This document shows positions 1 through 64,000 of a DNA stretch of 64,000 nucleotides, one piece after another (within the stretch, counting starts at the first letter, position 1; every line of letters starts with the position of its first letter). The notes under the pieces were generated by a model that ran no database searches, was not told the origin of the DNA, and worked only from the letters and a program-made list of their open reading frames with translations. Source of the DNA: Kiritimatiellia bacterium (GTDB lineage Bacteria; Verrucomicrobiota; Kiritimatiellia; RFP12; JBMNHG01); NCBI GenBank assembly GCA_050950285.1, contig JBMNHG010000002.1:948654-1012653 (forward strand), written 5' to 3'. The position numbers and the translations under genes were made by a program.

Positions 1-1131
1 CTTGGGCGCGTAGCTTGCGGACGCGTCGTGCGTGATCATGAGAGGGCGGCCTCCCAACTCGTACCCGGAAAAGGTCCTGGCGATGTTCTGGTAGGTGACT
101 GTTACGCTCAAGATTCGCGCGGCGGGCACATGATCGAACGTGGTGCGACTTGCGGAAGCGACGTCCTCGGCATACGGCAAAGCCGAAGGCAGATTCGTGA
201 CGGCTTCAGGAGAAAAGACTCGGCCGCCGACGAGAGCGTCGATTCCCTTGGTGTCGTATTCCGCGCGAAGCGTGCCGAGCAGATTGGTGGCGAGTCGCGT
301 CAGCTCGACGGACAGGTTGGCGGCGTTGACATCCCGGACCCAGGCGGCGTTGGTCGTTGCGCCTTGCATGGCGGCGGCCAGCAGGTTCGTCCGGTCGTAA
401 GACAGGACGGACGCCAGGTTGGTCGCTTGCGTGACGGAGCACTCGGCAAAGGCGGGATCGAGCGTGTACCACTGCCCGCCGATATCGGCTTCGACCCACA
501 CGCGGCGGATGCCCGTCCATATCTCCTGTCCCCCCGGCGCATAAACCGCATGCCAACCGTCGGCCGTGCCCGTGCCGAAGCCGTCCGGCCAGCCGCCGTT
601 GTAGAACACGTAGCCCCCGAGATCGTTGTAGTCGCCATTCCCGCCGAAGCCGCACCAGCGCGAGAGCCGAGGGGTGTCGTAGTAGACGATTGCGGTGGCA
701 TAGCGCGTCGCGTATCCGGCCGCGCGTAGCATGGCGGAGAGTAGTGCGGCCTGATCCCAGTCGTTTCCCTGACCGGCAACCAGGCAGCCGTGAGCGCCCA
801 GCTTGACGCCATAGGTCGGGGCATCGTAACGGATATGGTTGCGGACGAACTCGTAAATCCTCAGCGGGTCGTTCCGCAGGGCGCTAACGGCCGTTTCGAT
901 CTCGGGGGTAAGGGTGGTCTCGTTCGTACATGTGGTGGTTCCGCTCGCTTCGGTAAGCAAGACCATGCCGCCGCCCTTCTCCCCACCCGCGCCGGGACTC
1001 TGTGAATCCAGACGACGGGCGTTGGCGCGCCAGTCCGCACGCGCGAGGGGTGTGAAGAGAGCCAACGTCGCCAGAGCAACGCAAGCGAAGCGCATAGGAG
1101 CCCGATTGATCGTCACAAGCCGTCTTTTCAT
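1..1131 (-). CDS. Secreted protein with degenerate transglutaminase-like domain (5' part; runs off the left edge; possibly N-terminus of a large RHS-type protein)
   Basis: Not in the ORF track because it has no stop in the window. Manual translation from ATG 1131: MKRRLVTINRAPMRFACVALATLALFTPLARA (signal peptide), then DPLRIYEFVRNHIRY..GQGNDWDQAALLSAMLRAAGYATRY..RVWVEADIGGQWYTLDPAF, matching the transglutaminase-like core. Confidence 0.8.
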   Translation of the reverse strand, partial: MKRRLVTINRAPMRFACVALATLALFTPLARADWRANARRLDSQSPGAGGEKGGGMVLLTEASGTTTCTNETTLTPEIETAVSALRNDPLRIYEFVRNHIRYDAPTYGVKLGAHGCLVAGQGNDWDQAALLSAMLRAAGYATRYATAIVYYDTPRLSRWCGFGGNGDYNDLGGYVFYNGGWPDGFGTGTADGWHAVYAPGGQEIWTGIRRVWVEADIGGQWYTLDPAFAECSVTQATNLASVLSYDRTNLLAAAMQGATTNAAWVRDVNAANLSVELTRLATNLLGTLRAEYDTKGIDALVGGRVFSPEAVTNLPSALPYAEDVASASRTTFDHVPAARILSVTVTYQNIARTFSGYELGGRPLMITHDASASYAPK

Positions 1132-1153
1132 ATCCGGTTTCCCTCCCGTGGAA

Positions 1154-2767
1154 CTACTCGACGTTGAGATCGTCGCAGAGCACCGAGCCGCCGACGCCGC
1201 TGCGGATACGCATGGCACCGAGCCGCGTTATGCTGTCGTTCTTGAACCCGAGGCCGGACAGCTTGAGCGTGCCATCCACGTACAGGCTCCACGTCTTCGC
1301 GGAGTAGTTCTGCACGATCTTGAGTTCGACCCATTGATTGAGAAGGTTGGCCGTACCGGAGGCGGTGGACCAGGAGCCTCCGCCGGAACCGTTGCCGTCA
1401 AATGCGCGTAGGCCGGTTCCGGCTTCGAAACTTACCAGACTGCTCGCCGTGGCGGGCAGGTCGGTCGGCACGGAGAACTGGGGACCGAGATTGACAAACA
1501 GCGTCGTCGCAACGGAATTGTTCGTTGCGGCGAAGTGCATGGTCATGGTCGCTTCGAGGGCTTCAAGCTCGACGAACTGGCTTCCGGCGTGCGCCATGCC
1601 CGACTGCACGGTTGCGCCAGAACTCCCTTCCCAACCGTTCTGACCGTTCAGCGCGCCGATGCTGTAGCCATTCGCACTCTCGAATCCGGTGGTATACGGC
1701 AACGGGCTGTTGTGGGTGTTGATCGGGTCCGTTCCGTACACGAATAGCTCGTCGTAGTCCGACACCCCGTCACCGTCCGAATCCCAGGCGTTCGGATTCG
1801 TGCCATATAGGCGTTTCTCCCTGCCGTCGCTGATGCCGTCCCCGTCGGTGTCGTCGAGCGTCCAGCAGTCGTAGAAGCGGACCGTGTAATTCGTGGCATC
1901 CTCGTCCACCCACGAGAAGGAGTTCGTGCTCAGGTCCACGTTGGTCGTAAGCGCGATCACCCAGTCCTGTTCCATGAGGTTCGTGCAGGCGAAGAAGTCC
2001 ACCATGTTGGTGGCAAGCCCGTCATGGGGCCATGCGATGGTCAGCTTGATCGCGCCGTTGGTCATGGCCTCGATGGCCACGAACTGGAGATTGCTGACGG
2101 TGCCGCCCTCCCAGCCCATCGTCCGCATGCCGCCGCCATCCTCTTCGGCGCGCATCGCCGTTTCGATGGACTGCTTCCAGACCAGATTGATGAGGTCGTC
2201 TTCCAGAATGAGCTTGTAGGTGATTACGATCCGGCTCGGGTCGTACATGGCGACGAGCCAGTCGGCGTAGCCGCCGCCCATGACGACGAGCGCCGGGTAC
2301 TGTGCCTTTACATACCACTGGGGATCGTAGCCCTTGGGAGCGGGAACCGTGGCGATGATCTCGTCTTTGGCGTTCAGAAAAGTCCGCTCGCGGGTCTTGG
2401 GGTCTTCATAGACCGTGATCGGATACATGACGATGGCCCCCTCCTCGACGGGGACCAGTCCCTCGCAGAAGGCCGCCGGGAAGTTCTTGGGATCGAAGGG
2501 GAGGATGCCGCCGCTCTGAAAGTGAATGAATTCCGGGTCCGGGACGGCGATGGGCAGGTACATGGCCTGCTCGGACTCGAAGTCGACGACGATCTCGTCG
2601 AGACTCTCGACCTCGCGGGCCATATAGTGCGCGTAGAGGTCCTTGTCGAACACCGCTTCCCAGTCGGTGTTCTCATCGAAGACCGCAGCCAGGATGATAC
2701 CGGCTCCCAAGGAGGCAACGGCCAGCGTTGCCAGCCAGACGCCTTTGAAACGAAGAATTGCCTTCAT
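1154..2767 (-). CDS. Exported protein with Ca-binding DxDGDG (bacterial TSP3-like) repeats and C-terminal beta-sandwich/lectin-like domain
   Basis: ATG 2767 with AGGAG RBS; hydrophobic N-terminus; DTDGDGISDGRE..GTNP..DSDGDGVSDYDE..GTDP repeats. Confidence 0.75.
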   Translation of the reverse strand: MKAILRFKGVWLATLAVASLGAGIILAAVFDENTDWEAVFDKDLYAHYMAREVESLDEIVVDFESEQAMYLPIAVPDPEFIHFQSGGILPFDPKNFPAAFCEGLVPVEEGAIVMYPITVYEDPKTRERTFLNAKDEIIATVPAPKGYDPQWYVKAQYPALVVMGGGYADWLVAMYDPSRIVITYKLILEDDLINLVWKQSIETAMRAEEDGGGMRTMGWEGGTVSNLQFVAIEAMTNGAIKLTIAWPHDGLATNMVDFFACTNLMEQDWVIALTTNVDLSTNSFSWVDEDATNYTVRFYDCWTLDDTDGDGISDGREKRLYGTNPNAWDSDGDGVSDYDELFVYGTDPINTHNSPLPYTTGFESANGYSIGALNGQNGWEGSSGATVQSGMAHAGSQFVELEALEATMTMHFAATNNSVATTLFVNLGPQFSVPTDLPATASSLVSFEAGTGLRAFDGNGSGGGSWSTASGTANLLNQWVELKIVQNYSAKTWSLYVDGTLKLSGLGFKNDSITRLGAMRIRSGVGGSVLCDDLNVE

Positions 2768-2810
2768 AGTCGTTCTCCTACGCTCACTCAACTCCCCGAC
2801 TGGTCTGCCC

Positions 2811-2846
2811 AAAAAAAGAGGCGCGAGCTCCAAGCTCATGCCTCTT
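2811..2846 (-). terminator. Rho-independent terminator in the leader of the 2767 gene
   Basis: Minus strand AAGAGGC-ATGAGCTTGGAGCTCGC-GCCTCTT followed by a T run, ending about 45 nt upstream of the start codon. Confidence 0.65.
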
Positions 2847-3318
2847 CTGAGGGACCAGCAAGCCCCGCTTCGAAACACGAAACAGGGAGTCGCGCCCCAG
2901 AGGGGGGCGCGTCTCCGCGTGTCTCGCTTCGAAGCGGAAAATTGCTGGTTTTCAGAAGAAGCGATCTGCGCGTTAACGCAGAAAATCTATGTCATTCGAT
3001 CAGATCTTCGTGTGGCTTTCTCCTCGACAGCAGGAAACTCTATGGCTCTCCAACCGACATGGCACAGTTAGAACCACATCGGTGAAAAATGCAAGCCCTT
3101 TTTGTGACGGTTTTCCGGCCGTGGGAGAGGAATGACGGATGGTGGGCAGAAGAGCCTCATGCGCCAATTCAGCCTGCGCCCGCCGGATGGATCAGCGTTC
3201 AGGGGGGCGCGAAGCAGTGCTTCCAGCGCCTTCCAGTCCGGCATCTCCCCCGCCGCCTAGCAGCGGGTCCAGGCGTCGCGGATTGCGGCGTGGTCTACTC
3301 CGGCCATTTCTAGGCCTG

Positions 3319-3648
3319 TCATCCTCTCTCATTGCAGATCGCGTTGATCAGGACCGCGAAGGGCATCTCGTAGTCCCGGTTCTTCTGTAGCTTCATGCGT
3401 TCGGCTCTCACCAACGCCGTCTCTTCCGGGAAATCCTTCACGAGTTCATCCTCGGCTTCCGCGAGGTGTCCCATGGCGAACCAGTAATGCGCCGGGTAGC
3501 CCTTGGCCTTCTCCAGCAACAACACCCGCGCCTGCGCTATGTGCTTGCAGGCGCATTCCCTACACGACTCCCGCATCACCGGTTCCCCCCTCCTGAAGCG
3601 GTCATACTGGCTTCGCAAGTGAGTTCCGTTCTGACCGCAACACCCCAT
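3319..3648 (-). CDS. Hypothetical protein, phage-like (CxxCxxKH motif); alternative start 3576
   Basis: MRESCRECACKHIAQARVLL..GYPAHYWFAMGHLAEAEDE; AGGAGG upstream of ATG 3576; tightly packed with upstream genes. Confidence 0.6.
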   Translation of the reverse strand: MGCCGQNGTHLRSQYDRFRRGEPVMRESCRECACKHIAQARVLLLEKAKGYPAHYWFAMGHLAEAEDELVKDFPEETALVRAERMKLQKNRDYEMPFAVLINAICNERG

Positions 3649-3669
3649 GGCTCTGTTCTCCGGCTCTTT

Positions 3670-4674
3670 CTACCCACCCGAGTTGTTCTTCTCAGCCTCC
3701 AGCATTCCTTTCAGGAAGCCCGTGTCCCTGGAACTCACGTCCATGCGTTCGATGTCGGTGCGGTATCCCGTCTGGCGAACCGGACGCGGGTCCGGGCGCT
3801 CGTTCGCCGGGTACTTCGGCAACTGGTCATGCGGGATTCGCAGATCCTCCCGGAGCACGAGGGGCTTTGGCCTGTTCACGCCGGAGAGCCACCGCTGCAT
3901 TTCGGGTTCGCTCTCCAGATGCCATTCCGCGATGATGTCACGGTAGGCGTCCAGAATGTCATGCCCATCGGCCAGCGACCGCTGGTTCTTTCCGCAGGGC
4001 AGATACTTGAGCTTCTTGAAGAACCCGTCCCTCTTGTCCGGCGACACGCCGAGCCATTTCAACGCGATCAGATGTGTCGTGATCTGGAACCCCATGCTCT
4101 CATCCGTCAGCATGAACGCATCGATGTCCTGAACCGACCTGTCCACATGGTGAACGATCACGTCCGGGAGACACCAATGGCTGCGGCCGAACTCGATCTG
4201 GACGGAATGCGCGAAATCCGTGTCCTCGACGCAGCCGCCCAGGAACCCGTGCTTTAGCCCCACGTACCTGTCCCACCTGCCGACGTCCTGGCGCGTGAGC
4301 AGACACATCCCGGCCACGTTCATCTGCTTGGAGAGTTCCTTGGGTGCAGCCGTGGCATCATGGAACGGATACTCCCTGCCGTTGTCGCAGACCCACACCT
4401 CGTTCGGGCTCACGATGCCGCAGCTCTTCTCGACAGCGAAGGCGACCATGCGGTCAAGCCAGCCGGGAGTCTGGGGGAACGCGTCGACGTCCAGGAAGCA
4501 GACGAACTCGGCCGCAGACCTCTTCTGGGCCAGCCCCCGCGCCTCGGCCACGTTCAGGTCGGGGCGGCATTCCACAATGGGCGCGATGCCCGTCGTGCGC
4601 CTCACGTTCTCCACGCACTCGGCCACGCCTTTCTGATCGGCGGCGTATGTCGGTATGACGATCTCAACGTTCAT
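3670..4674 (-). CDS. Glycosyltransferase family 2 protein
   Basis: MNVEIVIPTY, VCFLDVD (DxD), GCVEDTDF; ATGA overlap with upstream gene at 4671-4674. Confidence 0.75.
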   Translation of the reverse strand: MNVEIVIPTYAADQKGVAECVENVRRTTGIAPIVECRPDLNVAEARGLAQKRSAAEFVCFLDVDAFPQTPGWLDRMVAFAVEKSCGIVSPNEVWVCDNGREYPFHDATAAPKELSKQMNVAGMCLLTRQDVGRWDRYVGLKHGFLGGCVEDTDFAHSVQIEFGRSHWCLPDVIVHHVDRSVQDIDAFMLTDESMGFQITTHLIALKWLGVSPDKRDGFFKKLKYLPCGKNQRSLADGHDILDAYRDIIAEWHLESEPEMQRWLSGVNRPKPLVLREDLRIPHDQLPKYPANERPDPRPVRQTGYRTDIERMDVSSRDTGFLKGMLEAEKNNSGG

Positions 4675-5441
4675 GGTCCCGCCCTGTGTTGAAGGTATAT
4701 CGCGCTGCCCGCGTAATTGTAATTGCCCCCGATTGCCGGATAGCCGTAGGCGCACTCGTCATGGTCGAGGTAGCACTGGTTGTCATCCAGGTAATTGGTC
4801 AGGCGCATGAAGACGATGATGTGGTCGCCGAAGCTGTCCGTATTGACCGACGTGATGTTGAAGGGGAAGACCCCACCCGCAACGTTGTAGTTCACGACGC
4901 GCCCGACGACGGTTCCCGTGTCCAACGCATTCTGTATCGAGTAGTCGGCGATGTTCCCGCTGAAGTTCGCCACAGCGATTTCAAAGGACTGGTGGAAGCA
5001 GTTGCTGGCGCAGCTGAACCAGAGGTAGTTATACAGGTAGAATGACGAGGCCAGCCTGAGTCCGATCAGTTCCCGATTGGCCACCGAGGAGATATCGTAG
5101 GTCATCGCGCCCACGGCAAACACGAACCAGTTTCGCCACGGATACCCGGTTGCCGAGTACTTGGTGGTGTATCGGCCCGTGTACCACGAGCCCGCGTTCC
5201 AGGATGAGGCGATGACGCCGCTGCGCCAGTCATTGAACGTTGCCGACTGTTTCCCGGGGATGAGCAAGGAAACGGGTGAGAGCTCGCTGTAGGCTGTCGC
5301 GTTGTACAGGCTTGACGCAATGAACCTGCTGTACTTGGCGCTGTTGGCGAGTTCCAGGACTTCATATTTGAAGCAGAGATGGCCGCTGGCGGAATGCCAG
5401 GCCAAGTGTCCGTTTGTCGGGTTGTAGGTCAGGTGTGCCAT
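4671..5441 (-). CDS. Hypothetical protein (aromatic/Ser-rich, possible phage structural protein)
   Basis: 256-aa ORF translationally coupled on both sides; repeated GHL motif at the N-terminus. Confidence 0.6.
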   Translation of the reverse strand: MAHLTYNPTNGHLAWHSASGHLCFKYEVLELANSAKYSRFIASSLYNATAYSELSPVSLLIPGKQSATFNDWRSGVIASSWNAGSWYTGRYTTKYSATGYPWRNWFVFAVGAMTYDISSVANRELIGLRLASSFYLYNYLWFSCASNCFHQSFEIAVANFSGNIADYSIQNALDTGTVVGRVVNYNVAGGVFPFNITSVNTDSFGDHIIVFMRLTNYLDDNQCYLDHDECAYGYPAIGGNYNYAGSAIYLQHRAGP

Positions 5442-5722
5442 TACACGGTCTCCACCACGCAGGCGTCCACTTCGACCCTGGTTTCGCCGCTGATTGCCCG
5501 GACATGGCCGGTTTCATCGACGGTCAGCTTCCGCACGTACATGTAGAGCTTCCTGCCGCCGTCATGGAAGTATCCGATTCGCGAGAGGACCCAGAAGTCC
5601 AGCCCATTGCCGCCGGTGCCCACAACAAAGCTCGATCCCTCGGCGGTCTCATTCCCTTCCGCCGCTGCCCCGATGGTTTGAACGGCGGTTGGCGCGTGGG
5701 GGCCGACATGCTTGATCTTCAG
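5441..5722 (-). pseudogene. 3' fragment of a hypothetical (phage-like) gene truncated by the IS
   Basis: The frame runs into the IS left inverted repeat; the listed ATG (5731) lies inside the IR. Confidence 0.6.
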
Positions 5723-5777
5723 CACTAGCATCCCATAGGCTAAGCCGGAAACATTCCGGTTCCCATGATTGGCACCT

Positions 5778-5807
5778 ATTATGCGGGGGGGGGGTGAAAA
5801 CAGTCAA
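5778..5807 (-). promoter_or_regulatory. Outward-facing sigma70-like promoter in the IS left end, G10/C10 tract in spacer
   Basis: Minus strand TTGACT (5807-5802), 18-nt spacer, CATAAT (5783-5778). Confidence 0.5.
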
Positions 5808-5869
5808 CCCCGTAATTCCGCAAAAAAATATGTCGGCTTCGGAGCCGTTCGCCTGTAGCCTACAGGCGC

Positions 5870-7162
5870 ATGAAAAAGTTGATTCCCCAATTGCTCGGGG
5901 GCACGCCCCCGAAGCCGACGAAGACAGAATACACCGTGCTGCGGCAGCTCGTCCAATGGATTCCCTCCGGGATGATCCAGCGGCTGGCGGACGAGCACAA
6001 GCTCGACATCCGCAAGTGGTCCGCGGTGAGCCATGTGGTCGCGCTGATGTACGGGCAGCTCGCGGGCTGCGACAGCCTCAACGGGATCGTGGACGCGGCC
6101 CGCGTCCACGAGGGCGAGTGGCGCAACATCCGGGGCGCGGAGCCGCCGAAGCGCAACACGTTCTCCAACGCGAACCGGCACAGGGACGCGGACATGGCCG
6201 AGCGGCTCTACTGGGAGGTCTTCGACCACCTGGCCGGGGCCTGCCCCGGCTTCGGGGAGTACCGGAGGCACAAGGGCTTCCTGGCCCGCCTGAAACGCGG
6301 GATCTTCGCCATCGACTCCAGCACCATCAAGCTGAGCCTGAACTGCATCGACTGGGCGCGGCACCGCAGGAGGAAGGCGGCCGCCAAGCTGCACCTGCGG
6401 CTCGACGTCGGCAGCCGCCTGCCCGCCTTCGCCGTCGTGGAGGACGCGGCGCACCACGACTCCGTGCGAGCGGAGGCTCTCTGCGCCGGCCTGAAGGCGG
6501 GGGACGTGTGCGTCGCCGACCGCGCCTATACGGACTTCGGCTTTCTCGAAGGCCTGCGGTCGCGCGGGGTCTTCTTCGTCGTCAGGCAGAAGAAGAACAT
6601 GCGCTTCAAGAGCGTGAAGACGCTTCCGAAAGGCGGTGACGCGTGCGTCGTCTCTGACGAACTCGTCGAGCCCGCCCTCGCCCGATCGAAGGGTCTCTAT
6701 CCCTTCCCGCTGCGCCGCGTGACCGCGCGCGTCGTGGTGGACGGGAAGCTGAGGGAGATGGTCTTCCTGACGGACAATCTCGACTGGAGCGCGCGGACCG
6801 TCGCGGAACTCTACAAGGCCCGGTGGTCCATCGAGCTGTTCTTCAAGGAACTCAAGCAGACCTGCCTGATCCACGACTTCGTTGGGTACAACGAGAACGC
6901 GGTCAGGTGGCAGGTCTGGACGGGGCTGCTCGTCCACCTGCTGCTGCGCTTCATGCGCCACGTCGCGGGCTGGGAACTGAGCTTCTCGCGGCTCGCGGGC
7001 GTCGTGCGCGCGGCGGTCTGGGTCAAGCGCGACCTAACCGCGATCCTCAAAACCTATGGGACAGCACCCCGGCCCAAGCGGGGTGAGCCAGCCGCGAAAC
7101 CCCCGCCTTTACAGGCGTTTTTCGACTTCTGGCGGTTCGACTATGGGACAGCAAGCCCGTAA
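5870..7162 (+). CDS. IS4-family DDE transposase (DUF4372-like N-terminus)
   Basis: AIDSSTI, VADRAYTDF, ELYKARWSIELFFKELKQ (YREK) motifs. Confidence 0.95.
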   Translation: MKKLIPQLLGGTPPKPTKTEYTVLRQLVQWIPSGMIQRLADEHKLDIRKWSAVSHVVALMYGQLAGCDSLNGIVDAARVHEGEWRNIRGAEPPKRNTFSNANRHRDADMAERLYWEVFDHLAGACPGFGEYRRHKGFLARLKRGIFAIDSSTIKLSLNCIDWARHRRRKAAAKLHLRLDVGSRLPAFAVVEDAAHHDSVRAEALCAGLKAGDVCVADRAYTDFGFLEGLRSRGVFFVVRQKKNMRFKSVKTLPKGGDACVVSDELVEPALARSKGLYPFPLRRVTARVVVDGKLREMVFLTDNLDWSARTVAELYKARWSIELFFKELKQTCLIHDFVGYNENAVRWQVWTGLLVHLLLRFMRHVAGWELSFSRLAGVVRAAVWVKRDLTAILKTYGTAPRPKRGEPAAKPPPLQAFFDFWRFDYGTASP

Positions 7163-7344
7163 ATCCCAAGGAAATCGCGAAACGGCCGGCCCCGCCGGGA
7201 AAACCTCCAACCCGAAACCCCAAAAGAGACCTCAAAAACCCAAGCAATTCCGCATGGGTAAGGGTAAATTGTGCCGCCTATGGGATGCTAGTGAATCTGA
7301 ATGGGATTTATTGAAAACCTCCGTTTTGTCACAAGGAGACGGCC

Positions 7345-10300
7345 ATGAGTCACGTGTCACGCAGTTCGATCATCGTCTCAATGGGTTTGCTGGCGCTCGC
7401 CTTTCCATGCGCCGCACTGGCCGAGGAGGTGCCCGTGAAGAGCGGGCTTGCAATGTGGCTCGCGGCCGACCATATCGAAAACACGGCCGATGGCGAATCG
7501 ATCGCCACATGGACGGACCTTTCCGGCATAGGCCACGATGCCGTATCGATTTCCGCCGGCGATTCCCCCGTGTTCAAGGAGAACCAGCTGAACGGAAAGC
7601 CCGTGCTCCGCTTCGATGGACAGGGCGACTCGATGCGCGTCAGCGGTTTCGCCTCGACCACCAACATGACGATCTTCACGGTCGTCAAGGCCTCCAGCTA
7701 CCAGTCGCTTCTCCGCTGGCAGGGCGCGTCAGGCGGCTTTTTCGTGTACCATTGGAACAACCTCTTGATCTCCAGCTCGAACGGCGGCACAGCCGAAGGC
7801 CCCGAGGCAGGGCTGCGCACCGGTCTCGCCCAGAATCGATGGAACATCGGCGAGGCTGTCATCGATACCGCGGATACGCAGACGGCCTCGACCTTCACGA
7901 ACGGCGCGCCCGTCGCGACCAGTGTCTGGCGCAACAACCCGAACGGCGGTCCGGACCTCTACATCGGCCGCTACTTCCAGGGCAGCGAGTTCTACAACGG
8001 CGACATCGCCGAAATCATCGTCTACTCCCGTGCGCTTTCGACGAGCGAGCGCGGTCTCGTCGGAAGCTATCTCCAGCGCAAGTACGCCCTTCCCGGCGCC
8101 TATTCGTCATTCCTCGTTTCCAACTCCGTGAACGGCAACACGGACTTTATCGGCGCCTCGCCCGCGCACATCGTCGATTTCCCGATCTCGCCTTCGTTCG
8201 ACGAGTACCAGATCACATTCGGAGCCGGGTCTTCCGCCGATCCCGCGGGTTGGCTGGAGATGCCCGCCGCAGTCGGAGACCTCCCCGCGATCGCCTTCAC
8301 GCCGCCGATGGTCGATGGACCCATCACCTTCCGTGCGTGGGTGCGTTCGTCCGAAGACCCCGTGGATTCGATCGTCTCGATGTCGTACACCATCGAGTAT
8401 TGCACCGTCCCGCCTGTCGCCCTGGCGCATGACGCCTCCCTCGAAATCGACCCCGTGAACGGCACGCCGGTGCCGGCTTCCGCGATCGACGAGGGTTCGT
8501 ACGACTCCGCCTCGGGCATCCATTCCATGTGGGTCACGCCGGCATCCATCACCGCTCCGGGCACCGTCACGCTCCATGTGCAGAACAACGCCGGCATCAC
8601 CGCGACCACTACCGCGCAAATCGCGCCGGCGTTCTGGTGCACGTTCGAGGCCGAGGGCGCGACCTCCGGCGCCCATTCGCTCGAGGCCGCCTTCAACGGC
8701 ATCGCATACGGTTCCGCGGCCGCGACCGCGACCGTCTTCTATGCCTGGAACTTCGGCGACGGCTCGCCCCTGGTGGAAGGCGAGGGCCTCACAACGGTTG
8801 GCCACGACTTTACGGAGCCAGGCTCCTACACGGTCCGGCTTTCGGTCAGCAACCTGCTCGGAAACACGGCGAACGCGGTGCGTACGGGCTACATCACCGT
8901 GTACGGCGCCCGCCTGTACGCCGATGCCGAATCCGGGACGGGCTCCTATCCCTACGCGACGCCCGGAACGGCTTCCTCCGACTTGCAGGCCGTTGTCTCC
9001 GCCGCGCGCGAAATCGCCGCGACCGGCCTCCCGGGCGTCATCGTCGAGGTCGCCCCGGGAACGTACGACCTCGATGCCGAACTGCTGCTCGACGAGCCCA
9101 TCACGGTCATGGGCACCGGAACGCGCGAAGAGACCCTTGTCCGCCGCGCCGCGACGGCGCCGGACCTCGTGCGCGTGGCGCATCTCACCGACACCAACGC
9201 CGTGCTCGCAGGCGTGACGCTCTGCAATGGCGCGATGAAACAGCCGCCCAATACCGACCAATACACGTTCGGCGCCGGCCTCTGCATCGAGCAGGGCATC
9301 GTCACGAACTGTGTCATCCGCGACAACAGCGGCAGCACGCTCCATGGTGGCAACTACGTTCGCGGCGCCGGCGTCTACCTTGCCGGCGGCGAACTCGTCG
9401 ACAGCCTCATCAGCGGCAACGGCACCAACTCGAACTTCCAGGCCGGCGGCGGCGTCTTCATGGTGGGCGGCATCCTCCGCCGCTGCGTGGTCAGCCAAAA
9501 CTCCGCCGGCTACAGTTCAACCTGGCAGAAGGGCATGGATGGCGGCGGCGGCCTCTACATGTCCGGCGGCCTCGCCGAGGGGTGCCTTTTCACCGGCAAC
9601 GAGGTCCGCAACTACGACGGCGGCGGCGTGTTGATGGATGGAGGCGAACTCGTCAACTGCACCGTCTCCGGCAACGAGGTCCGGTCCGGCGGCACGGCGA
9701 CGGGCGCCGGCGTCCGCCGCCGCCACGGCGGCACCGTACGCTCCTGCATCGTCTACGGCAATGTCAACGGCAGCGGCCTTGCGAACAATTTCGTCGGCTC
9801 GTCCGCGACCCACTCCTGCGCGCCGGAACTCACGTCCGGCACCGGCAACATCGCCGCCGACCCACGCTTCGTCGACGCCGCGAACGGCGACTTCCACATC
9901 TCCGCGGTTTCGCCGTGCATCGATCTCGCCGCCGCCACCACCGCCACGCTCGACCTCGACGGGAACGCCCGCGTCGTCGATGGCGACGGCGATGGGGTCG
10001 CAACGCCCGACATGGGCTGCTACGAGTACTTCCGCCCCGCCGACGTCTTCGGCTGCTCGTTCGTCGCGACCAATGCGACGGCCGGCATCGGCTCGCTGGA
10101 TGTATCGTTCGCGGCCGTCCTCTACGGAAGCCCCGCCCAAACTTCGAGCGTGAGCTGCACCTGGGACTTCGGCGACGGCTCGCCCGCCGCGGTCGGGGCG
10201 AACCTGCTTTCCGTGGACCACTCGTACACGTCGATCGGCCAGTACGACGTGACCCTCACGGTCGAGAACGCGGACGACGAGCCGGTCACCTTCTTCCGTC

Positions 10301-11427
10301 CCGGCTACATCACCGTCTATGGCTCGACGGTCTACATCGCGACGAATTCGATTCCGTCCTGTCCGTATGCGACGCCCGCAACCGCCGCCGCCGATGTCAC
10401 CGACGGCTTCGCCGCCGCAATCGCGGCAGTCGATGCGGGCGCAACGGCGATGACGGTCGAAATCTCCGAGGGCTCGTACGCGATCGGCGCACAGCTCGCC
10501 TTCACGCGTCCCATCCGCATGGTGGGCGTGGATGGACCGGAGGTGACGGAGATCGTGCAGACCGCAGGCGACTCCCGTCTCGTATTCCTGGACGATCCGG
10601 GCGCGATGCTCTCCGGCGTCACGCTTCGCAACGGCTTCCTCTTGAACGACCGTTACGGAGCAGGCGCGAGAGTGGAGCAGGGCGTCATCACAAACTGCGT
10701 CATCACCGGGTGCAACGGCGGCGGACACGCGAGGGGCTGCCTCTACGGCTCGCTCTACGTCGCGAACTCCGGCCTCGCTGTCGACACGCTCGTGATCAGC
10801 AACCGCTACGAATACAACGCCGCCGCAGTGTGGGTCGTCGGCGGGACGGTCGACCGCTGCGAAATCGCGTGGAACCGCAACTCCATGCAGCACCACTCCG
10901 GCGACGGCGGAGCAGGCGTCAGGATGTCCGGCGGCACCGTCCGCAACAGCCTTGTCCGTCACAACACCAGCATCTACCACAATGGCGGCGGCGCGCGCAT
11001 CTACGGGGGAACCTTTGAAAACTGCACGGTCGTGGACAACAACGTCGAGAAGCAGACCGATCCCGGATATGGCGGCGGCGTCTTCCAGCAGGGCGGAACC
11101 GTGCGCAACTGCATCGTCGTGCGCAACGAGGTCGGCGGTAATGCGAGCGATTATGTCGCCTCTGGAACGCCGGCATGCGAGCACAACTGCGCCCCCGAAC
11201 TCGCCGGGGCCGGGAACGGGAACATCGACGTCGCGCCGCTCTTCCGCGATGCGGAGAATGGCGACTACCGCATCCTTTCCGCCAGCCCGACCGCCGGCGC
11301 CGGCGCGAACCAGGCGTGGATGGCCTCCGCCCTGGATTTCGCCCGCCAGCCGCGGATCCTGGGCGGCCGCGTCGACATGGGCTGCTACGAGGCCGCCCCC
11401 GTCGGCACGCTGGTCCTCCTGCGCTGA
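7345..11427 (+). CDS. Large secreted protein: LamG/concanavalin-like domain, two PKD domains, two right-handed beta-helix modules, choice-of-anchor-Q-like segments, GTLVLLR tail
   Basis: AAGGAG RBS; signal peptide; GDIAEIIVYSRALS; WNFGDGS and WDFGDGS; GGGVFM repeats; DLDGNARV..DMGCYE. Confidence 0.88.
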   Translation: MSHVSRSSIIVSMGLLALAFPCAALAEEVPVKSGLAMWLAADHIENTADGESIATWTDLSGIGHDAVSISAGDSPVFKENQLNGKPVLRFDGQGDSMRVSGFASTTNMTIFTVVKASSYQSLLRWQGASGGFFVYHWNNLLISSSNGGTAEGPEAGLRTGLAQNRWNIGEAVIDTADTQTASTFTNGAPVATSVWRNNPNGGPDLYIGRYFQGSEFYNGDIAEIIVYSRALSTSERGLVGSYLQRKYALPGAYSSFLVSNSVNGNTDFIGASPAHIVDFPISPSFDEYQITFGAGSSADPAGWLEMPAAVGDLPAIAFTPPMVDGPITFRAWVRSSEDPVDSIVSMSYTIEYCTVPPVALAHDASLEIDPVNGTPVPASAIDEGSYDSASGIHSMWVTPASITAPGTVTLHVQNNAGITATTTAQIAPAFWCTFEAEGATSGAHSLEAAFNGIAYGSAAATATVFYAWNFGDGSPLVEGEGLTTVGHDFTEPGSYTVRLSVSNLLGNTANAVRTGYITVYGARLYADAESGTGSYPYATPGTASSDLQAVVSAAREIAATGLPGVIVEVAPGTYDLDAELLLDEPITVMGTGTREETLVRRAATAPDLVRVAHLTDTNAVLAGVTLCNGAMKQPPNTDQYTFGAGLCIEQGIVTNCVIRDNSGSTLHGGNYVRGAGVYLAGGELVDSLISGNGTNSNFQAGGGVFMVGGILRRCVVSQNSAGYSSTWQKGMDGGGGLYMSGGLAEGCLFTGNEVRNYDGGGVLMDGGELVNCTVSGNEVRSGGTATGAGVRRRHGGTVRSCIVYGNVNGSGLANNFVGSSATHSCAPELTSGTGNIAADPRFVDAANGDFHISAVSPCIDLAAATTATLDLDGNARVVDGDGDGVATPDMGCYEYFRPADVFGCSFVATNATAGIGSLDVSFAAVLYGSPAQTSSVSCTWDFGDGSPAAVGANLLSVDHSYTSIGQYDVTLTVENADDEPVTFFRPGYITVYGSTVYIATNSIPSCPYATPATAAADVTDGFAAAIAAVDAGATAMTVEISEGSYAIGAQLAFTRPIRMVGVDGPEVTEIVQTAGDSRLVFLDDPGAMLSGVTLRNGFLLNDRYGAGARVEQGVITNCVITGCNGGGHARGCLYGSLYVANSGLAVDTLVISNRYEYNAAAVWVVGGTVDRCEIAWNRNSMQHHSGDGGAGVRMSGGTVRNSLVRHNTSIYHNGGGARIYGGTFENCTVVDNNVEKQTDPGYGGGVFQQGGTVRNCIVVRNEVGGNASDYVASGTPACEHNCAPELAGAGNGNIDVAPLFRDAENGDYRILSASPTAGAGANQAWMASALDFARQPRILGGRVDMGCYEAAPVGTLVLLR

Positions 11428-11434
11428 TCCCCCC

Positions 11435-11451
11435 AAAAAACGGCACGCCGC
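11435..11451. repeat. Dispersed A-tract + CGGCGCGCCG palindrome (other copies 24574-24590, 35155-35172, 43052-43067)
   Basis: AAAAAACGGC(A/G)CGCCGC recurs in intergenic positions, mostly next to stop codons. Confidence 0.6.
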
Positions 11452-11547
11452 GACTTCATATACCCCCTCGCCTACCGTCCGGGGACGCTCTTCCTGTTGC
11501 GGTAGGCTTGGGCGGGGCACCCGCACTGCCCAAGCCCGTGAACCGTA

Positions 11548-12642
11548 TCACTGGAAAAGCGCTGCGGCGATGTCCGCAAGCACGTCGTCCGGCAATGACG
11601 CGAGGACGAGACGCGCGCCACCGAGGATGAAGACGGTACGCCCGGGGACGTCCTGCGCCTCGTCTTTCGGGAAGGGCAGGGCAAATGCGGGATGCTCGCC
11701 AACCGTCGCGTCCTGCGCCTCGCGGACTTCCTTGCGCACGCGCCCGAAGACGGCCGCGGCATCGGCCTCGTCCGCGAAGTCCACGATGGTCACGGCGTTG
11801 CCCCACGACTTCTCGAAGGGGCCGTCGACCCACGCCTTGGCATCGGCGCGCCCAAGGGAGTCGCGCGCAAAGTACTTGATCCGCGACAGGCGCGTCGGCT
11901 GCCGCTTCGCGCCCCAGTCCAGGAAGGCGCGGTATTCGCTTTCGGGGCACTGCATCCACCCCGCCATCACGTACTCTTCGCCATGGGCATCGGCAAGACA
12001 CGGCGGCACGGCCGGCGGCGGCGCGATGTCGGGGTCGCGATCGAGGATGGAGGTCTCGATGCGCCTGGCGCCGGGGCCAGGCACGATGCCATGGATGAGC
12101 CCGTTGCGGAAGGCGTCAAGCGCGAGCGACACGCCCTCCGGCGTCGTGCCGGACAGGCGCACCATAAGCGTCGAAAAGGGGTTGTCGAAGACATGGTCAT
12201 GGTAGAGGTACGGATTGAAGGAGACTTCGACGACGCCGATGTCGCCCTGGAAGCGTCCGAAGCCCAGGCTGTAGACTTCGCGCTTCCGTTCGTCGATGCC
12301 GAACACGAAGCCCTTCGTGCGCGCCATGACGGGATCGCCGGGAAGACCGACGAGCACGATGTGGTTGAATGCCTGCCGGAGCCAGGTCGTGTCGCGGCCG
12401 GGCTTCGGAGGGTTCGCGTGGAAATCGTCGGCGAGGATGGTCCCGGTCGTCCCCTGCGTCGCGGCGAGCGCCGACAAAAACGGCGCGCCGTCCGTTGCGA
12501 GCGAATCGCGCGCAAGGCGCACTTCGGCTGGCGCGTCGCTGGCGGCGTACAGCCAGATTTGCCTCTGCGGAATGTCGTCCTGCGCAAAGAGCGCGGCCGC
12601 GGCGAGGGCGGAAAGAGCCGTGATCCCGGATGGGTGTCTCAT
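11548..12642 (-). CDS. Hypothetical secreted protein
   Basis: Signal peptide MRHPSGITALSALAAAALFAQ; co-oriented directly downstream of the 1347-aa gene. Confidence 0.7.
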   Translation of the reverse strand: MRHPSGITALSALAAAALFAQDDIPQRQIWLYAASDAPAEVRLARDSLATDGAPFLSALAATQGTTGTILADDFHANPPKPGRDTTWLRQAFNHIVLVGLPGDPVMARTKGFVFGIDERKREVYSLGFGRFQGDIGVVEVSFNPYLYHDHVFDNPFSTLMVRLSGTTPEGVSLALDAFRNGLIHGIVPGPGARRIETSILDRDPDIAPPPAVPPCLADAHGEEYVMAGWMQCPESEYRAFLDWGAKRQPTRLSRIKYFARDSLGRADAKAWVDGPFEKSWGNAVTIVDFADEADAAAVFGRVRKEVREAQDATVGEHPAFALPFPKDEAQDVPGRTVFILGGARLVLASLPDDVLADIAAALFQ

Positions 12643-12659
12643 GATGGTTCGTCCAAATT

Positions 12660-15600
12660 CTACGGGCCCCGGCAAATCATCACGATGCGGCCGGAGGTCG
12701 CGGGGATGGGAAGGGCGACATGGAGCGTGCCGTCGCCGTCGCGGCGGGTTTCCAGCACGGCGCCGTCGTCGAGGGAGATCGCGCGGCTTGCCGCGGAGGA
12801 TCCCCCGTGGAAGAACCCCGGCTTGATCGCGATGCCGGCCGTGCCGCCTTCATCGCCTTCGCGGCAGACGGAAAGGAAGAGCGTGTCTTGAGAGACGAAC
12901 GGATACACCGCGATCCCGGGATCGACAAGGAGCGGATCGCCCGTGACGGCGTCGATGCGGGACTTGAGTTCCGCCGCGGCGAGCGCCGTGAGCGTCGAGG
13001 GCGCCTTGTGGTACACGACCAGTCCGCCGGCATCCCGTTTTGCGGTTCGATCTTCCGCGAAGAGTTCTTCCGCCCTTGGATTCGCAAGGGTGGGATGGGA
13101 ATCGCCGATCGCGACAAGCGTGGCGCCGCGGCCTTGCGCCGCGAGGGCGGCATCGAGCTCCCAGTCCTCCCAGTTCCAGGGGTCGGCGAGAAGCAGCGGC
13201 GTGCCGCCTTTCCATTCCTTCAGCGCGTCCGTCGATGTCACGAACGAAATCGGCAGGCCCTGCTTGGCGAGCCCCGTGTAGACGTCCCGGCAGAAGTCGA
13301 CGACATCGGTCTCGCCGTCCGCCGTGTGGATGCCGAAGGAGAGCCGCCCCATCGGCTTGCCCATGCGGCGTTCCTGTCCTCGCCACGAAACGACGATGCC
13401 GAAGCCCGCCGCCTCTTCGGGACGAAGCTGCGTCACGAGATTGTGCACGCGGCAGCGGATTTCATGGTCGCGCGCGGTGTAGCGCATCCCATGGTATCCC
13501 TGTCCGGTGAAGCCCGACGTGTGATAGGGCCAAAACCTGCCGTCGAGATCCACGCGGCCGAGGAAGTAGGTGGCGTACCACTGGCGACGCGCCACGTCGC
13601 TGTCGCCGTTCGATCCGAACCACCAGCGGTTCTGCTCGGAATTCACCCATCCCCATTCGTCGTATGCGCCGCTTTGGAGATTGGGGTTCGCGGCGATGAC
13701 GCCCATGCGCGAGCCCAGCGACCACCAGAGGTCCTGGTTGAAGAGTTCCCAGAAGAGGTCGGTGCCGACACCGATGTGCGTCTTCGCGAGGTCCGCGCCA
13801 AGCTGCCCTCCGACCAGCGGGAAGCTGCCGTGCGTGCGGACGAACATCCCGTATCCGTGCTCCTCGAAGATGCCCTGCGTGAGCAGGATTTCGTCGGCGT
13901 AGCGGCGCAGGTTGAAGATCTGCCAGCCATCGCCATGCCTTGTGCGGATCTCCTCGACGATCGCATCGCGGGAGCGCCCTTCGAGCCCCGGCCTGCCTTG
14001 CCCGCGGAGCCAGCGGTCGAAGTCGACGAAGACATCCCACGAGAAGCACGTCCCCGTGTTCACGCCGTTCCAGCGGTCCTCGAGCGAGAAGAGGATCCCC
14101 TTCGAGTCGCGCGGGAAGCGCACGTCGCCCGCCATCATGCGCCCGAGGTACGCTTTCGCGACCCACTCCCACGTGAATTCGCCGTTCGGGAAGCGGCGCC
14201 ACGGGTTGGTGTAGTGCGAGGCGGCGGTGCTGCTCGCGAACAGGCGCGCGGGATTTTCCCTGTTCCTCGTGCCGATTTCCATCAGGTCGAGCGAGTAGGC
14301 CCAAAGCTTGTCGTGCGCGCCGCCCCATCCCTGCGTCCACTTGCCCATGCCGAGCCCGAAGCTGTCGGAAGAGCGCCATCCGGGCGAACACAGCAGGCCG
14401 GCCTGCGGCCACCCGCCGGGAAGGGTCGGCGCAAGCTTCGTGCCTTCCTCGGGGATGAAGAAGACATCGAAGTCGCGCGTCGCGAGAACGGTTCCGCCCT
14501 CGCGCAGCGAGAAGTGGTAGCGCACGGGGCCGAAGTGTCCAAGCGGTTCCAGGTCGAGGCCGATCACGCGCTCCGCGCAAACGGGCAGTTCCCCCGCATC
14601 GATGGTGCGGCGCGTTACCTTGCCCGACGCGAGGTCGCGCCTTTCGATTTCAAGCGTCGCACGGGCGATGGGTTTCGCGCCGGCGAGGGCGCCGGCCCAT
14701 CCCCAGGCCTCCCATTCGACGAGCGAGCAGTTCGAATCGAAGCCGCGGTTGGGTTCGCGGCGCGCCGCCGGATCGAGGCCCGTGACATGCAGCTCGAGGG
14801 CTTGGACGGGCGCGGAAGGCGCATCGAAGACGCGCTCCCACGTCGCGCGCAATCCGCAGGTGCCCGCGAAGTCGGCTTCGCTGGCCGAAGCGAGGACGGC
14901 CCCGTCGCCCGCATCCGCCGCGGCCTTGCCGAGAATCTCGAAGTCGCGCGGGTTGTTGCGGGACCAGAAGCGGTATGTGCCGCCGCCGGTGAGACGCACC
15001 CCGGCAATGTGCACGGGCTCCCCCCATGAAAGCACGGCGCGCTGCTCGGCCGCGGAACGCGCGGCCCAGATCGCGTGGATCGGCACCTTGTCGCGCCCGG
15101 ACGCAATGCTCGCGGAACCATCGTTCAGTCCGGATGCCGTCGGGTTCCCGGGCCAGAGAAGGTCGGCCGCCGTCGCGAGAGGCGCGATGTTGGCGAAGTG
15201 GTTGCGCAGGCGCAGGCGCACTTTCGGCGCCGTATCCGGCCTGTACACGTAGCGGTACGAGAGGATGCCGTCGACATCCTCTCGCGGACGGGGCGCGGGG
15301 TCGAGTTCGTCGAGCGTGGACTCGTCCTCCTCGATGGCGATGGAAAAGGGCTCGCGAGCCGCATCCTTCGCCCACGCATCCGGCGCCACGTAGTCCATCG
15401 TGTCGCCTGCGGCCTTGGGTCCGAACGGGATCCTCGCGACGGCCGCCGCCCATTCCGCGTAGCGCGGGGAAGTGCGCGCCAGCGCATCCTCGAAGTCGCC
15501 GGCGAAAAGCACGATGCGCGTCTGGTCGACATCGGCATCGAGCAGCGCGGGAAGCGTCGACTCGTTCGCGCAACGCGCGAGGACGGACGTGCGCGGGAAG

Positions 15601-16703
15601 CGCCGGGGGTCGCGGAGGTAGTTTTCGGGCTCGTACGCGAGAAGCGGGCTCTCGATCGGCGCGCCGGGGAGGTGGAAGTCAAAGCGCGAACCAAAGGGGA
15701 TCGCGCCGTCGATGCCCTCCGTGACGATCTCGCAGGCGGTGCGGCGCAGGCGCGGCAGAAGCGACCATGTGTTGATGGGGAGCAACTCGCGCAGCGGCTT
15801 CGCGACCTCTCCGTTGACAAAGCTCGCGCCCAGGAAAAGCGGCACGCCGCTTTTTGCGTGGTCGGCGACGCGTTGCGCTTCTCTTTCGGGAAGAGCGAAA
15901 GAGCTCGCGTAGACGGCAGCGACCGCTTCGCCCTCGGCGGGCTCCAGCCCGACGCGGGCGTGGAGGCCGAGCTCGCGCCATGCGCCGATGAACGGGGCCG
16001 GTGGAAGGCCGTCGAAGCAGAGCACCACGTTCGCGGATGCCGTATCGGAAACGCCTTCGCCCTTTGCGATGCGCGCGACGGCGAAATCGCGGACCTCCAG
16101 GGTTTCGGGCGTCGCGTTTGCTTCCACGCGCACCCATGCGGAGAAGGCGATCGACTCGATGTGGTTCGCGCCGCCTGTCGGCCACACGCGGAAGCGCGCG
16201 TGCGGAAGGGATTCGCCGATGGAAATCCGGTCGCCGGCCATGTACGACGGCATGTGGGCCAGGAAGGTCGGACGGCAGAGGATCGGGAAGCGTGGGCGGT
16301 CGCGGCCATCGAGCGCGATCGTCATGTCGAGGCTGGCGATGCGGCTGCTGGACTGGACGCGCTGGACCGTGCCGAGCGCGGTGAAGTCTTCGGGTTCGGC
16401 ATCGGCGGAACGCGCAAGCACTTCGTTGATCGCGGCGACAACGGCGGAATCCGGGCCATAGCGGATTTCGAAGCGTGGCGCGCCATTCGCGACGCGTCCT
16501 TCCGACGTATCCGTGAAACGCCATGCCCCGGATTCGTCGATGAACCGGCCGCCCGAATTCGCGGGATCGTCCGTCATCGACACCGCAGGGGCATCCGCGA
16601 AGGGTTGTTCCAGTCTTTCGCCTGGCGCAAGCATCGCCGTTTGCGCGGCAAACGACGATGCGCATGCGAGGATGAACGCAGTGCAACGAACCGGGAGTTT
16701 CAT
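12660..16703 (-). CDS. Large secreted protein, probable uncharacterised glycoside hydrolase (discoidin-like domain, TIM-barrel-like and GATase/trimerisation-like regions)
   Basis: 1347-aa ORF with signal peptide; Trp/Gly-rich central region; located among GH16/GH5 genes. Family assignment is inference. Confidence 0.65.
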   Translation of the reverse strand: MKLPVRCTAFILACASSFAAQTAMLAPGERLEQPFADAPAVSMTDDPANSGGRFIDESGAWRFTDTSEGRVANGAPRFEIRYGPDSAVVAAINEVLARSADAEPEDFTALGTVQRVQSSSRIASLDMTIALDGRDRPRFPILCRPTFLAHMPSYMAGDRISIGESLPHARFRVWPTGGANHIESIAFSAWVRVEANATPETLEVRDFAVARIAKGEGVSDTASANVVLCFDGLPPAPFIGAWRELGLHARVGLEPAEGEAVAAVYASSFALPEREAQRVADHAKSGVPLFLGASFVNGEVAKPLRELLPINTWSLLPRLRRTACEIVTEGIDGAIPFGSRFDFHLPGAPIESPLLAYEPENYLRDPRRFPRTSVLARCANESTLPALLDADVDQTRIVLFAGDFEDALARTSPRYAEWAAAVARIPFGPKAAGDTMDYVAPDAWAKDAAREPFSIAIEEDESTLDELDPAPRPREDVDGILSYRYVYRPDTAPKVRLRLRNHFANIAPLATAADLLWPGNPTASGLNDGSASIASGRDKVPIHAIWAARSAAEQRAVLSWGEPVHIAGVRLTGGGTYRFWSRNNPRDFEILGKAAADAGDGAVLASASEADFAGTCGLRATWERVFDAPSAPVQALELHVTGLDPAARREPNRGFDSNCSLVEWEAWGWAGALAGAKPIARATLEIERRDLASGKVTRRTIDAGELPVCAERVIGLDLEPLGHFGPVRYHFSLREGGTVLATRDFDVFFIPEEGTKLAPTLPGGWPQAGLLCSPGWRSSDSFGLGMGKWTQGWGGAHDKLWAYSLDLMEIGTRNRENPARLFASSTAASHYTNPWRRFPNGEFTWEWVAKAYLGRMMAGDVRFPRDSKGILFSLEDRWNGVNTGTCFSWDVFVDFDRWLRGQGRPGLEGRSRDAIVEEIRTRHGDGWQIFNLRRYADEILLTQGIFEEHGYGMFVRTHGSFPLVGGQLGADLAKTHIGVGTDLFWELFNQDLWWSLGSRMGVIAANPNLQSGAYDEWGWVNSEQNRWWFGSNGDSDVARRQWYATYFLGRVDLDGRFWPYHTSGFTGQGYHGMRYTARDHEIRCRVHNLVTQLRPEEAAGFGIVVSWRGQERRMGKPMGRLSFGIHTADGETDVVDFCRDVYTGLAKQGLPISFVTSTDALKEWKGGTPLLLADPWNWEDWELDAALAAQGRGATLVAIGDSHPTLANPRAEELFAEDRTAKRDAGGLVVYHKAPSTLTALAAAELKSRIDAVTGDPLLVDPGIAVYPFVSQDTLFLSVCREGDEGGTAGIAIKPGFFHGGSSAASRAISLDDGAVLETRRDGDGTLHVALPIPATSGRIVMICRGP

Positions 16704-16766
16704 CGATCGAAGGCCTGTAGTCCCATCGTCGGGAAGAAAGGGAAAGGGCTGGCTTGCGATGTGCCC

Positions 16767-18740
16767 TTAGAACTGGCTTCGGGGCGCGCCGTCGTTCGGC
16801 TTGGGGCCGTCTTCCGGCGAGGCAAGGTCCGCACGCTGCCACACGCGGATGTAATCGACCACGAACTCGTCGGGAAGCTTCGAGGGGTCAAGCGGGGTGT
16901 TCGCCCAGCCGCCGGAGACCATGTAGAAAATCGGATACGACTGGACGCTGCAAATGCGATCGTCCTCCCAGCGGCCGATCTCCACGCCGTTGCCGTAGTA
17001 GACGGCCTCGCCGGGCAGCCAGAGCAAGCCGACGGTGATGAAGCCCTCCGAATCCGCCGGGACATAGGCGTTGCTCGTGCCCAGCGCCTTGTGTTCCTTG
17101 CCGTAGCCATCCCAATGGAAGGCGAAGTTGAAGCGGTACGGCCCCCAGGCGGTCAGGTGCTCCATGATGTCGAACTCCATCCCGCCATCGCTCGTGCTGG
17201 CGCGCTTCCACTGCGGATTGACCGTGTGGTCGGGATCGCCGCCGCGGTCGGGCATCATCCAGAATGCAGGCCAGAGGCCGGGGCAGGTCGGGAGCTTCAT
17301 GCGCGCCTCGAAATAGCCGTAGCGCTGCGTCCACTTGCCGTAGCTGTCGGCGAAACCGCAGGCGAAATCGGTCTTCGCGACGGGGCTTTCGTCCGCGGGG
17401 TCGTCGTTGTGGAACCCGGTCTTCCGCTCGTAGCGCAGGATCAGCTTGCCGTCCTTGACAATGGCGTTGTCCTTCGTGAAATGCGTGCGCTTGTCCCAGA
17501 AGTTGCTCGTGTAGATGTTCCAGAGCTCGAGGTTGATGGCATCGCCGTCGAACTCGTCCGCGAGCGTCAGCTTCCAATCGCCTTCGACGGGCGGACGCTT
17601 GCCGACCCAGGCGGGCGGAACGGCCGGGGTGGCCGCGGCCACGACGGAAACGACCTCCAGCTTGACGTCGCCCGCCGTTTCCGGGACGGACACGGTCACG
17701 CCGCTGGCGCGGTTGCTCTCGAACTTGGCGCCCGTGCCGGGCTTGCCGCCGCTGTACGCCTGGCTGGGATCCGAGACGCCCACCCACGGCCTGGCCGGCA
17801 CGAACGAGGCCGTCAGCGTCGTCTGCCCGCCGGGGGCGATCGGCTTGGCGGCGGCGGCGGAGTCCGTCGGCCCCGGCGGGCTGTCGACACGGATGCCGGG
17901 CGCGACCGGCGTCGTCCCTGCATTGCGGAGCGTCACCTTGACTTCGTGGAAAGCGCCCAGATGCCAGGCCCCCATGCCCGGCTTCACCGTCGCCGAGCCC
18001 GTCTTGCCGGCCGGCACGGAAACCTGCACCGTCCCGCGCGGGCTCCAGCCGACGGCGGCGGCGCCTTTGCCTTCGAGCTTGGGCTCGTGCTTGAGCTGCC
18101 GCCCGGCGCCGACGATCACGCCGCCCGGGGGCGTCTCGCGCACGTGGGCGGGATCGACCGGCGGCGTCTCGCCGGCCGGCCCGCCCGCCTGGATGTCCTC
18201 GACGCGGAACGAGCGCGCCTCGCCCGACTTGCCCACGAAGAACAGAATCCTCGCAATGGCGGCGGTGTTGAGCTTGTGGCCCGGCTTGAAGCCGTACTGA
18301 TAGCCAAAGATGACCTTGAGGAGCTTCGTCTCGCCGGGCTTCAGATAGACGGACTCCGTGTTCCACGGACTCTTGCGCCAGTCGCCGTCGTCGTCGACGC
18401 GCAGGCTCACGGAGACGTTCCTGTCGCCGATGTTCGTGACCTTGGCCTCGACGTGGCCCCACGGCGAGAGGTCCCACGTGCCGCCCGCCGCCGGCGCGAT
18501 GGCGAAGCCGGGATAGCCGGCGTCGCTCCCGGCGACGACGACGTCGATCCCGCCCGCGCGGGGCGTCGGCGCGACCGTTTCATGCACATCGACGAACTTC
18601 CCGGCGGAATGCGCGGGATTCTCGTTGTAAAGGAACTTCGGCGCTGCCGCCGGCGCGTTCTGCGCACGAGCCGAAAAACCGGTGACTGCCGCCAATGCCA
18701 GGACGGCGGCGCAGCGAGGGAAACGTGAAGGGATGGTCAT
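16767..18740 (-). CDS. Glycoside hydrolase family 16 with N-terminal carbohydrate-binding-like modules
   Basis: WKLTLADEFDG, YGYFEARMK, GLWPAFWMMP, catalytic EFDIME, FVVDYIRVWQ; signal peptide from ATG 18740. Confidence 0.92.
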   Translation of the reverse strand: MTIPSRFPRCAAVLALAAVTGFSARAQNAPAAAPKFLYNENPAHSAGKFVDVHETVAPTPRAGGIDVVVAGSDAGYPGFAIAPAAGGTWDLSPWGHVEAKVTNIGDRNVSVSLRVDDDGDWRKSPWNTESVYLKPGETKLLKVIFGYQYGFKPGHKLNTAAIARILFFVGKSGEARSFRVEDIQAGGPAGETPPVDPAHVRETPPGGVIVGAGRQLKHEPKLEGKGAAAVGWSPRGTVQVSVPAGKTGSATVKPGMGAWHLGAFHEVKVTLRNAGTTPVAPGIRVDSPPGPTDSAAAAKPIAPGGQTTLTASFVPARPWVGVSDPSQAYSGGKPGTGAKFESNRASGVTVSVPETAGDVKLEVVSVVAAATPAVPPAWVGKRPPVEGDWKLTLADEFDGDAINLELWNIYTSNFWDKRTHFTKDNAIVKDGKLILRYERKTGFHNDDPADESPVAKTDFACGFADSYGKWTQRYGYFEARMKLPTCPGLWPAFWMMPDRGGDPDHTVNPQWKRASTSDGGMEFDIMEHLTAWGPYRFNFAFHWDGYGKEHKALGTSNAYVPADSEGFITVGLLWLPGEAVYYGNGVEIGRWEDDRICSVQSYPIFYMVSGGWANTPLDPSKLPDEFVVDYIRVWQRADLASPEDGPKPNDGAPRSQF

Positions 18741-18751
18741 GGGTGGTGCAA

Positions 18752-18792
18752 TGATGGGTGATGGGTGATGGGTGATAGGTGGTGGGTGGGGT
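18752..18792. repeat. Short GATGGGT heptamer / G-run repeat upstream of the GH16 start
   Basis: GATGGGT GATGGGT GATGGGT GATAGGT GGTGGGTGGGG. Confidence 0.6.
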
Positions 18793-18835
18793 TCATGAAT
18801 CGCGGGACTGCAAGGCGGGGATCGGCCGGATGCTG

Positions 18836-19513
18836 CTAACCCGGCCACAAATAGCGCTGCGCGCGGGGATTTAGGCATTGGGAGCTGGAATTTGGAGTTG
18901 GGAAAGGGGCACGGACATTCCTGTCCGTGTCACGGGTTGGAAAACCCGTGCCCCTGTTTTGCAGTATGAAAGGGGCACGGACATTCCTGTCCGCGTCACG
19001 GGTTGGAAAACCCATGCCCCTGTTTTGCAGTATGAAAGGGGCACGGACATTCCTGTCCGTGTCACGGGTTGGAAAACCCGTGCCCCTGTTTTGCAGTATG
19101 AAAGGGGCACGGACATTCCTGTCCGTGTCATGGGTTGGAAAACCCGTGCCCCTGTTTTGCAGTATGAAAGGGGCACGGACATTCCTGTCCGCGTCACGGG
19201 TTGGAAAACCCGTGCTCCTGTTTTGCAGTATGAAAGGGGCACGGACATTCCTGTCCGTGTCACGGGTTGGAAAACCCGTGCTCCTGTTTTGCAGTATGAA
19301 AGAGGCACGGACATTCCTGTCCGCGTCACGGGTTGGAAAACCCGTGCTCCTGTTTTGCAGTATGAAAGGGGCACGGACATTCCTGTCCGTGTCACGGGTT
19401 GGAAAACCCGTGCCCCTGTATTGCAGTATGAAAGGGGCACGGACATTCCTGTCCGCGTCACGGGTTGGAAAACCCGTGCTCCTGTTTTGCAGTATGAATT
19501 GTGGCCGAGTTGG
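18836..19513. mobile_element. MITE family 1, copy A (expanded; contains the 9 x 66-bp array)
   Basis: Ends CTAACCCGGCCACAA / TTGTGGCCGAGTTGG; 678 bp = 150 bp + 8 x 66 bp relative to copy C. Confidence 0.85.
18903..19496. repeat. Tandem array, 9 units of 66 bp, each with two hairpins (REP-like doublet)
   Basis: Unit AAAGGGGCACGGACATTCCTGTCCG(T/C)GTCACGGGTTGGAAAACCCGTGC(C/T)CCTGTTTTGCAGTATG starting at 18903, 18969 ... 19431. Confidence 0.97.
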
Positions 19514-19535
19514 CAGTGATTTCAAGCGTCAAACC

Positions 19536-20549
19536 TCATCCTCCGAAAAGCGACGTGCAGGCGACGGTCTTTTGATTGTCGCCGGTGAACAGTCCGAAGT
19601 TGCCTCGGAAGTCCCAGTTCGCCCAGGCGATGCCGTGGCGCTCCATGACGGCGAGGATGTCGGCGTACCAGGCGGCGCGGATCGCATCCGGCGCCAGGGA
19701 AATGACGCCGAACTCGCCGCAGTACAGCGGCAGTCCCGTGCGCGCGGCGACGGCGAGCGGCCACATCAAATCGGCTTCCATCGCCTCGATCCCGCCAAGG
19801 ATGTTCATGCTGCCGACCTTGCGCTGCTGTTCCGGCGGCAGGGCGTTGAAGGCCTCCTGCGGCACGGCCAGCCCGGGATACTGGATGGGGCCGTCGTAGT
19901 CCTTGAGCTTCCACGTCCACGAGGCGCGGTAGTGGGTCACCGGCATCGGATGGTAGTAATGGTAGGTCAGGATGAGGTTCCGGTCGTTCTCCGGAACATC
20001 CAGAAACTCGTATTGGCTGGCGCTGTTCCAGCGGTTCGAGCCGAGGACCAGGCAGCGGTCCGGTTCACGTGCGCGGACTTCGCGACAGGCCAGATGCAAA
20101 ACGCGGTTCCAGTCGGCCGGATCGTCGGCGACGGCCTCGTTGAGCAGCTCGTAGGCCACCCGTTCAAGCGGACGGTCGCGGAGGCGCGCCGAAATCTGCC
20201 GCCAGCATTCCGCGAACGCCTCTGCCGCCGCCGGATCGGTGAACAGCGGCTTGGGGCCTTCGTTGAAGTGGTGCGTGCGCAGGATGTGCAGATCGATCAC
20301 CGCGTTCAGCCCGGCCCCGAGGATCCAGTCGAGCCCCTGCTGAAGCAGGTCCCAGGCCTCCTCGTGCGGAGCGCCCCGGTCGTCCCAGAGCTGCTCCTCG
20401 TCGACGGGGAGGCGCAGGTGGTCGAGGCCGAGCGCGGCCAGGCGATCGACATCCTCGCGCGTGAAGCGCCGACGTCGTTCGTCGCCGCGCGCGTCGCTTT
20501 GGCTGAGCCAGTGGGAGATGTTGGTGCCGCGTTGGATTGCGAATGGCAT
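19536..20549 (-). CDS. Glycoside hydrolase family 5 (cellulase family), no signal peptide
   Basis: RGTNISHWLSQ, DHLRLPVD, YELLNEA (acid/base), HYY, LYCGEFG (nucleophile). Confidence 0.92.
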   Translation of the reverse strand: MPFAIQRGTNISHWLSQSDARGDERRRRFTREDVDRLAALGLDHLRLPVDEEQLWDDRGAPHEEAWDLLQQGLDWILGAGLNAVIDLHILRTHHFNEGPKPLFTDPAAAEAFAECWRQISARLRDRPLERVAYELLNEAVADDPADWNRVLHLACREVRAREPDRCLVLGSNRWNSASQYEFLDVPENDRNLILTYHYYHPMPVTHYRASWTWKLKDYDGPIQYPGLAVPQEAFNALPPEQQRKVGSMNILGGIEAMEADLMWPLAVAARTGLPLYCGEFGVISLAPDAIRAAWYADILAVMERHGIAWANWDFRGNFGLFTGDNQKTVACTSLFGG

Positions 20550-20578
20550 GGATGGCAAACCTTGTGCGGATGGACGGA

Positions 20579-23500
20579 TCAACGGAGGAGCAGAACCGTG
20601 GCGTGGTTCCGCAGGGTGACGACGACGTCGTTGCCGTCGCCGCCGGCATACGTGATGACGGCGAAGCGGTCGGGGGCGAATTCGAACTCGGCGCCTTCGG
20701 GCAGGCCGGCGAACGCGCCTTCGACAGGCGCGGAACCCCGGTTGTCGATGATCGTGACGCCCGCCGCGAGCGCCGGGGAACCGCCGGGGAGCAGCGCGAG
20801 ATCGAGTTCGGCGCCCTGCAGGAGAACCCGTGCCTCGGGATGCGTCATCACGACGCGTCCCGACGCGGAGGCGCCGACGCCGATCTTCAGCGAGCCGTTA
20901 TCGGCGATGCGCAGGAAGCGCCCCAGCGTGATCGAGCCCGAGCCGTTGCCGCCGGCGCCCGGCGCGAGAGTGCCGCCCTCCACGTCGACCGTGCGGTTCA
21001 GCGTCCCGGAGCCGCAGAGGGTTCCATCGGTTTCGACGATGACGCCGCCGGCCAGCGATCCGTTGACGCGGAGCGCGCCTTCCTTGATGAACGTCATGCC
21101 GCTGTAGGTGTTGTCGGCGCCCAGCGTGACGGTGCCGGCGGTGCGCTTGAAGAAGTTGACGCTGTCGGAGAGATTGCCGGCGTTGGGCACCTTGACATCC
21201 GCCAGCGTGGCGTTGATCGTGCCGTTTTCCGCCGTGAAGCCGTAGGCGCCCAGCGCGCCGCCGCCGACGCTGTCGGCGACCGTGCCGTCGACGAGCGTGA
21301 AGTTGCCGACGAAGGCGCTACGGCCCGCGAGGTCGAGCGTCGCCCCGTTCCGGACGCAGACGGGCGAGAGGGCGCGGTTCGAATTCGTGGAGGCGACCCC
21401 GAGAGCCCGGTCGCTGCCGAGCTTCAACGTGCCTTCGGAAATCGTCGTGGGGCCGTTGTAGGAGTTGACGCCCGAAAGCAGGAGCGTCCCCGCGCCGATC
21501 TTGTTCAAGGCGCCGTAGGTGCCGGAGATGGCGCCGCCGAGCTCGAGCGTGCCGGCGACGACGTCGAAGGTTCCGCCGTCGTGGGACAATGTGATGTTCC
21601 TGGCGTAGGTGAAACCCTCCGTCGCACGAAGCGTGCCGCCATGCATCGTCATCGTGCCGGTTCCCAAGTTCCCCGGAGCGGAAACGGACACGACGCCGCC
21701 CAGAAGATAGTTGATGCCGGAATGCGTGTTGTTGGTGTTCGCCAGCACCAGCGTCCCGTCGCCGACCTTGACGAGCGCGGAACCGTTGCCGTTCGCGTAT
21801 TGGGAGGCGAGGGTCAGGACCCCGCTTCCGTGCTGGTGGACGATCAGGTCGTACATGTAGCTGTTTCTGCACTTGATCGGGCCGCCGGCGATGGTGAAGT
21901 CGTGCGGTCCGGTGAAGAGAAGCCCGGAGCGGTACAGCAACAGGGAGCCGTCTGCAATCGTCAGCGTCTGTCCCGGCGCGGCGGGCGCGATCTTCAGCGT
22001 GCCGATCGACATTCCCGTCACGCTCTCGGACGCCGTGACGAGGATGTTCTTGTCCGTTCCCGGCGTCGTAAAGGAGTCGTACGCGTCCAGCGCGGCGATG
22101 GGGCCGTCGCCGACCGCCCAGTCGGCCTTGTCGACCGTGGCGTAGCCGATGCCGCCGAGAATGCCGTTGCCGTTGGCGGTTGTCGTCGAGGCCGCTCCGG
22201 ATTCGAAGTCGATCGCCGCGCCGCTGTTGAATGCGCGGGCGATGGGGCCGAGCGCGATCGTCGAGGCGCCGCCGTCGGTGCGGCGGATGCGGCTCTGCCC
22301 GGCGTTCAGCGTCGTGCCGCTGCCGGCGCCAAGCGCTTGCGCGTAGCTGCCGCCCTTGAGCTGGAGATCGACGCCGCCGAGCGTCAGCGCGGCGGCGTTG
22401 TTCGTCGAGACGCCGAGGCGGTTCGAGTTGTGCGAGGTGTAGTCGAGCACGGTCGTTCCGCCATGGAGGACGAGCTTCGCGGAGGTGTTCGTCCCGGAGA
22501 GGACGAGGGTGCCGGGGCCGGATTTGCCGATGCCGCCGGTTGTTCCGTCAATCAGGCTCGCCGGCGGAAAGACCGTCGTTCCCGGGCCCAGGAAGGTCAC
22601 CGTCTGGCCACCGGCGTTCACGCCGCCGGAAAGGGTCAGCGGGGCATGCGCCATGTTGGGGAAATTGACGGTTCGTTGAGGCCGGATCATGCCGCCCAGC
22701 GTAAGCGCGTTCCCGCCGTCGAAGCCGACGGGCATGGCGCCGTCGTTGTTTGTGGATTGGGCCAGGACGATGTCGTTCGTGATGCACTGCCCGTTGACCA
22801 GCGCCTTGAGGAAGAAACCGCGCCCGCTGTTCGTGAAAAGCGCCGCGACACCCAGCGGCGTGACCACCGCGCCCTCGCCTCCGGGGCCGCCGATGGAAAG
22901 CGAATTGTAGCCGGCCGTTGCGTCGACAGTGACTTTGGCGCCGTTCGCCGCCCCGGCGCCGAAGAGGTTGTTGCCGTAGATCGCCAGGTCGGCGCCGGCG
23001 CCGCGGTACCAGAAGTTGAATCCGCAGTTGCTTGTGCCGCTGGCGTTTCCCGCGTTGTTCTCGCGAATGTCGCCGGTGATGAGGACGTTGGCGCCGGTGT
23101 GGAGCCAAGGCCCGACGCCGCTGTTGTTCAACCCGCCGTCGCTGTCCCTGAGCGACCAATTCCCGGAGACGACGAACGGCGCAGGCCCCAGGACGTTGAA
23201 CGGCGGGTTCGCCCACGGCGAGATCGCCAGCGCCGGGGCGTCGTCCGAACCGGCAAGCGTGAGACGGGCGTCGCCCGACCAGTACGTCGTTGCGTGGTTG
23301 ATCTTGATCTTGTTGGACAGGACGACGGGGAAATCCCCGACGACGAACGTCCCGCCGCCGCTGGTGAACGTGCCGGTCCCCAGTGCGTCGTCGTTCCCGA
23401 AGCAGACGACCGGGGCGGGCCCTGCGGTCGTGATCCCGCCGGAGAGCGTGTTGGAGCCGTTCAGCCGGAAGCCGCCGGGGCCTCGGAGCGTCAGCGATCC

Positions 23501-23974
23501 CGATCCGCCGATCGTGTTTTCCACGGTCAGCGGGTTGCTGCAGCCGTTGGTCCAGGTCTGCGCCGCCGCCAGGGCGACCAGAACGCCCTGCCCGGGCGTC
23601 CGCGAGCCGATCGCGACGGGCCCGGCGTCCGCCTCGATTTCGATGCCGCCGGAACCGAGTTCCAGCGTGCGGTCGACCCCGCCGCCCGTGAGCGTCGTTC
23701 CGCCGGTCGCGGTGCCGACGACCTTCAGCTTGGAAACGGCCTGGTCGGCGTCGAGCGAAACGGCCTGCGCCGAGGAGAGCGTGTCGATGTTGAAGACGGC
23801 GACATCGCCGGAACCGGGCGCGGTGGCGGGATCGGGCGTGGCCGCCGAGGCGCTGGTCGACCAGCCCGAGGCCGCGTTCCAGCTTCCGGACGTTCCATCC
23901 CAGTAGTCCGTCGCCGCCGAGGCGGTGCCTGCCGACAGCAGGACCATCGTCATGAAACTTGCGATTCTTTTCAT
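20579..23974 (-). CDS. Secreted protein with autotransporter-associated beta-strand repeats, no beta-barrel, ATVLLLR tail
   Basis: Signal peptide MKRIASF..SAA; repeats KIGAGTLLLSGVNSYNGPTTISEGTL; C-terminal YAGGDGNDVVVT. Confidence 0.88.
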   Translation of the reverse strand: MKRIASFMTMVLLSAGTASAATDYWDGTSGSWNAASGWSTSASAATPDPATAPGSGDVAVFNIDTLSSAQAVSLDADQAVSKLKVVGTATGGTTLTGGGVDRTLELGSGGIEIEADAGPVAIGSRTPGQGVLVALAAAQTWTNGCSNPLTVENTIGGSGSLTLRGPGGFRLNGSNTLSGGITTAGPAPVVCFGNDDALGTGTFTSGGGTFVVGDFPVVLSNKIKINHATTYWSGDARLTLAGSDDAPALAISPWANPPFNVLGPAPFVVSGNWSLRDSDGGLNNSGVGPWLHTGANVLITGDIRENNAGNASGTSNCGFNFWYRGAGADLAIYGNNLFGAGAANGAKVTVDATAGYNSLSIGGPGGEGAVVTPLGVAALFTNSGRGFFLKALVNGQCITNDIVLAQSTNNDGAMPVGFDGGNALTLGGMIRPQRTVNFPNMAHAPLTLSGGVNAGGQTVTFLGPGTTVFPPASLIDGTTGGIGKSGPGTLVLSGTNTSAKLVLHGGTTVLDYTSHNSNRLGVSTNNAAALTLGGVDLQLKGGSYAQALGAGSGTTLNAGQSRIRRTDGGASTIALGPIARAFNSGAAIDFESGAASTTTANGNGILGGIGYATVDKADWAVGDGPIAALDAYDSFTTPGTDKNILVTASESVTGMSIGTLKIAPAAPGQTLTIADGSLLLYRSGLLFTGPHDFTIAGGPIKCRNSYMYDLIVHQHGSGVLTLASQYANGNGSALVKVGDGTLVLANTNNTHSGINYLLGGVVSVSAPGNLGTGTMTMHGGTLRATEGFTYARNITLSHDGGTFDVVAGTLELGGAISGTYGALNKIGAGTLLLSGVNSYNGPTTISEGTLKLGSDRALGVASTNSNRALSPVCVRNGATLDLAGRSAFVGNFTLVDGTVADSVGGGALGAYGFTAENGTINATLADVKVPNAGNLSDSVNFFKRTAGTVTLGADNTYSGMTFIKEGALRVNGSLAGGVIVETDGTLCGSGTLNRTVDVEGGTLAPGAGGNGSGSITLGRFLRIADNGSLKIGVGASASGRVVMTHPEARVLLQGAELDLALLPGGSPALAAGVTIIDNRGSAPVEGAFAGLPEGAEFEFAPDRFAVITYAGGDGNDVVVTLRNHATVLLLR

Positions 23975-24327
23975 TGGGATTCCTTTGGTGGTTGGGTTTG
24001 CGGATCGTGCCATGTCGGTTTTGGGGACCCTTCGCCCGACTTGCCGGACTTGTCCTCGCCGACGCCCTCGATCATCTTGATTTCCGCTGGCGAACTGGCC
24101 GGCCTGGCGCGGCGCGCCGCGTTTTCCGGCCCCTCGATCAACCTGGGCGTCCTGGCGCCGCGCCCGGACTCCAGATATTCGACCGAAAGCGCCCAGAAGG
24201 AGTTCTCGCCCTGCGCGACGAACTCCCGATGCACCGTCAGCACGCGGTGCGAGCGGAGAAACCGGCCCAGGTCCTCCTGCAGCCCGGCGTCACCCCGTGC
24301 GGGTAACGCATAGAAAGCCAGTTGCAT
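23971..24327 (-). pseudogene. Internally deleted HRDC-domain protein of the type found as a DGR accessory gene
   Basis: N-terminus MQLAFYALP..EDLGRFLRSHRVLTVHREFV..SFWALSVEYLE plus HRDC tail PASSPAEIKMIEGVGEDK; first HRDC helices missing. Confidence 0.65.
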
Positions 24328-24341
24328 AATGAACTGCTTCC

Positions 24342-24370
24342 AGTGTAGGGCTCGGGGTGGGCGTCGTCAA
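24342..24370 (-). promoter_or_regulatory. sigma70-like promoter
   Basis: TTGACG-17 nt-TACACT, 14 nt upstream of ATG 24327. Confidence 0.6.
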
Positions 24371-24597
24371 CCAAGTTTCTCAGCTTCTTCCGCCCACCCA
24401 ACCCCCAACACCAAGGCATCCCCCATGAAAAACCACCATCAACGGCTCGACGTGCTGGTCCGCGAGAGTGGGCGTGTCGCGATGAATGTCTGTATTTGCG
24501 CCTGACGTCGACGCACACCATGGTCGAGCGTCCGGTTGGCGACCGGGGCAGGCGCTTCCGTCGGAGCCCGAAGAAAAAACGGCGCGCCGCTATGGTT

Positions 24598-25206
24598 TCA
24601 CTGCCTCTGTATCGACAACGCCCCCTTGCGGCAAGCCCGGACGCAGAGGCCGCAACGAAGGCAGTCGCGATCGCGGAAATCGCCGCCTTCCGCCTGGGCG
24701 GGAGGGTTGAACTGGAACGGGCAGGCCTTGGCGCAGAGGCCGCACTGGACACAGCTTGGATCCACACGGATCGCGGTCCCGGCAGGACGGATCCGCCGCA
24801 GCATCTTCCCCATCGGACAGACCGCGCACCAGAATCCGCGATTGAACACAAGCGCCCCGGCAATTCCGACCGTGCTTGTGATCGCGATAAGCCAGTACAA
24901 GGTCCTGCCGAATCCGGAGATGGATCCCGGCCTCTGCCAGAGGATCAGGACGGCCAGCAATGCCGGGAGAAACACCAGCGACAGATTCCCTTTCAGAAAA
25001 GCGGCGGGCAGCTTCCGTCCCGTATCCGGCATGAACGAGTAGAAAGCCCCGCGAGGACAGTAGTTCCCGCAGCCATACCGCCCGCCATGCTTCAACGCGC
25101 CATAAATTCCAAGCGCGACATCCAGGAGCATGCAATACGAAAGAAGCGGGAACTTCCATCCCAGGCCAATGACCACCAGGAAAATCGCCGCGCGTGCAAC
25201 CTTCAT
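24598..25206 (-). CDS. Membrane-bound 4Fe-4S binding protein (NapH/YccM-like)
   Basis: TM segments, CGNYCPRG, CAVCPMG, CVQCGLCAKACP, CLRCGLCVRAC. Confidence 0.88.
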   Translation of the reverse strand: MKVARAAIFLVVIGLGWKFPLLSYCMLLDVALGIYGALKHGGRYGCGNYCPRGAFYSFMPDTGRKLPAAFLKGNLSLVFLPALLAVLILWQRPGSISGFGRTLYWLIAITSTVGIAGALVFNRGFWCAVCPMGKMLRRIRPAGTAIRVDPSCVQCGLCAKACPFQFNPPAQAEGGDFRDRDCLRCGLCVRACRKGALSIQRQ

Positions 25207-25316
25207 TGCGCTACCTCATGCCACTGCGGTTCGCCGGTTTTCCGGACGACCCGGTTTCGCCGGCGGTGGAGATGGATGCATCCGCCCCGCCGCCCGCTCG
25301 AAAACGAAAGCCCGGA

Positions 25317-27434
25317 TTATCGGAGCAGAAGGAGGGTGCCTTCGTAATTCGGCACCTTGATGCAGAGTTCGGTGCCGGTCTCCTCGACGAGGATGCCTTC
25401 CGGCTTCAGCGTCATGTTCCCGGTGATGGTGCCCGTCTTGTCAAGATACTCCATGAGCGTGATCCAACCGCCGCCGGCCTTGGCGAACGCGGTGGCGTCG
25501 ATCTCGAGCTTCGTGCCTTCTCCGTAGGTCGGCCTGCGGGTGTAGACGGGAGTCGCGAAACCTTCGCCCGGAATCTCGAAGGCAAGCGTGGATTGGCCAT
25601 GGAACTGGAGCTGCGAGGCGCGAACCGTCGTGTTCGAGCCGGCGATCTCGAGGCGGGAGCCGTAGTTCACGATCAATGAGCAGTTGTTGTCGGTGGTGAC
25701 GGTAAGCGTCGCGTTCTCGACATGCAGGACGTTGTTCGACGAGGACGAGTTGCGTCCGACATAGCAGTGGCGGTTGTCCACAACAACGGCGCCGTCGAGA
25801 ATATCCATGCGGCAGTCGCGGGCATTCATGCCGACGTCGATATCGTAGCGGTTGTCGAGCCGTGTGCCTTCGCCGGAGACGAGGACGACGGTATTCGATG
25901 CTCCGACCGGGCCACCGAAGTAGAAGTGGTGGCCGGTAGAGAACGTTGCGCCGTCGAGCACTTCAAGGCGGCAATGATGGCCGGGGTTGCCGATGTTCAC
26001 GACGCTCTTGCTGTGGACCGCGGCGTTGCTGATCACGAGCGCGTTGCCGACGGCAGCAACGTTGCCGCCGACCAAGACGCTGCTGTTGTTCGTCACGACT
26101 GCGCCATCGGCGATCACGAGCAGGTTCGAGCAGGCGCCGGCATTTTTGCCGACAATGAGCGAGCTGCCAATGTTGGCGCGTGCGTTGTCCGTGACAACCA
26201 CCGTGTTGCTCGTTCCAACCTGCCCCGCGACAAGATCGGCTTGGATGGTCTCGACGAGCGTCCCCTCGCCGGAAATGCGCGTCAGGTTGTGGGAGGATTG
26301 GCCTGCCGTGCCCGTGATGAAACTGCGGACGGGCCGGACATACGCACCGTCCTCGACAATCCATGTATTGAACGAACCGTTGTTGCCGCAGTTGAAGTCG
26401 TAGTTCTTGTTGGTGACGACCGTGCCGGCGCCGGCGATGCGCACGGCGTTGCTGGATGCGGCCGAGCCTTGGCCCAAATAGAGATGGGTGCCGGGCATGT
26501 AGAGCGAACCACCGGTGATTTCAAGCGTGTTGCCGCATGAAGCGTTGCCAACGAGGGTCTGCCCGGCAACCACACCGGTCGAGCCATTCGAGATTTCCAC
26601 CCTGTTCCCGCTTCCGGAACCTCCGACAAACAACTGGCTGTTGGGGACATCCAGATACGATCCGTCCCGGACGATCATCGTGTTGCCGTTTGCGCCAGCC
26701 TCATGTCCGACGACAAGATTGTTTTGCTCGCAATGGACAAACGCGCCCTTTTCCGCGACCAGCCTGTTCCCTTGCGACCGCCAGCCAACCATCAGGCCGG
26801 AGTTGCCGCTCGTCGAGCCATTGCCGAACCACGAGCCTTCGCCCGTGACCAGCACGCAGTTGTTGCTGGCGGCCGCCGATTGGCCCATCAGGGTGCTGCG
26901 GCCGCCGCGAAGCGTCGCGCCATTCGTGACGACCACGGTCGTGTTCGGGCCGTTCCAGCCGATGTTCAGGTCGTCCCGGTTCGAGGAGAAGACCGTCCCG
27001 GGGTTTGCGACGGTGAGGTGTACGGCCTTCACCAGGCGATGGGCGGTGAGAATCTTGTACGCGCCCGTCACGCATCCGCTCACGATGGAAACGGAGGTGT
27101 CGGCTTCGGACGAAGTGGCGCCGTCGCCGATGATGAAATACTTGTTGTTGGCGATGGTCCAGGTGTTGCCTGCACCGACGTCGAGCGTGACGTTCTGGTC
27201 GTTGTCAAAGGTGACGGCTGCGGATTCGGCGTCGCCCGTGAAGTGCACGGTGTATGTGCCGGGCGCCGTGCCGAAGTTCGCGTCGCCGGCGATTGTCGGC
27301 GCCGCGCCTTCCTTCCAGTTCCCGCCATCGGAGAAGACGCCGCCAAGCGTGTTCGTCCACGTATTGGCGAAGGCGGATGTTGCAAACGCGGCCGCGACCA
27401 TCGCGGCAAGTGCGGAATTGGATGCTCTGCCCAT
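25317..27434 (-). CDS. Secreted beta-helix repeat protein (T5SS/PEP-CTERM-associated repeat-like), GTLLLLR tail
   Basis: GAGG RBS; signal peptide; repeated VG...SNNxxxVxGxG units. Confidence 0.85.
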   Translation of the reverse strand: MGRASNSALAAMVAAAFATSAFANTWTNTLGGVFSDGGNWKEGAAPTIAGDANFGTAPGTYTVHFTGDAESAAVTFDNDQNVTLDVGAGNTWTIANNKYFIIGDGATSSEADTSVSIVSGCVTGAYKILTAHRLVKAVHLTVANPGTVFSSNRDDLNIGWNGPNTTVVVTNGATLRGGRSTLMGQSAAASNNCVLVTGEGSWFGNGSTSGNSGLMVGWRSQGNRLVAEKGAFVHCEQNNLVVGHEAGANGNTMIVRDGSYLDVPNSQLFVGGSGSGNRVEISNGSTGVVAGQTLVGNASCGNTLEITGGSLYMPGTHLYLGQGSAASSNAVRIAGAGTVVTNKNYDFNCGNNGSFNTWIVEDGAYVRPVRSFITGTAGQSSHNLTRISGEGTLVETIQADLVAGQVGTSNTVVVTDNARANIGSSLIVGKNAGACSNLLVIADGAVVTNNSSVLVGGNVAAVGNALVISNAAVHSKSVVNIGNPGHHCRLEVLDGATFSTGHHFYFGGPVGASNTVVLVSGEGTRLDNRYDIDVGMNARDCRMDILDGAVVVDNRHCYVGRNSSSSNNVLHVENATLTVTTDNNCSLIVNYGSRLEIAGSNTTVRASQLQFHGQSTLAFEIPGEGFATPVYTRRPTYGEGTKLEIDATAFAKAGGGWITLMEYLDKTGTITGNMTLKPEGILVEETGTELCIKVPNYEGTLLLLR

Positions 27435-27583
27435 GGTATTTCCTCGTGAAAGTTTGAAATGGAAAGATCGTACACGATATCCTCCCCATTGTCCAATCCT
27501 TCATGCTCCGGCGCATCCGGCCCTCCGGCTGGCGACAGGGGCAGGTGCGCCGGGGGCCGGGAGCAAGGGAGGGAGCGTGGGCC

Positions 27584-27809
27584 GGGGACGGCGGTCCCCA
27601 GGAAGGGATCGGGATTCGGCGTCAATCGGGTCAATCGGGTCAATCGGGTCAATCGGGTCAATCGGGTCAATCGGGTCACATGCCGGCGCCACGCCGGACG
27701 AGCCCGCCGGGGACGGCGGTCCCCAGGCATCCGGCGGGGGCGGCGGTCCCCAGGCATCCGGCCCGCCGGGGACGGCGGTCCCCAGGGCAAGGGGTTTTGC
27801 AAGCGCCTC
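27584..27809. repeat. Cluster of GGGGACGGCGGTCCCC palindromes, 9-bp GTCAATCGG x6 tandem repeat (27621-27678) and one end of MITE family 2
   Basis: 33-bp identity of 27755-27787 with 63596-63628; end sequence GGGGTTTTGCAAGCGCCTC. Confidence 0.8.
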
Positions 27810-27868
27810 TACGAGGCAACGCATTGTTTCGTGAAGGGTGGTTTTTTGTTGTTGGGGTGGTTTTTTGT

Positions 27869-27897
27869 TTGCACTGTGGCGGGGAATCGGGGATACT
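27869..27897 (+). promoter_or_regulatory. sigma70-like promoter, probably leaderless transcript
   Basis: TTGCAC-17 nt-GATACT, 6 nt before ATG 27904. Confidence 0.45.
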
Positions 27898-27903
27898 TTC
27901 CGC

Positions 27904-28179
27904 ATGATGAAAAAATCACTCTGTCTTGCGATTGCAGGGGCTGTCCTGGCGTTGGCGCCCATGGCCCAGGCGGCGGAACGCGTGTCGGGCGGGCTCGCCG
28001 GCGGCGCGGTCGGCTGCTGCTTCGGCATGCGTACCGCCGCAGCGTGGAACGATGGGAAGAAGCTCCACATCCACGATATCCTGGATCTGCTCTGGATCGG
28101 GCGCATCTGGTCCGCGATCGAAGGGTATGGCGGCACGTCGACCTCCGATCTCCACGGCGAATTCCCCTCCTACTTCTAA
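27904..28179 (+). CDS. Small secreted hypothetical protein
   Basis: MMKKSLCLAIAGAVLALAPMAQA signal peptide; mature part GGLAGGAVGCCFG..DILDLLWIGRIWSAIEGY. Confidence 0.75.
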   Translation: MMKKSLCLAIAGAVLALAPMAQAAERVSGGLAGGAVGCCFGMRTAAAWNDGKKLHIHDILDLLWIGRIWSAIEGYGGTSTSDLHGEFPSYF

Positions 28180-28189
28180 ACCGGGGCTC

Positions 28190-28975
28190 ATGCGCTCTGC
28201 GGACCGCTTCAGCCCGATGCGCCTTTGGGCGCAGTCGGCGGGCTTGGTTTTTGCCGTCGCGCTCTCCCCCGGGCCTTCCGCTTCGGCCGGGGTGTTGGAC
28301 GCGCCCGCGACGAACGTCGTGGGCGAAGTGTCGGCGCAGGTTGCGGGGATCACGAACCTCCGTTGCGTGGTCCGCCGCGAGGTGCCGCTTCCGGACGGGC
28401 GTGTCGCGAGCATGGTCTCGAAGGTCGACTGGGCGCGCGGCGACCGGTTGCATGTGGAGACCACAAGCCCCGAGACGGTTCGCACGGTAATCGACGGGAA
28501 GACGGTTGTCCGGATCCGTCCCGGCGGGCGGACGGAGACCCCGCTCGGGGAGCAGACGCCCGGCCAGGCGGCGAACCTCCGTTCCGTGCCCGGCAGCGCG
28601 GAGGAGTATCTCTCCATGTTCGATCCTCTTTCCGCCCTCGATCTCCCCGATTCCGGCGAACTCTGCGCGCGCCGGGTGGCCTTCGCGCCGGCGGCGGACG
28701 GCGAGGGAGGAAAAGAGCGGCGTGCCGTTGTTTCCTTCGACGAGGCGGGGCGGATCCTGCGGATCGAGTTCTTCGCCGACGCGGAGCGGGCGCGTCTTCT
28801 TTCCATCCTGCGTTTCGAGGCGCCCGTCGAACCCCTTCCGGGGGCCTTCCTCTACCGCCGGATCGAAGCGGAATCCCCCCGCGAGGGTCTGCTGGTGCGG
28901 ACCCTGTCGCGTTTTGATTCGATTCGCGTCAACCAGGATCTGCCGTGCGGCCTCTTCGATCCAAGCGCCTACTAG
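28190..28975 (+). CDS. LolA-like / outer-membrane lipoprotein-sorting fold periplasmic protein
   Basis: Signal peptide; beta-rich body with WARGDRLHVETTSP..TVIDGKTV and terminal RVNQDLPCGLF, typical of the LolA family. Confidence 0.6.
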   Translation: MRSADRFSPMRLWAQSAGLVFAVALSPGPSASAGVLDAPATNVVGEVSAQVAGITNLRCVVRREVPLPDGRVASMVSKVDWARGDRLHVETTSPETVRTVIDGKTVVRIRPGGRTETPLGEQTPGQAANLRSVPGSAEEYLSMFDPLSALDLPDSGELCARRVAFAPAADGEGGKERRAVVSFDEAGRILRIEFFADAERARLLSILRFEAPVEPLPGAFLYRRIEAESPREGLLVRTLSRFDSIRVNQDLPCGLFDPSAY

Positions 28976-29436
28976 CCGGGGTGCTGGCCTGCGCGGCCGT
29001 CCTGGCGGCCGGAGCGCCTGCGACGGGCGCTTCCGGGGGCGACGGGCCCGAAGCCGCCGCCGAGGCCCTGCGGGCGGCACGCCGCGCGCGGCTGGCGCAG
29101 GAGTTGGAGGACGAAGCCCGGGAGGATGGGCGGAAGGGGGCGCCGCGCGCCGCCGGGACCGCACGCCCCGCCCTCTTCCCGCGGATGATCGTAGGCTTCT
29201 ATCGCGCCTGCATCGGCCCCGCCATCGGATCGCGCTGCGCCCTCGAACCGAGTTGCTCCCGCTATTTCCTGGAGGCGTCGAAGCGCCATGGCTGGCTTGG
29301 GGTGCCGATGATCGCCGACCGCTTTGTCCGCGAGCCGGTGGCCTCCGCATCCGACCGCTGGGTCCAGAACGCCGCCGGCGAGCCCCGGCATCCCGACCCG
29401 GTCGACGACCACGATTTCTGGATGGAAACGCGATGA
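28945..29436 (+). CDS. YidD-like (DUF37) protein with N-terminal signal peptide
   Basis: FYRACIGPAIGSRCALEPSCSRYFLEASKRHG motif; GTG start overlapping the upstream gene. Confidence 0.75.
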   Translation: MRPLRSKRLLAGVLACAAVLAAGAPATGASGGDGPEAAAEALRAARRARLAQELEDEAREDGRKGAPRAAGTARPALFPRMIVGFYRACIGPAIGSRCALEPSCSRYFLEASKRHGWLGVPMIADRFVREPVASASDRWVQNAAGEPRHPDPVDDHDFWMETR

Positions 29437-30332
29437 AGGTGTTCCGGACACTGCCCTGCGCCCTGTTGTCCCTGCTTGTCCCGCTCGCCGGGATGCGGGC
29501 CGCGAATGCGGCGGGGGATTCGTCGCTTGCCGCCGCCCTCGATTTCCAGGCGACGGGCGACTTCGCGGCGGCGGCGCTGGACTACCGGCGCGCCGCCGCG
29601 GAGGAGGACAGCGCCGAAACCCGCGCCCACCTCTACCTCGCCGCCGCCGAGGCCTACCGCCGGACGGGCCGCTACGACCGCATGGCCAAGATGCTCGACC
29701 GCGTGGACGAGGAGGTCGCCGAAGACGATGCCGCCGTGGAGATTCCGCTCGCGTGGCTGCGCATGGCCCACGACGAGGCGCGGGGCGACTGGCCTTCCGC
29801 CCAGCTGCGGGCCGAATCCTTCCTCGACCGGGACGGCGCGGACGCCTCCTCCGGCGCCGGCCTCCCCTTCCTGCGCCATGCGGCGGCGAACGCCCTGCGA
29901 GCCGGGGATTATCCCGCCGCGCGCCGCCATGCCGCCGCCCTCCCCGACGCGGCCGCCCTGGAATCCATCGACCGCCACGCCGCAGGCCGGAACCGCTCGC
30001 CCCGCCTGGGCGGCCTGCTGGGGCTGGTTCCGGGCATGGGCTACGCCTATTCCGGGGAGTGGGGCAACATGGCGCGTTCCCTGTTGTTGAACGGACTCTT
30101 CGGCTGGGCGATGGTGGAAACCGCCTCCCGCGACCAGTGGGCGCTCTTTTCGGCGGCGGCCTTCTTCGAACTCACCTGGTACACCGGAAGCATCTATGGC
30201 GGAATCGACGCCGCCCACCGCGCCAACCGCGACCGTCTCGACGCCGCCGCGGCGGACGTGCTGGGGCCGGACGAGCCGGAGATCCGCCCCTCCCCGGGCA
30301 TCGGGCTCTTCCGCATCGACCTGGCGTTCTAG
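29433..30332 (+). CDS. Exported TPR-like protein with C-terminal TM2-like membrane segment
   Basis: ATGA overlap; signal peptide; Ala-rich helical repeats; RSPRLGGLLGLVPGMGYAYSGEW. Confidence 0.7.
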   Translation: MKVFRTLPCALLSLLVPLAGMRAANAAGDSSLAAALDFQATGDFAAAALDYRRAAAEEDSAETRAHLYLAAAEAYRRTGRYDRMAKMLDRVDEEVAEDDAAVEIPLAWLRMAHDEARGDWPSAQLRAESFLDRDGADASSGAGLPFLRHAAANALRAGDYPAARRHAAALPDAAALESIDRHAAGRNRSPRLGGLLGLVPGMGYAYSGEWGNMARSLLLNGLFGWAMVETASRDQWALFSAAAFFELTWYTGSIYGGIDAAHRANRDRLDAAAADVLGPDEPEIRPSPGIGLFRIDLAF

Positions 30333-30383
30333 CCTCCGCGCGGCGCGCCGCGCCTTCCTCCAACTCCGTCCGGAGCGAACCCC

Positions 30384-31460
30384 ATGACCACCCGCCATCA
30401 AACCCGGCCCCTCCAGATTGGAACCCTGCCCATCGGCGGGGGTGCGCCCGTGAGCGTGCAGACGATGACGAAAACCGACACGCGCGACGTCGCCGCCACC
30501 GTCGCGCAGATCCGGTCCGTCGCCGACTTGGGCTGCGACATCGTGCGCCTGGCCGTGCCGGACATGGACGCCGCGAGGGCGCTGCGCGCCATCCGGAGCG
30601 AATCGCCCGTGCCGTTGGTCGCGGACATCCATTTCGACCATCGCCTGGCCATCGCCTCCGCCGAAGCGGGCGTGGACGCCCTGCGCATCAATCCCGGCAA
30701 CATCGGCGGGCGCGGCAACGTGCGCGAGGTGGTCGCCGCCGCCCGCGACCACGGCCTCCCCATCCGCATCGGCGTGAACAGCGGCTCCGTCGAGGCCGAC
30801 CTGCTCGAACGCTTCGGCGGCCCCGTGCCCGAAGCCCTGGTGGAAAGCGCCCTCCGCCACGTGGCGATGCTCGAGGCCGAAGACTTCCATGAAACCAAGA
30901 TTTCCGTGAAAGCCTCCGACGTGCCCCGCACGCTCGCCGCCTACCGCCTGCTCGCCGCGCGTACGGACTATCCGCTCCACCTCGGCGTGACCGAAGCCGG
31001 CACCCTTCTCGCCGGGGCCGTGCGGTCCGCCGCCGCCTTGGGCGCGCTGCTGATGGAGGGAATCGGCGACACCCTCCGCATATCCCTTACCGCCCCGCCC
31101 GAGCAAGAGGTCCGCGCCGGGCTCGAACTGCTCCGCTGCCTGGGCCTGCGCGCGCCGGGTCCGATGGTCACCTCCTGCCCCACCTGCGGGCGAACGCAGG
31201 TGGACGTGGCGGGCGTCGCCGAGGCGGTCGAAGCACGCCTCGAAGCCTTCTATCGCGCAAATCCCGGCGCGCCGCGGCCGCACGTGGCGGTGATGGGGTG
31301 CGTGGTGAACGGGCCGGGCGAGGCGAAACACGCCGACATCGCCGTGGCCGGCGGCAAGGGGGTCTTCCTGCTCTACCGCAAAGGGGAGCAGGTGGGCGTG
31401 ATCCCCGCTTCCGAAGCCGTCGACCGCATCGTCCGGCTCGTCGAGGAGTTCCAGCCCTGA
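30384..31460 (+). CDS. ispG: 4-hydroxy-3-methylbut-2-en-1-yl diphosphate synthase
   Basis: PLVADIHF, RINPGNIG, RIGVNSGS, HLGVTEAG, SCPTCGR, VMGCVVNGPGE. Confidence 0.98.
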   Translation: MTTRHQTRPLQIGTLPIGGGAPVSVQTMTKTDTRDVAATVAQIRSVADLGCDIVRLAVPDMDAARALRAIRSESPVPLVADIHFDHRLAIASAEAGVDALRINPGNIGGRGNVREVVAAARDHGLPIRIGVNSGSVEADLLERFGGPVPEALVESALRHVAMLEAEDFHETKISVKASDVPRTLAAYRLLAARTDYPLHLGVTEAGTLLAGAVRSAAALGALLMEGIGDTLRISLTAPPEQEVRAGLELLRCLGLRAPGPMVTSCPTCGRTQVDVAGVAEAVEARLEAFYRANPGAPRPHVAVMGCVVNGPGEAKHADIAVAGGKGVFLLYRKGEQVGVIPASEAVDRIVRLVEEFQP

Positions 31461-31534
31461 CCGCGCTCCGTCCGGCCGCCTCCCGGAACGCGCCCGGCGG
31501 GGCATGGCGGAACGGGACTTGCTAGGGTTTCCCC

Positions 31535-33004
31535 ATGGTCTTCAGTTCCCACATCTTCCTCTTCTGGTTCCTGCCGTTCACGCTGTTGCTCTACTACGTG
31601 CTGCCGCGTCGCGGGCGCCATCTCTTCCTCACCCTCGCCAGCTACTTCTTCTACGGCTGGGCGAACCCGCTCTTCATGGTGCTGATGTTCGTTTCGACGT
31701 TCATCGACTACCTCTGCGGGCTCTGGATGGCCGGCGCCTGGCGCGAAATCCCGCCCGCGCTGGAGCAAGGGGGCGTCCGTTCGCGGGGGCAGCGCGCCGC
31801 GCTCGCCTGCTCCATCGTCTCGAACCTCGCCCTGCTGGGCTTCTTCAAGTACTTCAACTTCGGCATCGACACCTACAACGGGATCCTCGAGGCCCTCGGG
31901 CTCGAGGCGCTGCGGCTCGACGTGTGGCTGCGCATCACGCTCCCGCTCGGCATCAGCTTCTACACCTTCCAGTCGATGAGCTACTCCATCGACGTCTACC
32001 GCGGCGACGCCCGCGTGATCCGCAAATTCACGGACTTCGCCTGCTACGTGTCGATGTTCCCGCAGCTCGTGGCCGGCCCCATCATCCGCTTCCAGGACGT
32101 GGCCGACCAGCTTGTCTCGCGGCGCCACACCCTCGAGCTCTTCGCCCGGGGCGTGGCCTTCGTCTCGCTTGGCCTCGGCAAGAAGGTGATGCTCGCCAAC
32201 ACCTGCGGGAAGATTGCCGACACCTGCTTCGACGCCGCGTCGGTCGGCTTCCTCGACGCCTGGTACGGCGTCGTCGCCTACGCCTTCCAGATCTACTTCG
32301 ACTTCAGCGGCTACTCCGACATGGCCATCGGCCTCGGGCTCATGCTCGGCTTCACCTTCGCCAAGAACTTCGACTCGCCGTACCTCAGCCAGTCGCTCAC
32401 GGAATTCTGGCGGCGCTGGCACCTTTCGCTCTCGACCTGGCTTCGCGACAACCTCTACATCCCGCTCGGCGGAAACCGCCGCGGGAACTTCCGCACCTAC
32501 TGCAACCTCGCCATCACCATGCTCCTCGGCGGCCTCTGGCACGGCGCCTCCTGGAACTTCGTGATCTGGGGCGCCCTCCACGGCGCCGCCCTGGCCATCG
32601 AACGGGCGCGCCGCCCGAAAACCCCGGAGGAAGCCGCGGCGCGCCGCAACGCATCGCGCGCGCGCCAGATCGGCCGGACCGCCCTCACCTTCCTCTTCGT
32701 CTGCCTGGCCTGGGTCTTCTTCCGCGCCGCCGACCTGCCGCGCGCCCTGGCCTACCTGGGGTCGATGTTCGGCCTTGGCGATGCCGGCACGGGAGCCAGC
32801 CTCGTCGGGGGGCTTCTCTACCGCCCCTACTACCGGCTCGGGATGGCCGCCTCGGCAGCGGTCGTCTGGGGCGCGCCGCAAACCTGGGACTTCACCCGCC
32901 GCATCCCCTTCTGGAAGGCCTCCTGGATCCTTGCCGTCTTCGTCGCCGCCGTGCTGATGCTCACCACCCAGTCGTTCAATCCCTTCATCTATTTCATCTT
33001 CTAA
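31535..33004 (+). CDS. MBOAT O-acyltransferase (AlgI/DltB family)
   Basis: LPLGISFYTFQ, FPQLVAGPI, DFSGYSDMAIG, FWRRWHLSLS, GLWHGA. Confidence 0.95.
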   Translation: MVFSSHIFLFWFLPFTLLLYYVLPRRGRHLFLTLASYFFYGWANPLFMVLMFVSTFIDYLCGLWMAGAWREIPPALEQGGVRSRGQRAALACSIVSNLALLGFFKYFNFGIDTYNGILEALGLEALRLDVWLRITLPLGISFYTFQSMSYSIDVYRGDARVIRKFTDFACYVSMFPQLVAGPIIRFQDVADQLVSRRHTLELFARGVAFVSLGLGKKVMLANTCGKIADTCFDAASVGFLDAWYGVVAYAFQIYFDFSGYSDMAIGLGLMLGFTFAKNFDSPYLSQSLTEFWRRWHLSLSTWLRDNLYIPLGGNRRGNFRTYCNLAITMLLGGLWHGASWNFVIWGALHGAALAIERARRPKTPEEAAARRNASRARQIGRTALTFLFVCLAWVFFRAADLPRALAYLGSMFGLGDAGTGASLVGGLLYRPYYRLGMAASAAVVWGAPQTWDFTRRIPFWKASWILAVFVAAVLMLTTQSFNPFIYFIF

Positions 33005-33045
33005 GGCGGGAGTTCCCCGCCCCGCCACCCCGCTCCCGCCACGCC

Positions 33046-34539
33046 ATGATTCGCATCACGCCTGCCCCGCAAGGGGAAGAACTGTTCGACGGCTGCCGCC
33101 TCTCCGCCGAAGGCCGGCCCGTCCCCGTCCACGCGGCGCGCGTCTCCGCCATGCCCATCAACACGGTATGGCCCGGCGTGCAACGCCCCCTCTGGCAGAC
33201 CGAGACGGCGGGCTTCGCCAGCATCGGAAGCGACGGCCCCGCGACGTTCCAGGCCGACTTCGACCGCGACGTCGGGGAACTGCTCGTGCGCCCGCTCTCC
33301 CGCAACGTCGCGTGCACCCGCATCGGCCCGCGCTCCTGGCGCTTCACCCTCCCCGGGCCGGGCCAATACACCTGCGAGGCGGACGGCTTCCACAACGCCC
33401 TCCACCTCTTCGTGGATCCGCCCGGGGACTTCGCCTGCGGCCGCTCCGCGATCCGCTTCGGTCCGGGCATCCACGACGTCGGCAGGGTCGAACTCGGCAG
33501 CGACACCACCGTGGTGGTCGACGCCGGCGCCGTCGTCCGCGGCTGCTTCTACGCCTACGGCGCCGAAAACGTGGCGGTCGTGGGCCATGGCATCATCGAC
33601 GGCTCGCGCGAGGCGCGCCCCGATACGCAGGAGAACGTCTACTACCCCTGCGACTGCCAGGCCCCCATCCCGTGGGACCGCCCCGGCTTCGACGCCGCCC
33701 TCCTCCGCCAAAGCGGCGGCTGCGGGCTCGTGGACGGCTGCCTCCGCTTCTACCGATGCCGCAACGTGCGCGTCGAGGGCGTAACGCTGCGGGACTCCGC
33801 CCTCTTCGCGCTGATTCTCGGCCAGTGCGAGAACGCCGAAATCGCCAACGTCAAAACCATCGGGATGTGGCGCTACAACTCCGACGGCTTCGATCTGCTG
33901 AACTGCCGCAACATCGCCATCCGCGACAGCTTCCTGCGCAACTTCGACGATTGCGTGGTCATCAAGGGCTCCTGCGGGCTCGACACCTGGAACAACGAGA
34001 ACATCCTCGTGGAGCGCTGCGTGGTCTGGTGCGACTGGGGTCGCTCGCTCGAAATCGGCGCCGAAACCAACGCCCCGGAATACAGCAACATCGTCTTCCG
34101 CGATTGCGACCTCATACACGGATCCGCGGTCTTCATGGACATCCAGCACCACAACCGTGCGGACATCCACCACGTCCTGTTCGAAGACATCCGCGCCGAA
34201 TACACCCGCCACCAGCTCTCCGAAGTGTACGAGGCGGACGTGTCCGCGCCCTACGTTCCCCCGCGACCCGTTCGCCATCCGCAGCTCTGCGCCATCCCCG
34301 TCTGGGACGATGGCCTTTACGCAAAGGACGGCCTCAACGGGCGCGTGCACGACATCGCCTTCCGCCGCATCCGCGTCTTCGCCGATCCCGGCGTCCCCAC
34401 GCCCGAATGCTTCTTCCGCGGCGTCGATGCCGGCCACGACGTGCGCGACATCGTCCTGGAGGACTTCACCCTGAACGGCGAGCCCTTCCGGCCCGTGGTC
34501 CATGCGAACGAGTTCGTCTCCGGGCTGCGCCTTTCCTGA
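33046..34539 (+). CDS. Pectin-lyase-fold glycoside hydrolase (GH28-like)
   Basis: FGPGIH, GHGIIDG, NSDGFD, DDCVVIK motifs; ATG 33046. Confidence 0.8.
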   Translation: MIRITPAPQGEELFDGCRLSAEGRPVPVHAARVSAMPINTVWPGVQRPLWQTETAGFASIGSDGPATFQADFDRDVGELLVRPLSRNVACTRIGPRSWRFTLPGPGQYTCEADGFHNALHLFVDPPGDFACGRSAIRFGPGIHDVGRVELGSDTTVVVDAGAVVRGCFYAYGAENVAVVGHGIIDGSREARPDTQENVYYPCDCQAPIPWDRPGFDAALLRQSGGCGLVDGCLRFYRCRNVRVEGVTLRDSALFALILGQCENAEIANVKTIGMWRYNSDGFDLLNCRNIAIRDSFLRNFDDCVVIKGSCGLDTWNNENILVERCVVWCDWGRSLEIGAETNAPEYSNIVFRDCDLIHGSAVFMDIQHHNRADIHHVLFEDIRAEYTRHQLSEVYEADVSAPYVPPRPVRHPQLCAIPVWDDGLYAKDGLNGRVHDIAFRRIRVFADPGVPTPECFFRGVDAGHDVRDIVLEDFTLNGEPFRPVVHANEFVSGLRLS

Positions 34540-34570
34540 CGCAAGCGAAACCCCGTCCGGAGCCCTTCCC

Positions 34571-35156
34571 ATGGCGATTCCCCGCATCCTGTTGATTGGC
34601 GACTCCATCCGGCATGGGCTACTGCGCGACCGTGGCGTCCGAGCTGGCGGGAACGGCCGAGGTGGCCTGCCCGGAAGAGAACTGCCGGAACAGCCAGTAC
34701 GTTCTCACGGGCCTGGAGGCGTGGGCGGAACTCTGCCCGAACCCCGCCCTCGTGCACGTGAACTTCGGCCAATGGGACACGGCGCGCTTCGCCGGCGCCG
34801 GGGAGCGGCTGACGTCCCCTGCGGAGTATCGCCGCAACGCCGGACTGGTCTTCCGCGCGCTGGCCCGGCGCTTCCCGGGGGCCCGGCGGATCTTCGCGAC
34901 CACGACCCCCATGCGTCCCGGCCCCTACGAAGGGCCCCACCCGCGCTACAACTCCGACATCGACGAATACAACGCCCTCGCCATCGAGGCCGCCCGCGAA
35001 TGCGGCGTGGGGATCGACGACCTGAACGCCTTCGCGCGGGATTGGCCCGCCGAAGCCTTCGCCGACTCCTGCCACTTCACGGCCGAAGCCTACGCCCGCC
35101 TCGGGCGCGAAGTCGCCCGCGTGATCCGCGCCGCCCTGCCAGGCCGCCAGTCCTAA
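34571..35156 (+). pseudogene. SGNH/GDSL hydrolase with a +1 frameshift near 34611 (possible sequencing error)
   Basis: MAIPRILLIGDSIR in one frame continues as MGYCATV..NFGQWD..DSCHF in another; one extra G in CGGCATG. Confidence 0.8.
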
Positions 35157-35187
35157 AAAAACGGCGCGCCGCGATTTGCGGGCGGGG

Positions 35188-36573
35188 TCAGACGAGGTCG
35201 CGGGCGGATTCGAGCCCGGGCATCATCTGGCCCTTGTAGATGTCGAACATCCCGCGGAAGTATTCGCGGCGGCGGGCGGCGCCCCGGTTCATCGGGTAGC
35301 AGTCCAGCGCCTGGGCGAAGAGGCGCGGGTCTTGGGTGGCAAGGGCGTCCGCGACGAGCGTCTGGAACTCCGAGAGGGAGGCGACGAGCCCTTGCCAGGG
35401 GTGCGGGACGTACTGGTCGGGGACGGGCGTGATGGTGTCGCCGCGAAGATCCATCGTGTATTCGAGGGCGGCGCGGCCGTCGAAGCCAATCACGGCGCCG
35501 CGGTTGGGGCGGGAGGCCATGATGCGCATTTCCGCCGTGCCGGAGAAGGCGCGGAAGATGTCGCGGGTGATGTCGGTGTCGTCCCGCCAGAAGAGACCGC
35601 CCTTTGCGGACCAGTCGGGAGGGGCGGGCGAAGCGGCGGCGGCGCAGAGCCGCCGGAGGTTCGCGGCGCGCGCGGCGGTGGCGGCGCGGAGATCCTCCTC
35701 CGGATCATAGCCGGGGCGGATGCGTTCGGCCGCGGCGCGCTGTTCGGCGAGGTACTCTTCGTGGAAGAGGTGGCCCATGCCGTCGCCTTCGGTGGAAAAG
35801 ACGAGTGTCCCGGTGCGGCGGTAGAGATCCGCGTAGCGACGGAGGGCGACCTCGATGTGGCGATTGAAGTTCTCGTTGAAGCCCGTCCGGATGGGCATGC
35901 ACGTCCAGTCGGGGACGAGGTGTTCGGCGAGGATTTCGTGGATGTCGCGTCCGTTGCGGGTGCCGCGGAGGATGAACGCCAGGTGGTTCACGCCGGCGGC
36001 GACCACGTCCCAGGCTGGGTCGAACTCGTCGCGTCCGCAGAGGCGGGAGAGATCCCATCGGTGGTTGTTGAAGCCGCCGCAGATGCCCAGAGCGGAGATG
36101 GAGGTGTGGTTGCCGACCATCGCGCTGTAGATGGCGACGGGGTTGGCGAAGATCAGCATGCGCGCCTTGGGGGAGCGCTTCTCGAGCGTCCGGGCGAACG
36201 AGAAGAGCTGTCCGCCGATGCGGGCCGCGAGGAAGGCGCCGTGGAGCGACAGCTGGTCGGAGCAGAGGTAGCCGTGTCGATCCGAGAGCAGCAACGCCTG
36301 GGTGTTCATGGGCGGGCGCTCCGCGGCCATCGTGATGTAGAGGACGTCGCACCCGTCGAAGGCGGCGTCGATGTTGTCCGTGGCGGCGATGGTGCAGTCG
36401 CCGGGGAATTCCGGGCACCGTGCGAGCAGGTTCGCCACGGCCCGTGCGGCGCACAGGTCGCGATCCACCAGGCGGATTTCGCCTCCGCGGAAACTCCCGG
36501 GCGAAGCGGCGAAGGTGCCGCGGAGCACGGGGATCAGGCGAAGCGAGCCTCCGCCGAGGAAGACGGATGTCAT
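35188..36573 (-). CDS. Glycoside hydrolase family 4 (NAD-dependent)
   Basis: VFLGGGS, IRLVD, FANP, GICGG, AGVNH. Confidence 0.8.
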   Translation of the reverse strand: MTSVFLGGGSLRLIPVLRGTFAASPGSFRGGEIRLVDRDLCAARAVANLLARCPEFPGDCTIAATDNIDAAFDGCDVLYITMAAERPPMNTQALLLSDRHGYLCSDQLSLHGAFLAARIGGQLFSFARTLEKRSPKARMLIFANPVAIYSAMVGNHTSISALGICGGFNNHRWDLSRLCGRDEFDPAWDVVAAGVNHLAFILRGTRNGRDIHEILAEHLVPDWTCMPIRTGFNENFNRHIEVALRRYADLYRRTGTLVFSTEGDGMGHLFHEEYLAEQRAAAERIRPGYDPEEDLRAATAARAANLRRLCAAAASPAPPDWSAKGGLFWRDDTDITRDIFRAFSGTAEMRIMASRPNRGAVIGFDGRAALEYTMDLRGDTITPVPDQYVPHPWQGLVASLSEFQTLVADALATQDPRLFAQALDCYPMNRGAARRREYFRGMFDIYKGQMMPGLESARDLV

Positions 36574-36591
36574 GGGGCGCGGGTGCCGGGA

Positions 36592-38169
36592 TCAGTCGAG
36601 GTTCACGCAGGCCAGCGAATGGGCCCGGACGTCGCGGGCGATCTCGCCGAGCATGTCTGCGGGGACGTCGGAGTTGATCTTGAAAATTGCGAGCGAGCGC
36701 TTCGTCTTTGCGTCGTGGGGGTTGCGCATGTCCTCGATGTTGATGTCGGCGTCCGCCAGGCGGCGGGAGATGGCGGCGATCACGCCGGGGCGGTCGTCGT
36801 AGATGCAGAAGATCATGTGGCCGCTGGGCTGGAAGTAGAGGCGGTCGAACTCGTTGATGCGCGAGATCATCAGGACGCCCTCGGCCACGGTGCCGCGCAC
36901 GGAGGTGCGCCGGAGGCGGTCGTCCTTCTCGACGACGAGGTCGAGGGTGATGGAATTCGAGAAGCCCTTCTGGTCGTCGGTGGCGCGGTTCTCGTAGCCG
37001 ATGCCCCGCTCCTGGAGGTATCGGCCGGCGGCGATGTGGTCGTTGAAGCGGTCGAAGGAGTCGTCGATGCCGGAGAGGGTGGGCACGAGGAGCCATTGGG
37101 CGAAGGGGCCGAGCGTGCCGTAGAAGCTGGTTTCGAGCATCTTCACGGGCGCCTGCGGGCCGGCGAGATGGCGGGCGAGGCGGGCGATGGTGAAGGCGAG
37201 GTCGCAGTAGGCCTTGTCGAGCCCGTCGGGGATGTCGCGATTCACGATGAAGGAGGTGATGCCCTTTTCGTCGAGGCCGATGAGCTCCTCGGCGGCGCAG
37301 CGCGCCGCGTTGATGTTGGCCTCGCGGGTGTTGGCGCCGAGGTGGGGGAGCATGATGTCCGCGACGTCCGCGATGCTCTTGGGGCCCTCTTCGTCCTTGG
37401 GATAGACGTCGTTGAGGTAGCGGATGCCCTTCTCGGCCTTGACGGCGCGGAGGGCGTCCTCGTCGACGATGCCGGCGCGGGCGCAGTTCACGAGGGTGGC
37501 GCCCGGCTTCATCCGTCCGAGGAGCTTCGCGCCGACGAGCTTGCGGGTGCTGTCGTTTTCGGGGATGTGGAGGGTGACGACGTCGGACTTCGCGAAGACG
37601 TCCTCGAGGCTGGCGGGTTCGACGCCGAGGGCCAGGATCTTGTCCGTCGGGACGATGGGGTCGTAGCCGAGGAAGGTGCATTCGAAGCCTGCGAGGCGTT
37701 TGACCACGAGGCGCCCGATGTTCCCGACGCCCACGACGCCGACGGTTCGGCCGGCGAGCTCGCGGCCCATGAAGTTCTTCTTCTCCCACTTGCCGGCGCG
37801 GGTCGAGATGTCGCCCGGGATGATGTGGCGGTAGTCGGCGAGGATGAGCGCGATGACCTCTTCGGCGACGCTGTTGGAGTTGGCGCCGGGGGTGTTCATC
37901 ACGTCGACGCCGCGCTTGCGGGCATGCTTGATGTCGATGGTGTTGTAGCCGGCGCCCGCCCGGACGATCATCTTGAGCCGGGGCAGGGCGTCGATGGTGT
38001 CGGCCGAGATCGTCTCGCTGCGCACGATGAGGGCATAGGTGTCGGGATGGGCGGCGACGAGCTCCCCGAGGGGGGTCGTGGCGTCCTGGACCACCTCATA
38101 GCCGCCATGGGCCGTGAGGATGTCCGCGGCGATGGTGTCGAGTTTCGTGGGGATGAGGACCTTTTTCAT
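36592..38169 (-). CDS. serA: D-3-phosphoglycerate dehydrogenase with C-terminal ACT domain
   Basis: RAGAGYNTID, NTPGAN, GVGNIG, NCARAG, PHLGA, DRPGVI. Confidence 0.9.
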   Translation of the reverse strand: MKKVLIPTKLDTIAADILTAHGGYEVVQDATTPLGELVAAHPDTYALIVRSETISADTIDALPRLKMIVRAGAGYNTIDIKHARKRGVDVMNTPGANSNSVAEEVIALILADYRHIIPGDISTRAGKWEKKNFMGRELAGRTVGVVGVGNIGRLVVKRLAGFECTFLGYDPIVPTDKILALGVEPASLEDVFAKSDVVTLHIPENDSTRKLVGAKLLGRMKPGATLVNCARAGIVDEDALRAVKAEKGIRYLNDVYPKDEEGPKSIADVADIMLPHLGANTREANINAARCAAEELIGLDEKGITSFIVNRDIPDGLDKAYCDLAFTIARLARHLAGPQAPVKMLETSFYGTLGPFAQWLLVPTLSGIDDSFDRFNDHIAAGRYLQERGIGYENRATDDQKGFSNSITLDLVVEKDDRLRRTSVRGTVAEGVLMISRINEFDRLYFQPSGHMIFCIYDDRPGVIAAISRRLADADINIEDMRNPHDAKTKRSLAIFKINSDVPADMLGEIARDVRAHSLACVNLD

Positions 38170-38313
38170 GCTTCAAACCTTCCAGGACTTCTGCTATGTT
38201 GCCGAATACGTTCCCTTGACGTTGCGAGCCGGACGAACCGAAGACGTGTGGTTCCGGCCAAGGGGCCACGGCGAAAAGGAAAGGGAATACGGGAATTGGG
38301 GGAAAAACGGGAG

Positions 38314-38342
38314 TTGACTCTATCCCCGCCGCCATGGAGAAT
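38314..38342 (+). promoter_or_regulatory. sigma70-like promoter of bamD-lptE
   Basis: TTGACT-17 nt-GAGAAT, 10 nt before ATG 38353. Confidence 0.5.
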
Positions 38343-38352
38343 CAAGCGCTTT

Positions 38353-39390
38353 ATGTTCGACTTCTTCCATCGGGCGCCGGCGCGCGCCCTCTTCCCGCGG
38401 GTGCTCTGCGCGGCCGCGTTGTCCGCTTTCGTGGCCGGAGCGGCCATGGCCCAGCACCGCGGCGCGGCGGCGGCATCGCGGGTGTCGTCCCGGCATGACG
38501 TCGAGAGCGGGCTGGACTCGCCCCATGCCTTCGGTGCCGATGGGGACGGCCTGCCGGCGGCCAAGGCGCCCTCCCTCTTCTGCCGGCCCGCCAGGAAGAC
38601 ACCCCGCGAACAACTGGGGTGGGCCGAGAGCCTCGAGCGCGCGGGCGAACTCGGGAAGGCCTCCAAGGCGTACGATACGCTGGTCCATTCCTGGCCCCAT
38701 GCGCCCGAGGCGCTCGATGCCCAGCTCGGGGTCGCGCGCCTGGCCGATGCCCGGGGCAAGAGCGTCTGTGCCTTCGACGAATACCGCTATCTGCTGGTCT
38801 ACTTCGCCGACCGCATTCCCGCCGCCGCAGTGCTCGACCGGATGATCCATATCGCGGACGCCCGGCTCGACTGCGGGAAAAGCGATTCCGCGCTCAAGAT
38901 GTACGCACAGATTGCCGCACACGCCCCCCAGTGGCCGCAGTCCCGCCGCGCCCTCCTCGCCGCCGCCCGCATCTGCGAAGGCAAGAAGGAGTATGCCGAC
39001 GCCATCCGCCACTGCAACATCCTCCTCGCCCGCTCGCCCGGAAGCGTCGAAGCCGCCGCCGCCGCCCATCTCTCCGGCCGTTGCGGCTACCGGATCGCCA
39101 GGAAGCAGCATCGCGACGACGCCTTGTGCGCGAAGGCCCTTTCCGCGCTCTCCTTCGCCATGCGGGAGTTCCCCGACGAAGCCGACGCCGCTGCAACCGC
39201 CGAGCTGCTCCGGGATTTAACGGCACGCCGCGTGGCGCTCCAGTTCGAGGCCGCCGCCTTCTACGACCGCATCCGCCGCAACCCCTCCGCCGCCGTCGTC
39301 TCCTATCGCGAATTCGCCCGGCGCTTCCCCGGCACCCCCGAAGCCGCCCGCGCCCTCGCCCGCGCCGAAGAACTCGAAGCGGGGCAATGA
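38353..39390 (+). CDS. bamD: TPR protein, BamD/YfiO-like outer membrane assembly factor
   Basis: TPR helices, AAFYDRI..AAVVSYREFARRFPGT; adjacent to lptE. No lipobox seen, so the symbol is tentative. Confidence 0.65.
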   Translation: MFDFFHRAPARALFPRVLCAAALSAFVAGAAMAQHRGAAAASRVSSRHDVESGLDSPHAFGADGDGLPAAKAPSLFCRPARKTPREQLGWAESLERAGELGKASKAYDTLVHSWPHAPEALDAQLGVARLADARGKSVCAFDEYRYLLVYFADRIPAAAVLDRMIHIADARLDCGKSDSALKMYAQIAAHAPQWPQSRRALLAAARICEGKKEYADAIRHCNILLARSPGSVEAAAAAHLSGRCGYRIARKQHRDDALCAKALSALSFAMREFPDEADAAATAELLRDLTARRVALQFEAAAFYDRIRRNPSAAVVSYREFARRFPGTPEAARALARAEELEAGQ

Positions 39391-39424
39391 CCTCCCCTCC
39401 CCCGAACCCACGGGCCCCTCCCCC

Positions 39425-39937
39425 ATGAAAACGCCGCTCCTCCTCCTCGCCTGCGCCACCCTTTGCTGCACCGCCCTCCTCCCCGGTTGCGCCGGATACC
39501 AGCTCGGAACCACGCTCCCCGCCCACCTGCGGACGATCGCCGTGACCGGCTTCATCAACGAAACCGGCGAGCCGGACCTCGAAGCGGCGGTCACCCGGGC
39601 CACCCTCCAGGAATTCCAGCGCGATGGCACGCTCGTCGTGGCGGACAGGGACACGGCGGACATCGTCCTCGAAGGCAAGATCGTCTCGTGCGATTTCGCC
39701 GCCGTTCGCTACGAGCGCGGCAACCGCCTCGCCTCCGAGGAGCAGCGCATGACCATCGCCTGCGAAATCCTCGCCACCGAGCGCGCCACCGGGAAGACGC
39801 TCCACAAGGGAAGCGTCGAGGGCGACACCACCTTCCTCTCCGGCGGCGACCTCACCACCGCCAAGCGCACCGCCTATCGCGCCGCCGCCGAGGACGTCGC
39901 CCACGAAATCGTGAACGCCGTCATCAGCGCCTGGTAG
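39425..39937 (+). CDS. lptE: LPS assembly lipoprotein LptE
   Basis: Lipobox LPGC-AGYQLG, TIAV..FINET.EP.LE, ADIVLEG. Confidence 0.85.
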   Translation: MKTPLLLLACATLCCTALLPGCAGYQLGTTLPAHLRTIAVTGFINETGEPDLEAAVTRATLQEFQRDGTLVVADRDTADIVLEGKIVSCDFAAVRYERGNRLASEEQRMTIACEILATERATGKTLHKGSVEGDTTFLSGGDLTTAKRTAYRAAAEDVAHEIVNAVISAW

Positions 39938-39997
39938 CGGCGCGCCGCCCGACGGGACGGACGGCTCCTCCCCATTCCCCCGCTCCTCTTTCGCGCC

Positions 39998-41509
39998 TTA
40001 TGCCGCTGCGACGTCCCGCAACACGACGGCGTACGGGCCTTCCCCCTTCATGGCGCGGCGCAGTTTGCGGCGCTCCCGGAAAACGAGGGGAAGGTTCACG
40101 AGTTGCGTCACCACGTCGGAAACCGGCATGGCGACCCAGATGGCCAGAATGGGGTCCCAGCCATGCCGCTGGAAGAGCGGCGGCAGGAACCACACCACGG
40201 GCAGCAGGCAGATGCACTGGCGCAGCAACGAGAGCAGGATGGCGGTCTTGGGGCGGCCAAGCGACTGGTAGTAGGTCGTGGCGGTCACGTTCACGAAAAT
40301 CGTCCAGTAGAAGCTGTTCGCGATGCGGATGCCGCGGGAGGCGGCCGCCACGCCGACGGGATCGTCGGTGAAGAAACGGGCCAGCACGGGCGCGAACAAC
40401 TCGGAGCCGACGCACGCGGAAACCGTCGCGACGGCGGTGAGTCCGAGGCCGATGTCGAAGGCCCGCCGCACGCGCCGGAAGTTCTTCGCCCCCCAGTTGT
40501 AGCCAAGCACGGGCGCCAGGCCCTGCTGCACGCCGTGCGCGGGCATCCCGAAGAGGAACATGACGCTCATGTAGATGCCGAAGGCGCTGACCAAAATCGT
40601 CCCCTCCTCCGGCGAAGGCGCCCATTTCGCAAAGGAATGGTTGAGCGAGAAGTTGATGGCCGAGCCCATCAGCTGCATCAGGAAGGGCGCCAGGCCAATC
40701 GCGAGAACACGCGGCGCGAGATCGCGGTAGAGGCGGACGCGCCGCAGGCGCAGGCGCACCACGCTGCGCCCGCTCCAGTAGTAGGCCAACGCGACGAAAC
40801 ACGAAAGCATCATCGAAAGATTCGTGGCCCACGCCGCGCCCGCCACCTTCATCCCAAGTCCCGGAAGGGTGAAGAGCGGCGTATCGAGATACCAGAAGGT
40901 CACCGGAATGCGGTCGTAGATGAACAGCGGATCGAGGAGGATGTTCGTCACGCAGCCGACCACCATGCACATCATCGAGGTGCGCGGCGCGCCTTCCGCC
41001 CGCATCAGCGCCGACAACCCGAAGGCGAGGTGGGAGAAGAGGTTGAAGAAGATGGTGATGACGATGTACTGGCGCGCGAAGGCGAAGGCTTCGGGCGTCA
41101 CGCTCTCGCCGGCCATGCCCCGAAGGATGGGTTCCAATCCGAAGAAGTACATGAGCGGCGGCACGATCAACCCGAAGAGGAGCTTCAGCGCCACGAGCTG
41201 CCCCAGGGTGCGTTCCGCGCCAGGCATGTCCTTCTCGCCGAGCTTGATGGAAAGGACCGCGCTGGAACCGGCGCCAATCAGCACGCCCACCGCGCCCAGC
41301 GCAAAGGAGATCGGCGCCGTCATCGCAAGGCCGGCGATGGCGTCCAGGCCGCACCCTTGCCCGATGTACATGCGGTCGACGATGTTGTAGAGCACGTTGA
41401 GGCTCATCGAGACCAGCGCGGGCCACGCGAAGCGCAAGAGCGTCGGGAGGATTCTCCCGGTCGCGAGGTCGTTCAGCTTGTCGTCGTTCGTTCCGGATGC
41501 GGCGTCCAT
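39998..41509 (-). CDS. MATE family efflux transporter
   Basis: LYNIVDRMYIG, RAEG, NILLDPLFI, GAAWAT, GYNWGA. Confidence 0.95.
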   Translation of the reverse strand: MDAASGTNDDKLNDLATGRILPTLLRFAWPALVSMSLNVLYNIVDRMYIGQGCGLDAIAGLAMTAPISFALGAVGVLIGAGSSAVLSIKLGEKDMPGAERTLGQLVALKLLFGLIVPPLMYFFGLEPILRGMAGESVTPEAFAFARQYIVITIFFNLFSHLAFGLSALMRAEGAPRTSMMCMVVGCVTNILLDPLFIYDRIPVTFWYLDTPLFTLPGLGMKVAGAAWATNLSMMLSCFVALAYYWSGRSVVRLRLRRVRLYRDLAPRVLAIGLAPFLMQLMGSAINFSLNHSFAKWAPSPEEGTILVSAFGIYMSVMFLFGMPAHGVQQGLAPVLGYNWGAKNFRRVRRAFDIGLGLTAVATVSACVGSELFAPVLARFFTDDPVGVAAASRGIRIANSFYWTIFVNVTATTYYQSLGRPKTAILLSLLRQCICLLPVVWFLPPLFQRHGWDPILAIWVAMPVSDVVTQLVNLPLVFRERRKLRRAMKGEGPYAVVLRDVAAA

Positions 41510-41516
41510 GGGGGAA

Positions 41517-42089
41517 TCATCCTTTGAAAATGACGAACTTGCGAAGCGCGTAGTTGATGGCGAGGGCGGTGACGAGGTTCGCGGCGAAGGCCGGCGTCGT
41601 CTCCATCCCGAGCCTGGCGATAAGCAGCGCCTGCAATCCCGTCCCCGCGCCCGTGCTGATGGCGGAGACGCCGAAGAACATCAGGCATTCGAGGACGACA
41701 TTGTGCCGTCCCGCCTTGAAGACGAAGAAGCGGTTGAGCAGGTAGCACACCGTGTTCGAGACGAAGTAGGCGACGATGTTGCAATAGACCGTGTGGGTCG
41801 CCCGGACGCCGTCGCCGACGGCCGGGAGGACAACCTCCGCGAAGCGCGACAGCAGGCGCACCAGGGGGTCCGTCTCCGTCAGGCACGGGAAGAGGAACCA
41901 CCCCGCGAGGAAGAACGCGAGGATGTTCACGGCTGTCGCGATGCCGCCCGCGACGGCGTATTTGGCGAACTGCACGATCGGATGGGCGCTTGCGCCGTCG
42001 CCGATGAACTGCCGCCATGCCTCTGCCGGCGTCCGCGGGAAGGGGACGGAATCGGGAGGGCGGGTCGATGGGGGGTTCGGGGCGGGCAT
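41517..42089 (-). CDS. GtrA family protein (lipid-linked sugar flippase-like)
   Basis: QFAKYAVAGGIATAVN, YLLNRFFVF, NYALRKFVIF. Confidence 0.85.
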   Translation of the reverse strand: MPAPNPPSTRPPDSVPFPRTPAEAWRQFIGDGASAHPIVQFAKYAVAGGIATAVNILAFFLAGWFLFPCLTETDPLVRLLSRFAEVVLPAVGDGVRATHTVYCNIVAYFVSNTVCYLLNRFFVFKAGRHNVVLECLMFFGVSAISTGAGTGLQALLIARLGMETTPAFAANLVTALAINYALRKFVIFKG

Positions 42090-42091
42090 GT

Positions 42092-42979
42092 CTAGCGGCT
42101 CCCTGCATCGTCCGGACGGGGCGTCAGCCAGCCGCTTCGCCATTCGCCGATCTGCATCGCGCACCGTTCGACGAAGCCCTGCGCCTCGAAGGCGGCGAGC
42201 ACGTCGGGGTATTGCCCATCGAGGATGCCGGAGAGGATCAAGGCCGCCTTGGGTCCGCGGCGCACGCTTGCGGCAAGGCGGGCGGCGTTCTCGACCAGCA
42301 CGGGAGCAAGGATGTTGGCCACCATCACGTCGGCCTGGCCTGCGTAGGTGTCGAGACGGTCGAGGGAGAACGGGACCGCCACGCCGTGCGCGGCGGCGAG
42401 GGCGTTCGCGGCGGCCACGGCGTCGGGGTCGTTGTCGTAGCCGCTCGCGGCGCGGAACCCGAGAAGGGCGGCGGCCACGGCGAGGATGCCCGTGCCGCAT
42501 CCGGCGTCCACCACGTCGCGGTCGGCATCCTCCGCGGCGGCCTGGTCGAGCATCTGCAGGCAGGCGCGGGTGGTGGCGTGGTTGCCGGTGCCGAAGCTGG
42601 TGCCCGGTTCGATGGAGACCACGCGTTCGCCGGGAAGCGGCTCGTACGGCTCCCACGCGGGGCGCACCACGAGGCGCGGGGAAACGCGCGCCGTATGGAA
42701 GAAGCGCTTCCAGCTCTCGGCCCAGTCCTGCGCGGCAAGCGTCTCCACGTGCGTCTCGGCCGCGGAACCCTGCGCGGCGAGGGCGGCGCGAAGCGCGGCA
42801 TCCGCCGGAGCAGGATCCTCTGCGGCGTCCAGGAAAACCTGCGCGATGGTCCCGCCTTTCTCGAGGTCCTCGAAGCTCGATACCCCGAAGCCCTGCCCGG
42901 CCAGCGCCTCGACCACGGCATCCGCCTGGTCGCTCCGGATGGGCGCCCAGACCTTGGTGACGGCGATGTTCCACTGCAC
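42092..42979 (-). CDS. prmA: Ribosomal protein L11 methyltransferase
   Basis: DWAESWKRFF, IEPGTSFGTGNHATT, VDAGCGTGIL, ANILA, LSGIL; GTG start after GGAGG. Confidence 0.93.
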   Translation of the reverse strand: MQWNIAVTKVWAPIRSDQADAVVEALAGQGFGVSSFEDLEKGGTIAQVFLDAAEDPAPADAALRAALAAQGSAAETHVETLAAQDWAESWKRFFHTARVSPRLVVRPAWEPYEPLPGERVVSIEPGTSFGTGNHATTRACLQMLDQAAAEDADRDVVDAGCGTGILAVAAALLGFRAASGYDNDPDAVAAANALAAAHGVAVPFSLDRLDTYAGQADVMVANILAPVLVENAARLAASVRRGPKAALILSGILDGQYPDVLAAFEAQGFVERCAMQIGEWRSGWLTPRPDDAGSR

Positions 42980-43247
42980 GACGGGTTCCTCCCTCGAAAA
43001 ACGAAAGACGGCATTGTAGATTCCGTGCCCCCGGACGGACAAGGAAAATCACGGCGCGCCGCTTTTTGCGGGGTTCCGCGGAAAGAAACAGATCGTGCCG
43101 GGAAAGAAGCCCATGACGCCCGTCTGCCATGGAGGCAGCCATACGCCGGGCGATGGCCTGCCAGATGGAGCCGTCGGCGGCAATACGGACGGCGATAGCG
43201 ATCTGGAATGTGCGAACATACCCGATCGCTTCGACCCATGTGAGCCC

Positions 43248-46200
43248 CTACGGCTGCTCCTGCGCCTTGAGGCGGAAGAACAGCCGCGGACGGTCCAGCC
43301 CGTCGCTCGCCCTCCACTGGCCGCTGCCGGATGGCGATTCGATCATCGGAATCAGCGCGGCAGCGGACCAGTCGGTCAGATCCTCGGTTGCCAGAATCTG
43401 CAACACCTGAATCGCGTTTGTGAAGGCCGCGGGCGAGACGATGGCGTCCTCGCCGGCCGGTTTGGCCAGCGTCAGCAGCGGAACTGTCAGGGGCCCGGAC
43501 GCCGTGTCCGTCGCGAAGCGGAACAGGTTGGCGACGCCGTCCGTGGATTCTTCCGACAACCCGTAAATCCCGTTGTTGCCTCGCCCAGATGTCGTAGGGT
43601 CTGTTGCTCTGGTACTCGTAGCATCCCATGTCCGTGGCGGGGCCGGAGACCCTGCGGTTCCCCGCCAGATCCCGGTTGTAGTTCGACTGCGAGTAGTCGG
43701 CGGCGTCGATGCACGGCGAGGAGCCTTGCAGCGAGTAGTCGCCGCCGGCCGCGTTGACGAAGGCGGGGGCATCGGAGATGCAGCCGTTCCCCGTGAGCGA
43801 ACCGTCCGGCAGGCAGAGATGCGAATGGAAGTTGTTCAAGTGGACGTTGTTGTTCTCGATGTCGGCACTGTTTCCGGCGATGATGGAGTTGTCGGCACCG
43901 GAACCGGCGATGCCGCCGCCGCAGGTCTTGGTGGTGTTCTCCACGATGGTGCAGTAGTTTGCCGCCGAACAGGCCAGGCCGCCGCCGACGCCCACCTTTT
44001 CGCCGATCAGTTGCTCCAACCCGGCACTGTTGACCTTGTTGCTCGCAATCAGGCAGTTTTCAGCGCAGAGGAACATCCCCCCGCCGCCGGCCACGAGCGC
44101 CGTGTTCTCCAGCAGCTTGCAATTCACCACGTATGCCATGGCGGCGCCGCCGCCCACCCAGCCGGAATTGCCCTTGATGATGCAATTCCTGACGCGCCCG
44201 TACCGCACGCCACCGCCCCAGTCGACGAGCCCCCTCGCCTTGCCGCCGGTGACCGTGAATCCGTCCAGAAGGGAATGCGGTTCGGCGTAGCTTCGCCCGA
44301 GGACGACGGTCGTGCGGTTCCACAAGTCGTCGGCATTCGTGCTCTTGATGGTCGTTACATCCGCGCCGTTCACGCTCTGGATGGTGAGCGATTTGCCAAT
44401 CGTGGAGACCGCGCCGGAGTAGGTGCCGTCGCCCACCAGCACCTTGTCCCCGTTGCGGGCGGCGTTGACGGCCGCCTGGATGGTCTTTTTCGCGGTCGCT
44501 TGCGAAAAACCGTCGTTGCCGTCGTTGCCGGATGTGGTCACGTAGATCGTCTTCGTCTCGAACTTGGCGACGAGGACGATGTCCGAGGCGATGCCGGAGA
44601 GGGTGATGGTGGTGCTGGTCACCCGCAGGCTCGCCGTTCGCCTCCCAGCCGAGGAAGGCGCGGCCGGTCGGCGGTGTCGCGGTCACGCTGACGCTTCCGC
44701 CGTCTGCCACGACCGCCGTTCTACGGGAGACGACGCCGTCGCCCTCGACCCGCACCGAGACGACGTGGCCGGCGACGCCGCCCTCGAGGCAGCCCATGTC
44801 CGGGGCGGAGCCGGTGACACGGTCGTTCCCCGCCAGGTCCTTGTTGTACTGGGGCTTCACGTGGCCGTCAAATCCGGTGTTCAGGCACGGGGACGACGCG
44901 CGCAGCCGGTAGTCGCCGTTGGCGGGGTCGACGAAATGCACGGGTTTCCCGCGATGGAGCCGTTGTCCGTCAACTCCCGCTCGACGAGAACAGATGTGGC
45001 TGTAGAGATCAGCGCCGTCGGGGAGCCCGATTGTCGTGCGCAGGTTTCCGGAGAAGTTCTCCTGGCCCAGAAGGAAGGCATCGAGGTTCTCCTTGCGCCG
45101 CTCCGTGCCGTGGGAGGTCAGAATGCAGTTCCGCAGGATCGTGCGGTCGGTCGCGCTGTTCAGAACCGCCCGGTTGTTCACGATCGTGCATCCCGTCGCG
45201 GTGCCCCGTTTGCAGCCGCCGCCCTGCAAGGCGTCGTTCTTGTGGAGGAGGGAGTTGAAAACCTTGCATTCGTAGAGGCCGCCGCCTTCGGACGCCATGT
45301 TCCCCACGACGACGCACCGGTCCACCGTGGCTCCGGCCGCGCCACCCCCGTAGACGGAGAAGTTGTTCGAGATGACGCAGTCGCGAATGGTTCCGCCCCA
45401 GACGCCGCCGCCCTGCGAATCGAGGGTGGAGAGCTTGATCAGGTCGCCGTTGCAGATGGTGAATCCCGTGATCGCGGCGCCATCGCAAAGCGTGACGGCC
45501 CGCGACGCCTTGTTGGCGTCGATAAAAGTGGTTCCCGCCCCGTTGACGCCCGTGATCGCGAGCCGCTTGCCGTCCACGTCAATCGCGCCGTACGTTCCCG
45601 GCTTCACATAAATCGTCTCGCCGCTGGCCGCCCGGTCGATCGCGGTCTGAATGGTCTTGAGCGCGGCGGACCAGGAGTCGCCGGCGTTGTCATCGTTCCC
45701 GGTTGCGGCATCGACGTACCAGTCGAGACATTCGAACGCCACCGTCACGTCGGTGTGCGAGAGGATGTTGGTCAGCGTCAGCGTCGAGTTGGTCGCCGAC
45801 GCGACCACCACGCCGTTGGTGAACCATGACGCGACCGCCCGCCTGTAGGTGTTCGTGTCCGCGGTGAGGGTCACGGAGCCGCCGCTGTTGATGATGGAGG
45901 TGGCCGGGGAGACGAATCCGCGCTCGCCCGCCGTCGCCGTCACGACGATCCCTGTGACGACGGTCTCGTACACGCCGTAGTCGATGTAGGCACTCCATCC
46001 CCATCGCCGTCCTGGACGCGGGTGTGCCCCAGAAAGTCGGTATTATCCAGAAGGCCGATGTATTGGTAGTAGTGGTCGCCGGCGTCGATGTACGGGGAAT
46101 CCGCCCGCAGGCGGTAGTCGCCCGCCCAGTAGTTCACGAAGCAGGGGTTCGGTTCGTTTTCTTTCTCGCGGACGCCGTCGCCCGAGTTCATGTAGAAGAG

Positions 46201-46955
46201 GGTGTTGAAGAGGTAGCCGTTGGCCACGGAGCCCGGCAGCTCGCTGTTGTCCGTGGTGTTGGCGACGACCGTGCAGTTAAAGAGCATGATGGCATTTTGC
46301 TTCCCACGCGGATGCCGCGCTGACCATCTGTCTGGCGTGATTCTTCTCGAAGATCGTGTTGTAGTGGTAGTTGGTCGAAAGGGTGCTGCAATGCGCGCCG
46401 CCGCCGAGCTCCGCCGTGCAGTTCCGGATGATGCAGCGTTCCGTGGTCGCGTCGGCCACGCCTCCGCCGTAGCGCGCCGTGCAGTTCTCGACGATGCAGT
46501 TGAGCAGGTAGCCGCCGCGCGCCCCCGCGCCGCAATCCTCGTAGTTCTCCTGGACAAACCTCGACATCACGTTGCCGTTCCGGAGGGTGATTTTTGCCAG
46601 CGCGGTGTTGCCGCCCTTGTCGGCGTCGTCGGCAATCAGCGTCGCGCAGCGGTTCGTGCCGCCACCGTCGATGATCGTGTCCGCGGCGGAAGCGGAGTCA
46701 CCCCAGATGACCACCTGCTTGTTGCTGGAAAGAATCGGTGAGTAAACTCCCGGTGCGACGACAACCCAATCCCCGCTGGCGGCAGCGTTGATGCCCGCCT
46801 GGATGCCGGCGAAGGCGTTGTCGTAACTCGTCCCGTCCTGATTGCCGGCGCCGGATACGGTGACGTAGTGGTAAGTCTGCGCGAACGACGGCCGGCGGCA
46901 TCGCGGCCGCGAGGGCGATTGCGAGAACCAGAATACGGCGGAAGACCTTTTTCAT
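43248..46955 (-). pseudogene. Giant secreted surface protein (three beta-helix + choice-of-anchor-Q-like modules, FFRL tail) broken by about 7 frameshifts
   Basis: Signal peptide MKKVFRRILVLAIALAAA; modules YV..GND.N.G.S...A.KTIQ.A and DLAGN.RV..DMGC distributed over successive frames (shifts near 46890, 46320, 45990, 45000, 44940, 44625, 43585). Confidence 0.8.
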
Positions 46956-46998
46956 AACGTGTTGTCCTTTCCCGTGAGCAATGGAAGAAACCTCGCGC

Positions 46999-47873
46999 CT
47001 AGAACGCCATCGAAGCGGAAAGGCCTCCGTAGACGATGCACGATCCATCCCCCTCGTTCGATTCATCGGCGATGGCGCGAAGGTCTCCGTCCAATTGTGT
47101 GACCACGGCGACGTAGGGGGAGACCGTCACGTTGTCGAGGGCGGTCCACTCCAGTGCCGCGGAGGCGAAGAGGTCCTTGAAGGATGCGGAGCGGTTGACA
47201 CCGTCGTATTCATTCCGCCGCCCGTTCCCGAAACCGACCCCCGATCCGAGTTCGAGGGAAAGAACCTCTTCCACGAGTTCGATGCCATGGCCAATCTCCA
47301 GGCACCAGTATTGTGCGCCCCTCTCGTCGTCGATGTCGCACTCCCAGGAAAGGGCCGGCGAAAGCAGGATGTCGGGGAATTCGAGCACGAACTGGAGCAC
47401 CTGCGTGTCCGGGTTGGGATCTCCGGGGTCTTCTGGATCGACAAATTCCGCAGGGACCGACGGATGCGTCACATACGCGTAGGACAGGCCGATTCCAAGG
47501 GTGGTCGGAAGATTCCAGTCCTCGGCGGCGAACTCATAGGCATAGCCGACGGAGAGGCCCAGCTCCTGCCACTTGTTCTTGCGATCGCCGTACCCGCCGC
47601 CGTCGGCCCCCAGCTGGATGTGTCGAAAATCCCCTCGGCGCCGACCGAAAACCCCTCCCACTCGATGGATGCACCCAGCGTACAGACCGAATCGGGATTG
47701 TCGACGATCCCGTATGTCATCTGCTTCGAGCAGAGGTCCGCCGACAATTCGACGGAGGGACGGGCCCATCCCGCATCGTCGCGCTGCGAGATGTCTTCCA
47801 CAGAGGCGGCGATGACGCCTGCCGCGCAGAAAGCACAGAACAGAACGGGGAGACGTGTGGAGACGTTCATCAT
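46999..47873 (-). pseudogene. Outer-membrane beta-barrel protein (TorF/MipA-like) with one frameshift near 47610
   Basis: Signal peptide, SVELSADLCSKQMTYG N-terminus, alternating strands, C-terminal YGGLSASMAF; shift lies in a G5 run. Confidence 0.7.
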
Positions 47874-48203
47874 GTCGTGTGAATCCTTCAGGTGGGTGGG
47901 TTGGAGTGGCCCTGTCCAAACCTCTCCGCCCAGAGAGCCGGAGAGCGGACAGGAGGAGGCCAAAGCCATCCCGCGAACCCGGCGTCAGGAGGGACTTGGC
48001 GCGGGGCAGCAATGCCAGCTCCGTATCAACATATCGGATGGAAGTACGCCCTGCAAGCAAGAAACGGGGGACCCTGAGTTCGGGTGCCCTGGCCCACGAG
48101 TCCCGTCGAGGCGGCCCGCCATGCTTGCGACACGCCCCGGCCTGCATTCGAGAATCGCCGCCCCGGATCGCGGGGATTGATTTGTTCGCGGGGATGGTTC
48201 ATA

Positions 48204-48359
48204 CTAACTCGGCCATAATTCATATTGCAAAACAGGGGCACGGGTTTTCCAACCCGTGACACGGACAGGAATGTCCGTGCCCCCTTCCCCAACTCCAAAC
48301 CAAATTCCATCTCCCCATGCCTCAATCTTCGTGCGCAGCGCTATTTGTGGCCGGGTTAG
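48204..48359. mobile_element. MITE family 1, copy B (opposite orientation, single 66-bp unit)
   Basis: CTAACTCGGCCATAA ... TTGTGGCCGGGTTAG; internal CACGGGTTTTCCAACCCGTG and CACGGACAGGAATGTCCGTG. Confidence 0.85.
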
Positions 48360-48369
48360 CAACTACCCC

Positions 48370-49158
48370 ATGAACGCTTCCCCGTCTTCCATGCCGACCG
48401 GCGGATCCAACCCGGCATCCGGGGCCTCGGGTGCGCCGGCGGCGACACCACCTGCCACGGCGGGCAGCGCGGTAGAAACGGACGGCCGGCCCTGCCCCGC
48501 CGCGAGAATCGCCGAACTGGTCGCGCTATACGGCGGCCTGCCGGTCGCGCTGGCGGTGTGCCGTCGTGCGATCGAAGGGATTCCGGTGATCCCGGTCCTG
48601 TGGGTCGCAGCCCTGCCGATGGCCGTGTGGCTCCGGAGACGCCGCGCGCGGGGAGCCTCCGAAACGTCCGCGTCTCCCTGCGGGAGCCGGAACGCCTGGA
48701 AGCGCGAATGGCCGCGGGTGCTCCTTCGCGCCTGCCTGGGGTTCGCCCTGCTCTGGGGGTGGATGCGGTGGCAACATCCGGAGTGGCTCTGGTCGCTTCC
48801 CGCGAAACAGCCCAAGGCCTGGCTCGCCGTTGTCGCGGGGTATCCGGTCCTCTCCGTCGTCCCGCAAGGCGTGGTCTACCGCGCCTTCTTCCGCGAACGC
48901 TATGCGGCGTGCCTTCGGAACCGCGCGATGTTCCGGCTGGCCGCGGCGCTCTGCTTCGCCTTCAGCCACGTCGTCTTCCTGCATTGGCAGACCGTCGCGC
49001 TGACCTTCCTGGGCGGGCTCCTCTTCACCCGGACCTACGAGCGAACCGACTCCCTGGGCTTGTCGAACCTGGAGCACGCGCTGTACGGCGCCATTCTCTT
49101 CACCCTCGGATACGACCGCTACCTCGCCGGCGGAACCTTGGCCCTGATCGGGCCGTAG
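48370..49158 (+). CDS. CPBP family intramembrane protease (CAAX/Abi-like)
   Basis: Multiple TM; QGVVYRAFF, FAFSH, YERTDSL..EHALYG. Confidence 0.8.
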   Translation: MNASPSSMPTGGSNPASGASGAPAATPPATAGSAVETDGRPCPAARIAELVALYGGLPVALAVCRRAIEGIPVIPVLWVAALPMAVWLRRRRARGASETSASPCGSRNAWKREWPRVLLRACLGFALLWGWMRWQHPEWLWSLPAKQPKAWLAVVAGYPVLSVVPQGVVYRAFFRERYAACLRNRAMFRLAAALCFAFSHVVFLHWQTVALTFLGGLLFTRTYERTDSLGLSNLEHALYGAILFTLGYDRYLAGGTLALIGP

Positions 49159-49185
49159 CGCCATCGTCCAGGCGAAAAGGCCGGG

Positions 49186-51747
49186 TCAGGGAGCAAAGAA
49201 TTCGGGCGATGCGAAGAGGTCGAACACGCGTGTGCCTTCGGGAAGGGCCAGGCGGGCGTTGCGGACGGCTTTTCCGTACGGGACGATCGTGCTTGCATCA
49301 ATCCTCAGCACGCCCTTGTTCTCCTTCAGCGCGAAGTGGAGGTTCGTGAATCCCCTGCCCTTCTTCGTGGGAATCAGGAAGACCGCATGGATGGGGCCTT
49401 CCTCGAAGGCCACCTCCTCGCCAAGGTTCCACGATCCCTGGCGCGCCTGGGCGAGCACGGGGCCGCCCGTCACGGTTCCGCGCACGTGCACCGCAACGCC
49501 GCCGTCGAAGTTGTGGCGGATGTGCGCAGGGACAATCGGCATCCAGCGCAGGCGCCGACGCTTCCAGTCGTTGATCGGCAGATCCGCCAGATCGTAGTAC
49601 ATGCTGCTGGCGACGACGGGCTGGCCCTCGACATCGCCCCCGTCCATCTCGTCTTCGCCGACACCCTCCGCAGCGGCCTGCGCCTCTTCCTGGGCTTTCA
49701 ATGCGTCGTCTCGCGTGCAGTCCGCCATCATGAACGAACAGGTCTTCTCTTCCGGAACGAAAAGCCCGAAGAGTCCGGGGATGGAATCCGCGTTGCGGGG
49801 GATTGAGACCTTGATGAAGCCATAGTTGTCGGCGGAAAACCTCATGTCTTGCGAAAAGCAGGCGTCCCGCCGTGCCTTGTCGGTTTGGGTCCCCCAGAAG
49901 AGGGCCAGCAGGGCCGTCGCCGCCGCCGCACCGTGAAGCGCCGTGCGCACGGCGGGGCGGCGTGCCGCGAAGAGGAGCGTGGACGTCGCCAGAACCGCCC
50001 CGGTGAAGAGCGACCCGTAACGAAGCGTCGCCGACGAATCCACTCCCGGCGCATCCGCGAAAGGCTGCCAGAAGGTCGCGAACCCCGGATACCGCAGAAG
50101 ATTTTCCGGAAGGCGGATCAGTCCGCCGTTGCAGGCGAAGGGACGGAACCCGACGGCCAGGAAGAAGAAGACTCCGAGCAACGACAGGAAGAGGAACCAC
50201 ACGCGGGCGGGTCGCGATGCGCCCGTCAGCACAAGCGCCGCCGCCGGAAGCGAGACGGGAAGCGTCTGCAGCAGGTAGCGCCCCGGCGTGCAGGCTCCCC
50301 CGAGCGCGGCGGTAGTGCTGCAGCAGGTGACGAGGACGATCGCGAAGGCGAAAGCTGCGTAGGCTCCGGCCCGCGACGAACGCCCCTTGAGGAACAGGCA
50401 GACCGGAATCGCGGGCAACACCGCGAGAAGCATGGGAATCACCGCACCGAGCCCCCTCCGATAGGCGATGATCAGCCACATCGCGGCAGGATAGGCGAAA
50501 AAGACCTTTTCGTAGTCGTAGGCGCCGCCGGAGGAGAACATCCTGGAATGGACGTATAGCAGCGTGAACCCAAAGACGGCATAGATTGCCCCGAAGAGCA
50601 CAAGACGCCCGATTCTGGCGGCGAGCCGCTCCTCCCGGGCAAAGAACAACGTCTCGATCCCGAAACACGCGGCAAGAGCCAGGCTAAGCGGCGCGAAGCG
50701 GATGTGCGCCCACGGCAGGTAGCCGGCGCAGGCCGCAGCGACCACCGTCGCGGCGGCGCGCCGCTTCGGATCGGTTGTCGCAAAGGTCGCCCACAAGGCC
50801 CACGCCGCAAGCCCGCACCCCAGGATCTCCGGCAGGAACTGGACCGCGTTGTAGAGCCACCCGCAGGTGAGCACAAAGAGCCATGAGACCGTCGCCCCGG
50901 TCTTCCGCCCCGCGCCCGACGCAAGCACCGCAGCCCTGCATCCTGCCGCCGAAAGCGCCGCGACAAGGCAGAGGAAAAGAAGGTTCCCCGCGTTCGTCCC
51001 CAGATAGCCGAAGGGCCAGGAAAGCAATGGAAGCCCGCACGAGTGGTAGCTGTAGTACCGCCCCTCGCGATTCCGCTTTATATGGGAGTGGGAGGCAAAG
51101 CCGTCTATGTTCTCCGGCGGAATCCCACGCTCCTCCATGAACACGTGGAGTTCGCGCGTGAGGTCGAGATCCCCGTCCTCCATCAGACTCTTCTGTTGCA
51201 GGACGTAGTGCTTCTCGTCCCCGCCGTGGCCGCCGACCCTCTCGATCACGCCGAAGCCGAACACCAGCAGGAACACGAAATACGCGGCGACGCTCCACGT
51301 GAAAATCCGGTATCCCCCACCCTCCTCTGCCTTCTCTTCGGGAAGACACCTCTCCAGAGCAAGCGCGGCGGCGAACGTGAACCCGATCGGCACGAAAAGC
51401 CCGGCGAGAACGACCCCCGTCCACGCCACCGCATACGACGCCAGCGCCAGCGGCGTGAACCACGCAAGCGGGCTCAGCCTGCCAACCCACTTCGCAAGAC
51501 GCGACGCCGGCACGCGAGGCTTCCCGAACGAGACAAAAACCGCCGCCGCTACAGACAACCCCAACGCAAAGGGATATGCCGCGACAAGCCAGGCAGCGCG
51601 CCATGCGCTCACGTACGCCCCGTTCGCCGCATACGTCGTCTCGCAAAGCGGCGCGTATACGAGCGCCGCCCCGCCGACGGCCAAAACGAAAAGCAACACC
51701 GCCCTCGCGATGTCGCGGACGTTGCGTGTTTCTCCTGTTCTATGCAT
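49186..51747 (-). CDS. Polytopic membrane protein, probable GT-C glycosyltransferase
   Basis: GGDEKHY..SLMEDGDLDL loop, many TM helices, GRYLL motif; operon with two GT2 genes. Confidence 0.75.
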   Translation of the reverse strand: MHRTGETRNVRDIARAVLLFVLAVGGAALVYAPLCETTYAANGAYVSAWRAAWLVAAYPFALGLSVAAAVFVSFGKPRVPASRLAKWVGRLSPLAWFTPLALASYAVAWTGVVLAGLFVPIGFTFAAALALERCLPEEKAEEGGGYRIFTWSVAAYFVFLLVFGFGVIERVGGHGGDEKHYVLQQKSLMEDGDLDLTRELHVFMEERGIPPENIDGFASHSHIKRNREGRYYSYHSCGLPLLSWPFGYLGTNAGNLLFLCLVAALSAAGCRAAVLASGAGRKTGATVSWLFVLTCGWLYNAVQFLPEILGCGLAAWALWATFATTDPKRRAAATVVAAACAGYLPWAHIRFAPLSLALAACFGIETLFFAREERLAARIGRLVLFGAIYAVFGFTLLYVHSRMFSSGGAYDYEKVFFAYPAAMWLIIAYRRGLGAVIPMLLAVLPAIPVCLFLKGRSSRAGAYAAFAFAIVLVTCCSTTAALGGACTPGRYLLQTLPVSLPAAALVLTGASRPARVWFLFLSLLGVFFFLAVGFRPFACNGGLIRLPENLLRYPGFATFWQPFADAPGVDSSATLRYGSLFTGAVLATSTLLFAARRPAVRTALHGAAAATALLALFWGTQTDKARRDACFSQDMRFSADNYGFIKVSIPRNADSIPGLFGLFVPEEKTCSFMMADCTRDDALKAQEEAQAAAEGVGEDEMDGGDVEGQPVVASSMYYDLADLPINDWKRRRLRWMPIVPAHIRHNFDGGVAVHVRGTVTGGPVLAQARQGSWNLGEEVAFEEGPIHAVFLIPTKKGRGFTNLHFALKENKGVLRIDASTIVPYGKAVRNARLALPEGTRVFDLFASPEFFAP

Positions 51748-52720
51748 CTTGTCGTCGACTCCTTTTCCCGTGGATGCCCGCATGGATCCTCGCGAGGGAT
51801 CTCGCGACAACGTGCGAGCGGAGAAGATACTGCATCGACCCAACCAGCCCCGCCCCGGCAGCCGCTTTCAGGACGGGCGTCCAAGGGGCGGAGCCTCCGG
51901 TTCCACGCGACGAAAGAAAGACGTTGGCCTGGATGCCCAGTTCGGCAACCGCGCGGCAGCGGCGCGCCGCTCGAGGCGACAGGAGATTGTCCGCCGCCGG
52001 CGCAAAGCGATCGACCACCCTTCTCAGGTTCTCCGCATACTCCGCCTGCTTCTCGGCAAACCCGACGGTCTGCGAATCCGGATGGATGCGGAAGAAGGCA
52101 AGCGTTCCCCGAAGATGGAGGACGTCGCCGGCGAGGGCGAGCCGAAGCCAGAAGTCCCAGTCCGCCGTGTACCGAAGTCCTTCGTCGAGGGGGCCAATCT
52201 TCTCGAGTGCCTGCCGGGCAAAGGCGGTGCCGGGAACCATGACGACGTTCTGCGCGAGAAGGCGCGGCAGGATGTATGCGGCATTGTGGCGCCCCGCCGC
52301 GAAGGGCTGGAAGAATCCGCCGAGGTTTTCACCCTTGGGCCCGATGTAGCCGATGGCATGGGTTACGAGCGGAACGCCTGGATTCGCCTCCGCCGCCGCC
52401 TTCACGCGGGCGAATTTGTCCGGCGCAAAGGCGTCGTCCTGATGGAGGAAGCAAACGAAGCGGCCGCGGCATCCGCCGAGGGCCTTGTTGGTGGAGGCGA
52501 CCCAGTTGCCTTTGCACGCGCCGCCAATGATACGGAGGGGAAGCCTTCCAGCAAAAGAATCGAGGATCGCACGGGAGTCGTCCGTCGAGGCGTCGTCCGC
52601 CGCAATCACTTCGAACCCCCCGTCGAAGCCGCGCTGGCCCTCAAGCGATTCGAGGGCACGGCGAACGTAGCGCCCGCCGTTGTATACCGGCATGACGACC
52701 GAAAAGAAGGGCTCGCTCAC
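51740..52720 (-). CDS. Glycosyltransferase family 2
   Basis: FSVVMPVYNG, DDASTD, FLHQDD, DWDFWLR; GTGA overlap. Confidence 0.9.
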   Translation of the reverse strand: MSEPFFSVVMPVYNGGRYVRRALESLEGQRGFDGGFEVIAADDASTDDSRAILDSFAGRLPLRIIGGACKGNWVASTNKALGGCRGRFVCFLHQDDAFAPDKFARVKAAAEANPGVPLVTHAIGYIGPKGENLGGFFQPFAAGRHNAAYILPRLLAQNVVMVPGTAFARQALEKIGPLDEGLRYTADWDFWLRLALAGDVLHLRGTLAFFRIHPDSQTVGFAEKQAEYAENLRRVVDRFAPAADNLLSPRAARRCRAVAELGIQANVFLSSRGTGGSAPWTPVLKAAAGAGLVGSMQYLLRSHVVARSLARIHAGIHGKRSRRQDA

Positions 52721-53850
52721 TGCTTTCGCCTTGTCTCCACATGGAGTTCGAGCATGCTCACCATCAGCGAGTTCATGATCGACAGAAGCCCTGCGATGAA
52801 AAGAGCCAGCGAGATGGCGCCTTCGCGCACCGCGAACAGCTCGCCGCGTCCGGCCGAAAGCCATTTCGAAGCAACCACGGCGAAGACCGCGATTCCGGCG
52901 ATGACGAGAAGCCCGCCCGCAATCAACCATTTGTCGAGCGGGAAGCGCGCCTGCTCCACCTCCTCGAGCCCAATGAAGCTCCGGAAGCGATCGGCAAAGG
53001 AGGAAAACCACAACAACTGAATCCCGACCGCGAAGAGCGGGACCGTGTAGAAGAGGTGATGATAGTCGAAGACGATGCGCCCGATCGTCACCGGACCGAA
53101 GGACAATGCAACCGTGGCAAGACCAAAGAAGGATGTCAAAATCCACCCGGGGATGCGGAAGACGACATGCGGCGCCATCAGGAGGATGAAGCGGAGATGA
53201 CGCCACCCGTCTCGCCATGTGTTAAGGTGGGGCTCGCGGTCGCGAATGTCTTTCGCAAGCGAAACCGGGGTCTCCGTAACGCGCAACTTCGCCTTCGCCG
53301 CCTTGATGAGCATCTCCGAGGCGAACTCCATGCCGCCGGAGACGAGATTCATCTTCTCGAAGGCATCCTTGGAGAAGGCGCGCAAACCGCAATTGCAGTC
53401 GGTGATCGGAAGGCCGAAAAAGACGCGGATGAGAAAGGTTAGGACAGGCGTGCCGAGATAGCGGTGTAGGAAGGGCATGGCCCCCTTCTCGATCTTGCCG
53501 CGAAGACGGCTTCCCATCGCGAGGTCGCATTCGCCCCTGGCGATGGATTCAACGAGCGGCGCCGCCTCGCGGAAGTCATAGGTGGCGTCGGCGTCGCCCA
53601 TGACGATGATGTCTCCCTTGGCATCGCGAATGCCGTGCAGAAGGGCGAATCCATATCCCTTGCGTGGCGCGTTCACGACACGCGCGCCGCAGGACTCGGC
53701 GATTTTCTGCGATCCGTCGGTCGATCCGTTGTCCGACACGACGATCTCGCCGTCGCCGCCTGCGGCGGAGACGAGGCCTTGGGCCAGTCCAATGGCAGCT
53801 TCAAGCGTCGCGGATTCATTGAGGCAGGGGATGACAACGGAAAGTTTCAT
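52717..53850 (-). CDS. GT2 polyprenol-phosphate glycosyltransferase (DPM1/GtrB-like) with C-terminal TM segments
   Basis: SVVIPCLNE, DNGSTD, KGYG, MGDADATY, GSR, DCNCGLRAF, FASEM. Confidence 0.92.
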   Translation of the reverse strand: MKLSVVIPCLNESATLEAAIGLAQGLVSAAGGDGEIVVSDNGSTDGSQKIAESCGARVVNAPRKGYGFALLHGIRDAKGDIIVMGDADATYDFREAAPLVESIARGECDLAMGSRLRGKIEKGAMPFLHRYLGTPVLTFLIRVFFGLPITDCNCGLRAFSKDAFEKMNLVSGGMEFASEMLIKAAKAKLRVTETPVSLAKDIRDREPHLNTWRDGWRHLRFILLMAPHVVFRIPGWILTSFFGLATVALSFGPVTIGRIVFDYHHLFYTVPLFAVGIQLLWFSSFADRFRSFIGLEEVEQARFPLDKWLIAGGLLVIAGIAVFAVVASKWLSAGRGELFAVREGAISLALFIAGLLSIMNSLMVSMLELHVETRRKQ

Positions 53851-53858
53851 GAGCAACC

Positions 53859-53888
53859 AGTATACACGTTACGCATGATCATTTGCAA
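53859..53888 (-). promoter_or_regulatory. sigma70-like promoter, probably leaderless transcript
   Basis: TTGCAA-18 nt-TATACT, 8 nt before ATG 53850. Confidence 0.55.
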
Positions 53889-53976
53889 CGCACCCAAAAA
53901 CGAGACGGGAAACAGGGAAGCGTGGCTTCACGAAACAAATTCCCCCATGGGCCTTCCTGGTCCGTTTGGGGGGCAT

Positions 53977-54597
53977 TTACGTTGGCCGTTGGCGGGTGAA
54001 GGGAACGAAACGCACCGGCAGAACGGGCGTCTCGCGGAACTTCTCCGGCCCCAGTTTCTCGCCCAGGACCAGCTGCTGCACGCCGCCCGGTTCGCCAACC
54101 GGGATCACCATGCGCCCGCCCGTCTTCAACTGCCCGATCAGAGGTGGCGGGATCTCCGGCGCGGCGGCCGTGACGAGGATGGCATCGTAGGGCGCCTGCG
54201 ACGGCCAGCCGTGGTAGCCATCCCCCCGGATCACCTCGACGTTCCGATAACCGGCCTTCCGCAGGCGCTCTTGCGCGGCCTTCGCCAGCGGCGCGACGAT
54301 CTCGATCGTGTAGACCTTCCGTACCAGCTCGGCCAGCACGGCGGCCTGGTAGCCGGAGCCGGCGCCGATCTCAAGCACGGTGAATTCCGGTTCCGGACGG
54401 ATGAGTTCCGTCATCAGGCCAACGATGTAGGGCTGGGAGATCGTCTGCCCGTGCCCGATCGGCAAGGGGGTGTCGTCATAGGCCGCCTCCCTGCAAGCCT
54501 CCGGCACGAAACAATGGCGCGGCACCTGCCGCATCGCGGCCAGCACGGAGGGCATGCGCACGCCGCGCGCCTCGATCTGCGAACCTACCATGTCCAT
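53977..54597 (-). CDS. pcm: Protein-L-isoaspartate O-methyltransferase (start uncertain)
   Basis: VPRHCFVP, GQTISQPYIV, VLEIGAGSGYQAA, APYDAILVTAA, VRFVP. Confidence 0.95.
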   Translation of the reverse strand: MDMVGSQIEARGVRMPSVLAAMRQVPRHCFVPEACREAAYDDTPLPIGHGQTISQPYIVGLMTELIRPEPEFTVLEIGAGSGYQAAVLAELVRKVYTIEIVAPLAKAAQERLRKAGYRNVEVIRGDGYHGWPSQAPYDAILVTAAAPEIPPPLIGQLKTGGRMVIPVGEPGGVQQLVLGEKLGPEKFRETPVLPVRFVPFTRQRPT

Positions 54598-54870
54598 GAA
54601 AACACCTCTCCCGATGGAGCCGGTTTGCCACGCCCCCATGCAGCGGAGGCGCAGGCAATCCCTGCCCAAACGCAAGGTAGCCCGACCGGCGCGCGAAGTC
54701 AAGGCCGTCACGGGAACATCGCGGAAAGCCATCACGAAAACAAAAGTTTGTTTTCCATCCAATGAATGAGATGCTATACTTGTGGTTTTCGCGAAATCAT
54801 CCGCCCGGTCGGCAACGTGAGGAACAGGCTCCCTTCCCAGCGGCGTCCGGCGCATGAAACAGACAGAACC

Positions 54871-57251
<2,381 letters not shown>

Positions 57252-57256
57252 CCACC

Positions 57257-58177
57257 ATGCGTGTCCTGGTAACGGGAGCGGCGGGGTTCGTAGGCCGCCA
57301 TCTCCTGACCGCGTTGCGCGCGGCGGGTCACGAGCCCCTTCCCACGAACATCCGTGCCGACCCGTCTGCCTGCATCGCGGCGCTCGACATCCGAGATGCC
57401 GACGCCGTCGATGCCGCCATCGGCCGTCTAAAGCCCGACGCCTGCATCCACCTTGCCGGCATCTCCTTCGTGCCCGACGCGATCCGCGACCCGCTGGCGC
57501 TCGATGCCATCAACGTCGCCGGGACGCTGCATGTGGCGCAGGCCCTGCTGCGCCACGTGCCGCAGGCACGGATGCTTTTCATCTCCACCTCCCAGGTCTA
57601 CGGCACGCGGAACCTGGCCGGCGCGCGCCGCGAGAGCGACCCCCTCGATCCCGCCTCGCCCTATGCCGGCTCCAAGGCCCGCGCCGAGGCCGCCCTGCTG
57701 GAACTGGCGGCACACCGGAACCTCGATGTGGTCATCGCCCGTCCCGGCAACCATACCGGGCCGGGACAGGCGCCCAAGTTCGTCGCGCCCGCCTTCGCCG
57801 CAGCCCTCCGCGACTTCCGCGACGGGCGCCTGGCGTCGATCGCCGTCGGCAACCTCGACAGCGAACGCGACTTCAGCGATGTCCGCGACGTGGTGGCGGC
57901 CTACCTCCTGCTGCTGGAGAAGGGCGAGACCGGCGGCATCTACAACGTCTCCTCCGGCAATCACGTGCGTATCGGCACCCTGCTGACGGAACTCGCCAGG
58001 ATTGCCGGGGTCACTCCCGTGACGCACGTGGAGCCCTCCCGCTACCGTCCCACCGATGCCGTACCGAAGCTCGACACCACCCGGATGCGGGCGCTCGGCT
58101 GGCGGCCAGCCTACCCGCTCGGGCGAACCCTCGCGGATCTGTGGCAGGAGATGGAGGGCGGGACGGCCGCAAGGTGA
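57257..58177 (+). CDS. rmd: NAD-dependent epimerase/reductase, probably GDP-6-deoxy-D-mannose (D-rhamnose) reductase
   Basis: VTGAAGFVG, SPYAGSK, NHTGPGQ, GNLDSERDFSDVRD; directly after gmd. Confidence 0.75.
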   Translation: MRVLVTGAAGFVGRHLLTALRAAGHEPLPTNIRADPSACIAALDIRDADAVDAAIGRLKPDACIHLAGISFVPDAIRDPLALDAINVAGTLHVAQALLRHVPQARMLFISTSQVYGTRNLAGARRESDPLDPASPYAGSKARAEAALLELAAHRNLDVVIARPGNHTGPGQAPKFVAPAFAAALRDFRDGRLASIAVGNLDSERDFSDVRDVVAAYLLLLEKGETGGIYNVSSGNHVRIGTLLTELARIAGVTPVTHVEPSRYRPTDAVPKLDTTRMRALGWRPAYPLGRTLADLWQEMEGGTAAR

Positions 58178-58288
58178 TCGAACCGGCCTGCCGTCCAGGT
58201 CGTTTCCAGGTCGTTTCCAGCGTTTTCACGTTGTCAGGATCACGCTTTGGGCGTAATCTGGCGTCTCATCGATCGACAGCAGCAAACC

Positions 58289-60499
58289 ATGAAGTGCTTA
58301 ACCGTATTCCACTTGCAGTCCGAACCCCTTGATGCGGAGAGCGAACAGAAACTCGCCGACGGATTGTCCGATATTTTCCGCGCCTTTTGCAGCGAGACCT
58401 TCCCGTCCGAAGAGCCGATCGACTGGCCGCCGCTGAAAATCGTTGCAGCCCGAAGCGCCCGCGAGTTCCGCGAAAAGCTCCTGCGGTCCGACCTCGAAGA
58501 GGGCATGCTGACCGACGACGGGGAAAACTGCGTACTCTTCCTGCTCGACGACGCTTTCAAGTCCGGCGAGCCTGGCGCGAAGGCGGTGCCGCTGCACGCC
58601 ATCACCCTCGACAACCTCCCGCTGACGCAATGGCTGTATACCGTTTTCCCCGCCATTCCGAAGGTCGTCCTCACGACGCCCGGCGCCGAACGCGTGCGCG
58701 TGCCGTCGCGCCGCTGGGTCATGAAGCCACGCTCCGCGTTCCTTCCCATCGGAGCCCACACCCCGCGCATCCGGCACCTGTTCCGCGCCTTGTGGGAGCC
58801 CCGCTTCTGGCATGCCCTGCGCCATTACGTCATGGAACAGGCCGGAACCTCCTGGCACACGCCCGGCCACAACGCGGGGCACGCCTTCAGCCGCTCCCTG
58901 TTCCTGCAAGGCTTCCGGCAGGAGTACGGCTCGATGACCTTCCGGGCCGACCTGAGCGTATCGGTGCAATCGCTGGGAGACCTCTCCGAGCCCGACTCCC
59001 GCAGCTCCCTGGCAAACGCCCAGCGCCTGACCTCGGAGATTTTCGGCTCGGCCCAAAGCTACTACATCACCAACGGCTCGACCACCGCGAACAAGGCCAT
59101 GCTGATGACGTTGCTGCGGCCGGGCGAAACCGTGCTGCTGGACCGCAACTGCCACAAATCGGTCCACCATGCCGTGGTCATGGCCGGCGCCGTGCCCAAC
59201 TACCTTCCGGCCAGGTTCAACACGGAACTGGGGGTGTGGGGGCCGGTGGCCATGGCCGACATCCGGCAGGCGCTGTCCGCCCGCTATGCCGACCATGACA
59301 AGCCCCGCATCCTGATTCTCACCACCTGCACGTACGAAGGCGTGCTGTACCCGGTGTGGGAAATCGCCCGCCTCTGCGAACGGCACGGCATCCTTTTCTA
59401 CGCGGACGAGGCATGGGCGCCGTACCTGAGCTTCCACCCGTACTACATGGCCGTGGCCGCCAACGGCAAACTTGTGCGCTATAACGCCATCCACGAGACG
59501 ACCAGCGCCCATTTCGCGGTGCAGTCGACGCACAAGACACTGGCCGCCTTCAGCCAGGCTTCCATGATCCATGTCTCCTTCCGCTTCAAGCAGCTTTTCG
59601 AGAGTGAAGCCGCGGACTGGAAGTGGCTGCGCGATCGTTTCGCCATCAATGGCCGCGGAGCCTACGAGAAATTCAACCATGACCTTCACGAGGTGTTGCG
59701 CTACTGGCACTCCACCTCGCCGCATTACCCCATGATGGCCACGCTCGACTGCGCCGGCGTGCAGATGCGCCTGGAAGGCCTGCGGCTGATCGAGGAACGC
59801 CTGCGCTGGGTAAGCGACTTCAAGCGGCAGGTCTCGCAAGCCTGCGGCCTGCCGGAAAACGAGTGCTTCCCGGGACTGGGGGAAATCGTCGGCAAGGCTT
59901 CGGAGGCCGATTACACGCGCGAGGGCTACCTGCACGACCCCTTGAAAATGATGGTGTCGTTCAAATCCCCCGAAGCCTGCATGAAGTTCAAGAAACTGTT
60001 GCATTCCTGCAAGATACAGTGGGAAAAGTCAACGCCGGTCACCCTCCTTTTCCTGGTGACCGTAGGCACCGTCGAGGAGCACTTCCGGTACCTGTTCCGC
60101 GCCATCATGCAGATGCCGGAAAGCGTGGGGCTTCCGGAGCGCGCCGCCTTCGGACCGGAAGTGGCCGATGCGGTCAAAGGCCAGGCCGTGGCCCTGCCCC
60201 GCGATGCCGCCTTGTGCGACGGCGAGCTGCTCGAGCTGTCGTTGACCGAAGGACGCATCTGCAGCCAGCTGCTCGTTCCCTACCCTCCGGGCATACCGGT
60301 CTTCCTCCCCGGACTGATGATCACGCGCCCGATGATCGAACTGGTGCAGAACATTGCGGACAGCGAAGGCCCGGACGCGGTACATGGGCTTTTCGTGCGC
60401 AGCAAGCGTTACTACGTGGAAGTCGTGAGGCACGACGAGGAAGATAAAATCCGATGGCTGCCCAGGTCGGCTGCGGCCGGCGGCCTGCGCCAGAAGTAG
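58289..60499 (+). CDS. PLP-dependent Lys/Orn/Arg decarboxylase (fold type I)
   Basis: WHTPGHNAG, TNGSTTAN, DRNCHKS, DEAW, QSTHKTL, STSPHYP, PYPPGIP. Confidence 0.92.
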   Translation: MKCLTVFHLQSEPLDAESEQKLADGLSDIFRAFCSETFPSEEPIDWPPLKIVAARSAREFREKLLRSDLEEGMLTDDGENCVLFLLDDAFKSGEPGAKAVPLHAITLDNLPLTQWLYTVFPAIPKVVLTTPGAERVRVPSRRWVMKPRSAFLPIGAHTPRIRHLFRALWEPRFWHALRHYVMEQAGTSWHTPGHNAGHAFSRSLFLQGFRQEYGSMTFRADLSVSVQSLGDLSEPDSRSSLANAQRLTSEIFGSAQSYYITNGSTTANKAMLMTLLRPGETVLLDRNCHKSVHHAVVMAGAVPNYLPARFNTELGVWGPVAMADIRQALSARYADHDKPRILILTTCTYEGVLYPVWEIARLCERHGILFYADEAWAPYLSFHPYYMAVAANGKLVRYNAIHETTSAHFAVQSTHKTLAAFSQASMIHVSFRFKQLFESEAADWKWLRDRFAINGRGAYEKFNHDLHEVLRYWHSTSPHYPMMATLDCAGVQMRLEGLRLIEERLRWVSDFKRQVSQACGLPENECFPGLGEIVGKASEADYTREGYLHDPLKMMVSFKSPEACMKFKKLLHSCKIQWEKSTPVTLLFLVTVGTVEEHFRYLFRAIMQMPESVGLPERAAFGPEVADAVKGQAVALPRDAALCDGELLELSLTEGRICSQLLVPYPPGIPVFLPGLMITRPMIELVQNIADSEGPDAVHGLFVRSKRYYVEVVRHDEEDKIRWLPRSAAAGGLRQK

Positions 60500-60630
60500 A
60501 GACGTGGTGCGGCCCAGGCCCTTTGTGGCGCGCTAGACTTGCTCCCGGACGAAATCATCCTGTATGGGCGCCTTCTTGCAAGAATCGATTCGACTGCCGT
60601 ACAGGCAGGTTTAGGCGAACCTCCGTTTTA

Positions 60631-60780
60631 CTAACCCGGCCACAAATAGCGTTGCTCACGGAGATTCAGGCATGGGGAGCTGGAATTTGGAGTTGGAAAA
60701 GGGGCATGGACATTCCTGTCCGTGTCACGGGTTGGAAAACCCGTGCCCCTGTTTTGCGGTATGAATTGTGGCCGAGTTAG
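60631..60780. mobile_element. MITE family 1, copy C (150 bp, TA-flanked)
   Basis: TA|CTAACCCGGCCACAA ... TTGTGGCCGAGTTAG|TA with a single 66-bp unit. Confidence 0.88.
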
Positions 60781-60784
60781 TAAC

Positions 60785-61744
60785 CTAATTGCCTAACCCT
60801 GCCGTGTCCCTGCTGCCATGCGACATGGCATGGACAATGGGACTCAAGTCTTCAATCACCATTCTGGTGCGAAGTACGACCCCCTCCCCTGTCAGATGAT
60901 ACGGTGTGCCCGAAATAAGGTTATCATCAAAGCGATATCGCCGCGCAGGAACGAGGAAAGGTATTCCGCGCAGCCTGAGCTCCCGTTCGATGCGGTCAAT
61001 ATGCATTTGCAGGTTGTCAAACGAAGTACCCTGCAAGACAGGCGGCATAAGCACGCAAGTGGCCCCCTGTTCCTGGACAAAGCGAATAAAAAACTCAAGA
61101 TAATCCATCGCAACTGCATACGATCCGTCAAGCGTCCCGTCGTCTCTGAACGGCAAAGCCGGTATCGCAGGCTTATCCCACTGCTCGGTGCAATCGCCAT
61201 AGGCATTGAAATTGGCACACACATCTGTGGTGCTCCTTCGAAAAGAATTCCACTGATTCAATTTCCTGGCCGCATAACTTGGCATAAACTGTGCCTGATG
61301 TATCCAATGCCGGAAGGACAGCAACTTGCGTCTTGACGGCATGACATCAAAAACGACCCCCAGCAGTTCTTTGTTACCGTAAAAACTGTTTTTTACAAAC
61401 TGTTGATACTCGGGCACAACAACAATCAGATCGCCGGGCATGATGTGAGGTTGCACCTCTTGTAGCATATAGCGCAAACCCAGTCCGGCATGCAATCCCA
61501 TGTTAGCAACCGGCAACCCAAATTCGACATGCAAAAGGTGGCTGTCCAGGCCATAGCTCAAATTGCTGCCGCCAACCAACACAATTTTCGGGGAACCAGC
61601 AGTCCGCAACATCGTGTCTTTAACAGGAACCATTCCGAGCATGCTTTCGCGAACCCTTTGACTTGGCAGAAGAAAGAGCGACAGAGCCAGGATAAACGCC
61701 ACAAGAGACGCAAATCCGGAAAGTTTAATCAAGAAACGTCGCAT
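60785..61744 (-). CDS. MBOAT partner protein (SGNH-like, AlgJ/DltD-type role)
   Basis: N-terminal TM, IVLVGGSNLSYGLDS, NMGLHAG, GTPYHL; follows the MBOAT gene. Confidence 0.75.
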   Translation of the reverse strand: MRRFLIKLSGFASLVAFILALSLFLLPSQRVRESMLGMVPVKDTMLRTAGSPKIVLVGGSNLSYGLDSHLLHVEFGLPVANMGLHAGLGLRYMLQEVQPHIMPGDLIVVVPEYQQFVKNSFYGNKELLGVVFDVMPSRRKLLSFRHWIHQAQFMPSYAARKLNQWNSFRRSTTDVCANFNAYGDCTEQWDKPAIPALPFRDDGTLDGSYAVAMDYLEFFIRFVQEQGATCVLMPPVLQGTSFDNLQMHIDRIERELRLRGIPFLVPARRYRFDDNLISGTPYHLTGEGVVLRTRMVIEDLSPIVHAMSHGSRDTAGLGN

Positions 61745-61751
61745 AGAGCCT

Positions 61752-63203
61752 CTAAAACTGGAAGTAGATGAATACCGCCGACTGATTGTATTTCGCCAGG
61801 CAAATTAAACAAATCGCCATATAGAGCCCCCATCGGGCAACTCGTGGCAACACGTCCACGATCAACGCATGCGGCTGTCGCCGCTGAAACCATTCTGCAA
61901 CCACAAGAATCAATATCCAGGGCAAGGCTGAAAGGAAATGACGTGGCAATGTAAAAACAGACGGAGAACATATCCGCTCAAGATATCCGAAGGCATCGCT
62001 CACCGACGGCGCCCGGAAAAACACCCAACCAACAGAGACGAGCAAAAACGTCAGACACATCTGCAGAGTTTCAGTCAATGTCGGGAATTTCCGATCATGC
62101 GCGACGATATTGAGGTGTTTACGGTTACGGTTAACCAGCAAAAGCGGAAGAAACAACACCGCATTGTACACCCCCCAGGTCAGATACGTCCAGTTTGCGC
62201 CATGCCACAGGCCACTAACGCAAAACAAAACAAGGATGTTGCGCATCGTCAGCACCTTGCCTACACGGCTTCCGCCCATCGGGATATACAAGTAGTCTCT
62301 AAACCAGGTGGAGAGCGAAATATGCCAGCGCCGCCAAAATTCGGCGATATCACGCGAAAAATAGGGATAATTGAAGTTCCGCATGAGCTGTATGCCGAAT
62401 AGCCGTCCACAGCCGACGGCAATATCCGAATACCCGGAAAAATCACCGTAAATTTGGAAGGCAAACAATACCGCCCCAAGAATAAGAACCGAACCATCCT
62501 GCATTTCGTAGGTCGCAAAGATCCTGTCAACCAGTGGAGCGCAACTGTCGGCAACCACCATTTTTTTGAAAAAACCCCATAACATCTGGCGACAGCCGTC
62601 GACAGCTTGAGCATAATTGAACGTGCGCGGCACAAGAAACTGGGGCAGCAGGTTTGTCGCTCGCTCGATGGGGCCAGCAACCAATTGCGGGAAAAAACCG
62701 ACATACGCAAAAAAGGCAATTATATCGCGAGTCGGCTTGATTTGGCCTCGATAGACATCGATCGAGTAGCTGAGTGCCTGAAACGTATAGAAGCTGATTC
62801 CAACCGGCAGCATAATCTCCAAGGTTGGCGGGTGCAAGTCCAGCCCAATAAAACGGAATGCCTGCAGAAAACTCTCAATAAAAAAATTATAGTATTTGAA
62901 GAATCCAAGGATCCCGAGGTTTAAGACGACGTTTGCCACCATGACATATCTGCGGTGATTGCGAAAAACAGCCGCCCGGCACGGCGTGTCTTCCTTGTCT
63001 CCCATCAAGATGCCGCTTAGCCAGCTGCAAAAGGAGGTGAGGGCGATCAGCAATAGAAAACGCCAGTCCCACCACCCATAAAAAATGTAACTGGCAACAA
63101 CAACGAACAGATTCTGTAAACGCAGATTCCGGTTGAAAACAAACCAGTAGAGAAGGAAAACTACCGGCAAAAAACAGAGAAATGTCAGGGAGTTAAAGAG
63201 CAT
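61752..63203 (-). CDS. MBOAT O-acyltransferase (AlgI family)
   Basis: LPVGISFYTFQ, FPQLVAGPIER, DFSGYSDIA, FWRRWHISLS, SGLWHGANW. Confidence 0.95.
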   Translation of the reverse strand: MLFNSLTFLCFLPVVFLLYWFVFNRNLRLQNLFVVVASYIFYGWWDWRFLLLIALTSFCSWLSGILMGDKEDTPCRAAVFRNHRRYVMVANVVLNLGILGFFKYYNFFIESFLQAFRFIGLDLHPPTLEIMLPVGISFYTFQALSYSIDVYRGQIKPTRDIIAFFAYVGFFPQLVAGPIERATNLLPQFLVPRTFNYAQAVDGCRQMLWGFFKKMVVADSCAPLVDRIFATYEMQDGSVLILGAVLFAFQIYGDFSGYSDIAVGCGRLFGIQLMRNFNYPYFSRDIAEFWRRWHISLSTWFRDYLYIPMGGSRVGKVLTMRNILVLFCVSGLWHGANWTYLTWGVYNAVLFLPLLLVNRNRKHLNIVAHDRKFPTLTETLQMCLTFLLVSVGWVFFRAPSVSDAFGYLERICSPSVFTLPRHFLSALPWILILVVAEWFQRRQPHALIVDVLPRVARWGLYMAICLICLAKYNQSAVFIYFQF

Positions 63204-63546
63204 GGGTCAAGTATTCCGATTAACATGGCGAATCCAACGGGAAAAGCAATTCTTTGGCGAAAAACACGATCATTCCATCGGGCGATACCGGAACCACTCC
63301 GACATTCCACCGATGGAGGCAAGCGTGCATGGTTTAGGGATGGCGTCAACCCCGCTCTGTGTAAAAAGTGCTGATCCCGGAGCCGTCTGCCTGTAGCCTA
63401 ACATGCATTATAAACGATGCCAAGGCGTGTAACCGCACAACCCCGAGGCCGGAAGTGGTAATGTACACCACACTACGGCAGATCGTCCAATGAATTCCGT
63501 TGCCCCCGCAGGGGCCTCGCAGGCGGAGGTGTGGTTCAAAATAGCT

Positions 63547-63684
63547 GGGGCTCTTGCAAAACCCGGCCGGACGACACGGAGGTCGTTCCTCCATCCATCC
63601 GGCCCGCCGGGGACGGCGGTCCCCAGGGGCGGGTCTGGAGGGTCGGGCTCTGTCCCGACCGGCAAGGGGTTTTGCAAGTGCCTT
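63547..63684. mobile_element. MITE family 2 with internal REP-like hairpins
   Basis: TIRs GGCTCTTGCAAAACCC (63549-63564) / GGGTTTTGCAAGTGCC (63667-63682); internal palindromes GGACGACACGGAGGTCGTTCC, GGGGACGGCGGTCCCC, GGTCGGGCTCTGTCCCGACC. Confidence 0.75.
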
Positions 63685-64000
63685 GGCGGATAGGTAGCGG
63701 CAATCTGGCGGAGTGTTTCGTCCGGCTGAAAAAAGCGCGTGATGTTGTTGGTACTGGATATGCAGCCGACTCGACCTGCCACAACCTGTAGGATGCCCGT
63801 TCCTGGTCGACTATCGGGCCAGCATGGCCGAATTGGACCGCCGATTTGCGACACAGGAAGCCTGCCTGGCTTATTGGTTGACTCCCGGTGTGTTGACTCC
63901 CGGTGGAGCAATCCACTATCATCAGGATGCGATGAAAAACAAGCCTTTGCCTCCAGGCGATTACGCCGCCTTTGTGCATGTTTCGGATGGTGCGGATCGC

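Follow-up and report, generated by a model that had tools for sequence, protein, structure and literature searches.

A short C-terminal tail recurs throughout the proteome of this member of the class Kiritimatiellia. In the whole genome (4.05 Mb), 54 of the 4331 coding-like open reading frames (ORFs) end with the pattern [GAS][TS][LIVMFA]4[RK]-stop, compared to an expected number of 0.31. We regard it as probable that this tail, [G/A]-T-Phi4-R/K, is a minimal sorting or docking signal, which is used proteome-wide, is restricted to the class, and is read in trans. According to this proposal, the tail would not pack against the protein that carries it and would instead join a receptor of the envelope as a short, deeply buried beta-strand. 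Sec-exported, rod-shaped proteins of the glycan-binding or adhesin type would in this way be taken to or across the outer membrane.

The choice of folded proteins for passage through the outer membrane is a long-standing question. To our knowledge, no linear signal exists for the substrates of type II secretion, and all C-terminal sorting signals that have been described fall into two kinds, tripartite signals with a membrane helix and whole folded domains. Kiritimatiellia play a major part in the degradation of sulfated algal and mucin-type glycans. If the proposal is correct, a seven-residue tag on approximately 3% of the proteome constitutes a new and very simple case of sorting, substrate choice at the outer membrane becomes directly testable, and the surface proteome of Kiritimatiellia can be predicted by a one-line rule. 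No description of the tail was found in the literature.

Three secreted proteins with a common tail

The starting point was a window of 64,000 nucleotides, i.e. the whole stretch of DNA that was analysed. The first-pass annotation had listed three ORFs with a common C-terminal tail, which were confirmed by translation (Table 1). Each protein starts with a signal peptide and ends with the tail. In between, P0001 comprises a LamG-like domain, two PKD domains, two beta-helix modules, and a choice-of-anchor Q domain. The corresponding Pfam and NCBIfam matches are Laminin_G_3, PKD, DUF5123, and choice_anch_Q (NF041518), the last of which stops 10 residues short of the C-terminus. P0002 contains PATR / autotransporter-associated beta-strand repeats (PF12951, TIGR02601), and P0003 is a beta-helix of T5SS/PEP-CTERM-associated repeats (TIGR04393). 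The previously assigned start of P0002 corresponds to Met14 of the longest ORF. With this start, P0002 has a normal signal peptide and agrees with its 1131-aa database copy, P0139. As called, a GH5 cellulase ORF (19536-20582) shares 4 bases with the stop region of P0002.

Table 1. Position of the tail genes, their tail codons, and the orphan tail stretch in the window.
Feature	Position	Strand	Description	Evidence
Gene P0001	7345..11427	+	1360 aa; C-terminus CYEAAPVGTLVLLR, then stop	Translation, Pfam/NCBIfam
Tail codons of P0001 (GTLVLLR)	11404..11424	+	Stop TGA 11425-11427	DNA pattern match C2:960057-960080
Orphan second tail stretch (GTLFLLR-TAG)	11482..11505	+	Reads YRPGTLFLLR, then stop; in frame, 18 codons past the TGA of P0001	
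Gene P0002	20579..24013	-	Longest ORF 1144 aa; C-terminus TLRNHATVLLLR, then stop; likely start 23974	
Tail codons of P0002 (ATVLLLR)	20582..20602	-	Stop 20579-20581	
Gene P0003	25317..27434	-	705 aa; C-terminus PNYEGTLLLLR, then stop	Translation
Tail codons of P0003 (GTLLLLR)	25320..25340	-	Stop TAA 25317-25319	DNA pattern match C2:973970-973993

As had been stated before, no further gene of the window carries the tail, as judged from crude gene calls, but an orphan tail stretch is present downstream of P0001. It is probably a relic of an older 3' end of this gene.

Frequency and coding of the tail

The expectation of 0.31 was derived from the internal frequency of the tail pattern, which amounts to 108 occurrences at 1.49 million positions. 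With 54 tails among our home-made gene calls, the motif is far commoner than expected and chance is therefore excluded. The carriers are mostly large proteins; among the ORFs of at least 1000 aa, 38 of 229 possess the tail. On the level of DNA, the pattern GGN ACN (NTN)4 MGN TRR has 47 matches in the genome, whereas the reversed control has one. A genuine stop codon terminates each of the 47 matches, and in 43 cases the match lies at the end of an open frame of at least 200 codons. Four of the 47 are orphan tails, including the one in the window.

The 54 tails comprise 39 different 7-mers and are encoded by 52 different 21-base sequences. This number of codings indicates that selection operates at the peptide level and that the tails are not copies of a DNA cassette.

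Exported bodies and the anchor slot

A signal-peptide-like N-terminus was assigned by a simple home-made predictor to 38 of the 51 tail proteins with at least 300 aa, compared to 351 among 1309 other proteins (Fisher p 5.5e-12); the tail is hence enriched on proteins with a signal-peptide-like N-terminus, as had been anticipated. When the last 30 residues were removed, 53 tail proteins were grouped into 26 sequence clusters of unrelated bodies. The tail is used in a modular fashion on unrelated exported proteins.

The bodies carry families that are defined by their place before alternative anchors, namely choice_anch_Q (NF041518), TIGR04393, and PATR/TIGR02601. For the 400 C-terminal residues of P0001, the best 120 relatives comprise 34 in which the tail is strict, 36 in which it is variant, 11 with FYRL-type ends, and two with PEP-CTERM-like ends. 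The other 37 include at least 26 visible tail variants such as GLQLFVR, and the remainder is mixed. A few additional FYRL-type ends, which were missed by the pattern, occur in this mixed remainder. For the last 400 aa of P0002, the closest 22 of the best 120 relatives all have a tail-like 7-mer after GGDGNDV. The more remote relatives include 45 with a terminal F/W/Y, the majority of which have autotransporter Pfam domains, and approximately 15 that are PEP-CTERM-like. Relatives of P0003 terminate with the tail in five cases and with PEP-CTERM in two. The tail fills the slot where relatives of the same bodies hold known anchors. The premise that passenger-like bodies normally carry other anchors is borne out by these PEP-CTERM ends and autotransporter barrels; further homologues have a different module at the C-terminus.

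The tail proteins share passenger-type bodies (PATR, TIGR04393, beta-helix) with type Va autotransporters, and distant P0002 relatives do carry the barrel. In contrast, the three window proteins lack a C-terminal PF03797 barrel, and the best PF03797 match in the whole genome (E 0.6) is not over the cut-off.

Distribution of the tail

The tail is abundant in many, but not all, families of the class Kiritimatiellia. Compared to 47 DNA pattern matches in this genome, 20-49 were counted in genomes of nine other families, although the compared genomes are kin and the counts overstate the number of independent events. In family f2, which belongs to the same order, none of 10 genomes has a match. Five other complete genomes of the class are at the control level, also with a relaxed pattern. 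Outside the class, 101 genomes of the phylum have 0-3 matches each, which likewise is the control level. The tail is class-restricted, with gain or loss inside the class. Of the earlier proposal of a lineage-specific export or anchoring signal, the lineage specificity stands, and the exported bodies and the anchor slot lend it further support; the act of export or anchoring itself, and with it a destination at the cell surface, is what we infer from them.

Comparison with cleaved and folded C-terminal signals

Neither the three whole proteins nor their last 120 residues (E up to 10) are matched by a sorting-signal model of Pfam or NCBIfam, which places the tail outside the described models, as the first-pass annotation had supposed. 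An LPXTG motif and a membrane helix are visibly absent from the three C-termini. A close analogy is offered by the sorting signal of the PEP-CTERM/exosortase system (TIGR02595, PF07589), which is known from the work of Haft and colleagues. Like this signal, the tail is located at the extreme C-terminus of Sec-exported and often passenger-like proteins, occurs on many different substrates per genome, and is found in the equivalent position of homologous bodies (P0009, P0011, P0024, P0241). A cleavage signal would therefore be conceivable: a dedicated peptidase or transpeptidase that resembles sortase, exosortase, or PorU, or a PDZ-guided C-terminal protease, would read G-T and cut off the five or six terminal residues, and the new C-terminus would perhaps be linked to lipid, glycan, or wall. 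The composition of the 54 tails resembles a tripartite signal in miniature, with a small conserved motif (G47/A7, T52/S2) followed by a hydrophobic stretch and a terminal basic residue (R52/K2), and a Pro-rich linker often precedes it. Furthermore, this genome encodes two exosortase homologues, whereas only three PEP-CTERM-like proteins were found.

We nevertheless consider cleavage unlikely. The tail has a single basic residue and four hydrophobic residues instead of the approximately 20 of a membrane helix, and so short a stretch cannot retain a substrate in the membrane, as an intramembrane enzyme would require. In the mined loci, no peptidase recurs beside the tail genes. Exosortase is present in each of the 61 genomes examined of the order, and the tail-free family f2 has it in 10 of 10; it was thus not lost together with the tail, and its co-occurrence with the tail in this genome is not informative. 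As the tail has neither a PEP motif in the last 20 residues nor a helix, and as family f2 retains exosortase, the earlier idea of a minimised PEP-CTERM derivative finds no support.

With the C-terminal domains (CTDs) of type IX secretion (T9SS), the tail has in common that many Sec-exported surface proteins bear one kind of C-terminal signal, and the last strand of type B domains presumably ends in a similar G-x-hydrophobic...R pattern. However, CTDs are folded domains of 70-100 residues instead of seven. The models for type A (PF18962/TIGR04183) and type B (PF13585/TIGR04131) do not match the three proteins. In this genome, no match was obtained for PorP/SprF (PF11751, E up to 1) or for SprA_N (PF14349), the latter of which had no match in any control genome either.

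Predicted structure of the tail

The core common to the tail variants, G-x-x-Phi-x-Phi-[RKQ], is a beta-strand pattern. A purely structural strand, which caps the end of the beta-helix or swaps between copies to form oligomers and has no role in sorting, would account for this strand character. It would also provide for burial somewhere, as a hydrophobic peptide free in water is unfavourable. In the P0001 family, moreover, the linker between folded domain and tail has a short and constant length of 4-6 residues after GxYE, which would suit a structural role as well. A beta-helix end with GxYE, however, precedes only 22 of the 53 tails; other contexts precede the remaining 31, and a strand that belongs to its own domain is hard to reconcile with 26 unrelated body clusters. 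Relatives of the same fold that lack the tail carry anchors instead.

The AF2 models point in the same direction. In the model of P0003 (pLDDT 88.9), pLDDT drops to 47 over residues 695-705, which show no secondary structure. In the model of the C-terminal 400 aa of P0001, pLDDT is 92-96 just upstream of the final ten residues but 66 within them, and they form no strand. The own fold of both bodies, which are otherwise predicted with a pLDDT of 89-92, extends to a few residues before the tail. The tail is therefore predicted to be free in the monomer and not to be the last strand of a folded domain, in line with the first-pass view; these models are monomeric, so that packing requiring a partner or an oligomer would remain invisible in them. 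Taken together, a purely structural strand appears improbable.

Strand pairing is also the basis for recognition of the beta-signal of outer membrane proteins by BamA. This signal has a terminal aromatic residue and alternating hydrophobic and polar residues, and is found on barrel proteins. The tail would resemble it as a short strand at the C-terminus, with a Gly a few positions before the end, but the terminal residue is Arg/Lys, the tails of this genome are hydrophobic along their whole length, and they are attached to soluble beta-helix proteins. The all-hydrophobic character of the four middle positions would fit a strand that is buried on both faces.

Alternatively, the tail might insert into a membrane leaflet or bind LPS as a greasy stub whose terminal Arg snorkels to the phosphates, which would tether the protein without a receptor. 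Four to five hydrophobic residues in a row, followed by a cationic residue and the free carboxylate, are compatible with such a tether, and no receptor was found among the candidates examined. Yet five residues would anchor proteins as large as these (600-2400 aa) only weakly, and the crossing of the outer membrane is left unexplained. In addition, the near-invariant Gly and Thr and the tolerance of single polar residues in variants of relatives (GLQLFVR, GFSLIVR, GSVITVR) favour a specific strand-pairing site. Such a receptor-free tether is accordingly rated as very unlikely. Periplasmic PDZ proteases read C-terminal residues, so that a stability or quality-control mark for Tsp/Prc- or DegS-type enzymes comes to mind, but a degron that is kept by selection on the peptide, concerns approximately 3% of the proteome, and marks the exported proteins of greatest size and cost is hardly credible and leaves the equivalence with anchor slots unexplained.

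Candidates for the reader of the tail

For a sorting or docking signal that is read in trans, a co-occurring translocon had been envisaged. The phyletic patterns did not bear this out for any of the five candidates: the giant GspK, three secretin types, pilin, exosortase, and TonB do not track the tail. The neighbourhood of 40 tail loci from four other genomes and this one yielded only genes of glycan degradation; in this genome, the tail genes are surrounded by sulfatase, fucosidase, and oxidoreductase genes.

A precedent for reading by strand addition exists in the tip adhesins PilC/PilY1/MshQ. According to two reports, their free C-terminal peptide of approximately 10 residues docks by strand addition with deep burial; in PilC/PilY1 it follows a beta-propeller, each pilus has only one or two proteins with such a peptide, and their gene is part of the minor-pilin operon (PMC13533445; PMC13711793). 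The motif of the PilC/PilY1 tail is given as Trp-charged-hydrophobic in the second report (PMC13711793). The proteins studied here likewise are large exported non-pilin proteins with a short C-terminal peptide that is predicted to be free. They differ in number (approximately 55), in their beta-helix, PATR, or LamG bodies, and in having no Trp in the tail; none of the tail genes of this genome lies inside a pilin operon, and the pilin and secretin types examined do not follow the tail distribution. Parts of type IV filaments are present in this genome, with 6 secretins and 11 T2SSE matches. Read by eye, the giant GspK and the canonical GspK each end in three strand-like stretches.

Of the conceivable readers, a component of a type IV filament or of type II secretion can be specified best. 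It is suggested by analogy to PilC/PilY1 only and, within the preferred explanation, is possible, if somewhat doubtful. As a bolder and rather speculative version, the seven-residue peptide might be the complete address for one envelope machine that displays or exports approximately 55 unrelated giants; this machine would perhaps be a relative of type IV filaments or the T2SS, with the tail as donor strand. If so, the tail would be the shortest known bacterial protein-sorting signal. It would also be the first signal for a route through the outer membrane, of the secretin type or comparable, that is linear and transplantable.

If the tail is indeed a sorting or docking signal, it will also improve the annotation of proteins that are now named by repeats or 'autotransporter'. 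In public data, hundreds of tail proteins are labelled by their repeats alone, or as 'autotransporter' although they possess no barrel.

Three exported proteins share a C-terminal tail

Translation of the window yields three open reading frames that end in the same kind of heptapeptide, as the first-pass annotation had described. The three genes, together with all other features discussed below, are listed in the table. The start at 23974 proposed earlier for the second gene, P0002, is an internal Met of an open reading frame whose longest version begins at 24013; this Met gives a normal signal peptide and fits a database copy of 1131 aa. A Sec-type signal peptide is present at the N-terminus of all three proteins, and domain searches assigned different bodies to them. 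P0001 consists of LamG, PKD, two beta-helix modules and a choice-of-anchor Q domain, which ends ten residues before the C-terminus. P0002 contains PATR/autotransporter-associated repeats, and P0003 contains T5SS/PEP-CTERM-associated repeats. The earlier proposal that no described sorting model fits the tail held: the whole proteins matched no sorting-signal model, and neither did their last 120 residues at E values up to 10, although many weak matches are dropped by the HMMER filters. The GH16 and GH5 enzymes of the window and a 1347-aa protein encoded between the tail genes lack the tail despite being exported, which shows that it is not a feature of all exported proteins. The overlap of the GH5 ORF with the P0002 gene suggests co-transcription of a tail protein with a glycoside hydrolase.

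Features of the window and of the remaining genome (C2, C3 etc. are contigs; the window lies on C2)
Feature	Location	Strand	Description
Transposase gene	window 5870-7162	+	DDE_Tnp_1, 430 aa; immediately 5' of P0001
P0001 gene	window 7345-11427	+	1360 aa; end GTLVLLR
Orphan tail	window 11482-11505	+	..FIYPLAYRPGTLFLLR-TAG; in frame, 18 codons 3' of the P0001 TGA
Exported protein	window 12660-16703	-	1347 aa; no Pfam or NCBIfam match; no tail
GH5 cellulase ORF	window 19536-20582	-	called start lies 4 bases within the P0002 gene end
P0002 gene	window 20579-24013	-	1144 aa; end ATVLLLR
P0003 gene	window 25317-27434	-	705 aa; end GTLLLLR
Transposase copy	C2:934841-936133		same N- and C-terminal residues as the window copy; adjoins another tail gene
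Other orphan tails	C2:87618; C3:85243; C3:164987		end short open frames
Repeated ORF	C8:804726-805560; C2:213086-213833; C4:171373-172117; C10:36672-37359; others		~230-280 aa; near-identical N-termini; ends ..VLVRFLPDGAVILLR, tail-like
Giant GspK-like gene	C3:719031-721679		882 aa; 3' of five pilin genes
Secretin beside tail gene g0877	C3:423637-425955
C2:829k-type secretin locus	C2:826646-830088		secretin gene directly 3' of gspF
Pilin copy, ~320 aa	C3:511594-512577		ends ..LDPRGNTISMLR (GNTISMLR in this genome's copy), tail-like
CBM9/NHL/FlgD_ig family	C6:329100-333176; C2:635267-639277; 13 paralogues		~1350 aa; ends ..LWGxxxFE

The tail is enriched on large exported proteins of the genome

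All ORFs of the genome (4.05 Mb, 12 contigs, 66% G+C) were listed, and a home-made GC3-based filter gave a set of 4331 coding-like ORFs. The strict C-terminal pattern [GAS][TS][LIVMFA]4[RK]-stop occurs in 54 of them. The expected number is 0.31, as deduced from 108 internal occurrences of the pattern in 1.49 million positions. The 54 tails comprise 39 distinct 7-mers in 52 different codings, and their residue composition is G47/A7, T52/S2, L/I/V, L/F/I, L/I/F, L/V and R52/K2, with a Pro-rich stretch upstream at -8 to -11. About 16 more large exported proteins end in less strict forms of the tail, e.g. NGTTILLR or DTGLIFLLR. Tail carriers are large (median 1187 aa versus 214 aa), and the tail is present on 49 of 620 ORFs of at least 600 aa and on 38 of 229 of at least 1000 aa.

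A search of the DNA with a degenerate pattern gave 47 matches, compared to one for the reversed control. All 47 are followed by a real stop codon and 43 close open frames of at least 200 codons. The remaining four are orphans and resemble remnants of 3' ends that were replaced or have decayed.

The expected enrichment of the tail on exported proteins was borne out. With a simple home-made predictor, which assigned a signal-peptide-like N-terminus to 38 of 51 tail proteins of at least 300 aa and to 351 of 1309 others, the odds ratio is 8 (p 5.5e-12); the ORF start is over-long in most of the 13 tail proteins that it missed. Clustering of 53 tail proteins without their last 30 residues gave 26 clusters. 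The largest contains 26 repeat-rich beta-helix/PKD/LamG proteins, and the remaining clusters are pairs or singletons. The tail follows the GxYE motif that ends the beta-helix in 22 of these 53 proteins and other contexts in 31.

The tail takes the position of known anchoring devices

The C-terminal ends of homologous bodies were compared. Among the best 120 relatives of the last 400 aa of P0001, 34 carry a strict tail, 36 a variant, 11 an FYRL-type ending, which belongs to another C-terminal module, and two a PEP-CTERM-like ending. At least 26 of the remaining 37 show visible tail variants with one polar residue (GLQLFVR, GFSLIVR); the remainder is mixed and includes a few FYRL-type ends missed by the pattern. 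The linker between GxYE and the tail comprises four to six residues in these proteins. For P0002, the closest 22 of the best 120 relatives of the last 400 aa all possess a tail-like 7-mer after GGDGNDV (nine strict, five variant and eight others such as ATLILFN). The more distant ones bear autotransporter barrels (45 end in F/W/Y, most of them with PF03797 or PF18883), and about 15 have PEP-CTERM-like ends according to a home-made pattern that includes a few false calls. Relatives of P0003 end in GTLLLLR, GTLILLK, GTMILLQ, STLVLIR or GFAVLIR, or in PEP-CTERM. The core G-x-x-Phi-x-Phi-[RKQ], with Phi denoting a hydrophobic residue, is constant over all tail variants. On homologous bodies the tail thus occupies the slot of known anchoring devices such as PEP-CTERM or a barrel.

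Other giant exported proteins (e.g. g1696-g1698, g1325-g1327, g1109-g1112) share a different recurrent ending, ..[FY][FY]R[IVL]x[VL].., which is also the one seen on 11 of the 120 relatives of the P0001 body.

The tail is predicted to be a free peptide and would most simply be a docking strand

The AlphaFold2 model of P0003, based on an alignment of 14 rows, is a long beta-helix (pLDDT 88.9) whose last strand spans residues 689-694; residues 695-705 lack secondary structure, and confidence drops to 47. For the C-terminal 400 aa of P0001 (42 rows, pLDDT 92.0), strands of at least three residues were absent beyond position 350, and the final ten residues have a pLDDT of 66 compared to 92-96 before. 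The monomer models of two different bodies thus leave the tail unstructured; they do not show it as the final strand of the fold, which the first-pass annotation had named as a refutation of its proposal. These being monomers, packing of the tail within an oligomer is compatible with them. Less probable alternatives to the docking function proposed below are a cleaved signal, a structural or oligomerisation strand, a lipid-inserting stub and a protease mark.

The tail is a fully hydrophobic peptide of seven residues that starts with an invariant Gly-Thr, ends in a basic residue and, according to the models, is free. Only a few residues separate it from the rod-shaped fold, and it is evolutionarily exchangeable with PEP-CTERM and autotransporter barrels. 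It would most simply be a docking strand that is read in trans. The best-studied precedent is offered by PilC/PilY1 and MshQ, whose C-terminus of about ten residues fills in the sheet of a pilin of the PilK family and lies buried within the tip complex (PMC13533445; PMC13711793). However, these tails differ from the Kiritimatiellia tail in sequence, number and gene context, and are thus only an analogy for the mode of action and no indication of family membership. No description of the tail was found among the top-ranked full-text papers on Kiritimatiellota secretion and C-terminal sorting signals, in a body of text that covers a minority of subscription journals.

Among the genomes searched, the tail is confined to Kiritimatiellia and was lost or replaced repeatedly

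The following counts were obtained from samples of related genomes and are hence not independent. At least one match to the DNA pattern of the tail was found in 125 of 301 genomes of the class. Genomes of families f4, f39, f40, f60 and f63 reach high counts of 20-31, those of f44, f46 and f57 contain 8-11, and whole families (f2, f13, f21, f22, f29, f34, f42) are nearly tail-less; the reversed control gave 0-2 matches in every genome of this sample. In five nearly complete genomes of nearly tail-less families, a relaxed pattern, which allows any residue after Gly and an R/K/Q-type end, stayed at control level. Among 61 genomes of the order, the tail occurs in every family except f2 (0 of 10 genomes), with counts of up to 49. 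Outside the class, 101 genomes of the phylum, each at least 90% complete, gave control-like numbers of 0-3. Among the genomes searched, the tail is thus restricted to this class, in which it has disappeared or been replaced on several occasions.

None of six candidate readers survives

The genome encodes six secretins, eleven T2SSE-type matches, a canonical gspF-G-H-I-J-K row and another row in which five pilins are joined by the 882-aa GspK-like protein. There are two exosortase homologues and, according to a home-made filter, only three PEP-CTERM-like proteins. Of the three Omp85 proteins, the first is BamA-like, the second adjoins a YadA-type trimeric autotransporter, and the third is a ShlB with its TpsA. 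Autotransporter barrels and PorP/SprF were not found in this genome; SprA_N had no match either, a profile equally silent in control genomes.

Candidates for a reader, i.e. a putative envelope component recognising the tail, were filtered by comparing tail loss in f2 with tail presence elsewhere in the order. Within the order, a single-protein query detected the giant GspK-like cap pilin in 33 of 61 genomes, none of them among the ten from f2. A profile of 13 orthologues finds it in five of five f2 genomes; being kept in this tail-free family, it is not co-lost with the tail. The secretin beside tail gene g0877 is present in 10 of 10 genomes each of f3 and f5, but in 0 of 11 of f4 and 0 of 7 of f6, both tail-bearing. 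The number of secretins per genome (PF00263) does not separate tail-free from tail-rich genomes, and f2 genomes retain three of the six secretin types of this genome. The C2:829k-type secretin and the ~320-aa pilin are both absent from the tail-rich genomes G313, G307, G329, G304 and G221. The exosortase is universal in the order and does not track the tail. The tail resembles a TonB box, and in two genomes some tail genes have ExbB/ExbD genes nearby; TonB_C, however, is without a match here and in G305, G085, G074 and G240, and is present in nine of ten f2 genomes. All six candidates are excluded and none survives.

The neighbourhood of tail genes was also analysed. The sole recurrent neighbour in this genome is the 15-member CBM9/NHL/FlgD_ig family. 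At 40 tail loci of G058, G304, G307 and G313 plus this genome, the recurrent neighbours were sulfatase, GFO/IDH/MocA, URO-D, DUF4838/GH2, fucosidase and FAD oxidoreductase, with a T2SSE ATPase in two genomes; apart from this ATPase, the neighbours are thus genes of glycan degradation, and no reader-like gene was found beside these tail genes. Homologues of the P0001 body are nearly absent from f2, with weak internal matches in two of five genomes. A core envelope component common to all these genomes may act as the reader, or else a family other than those tested.

Additional observations

Seven of the 15 CBM9/NHL/FlgD_ig members are encoded no more than three genes away from a tail gene. The C2:829k-type secretin adjoins the ~320-aa pilin gene in six relatives (G301:C214, G310:C3, G314:C49, G240:C96, G074:C25, G063:C27). 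The giant GspK-like protein and its 12 orthologues (850-1080 aa) contain a conserved internal strand, ..QQxFTIILRADAF.., near the C-terminus; the resemblance of its T-hydrophobic-R pattern to the tail may be a coincidence. The repeated ORF of ~230-280 aa probably belongs to a mobile element present in multiple copies. In the coding-like set, TAG terminates 2422 ORFs, TGA 1523 and TAA 386, which are rough numbers as the set includes spurious ORFs; TAG as the commonest stop codon is unusual at 66% G+C.
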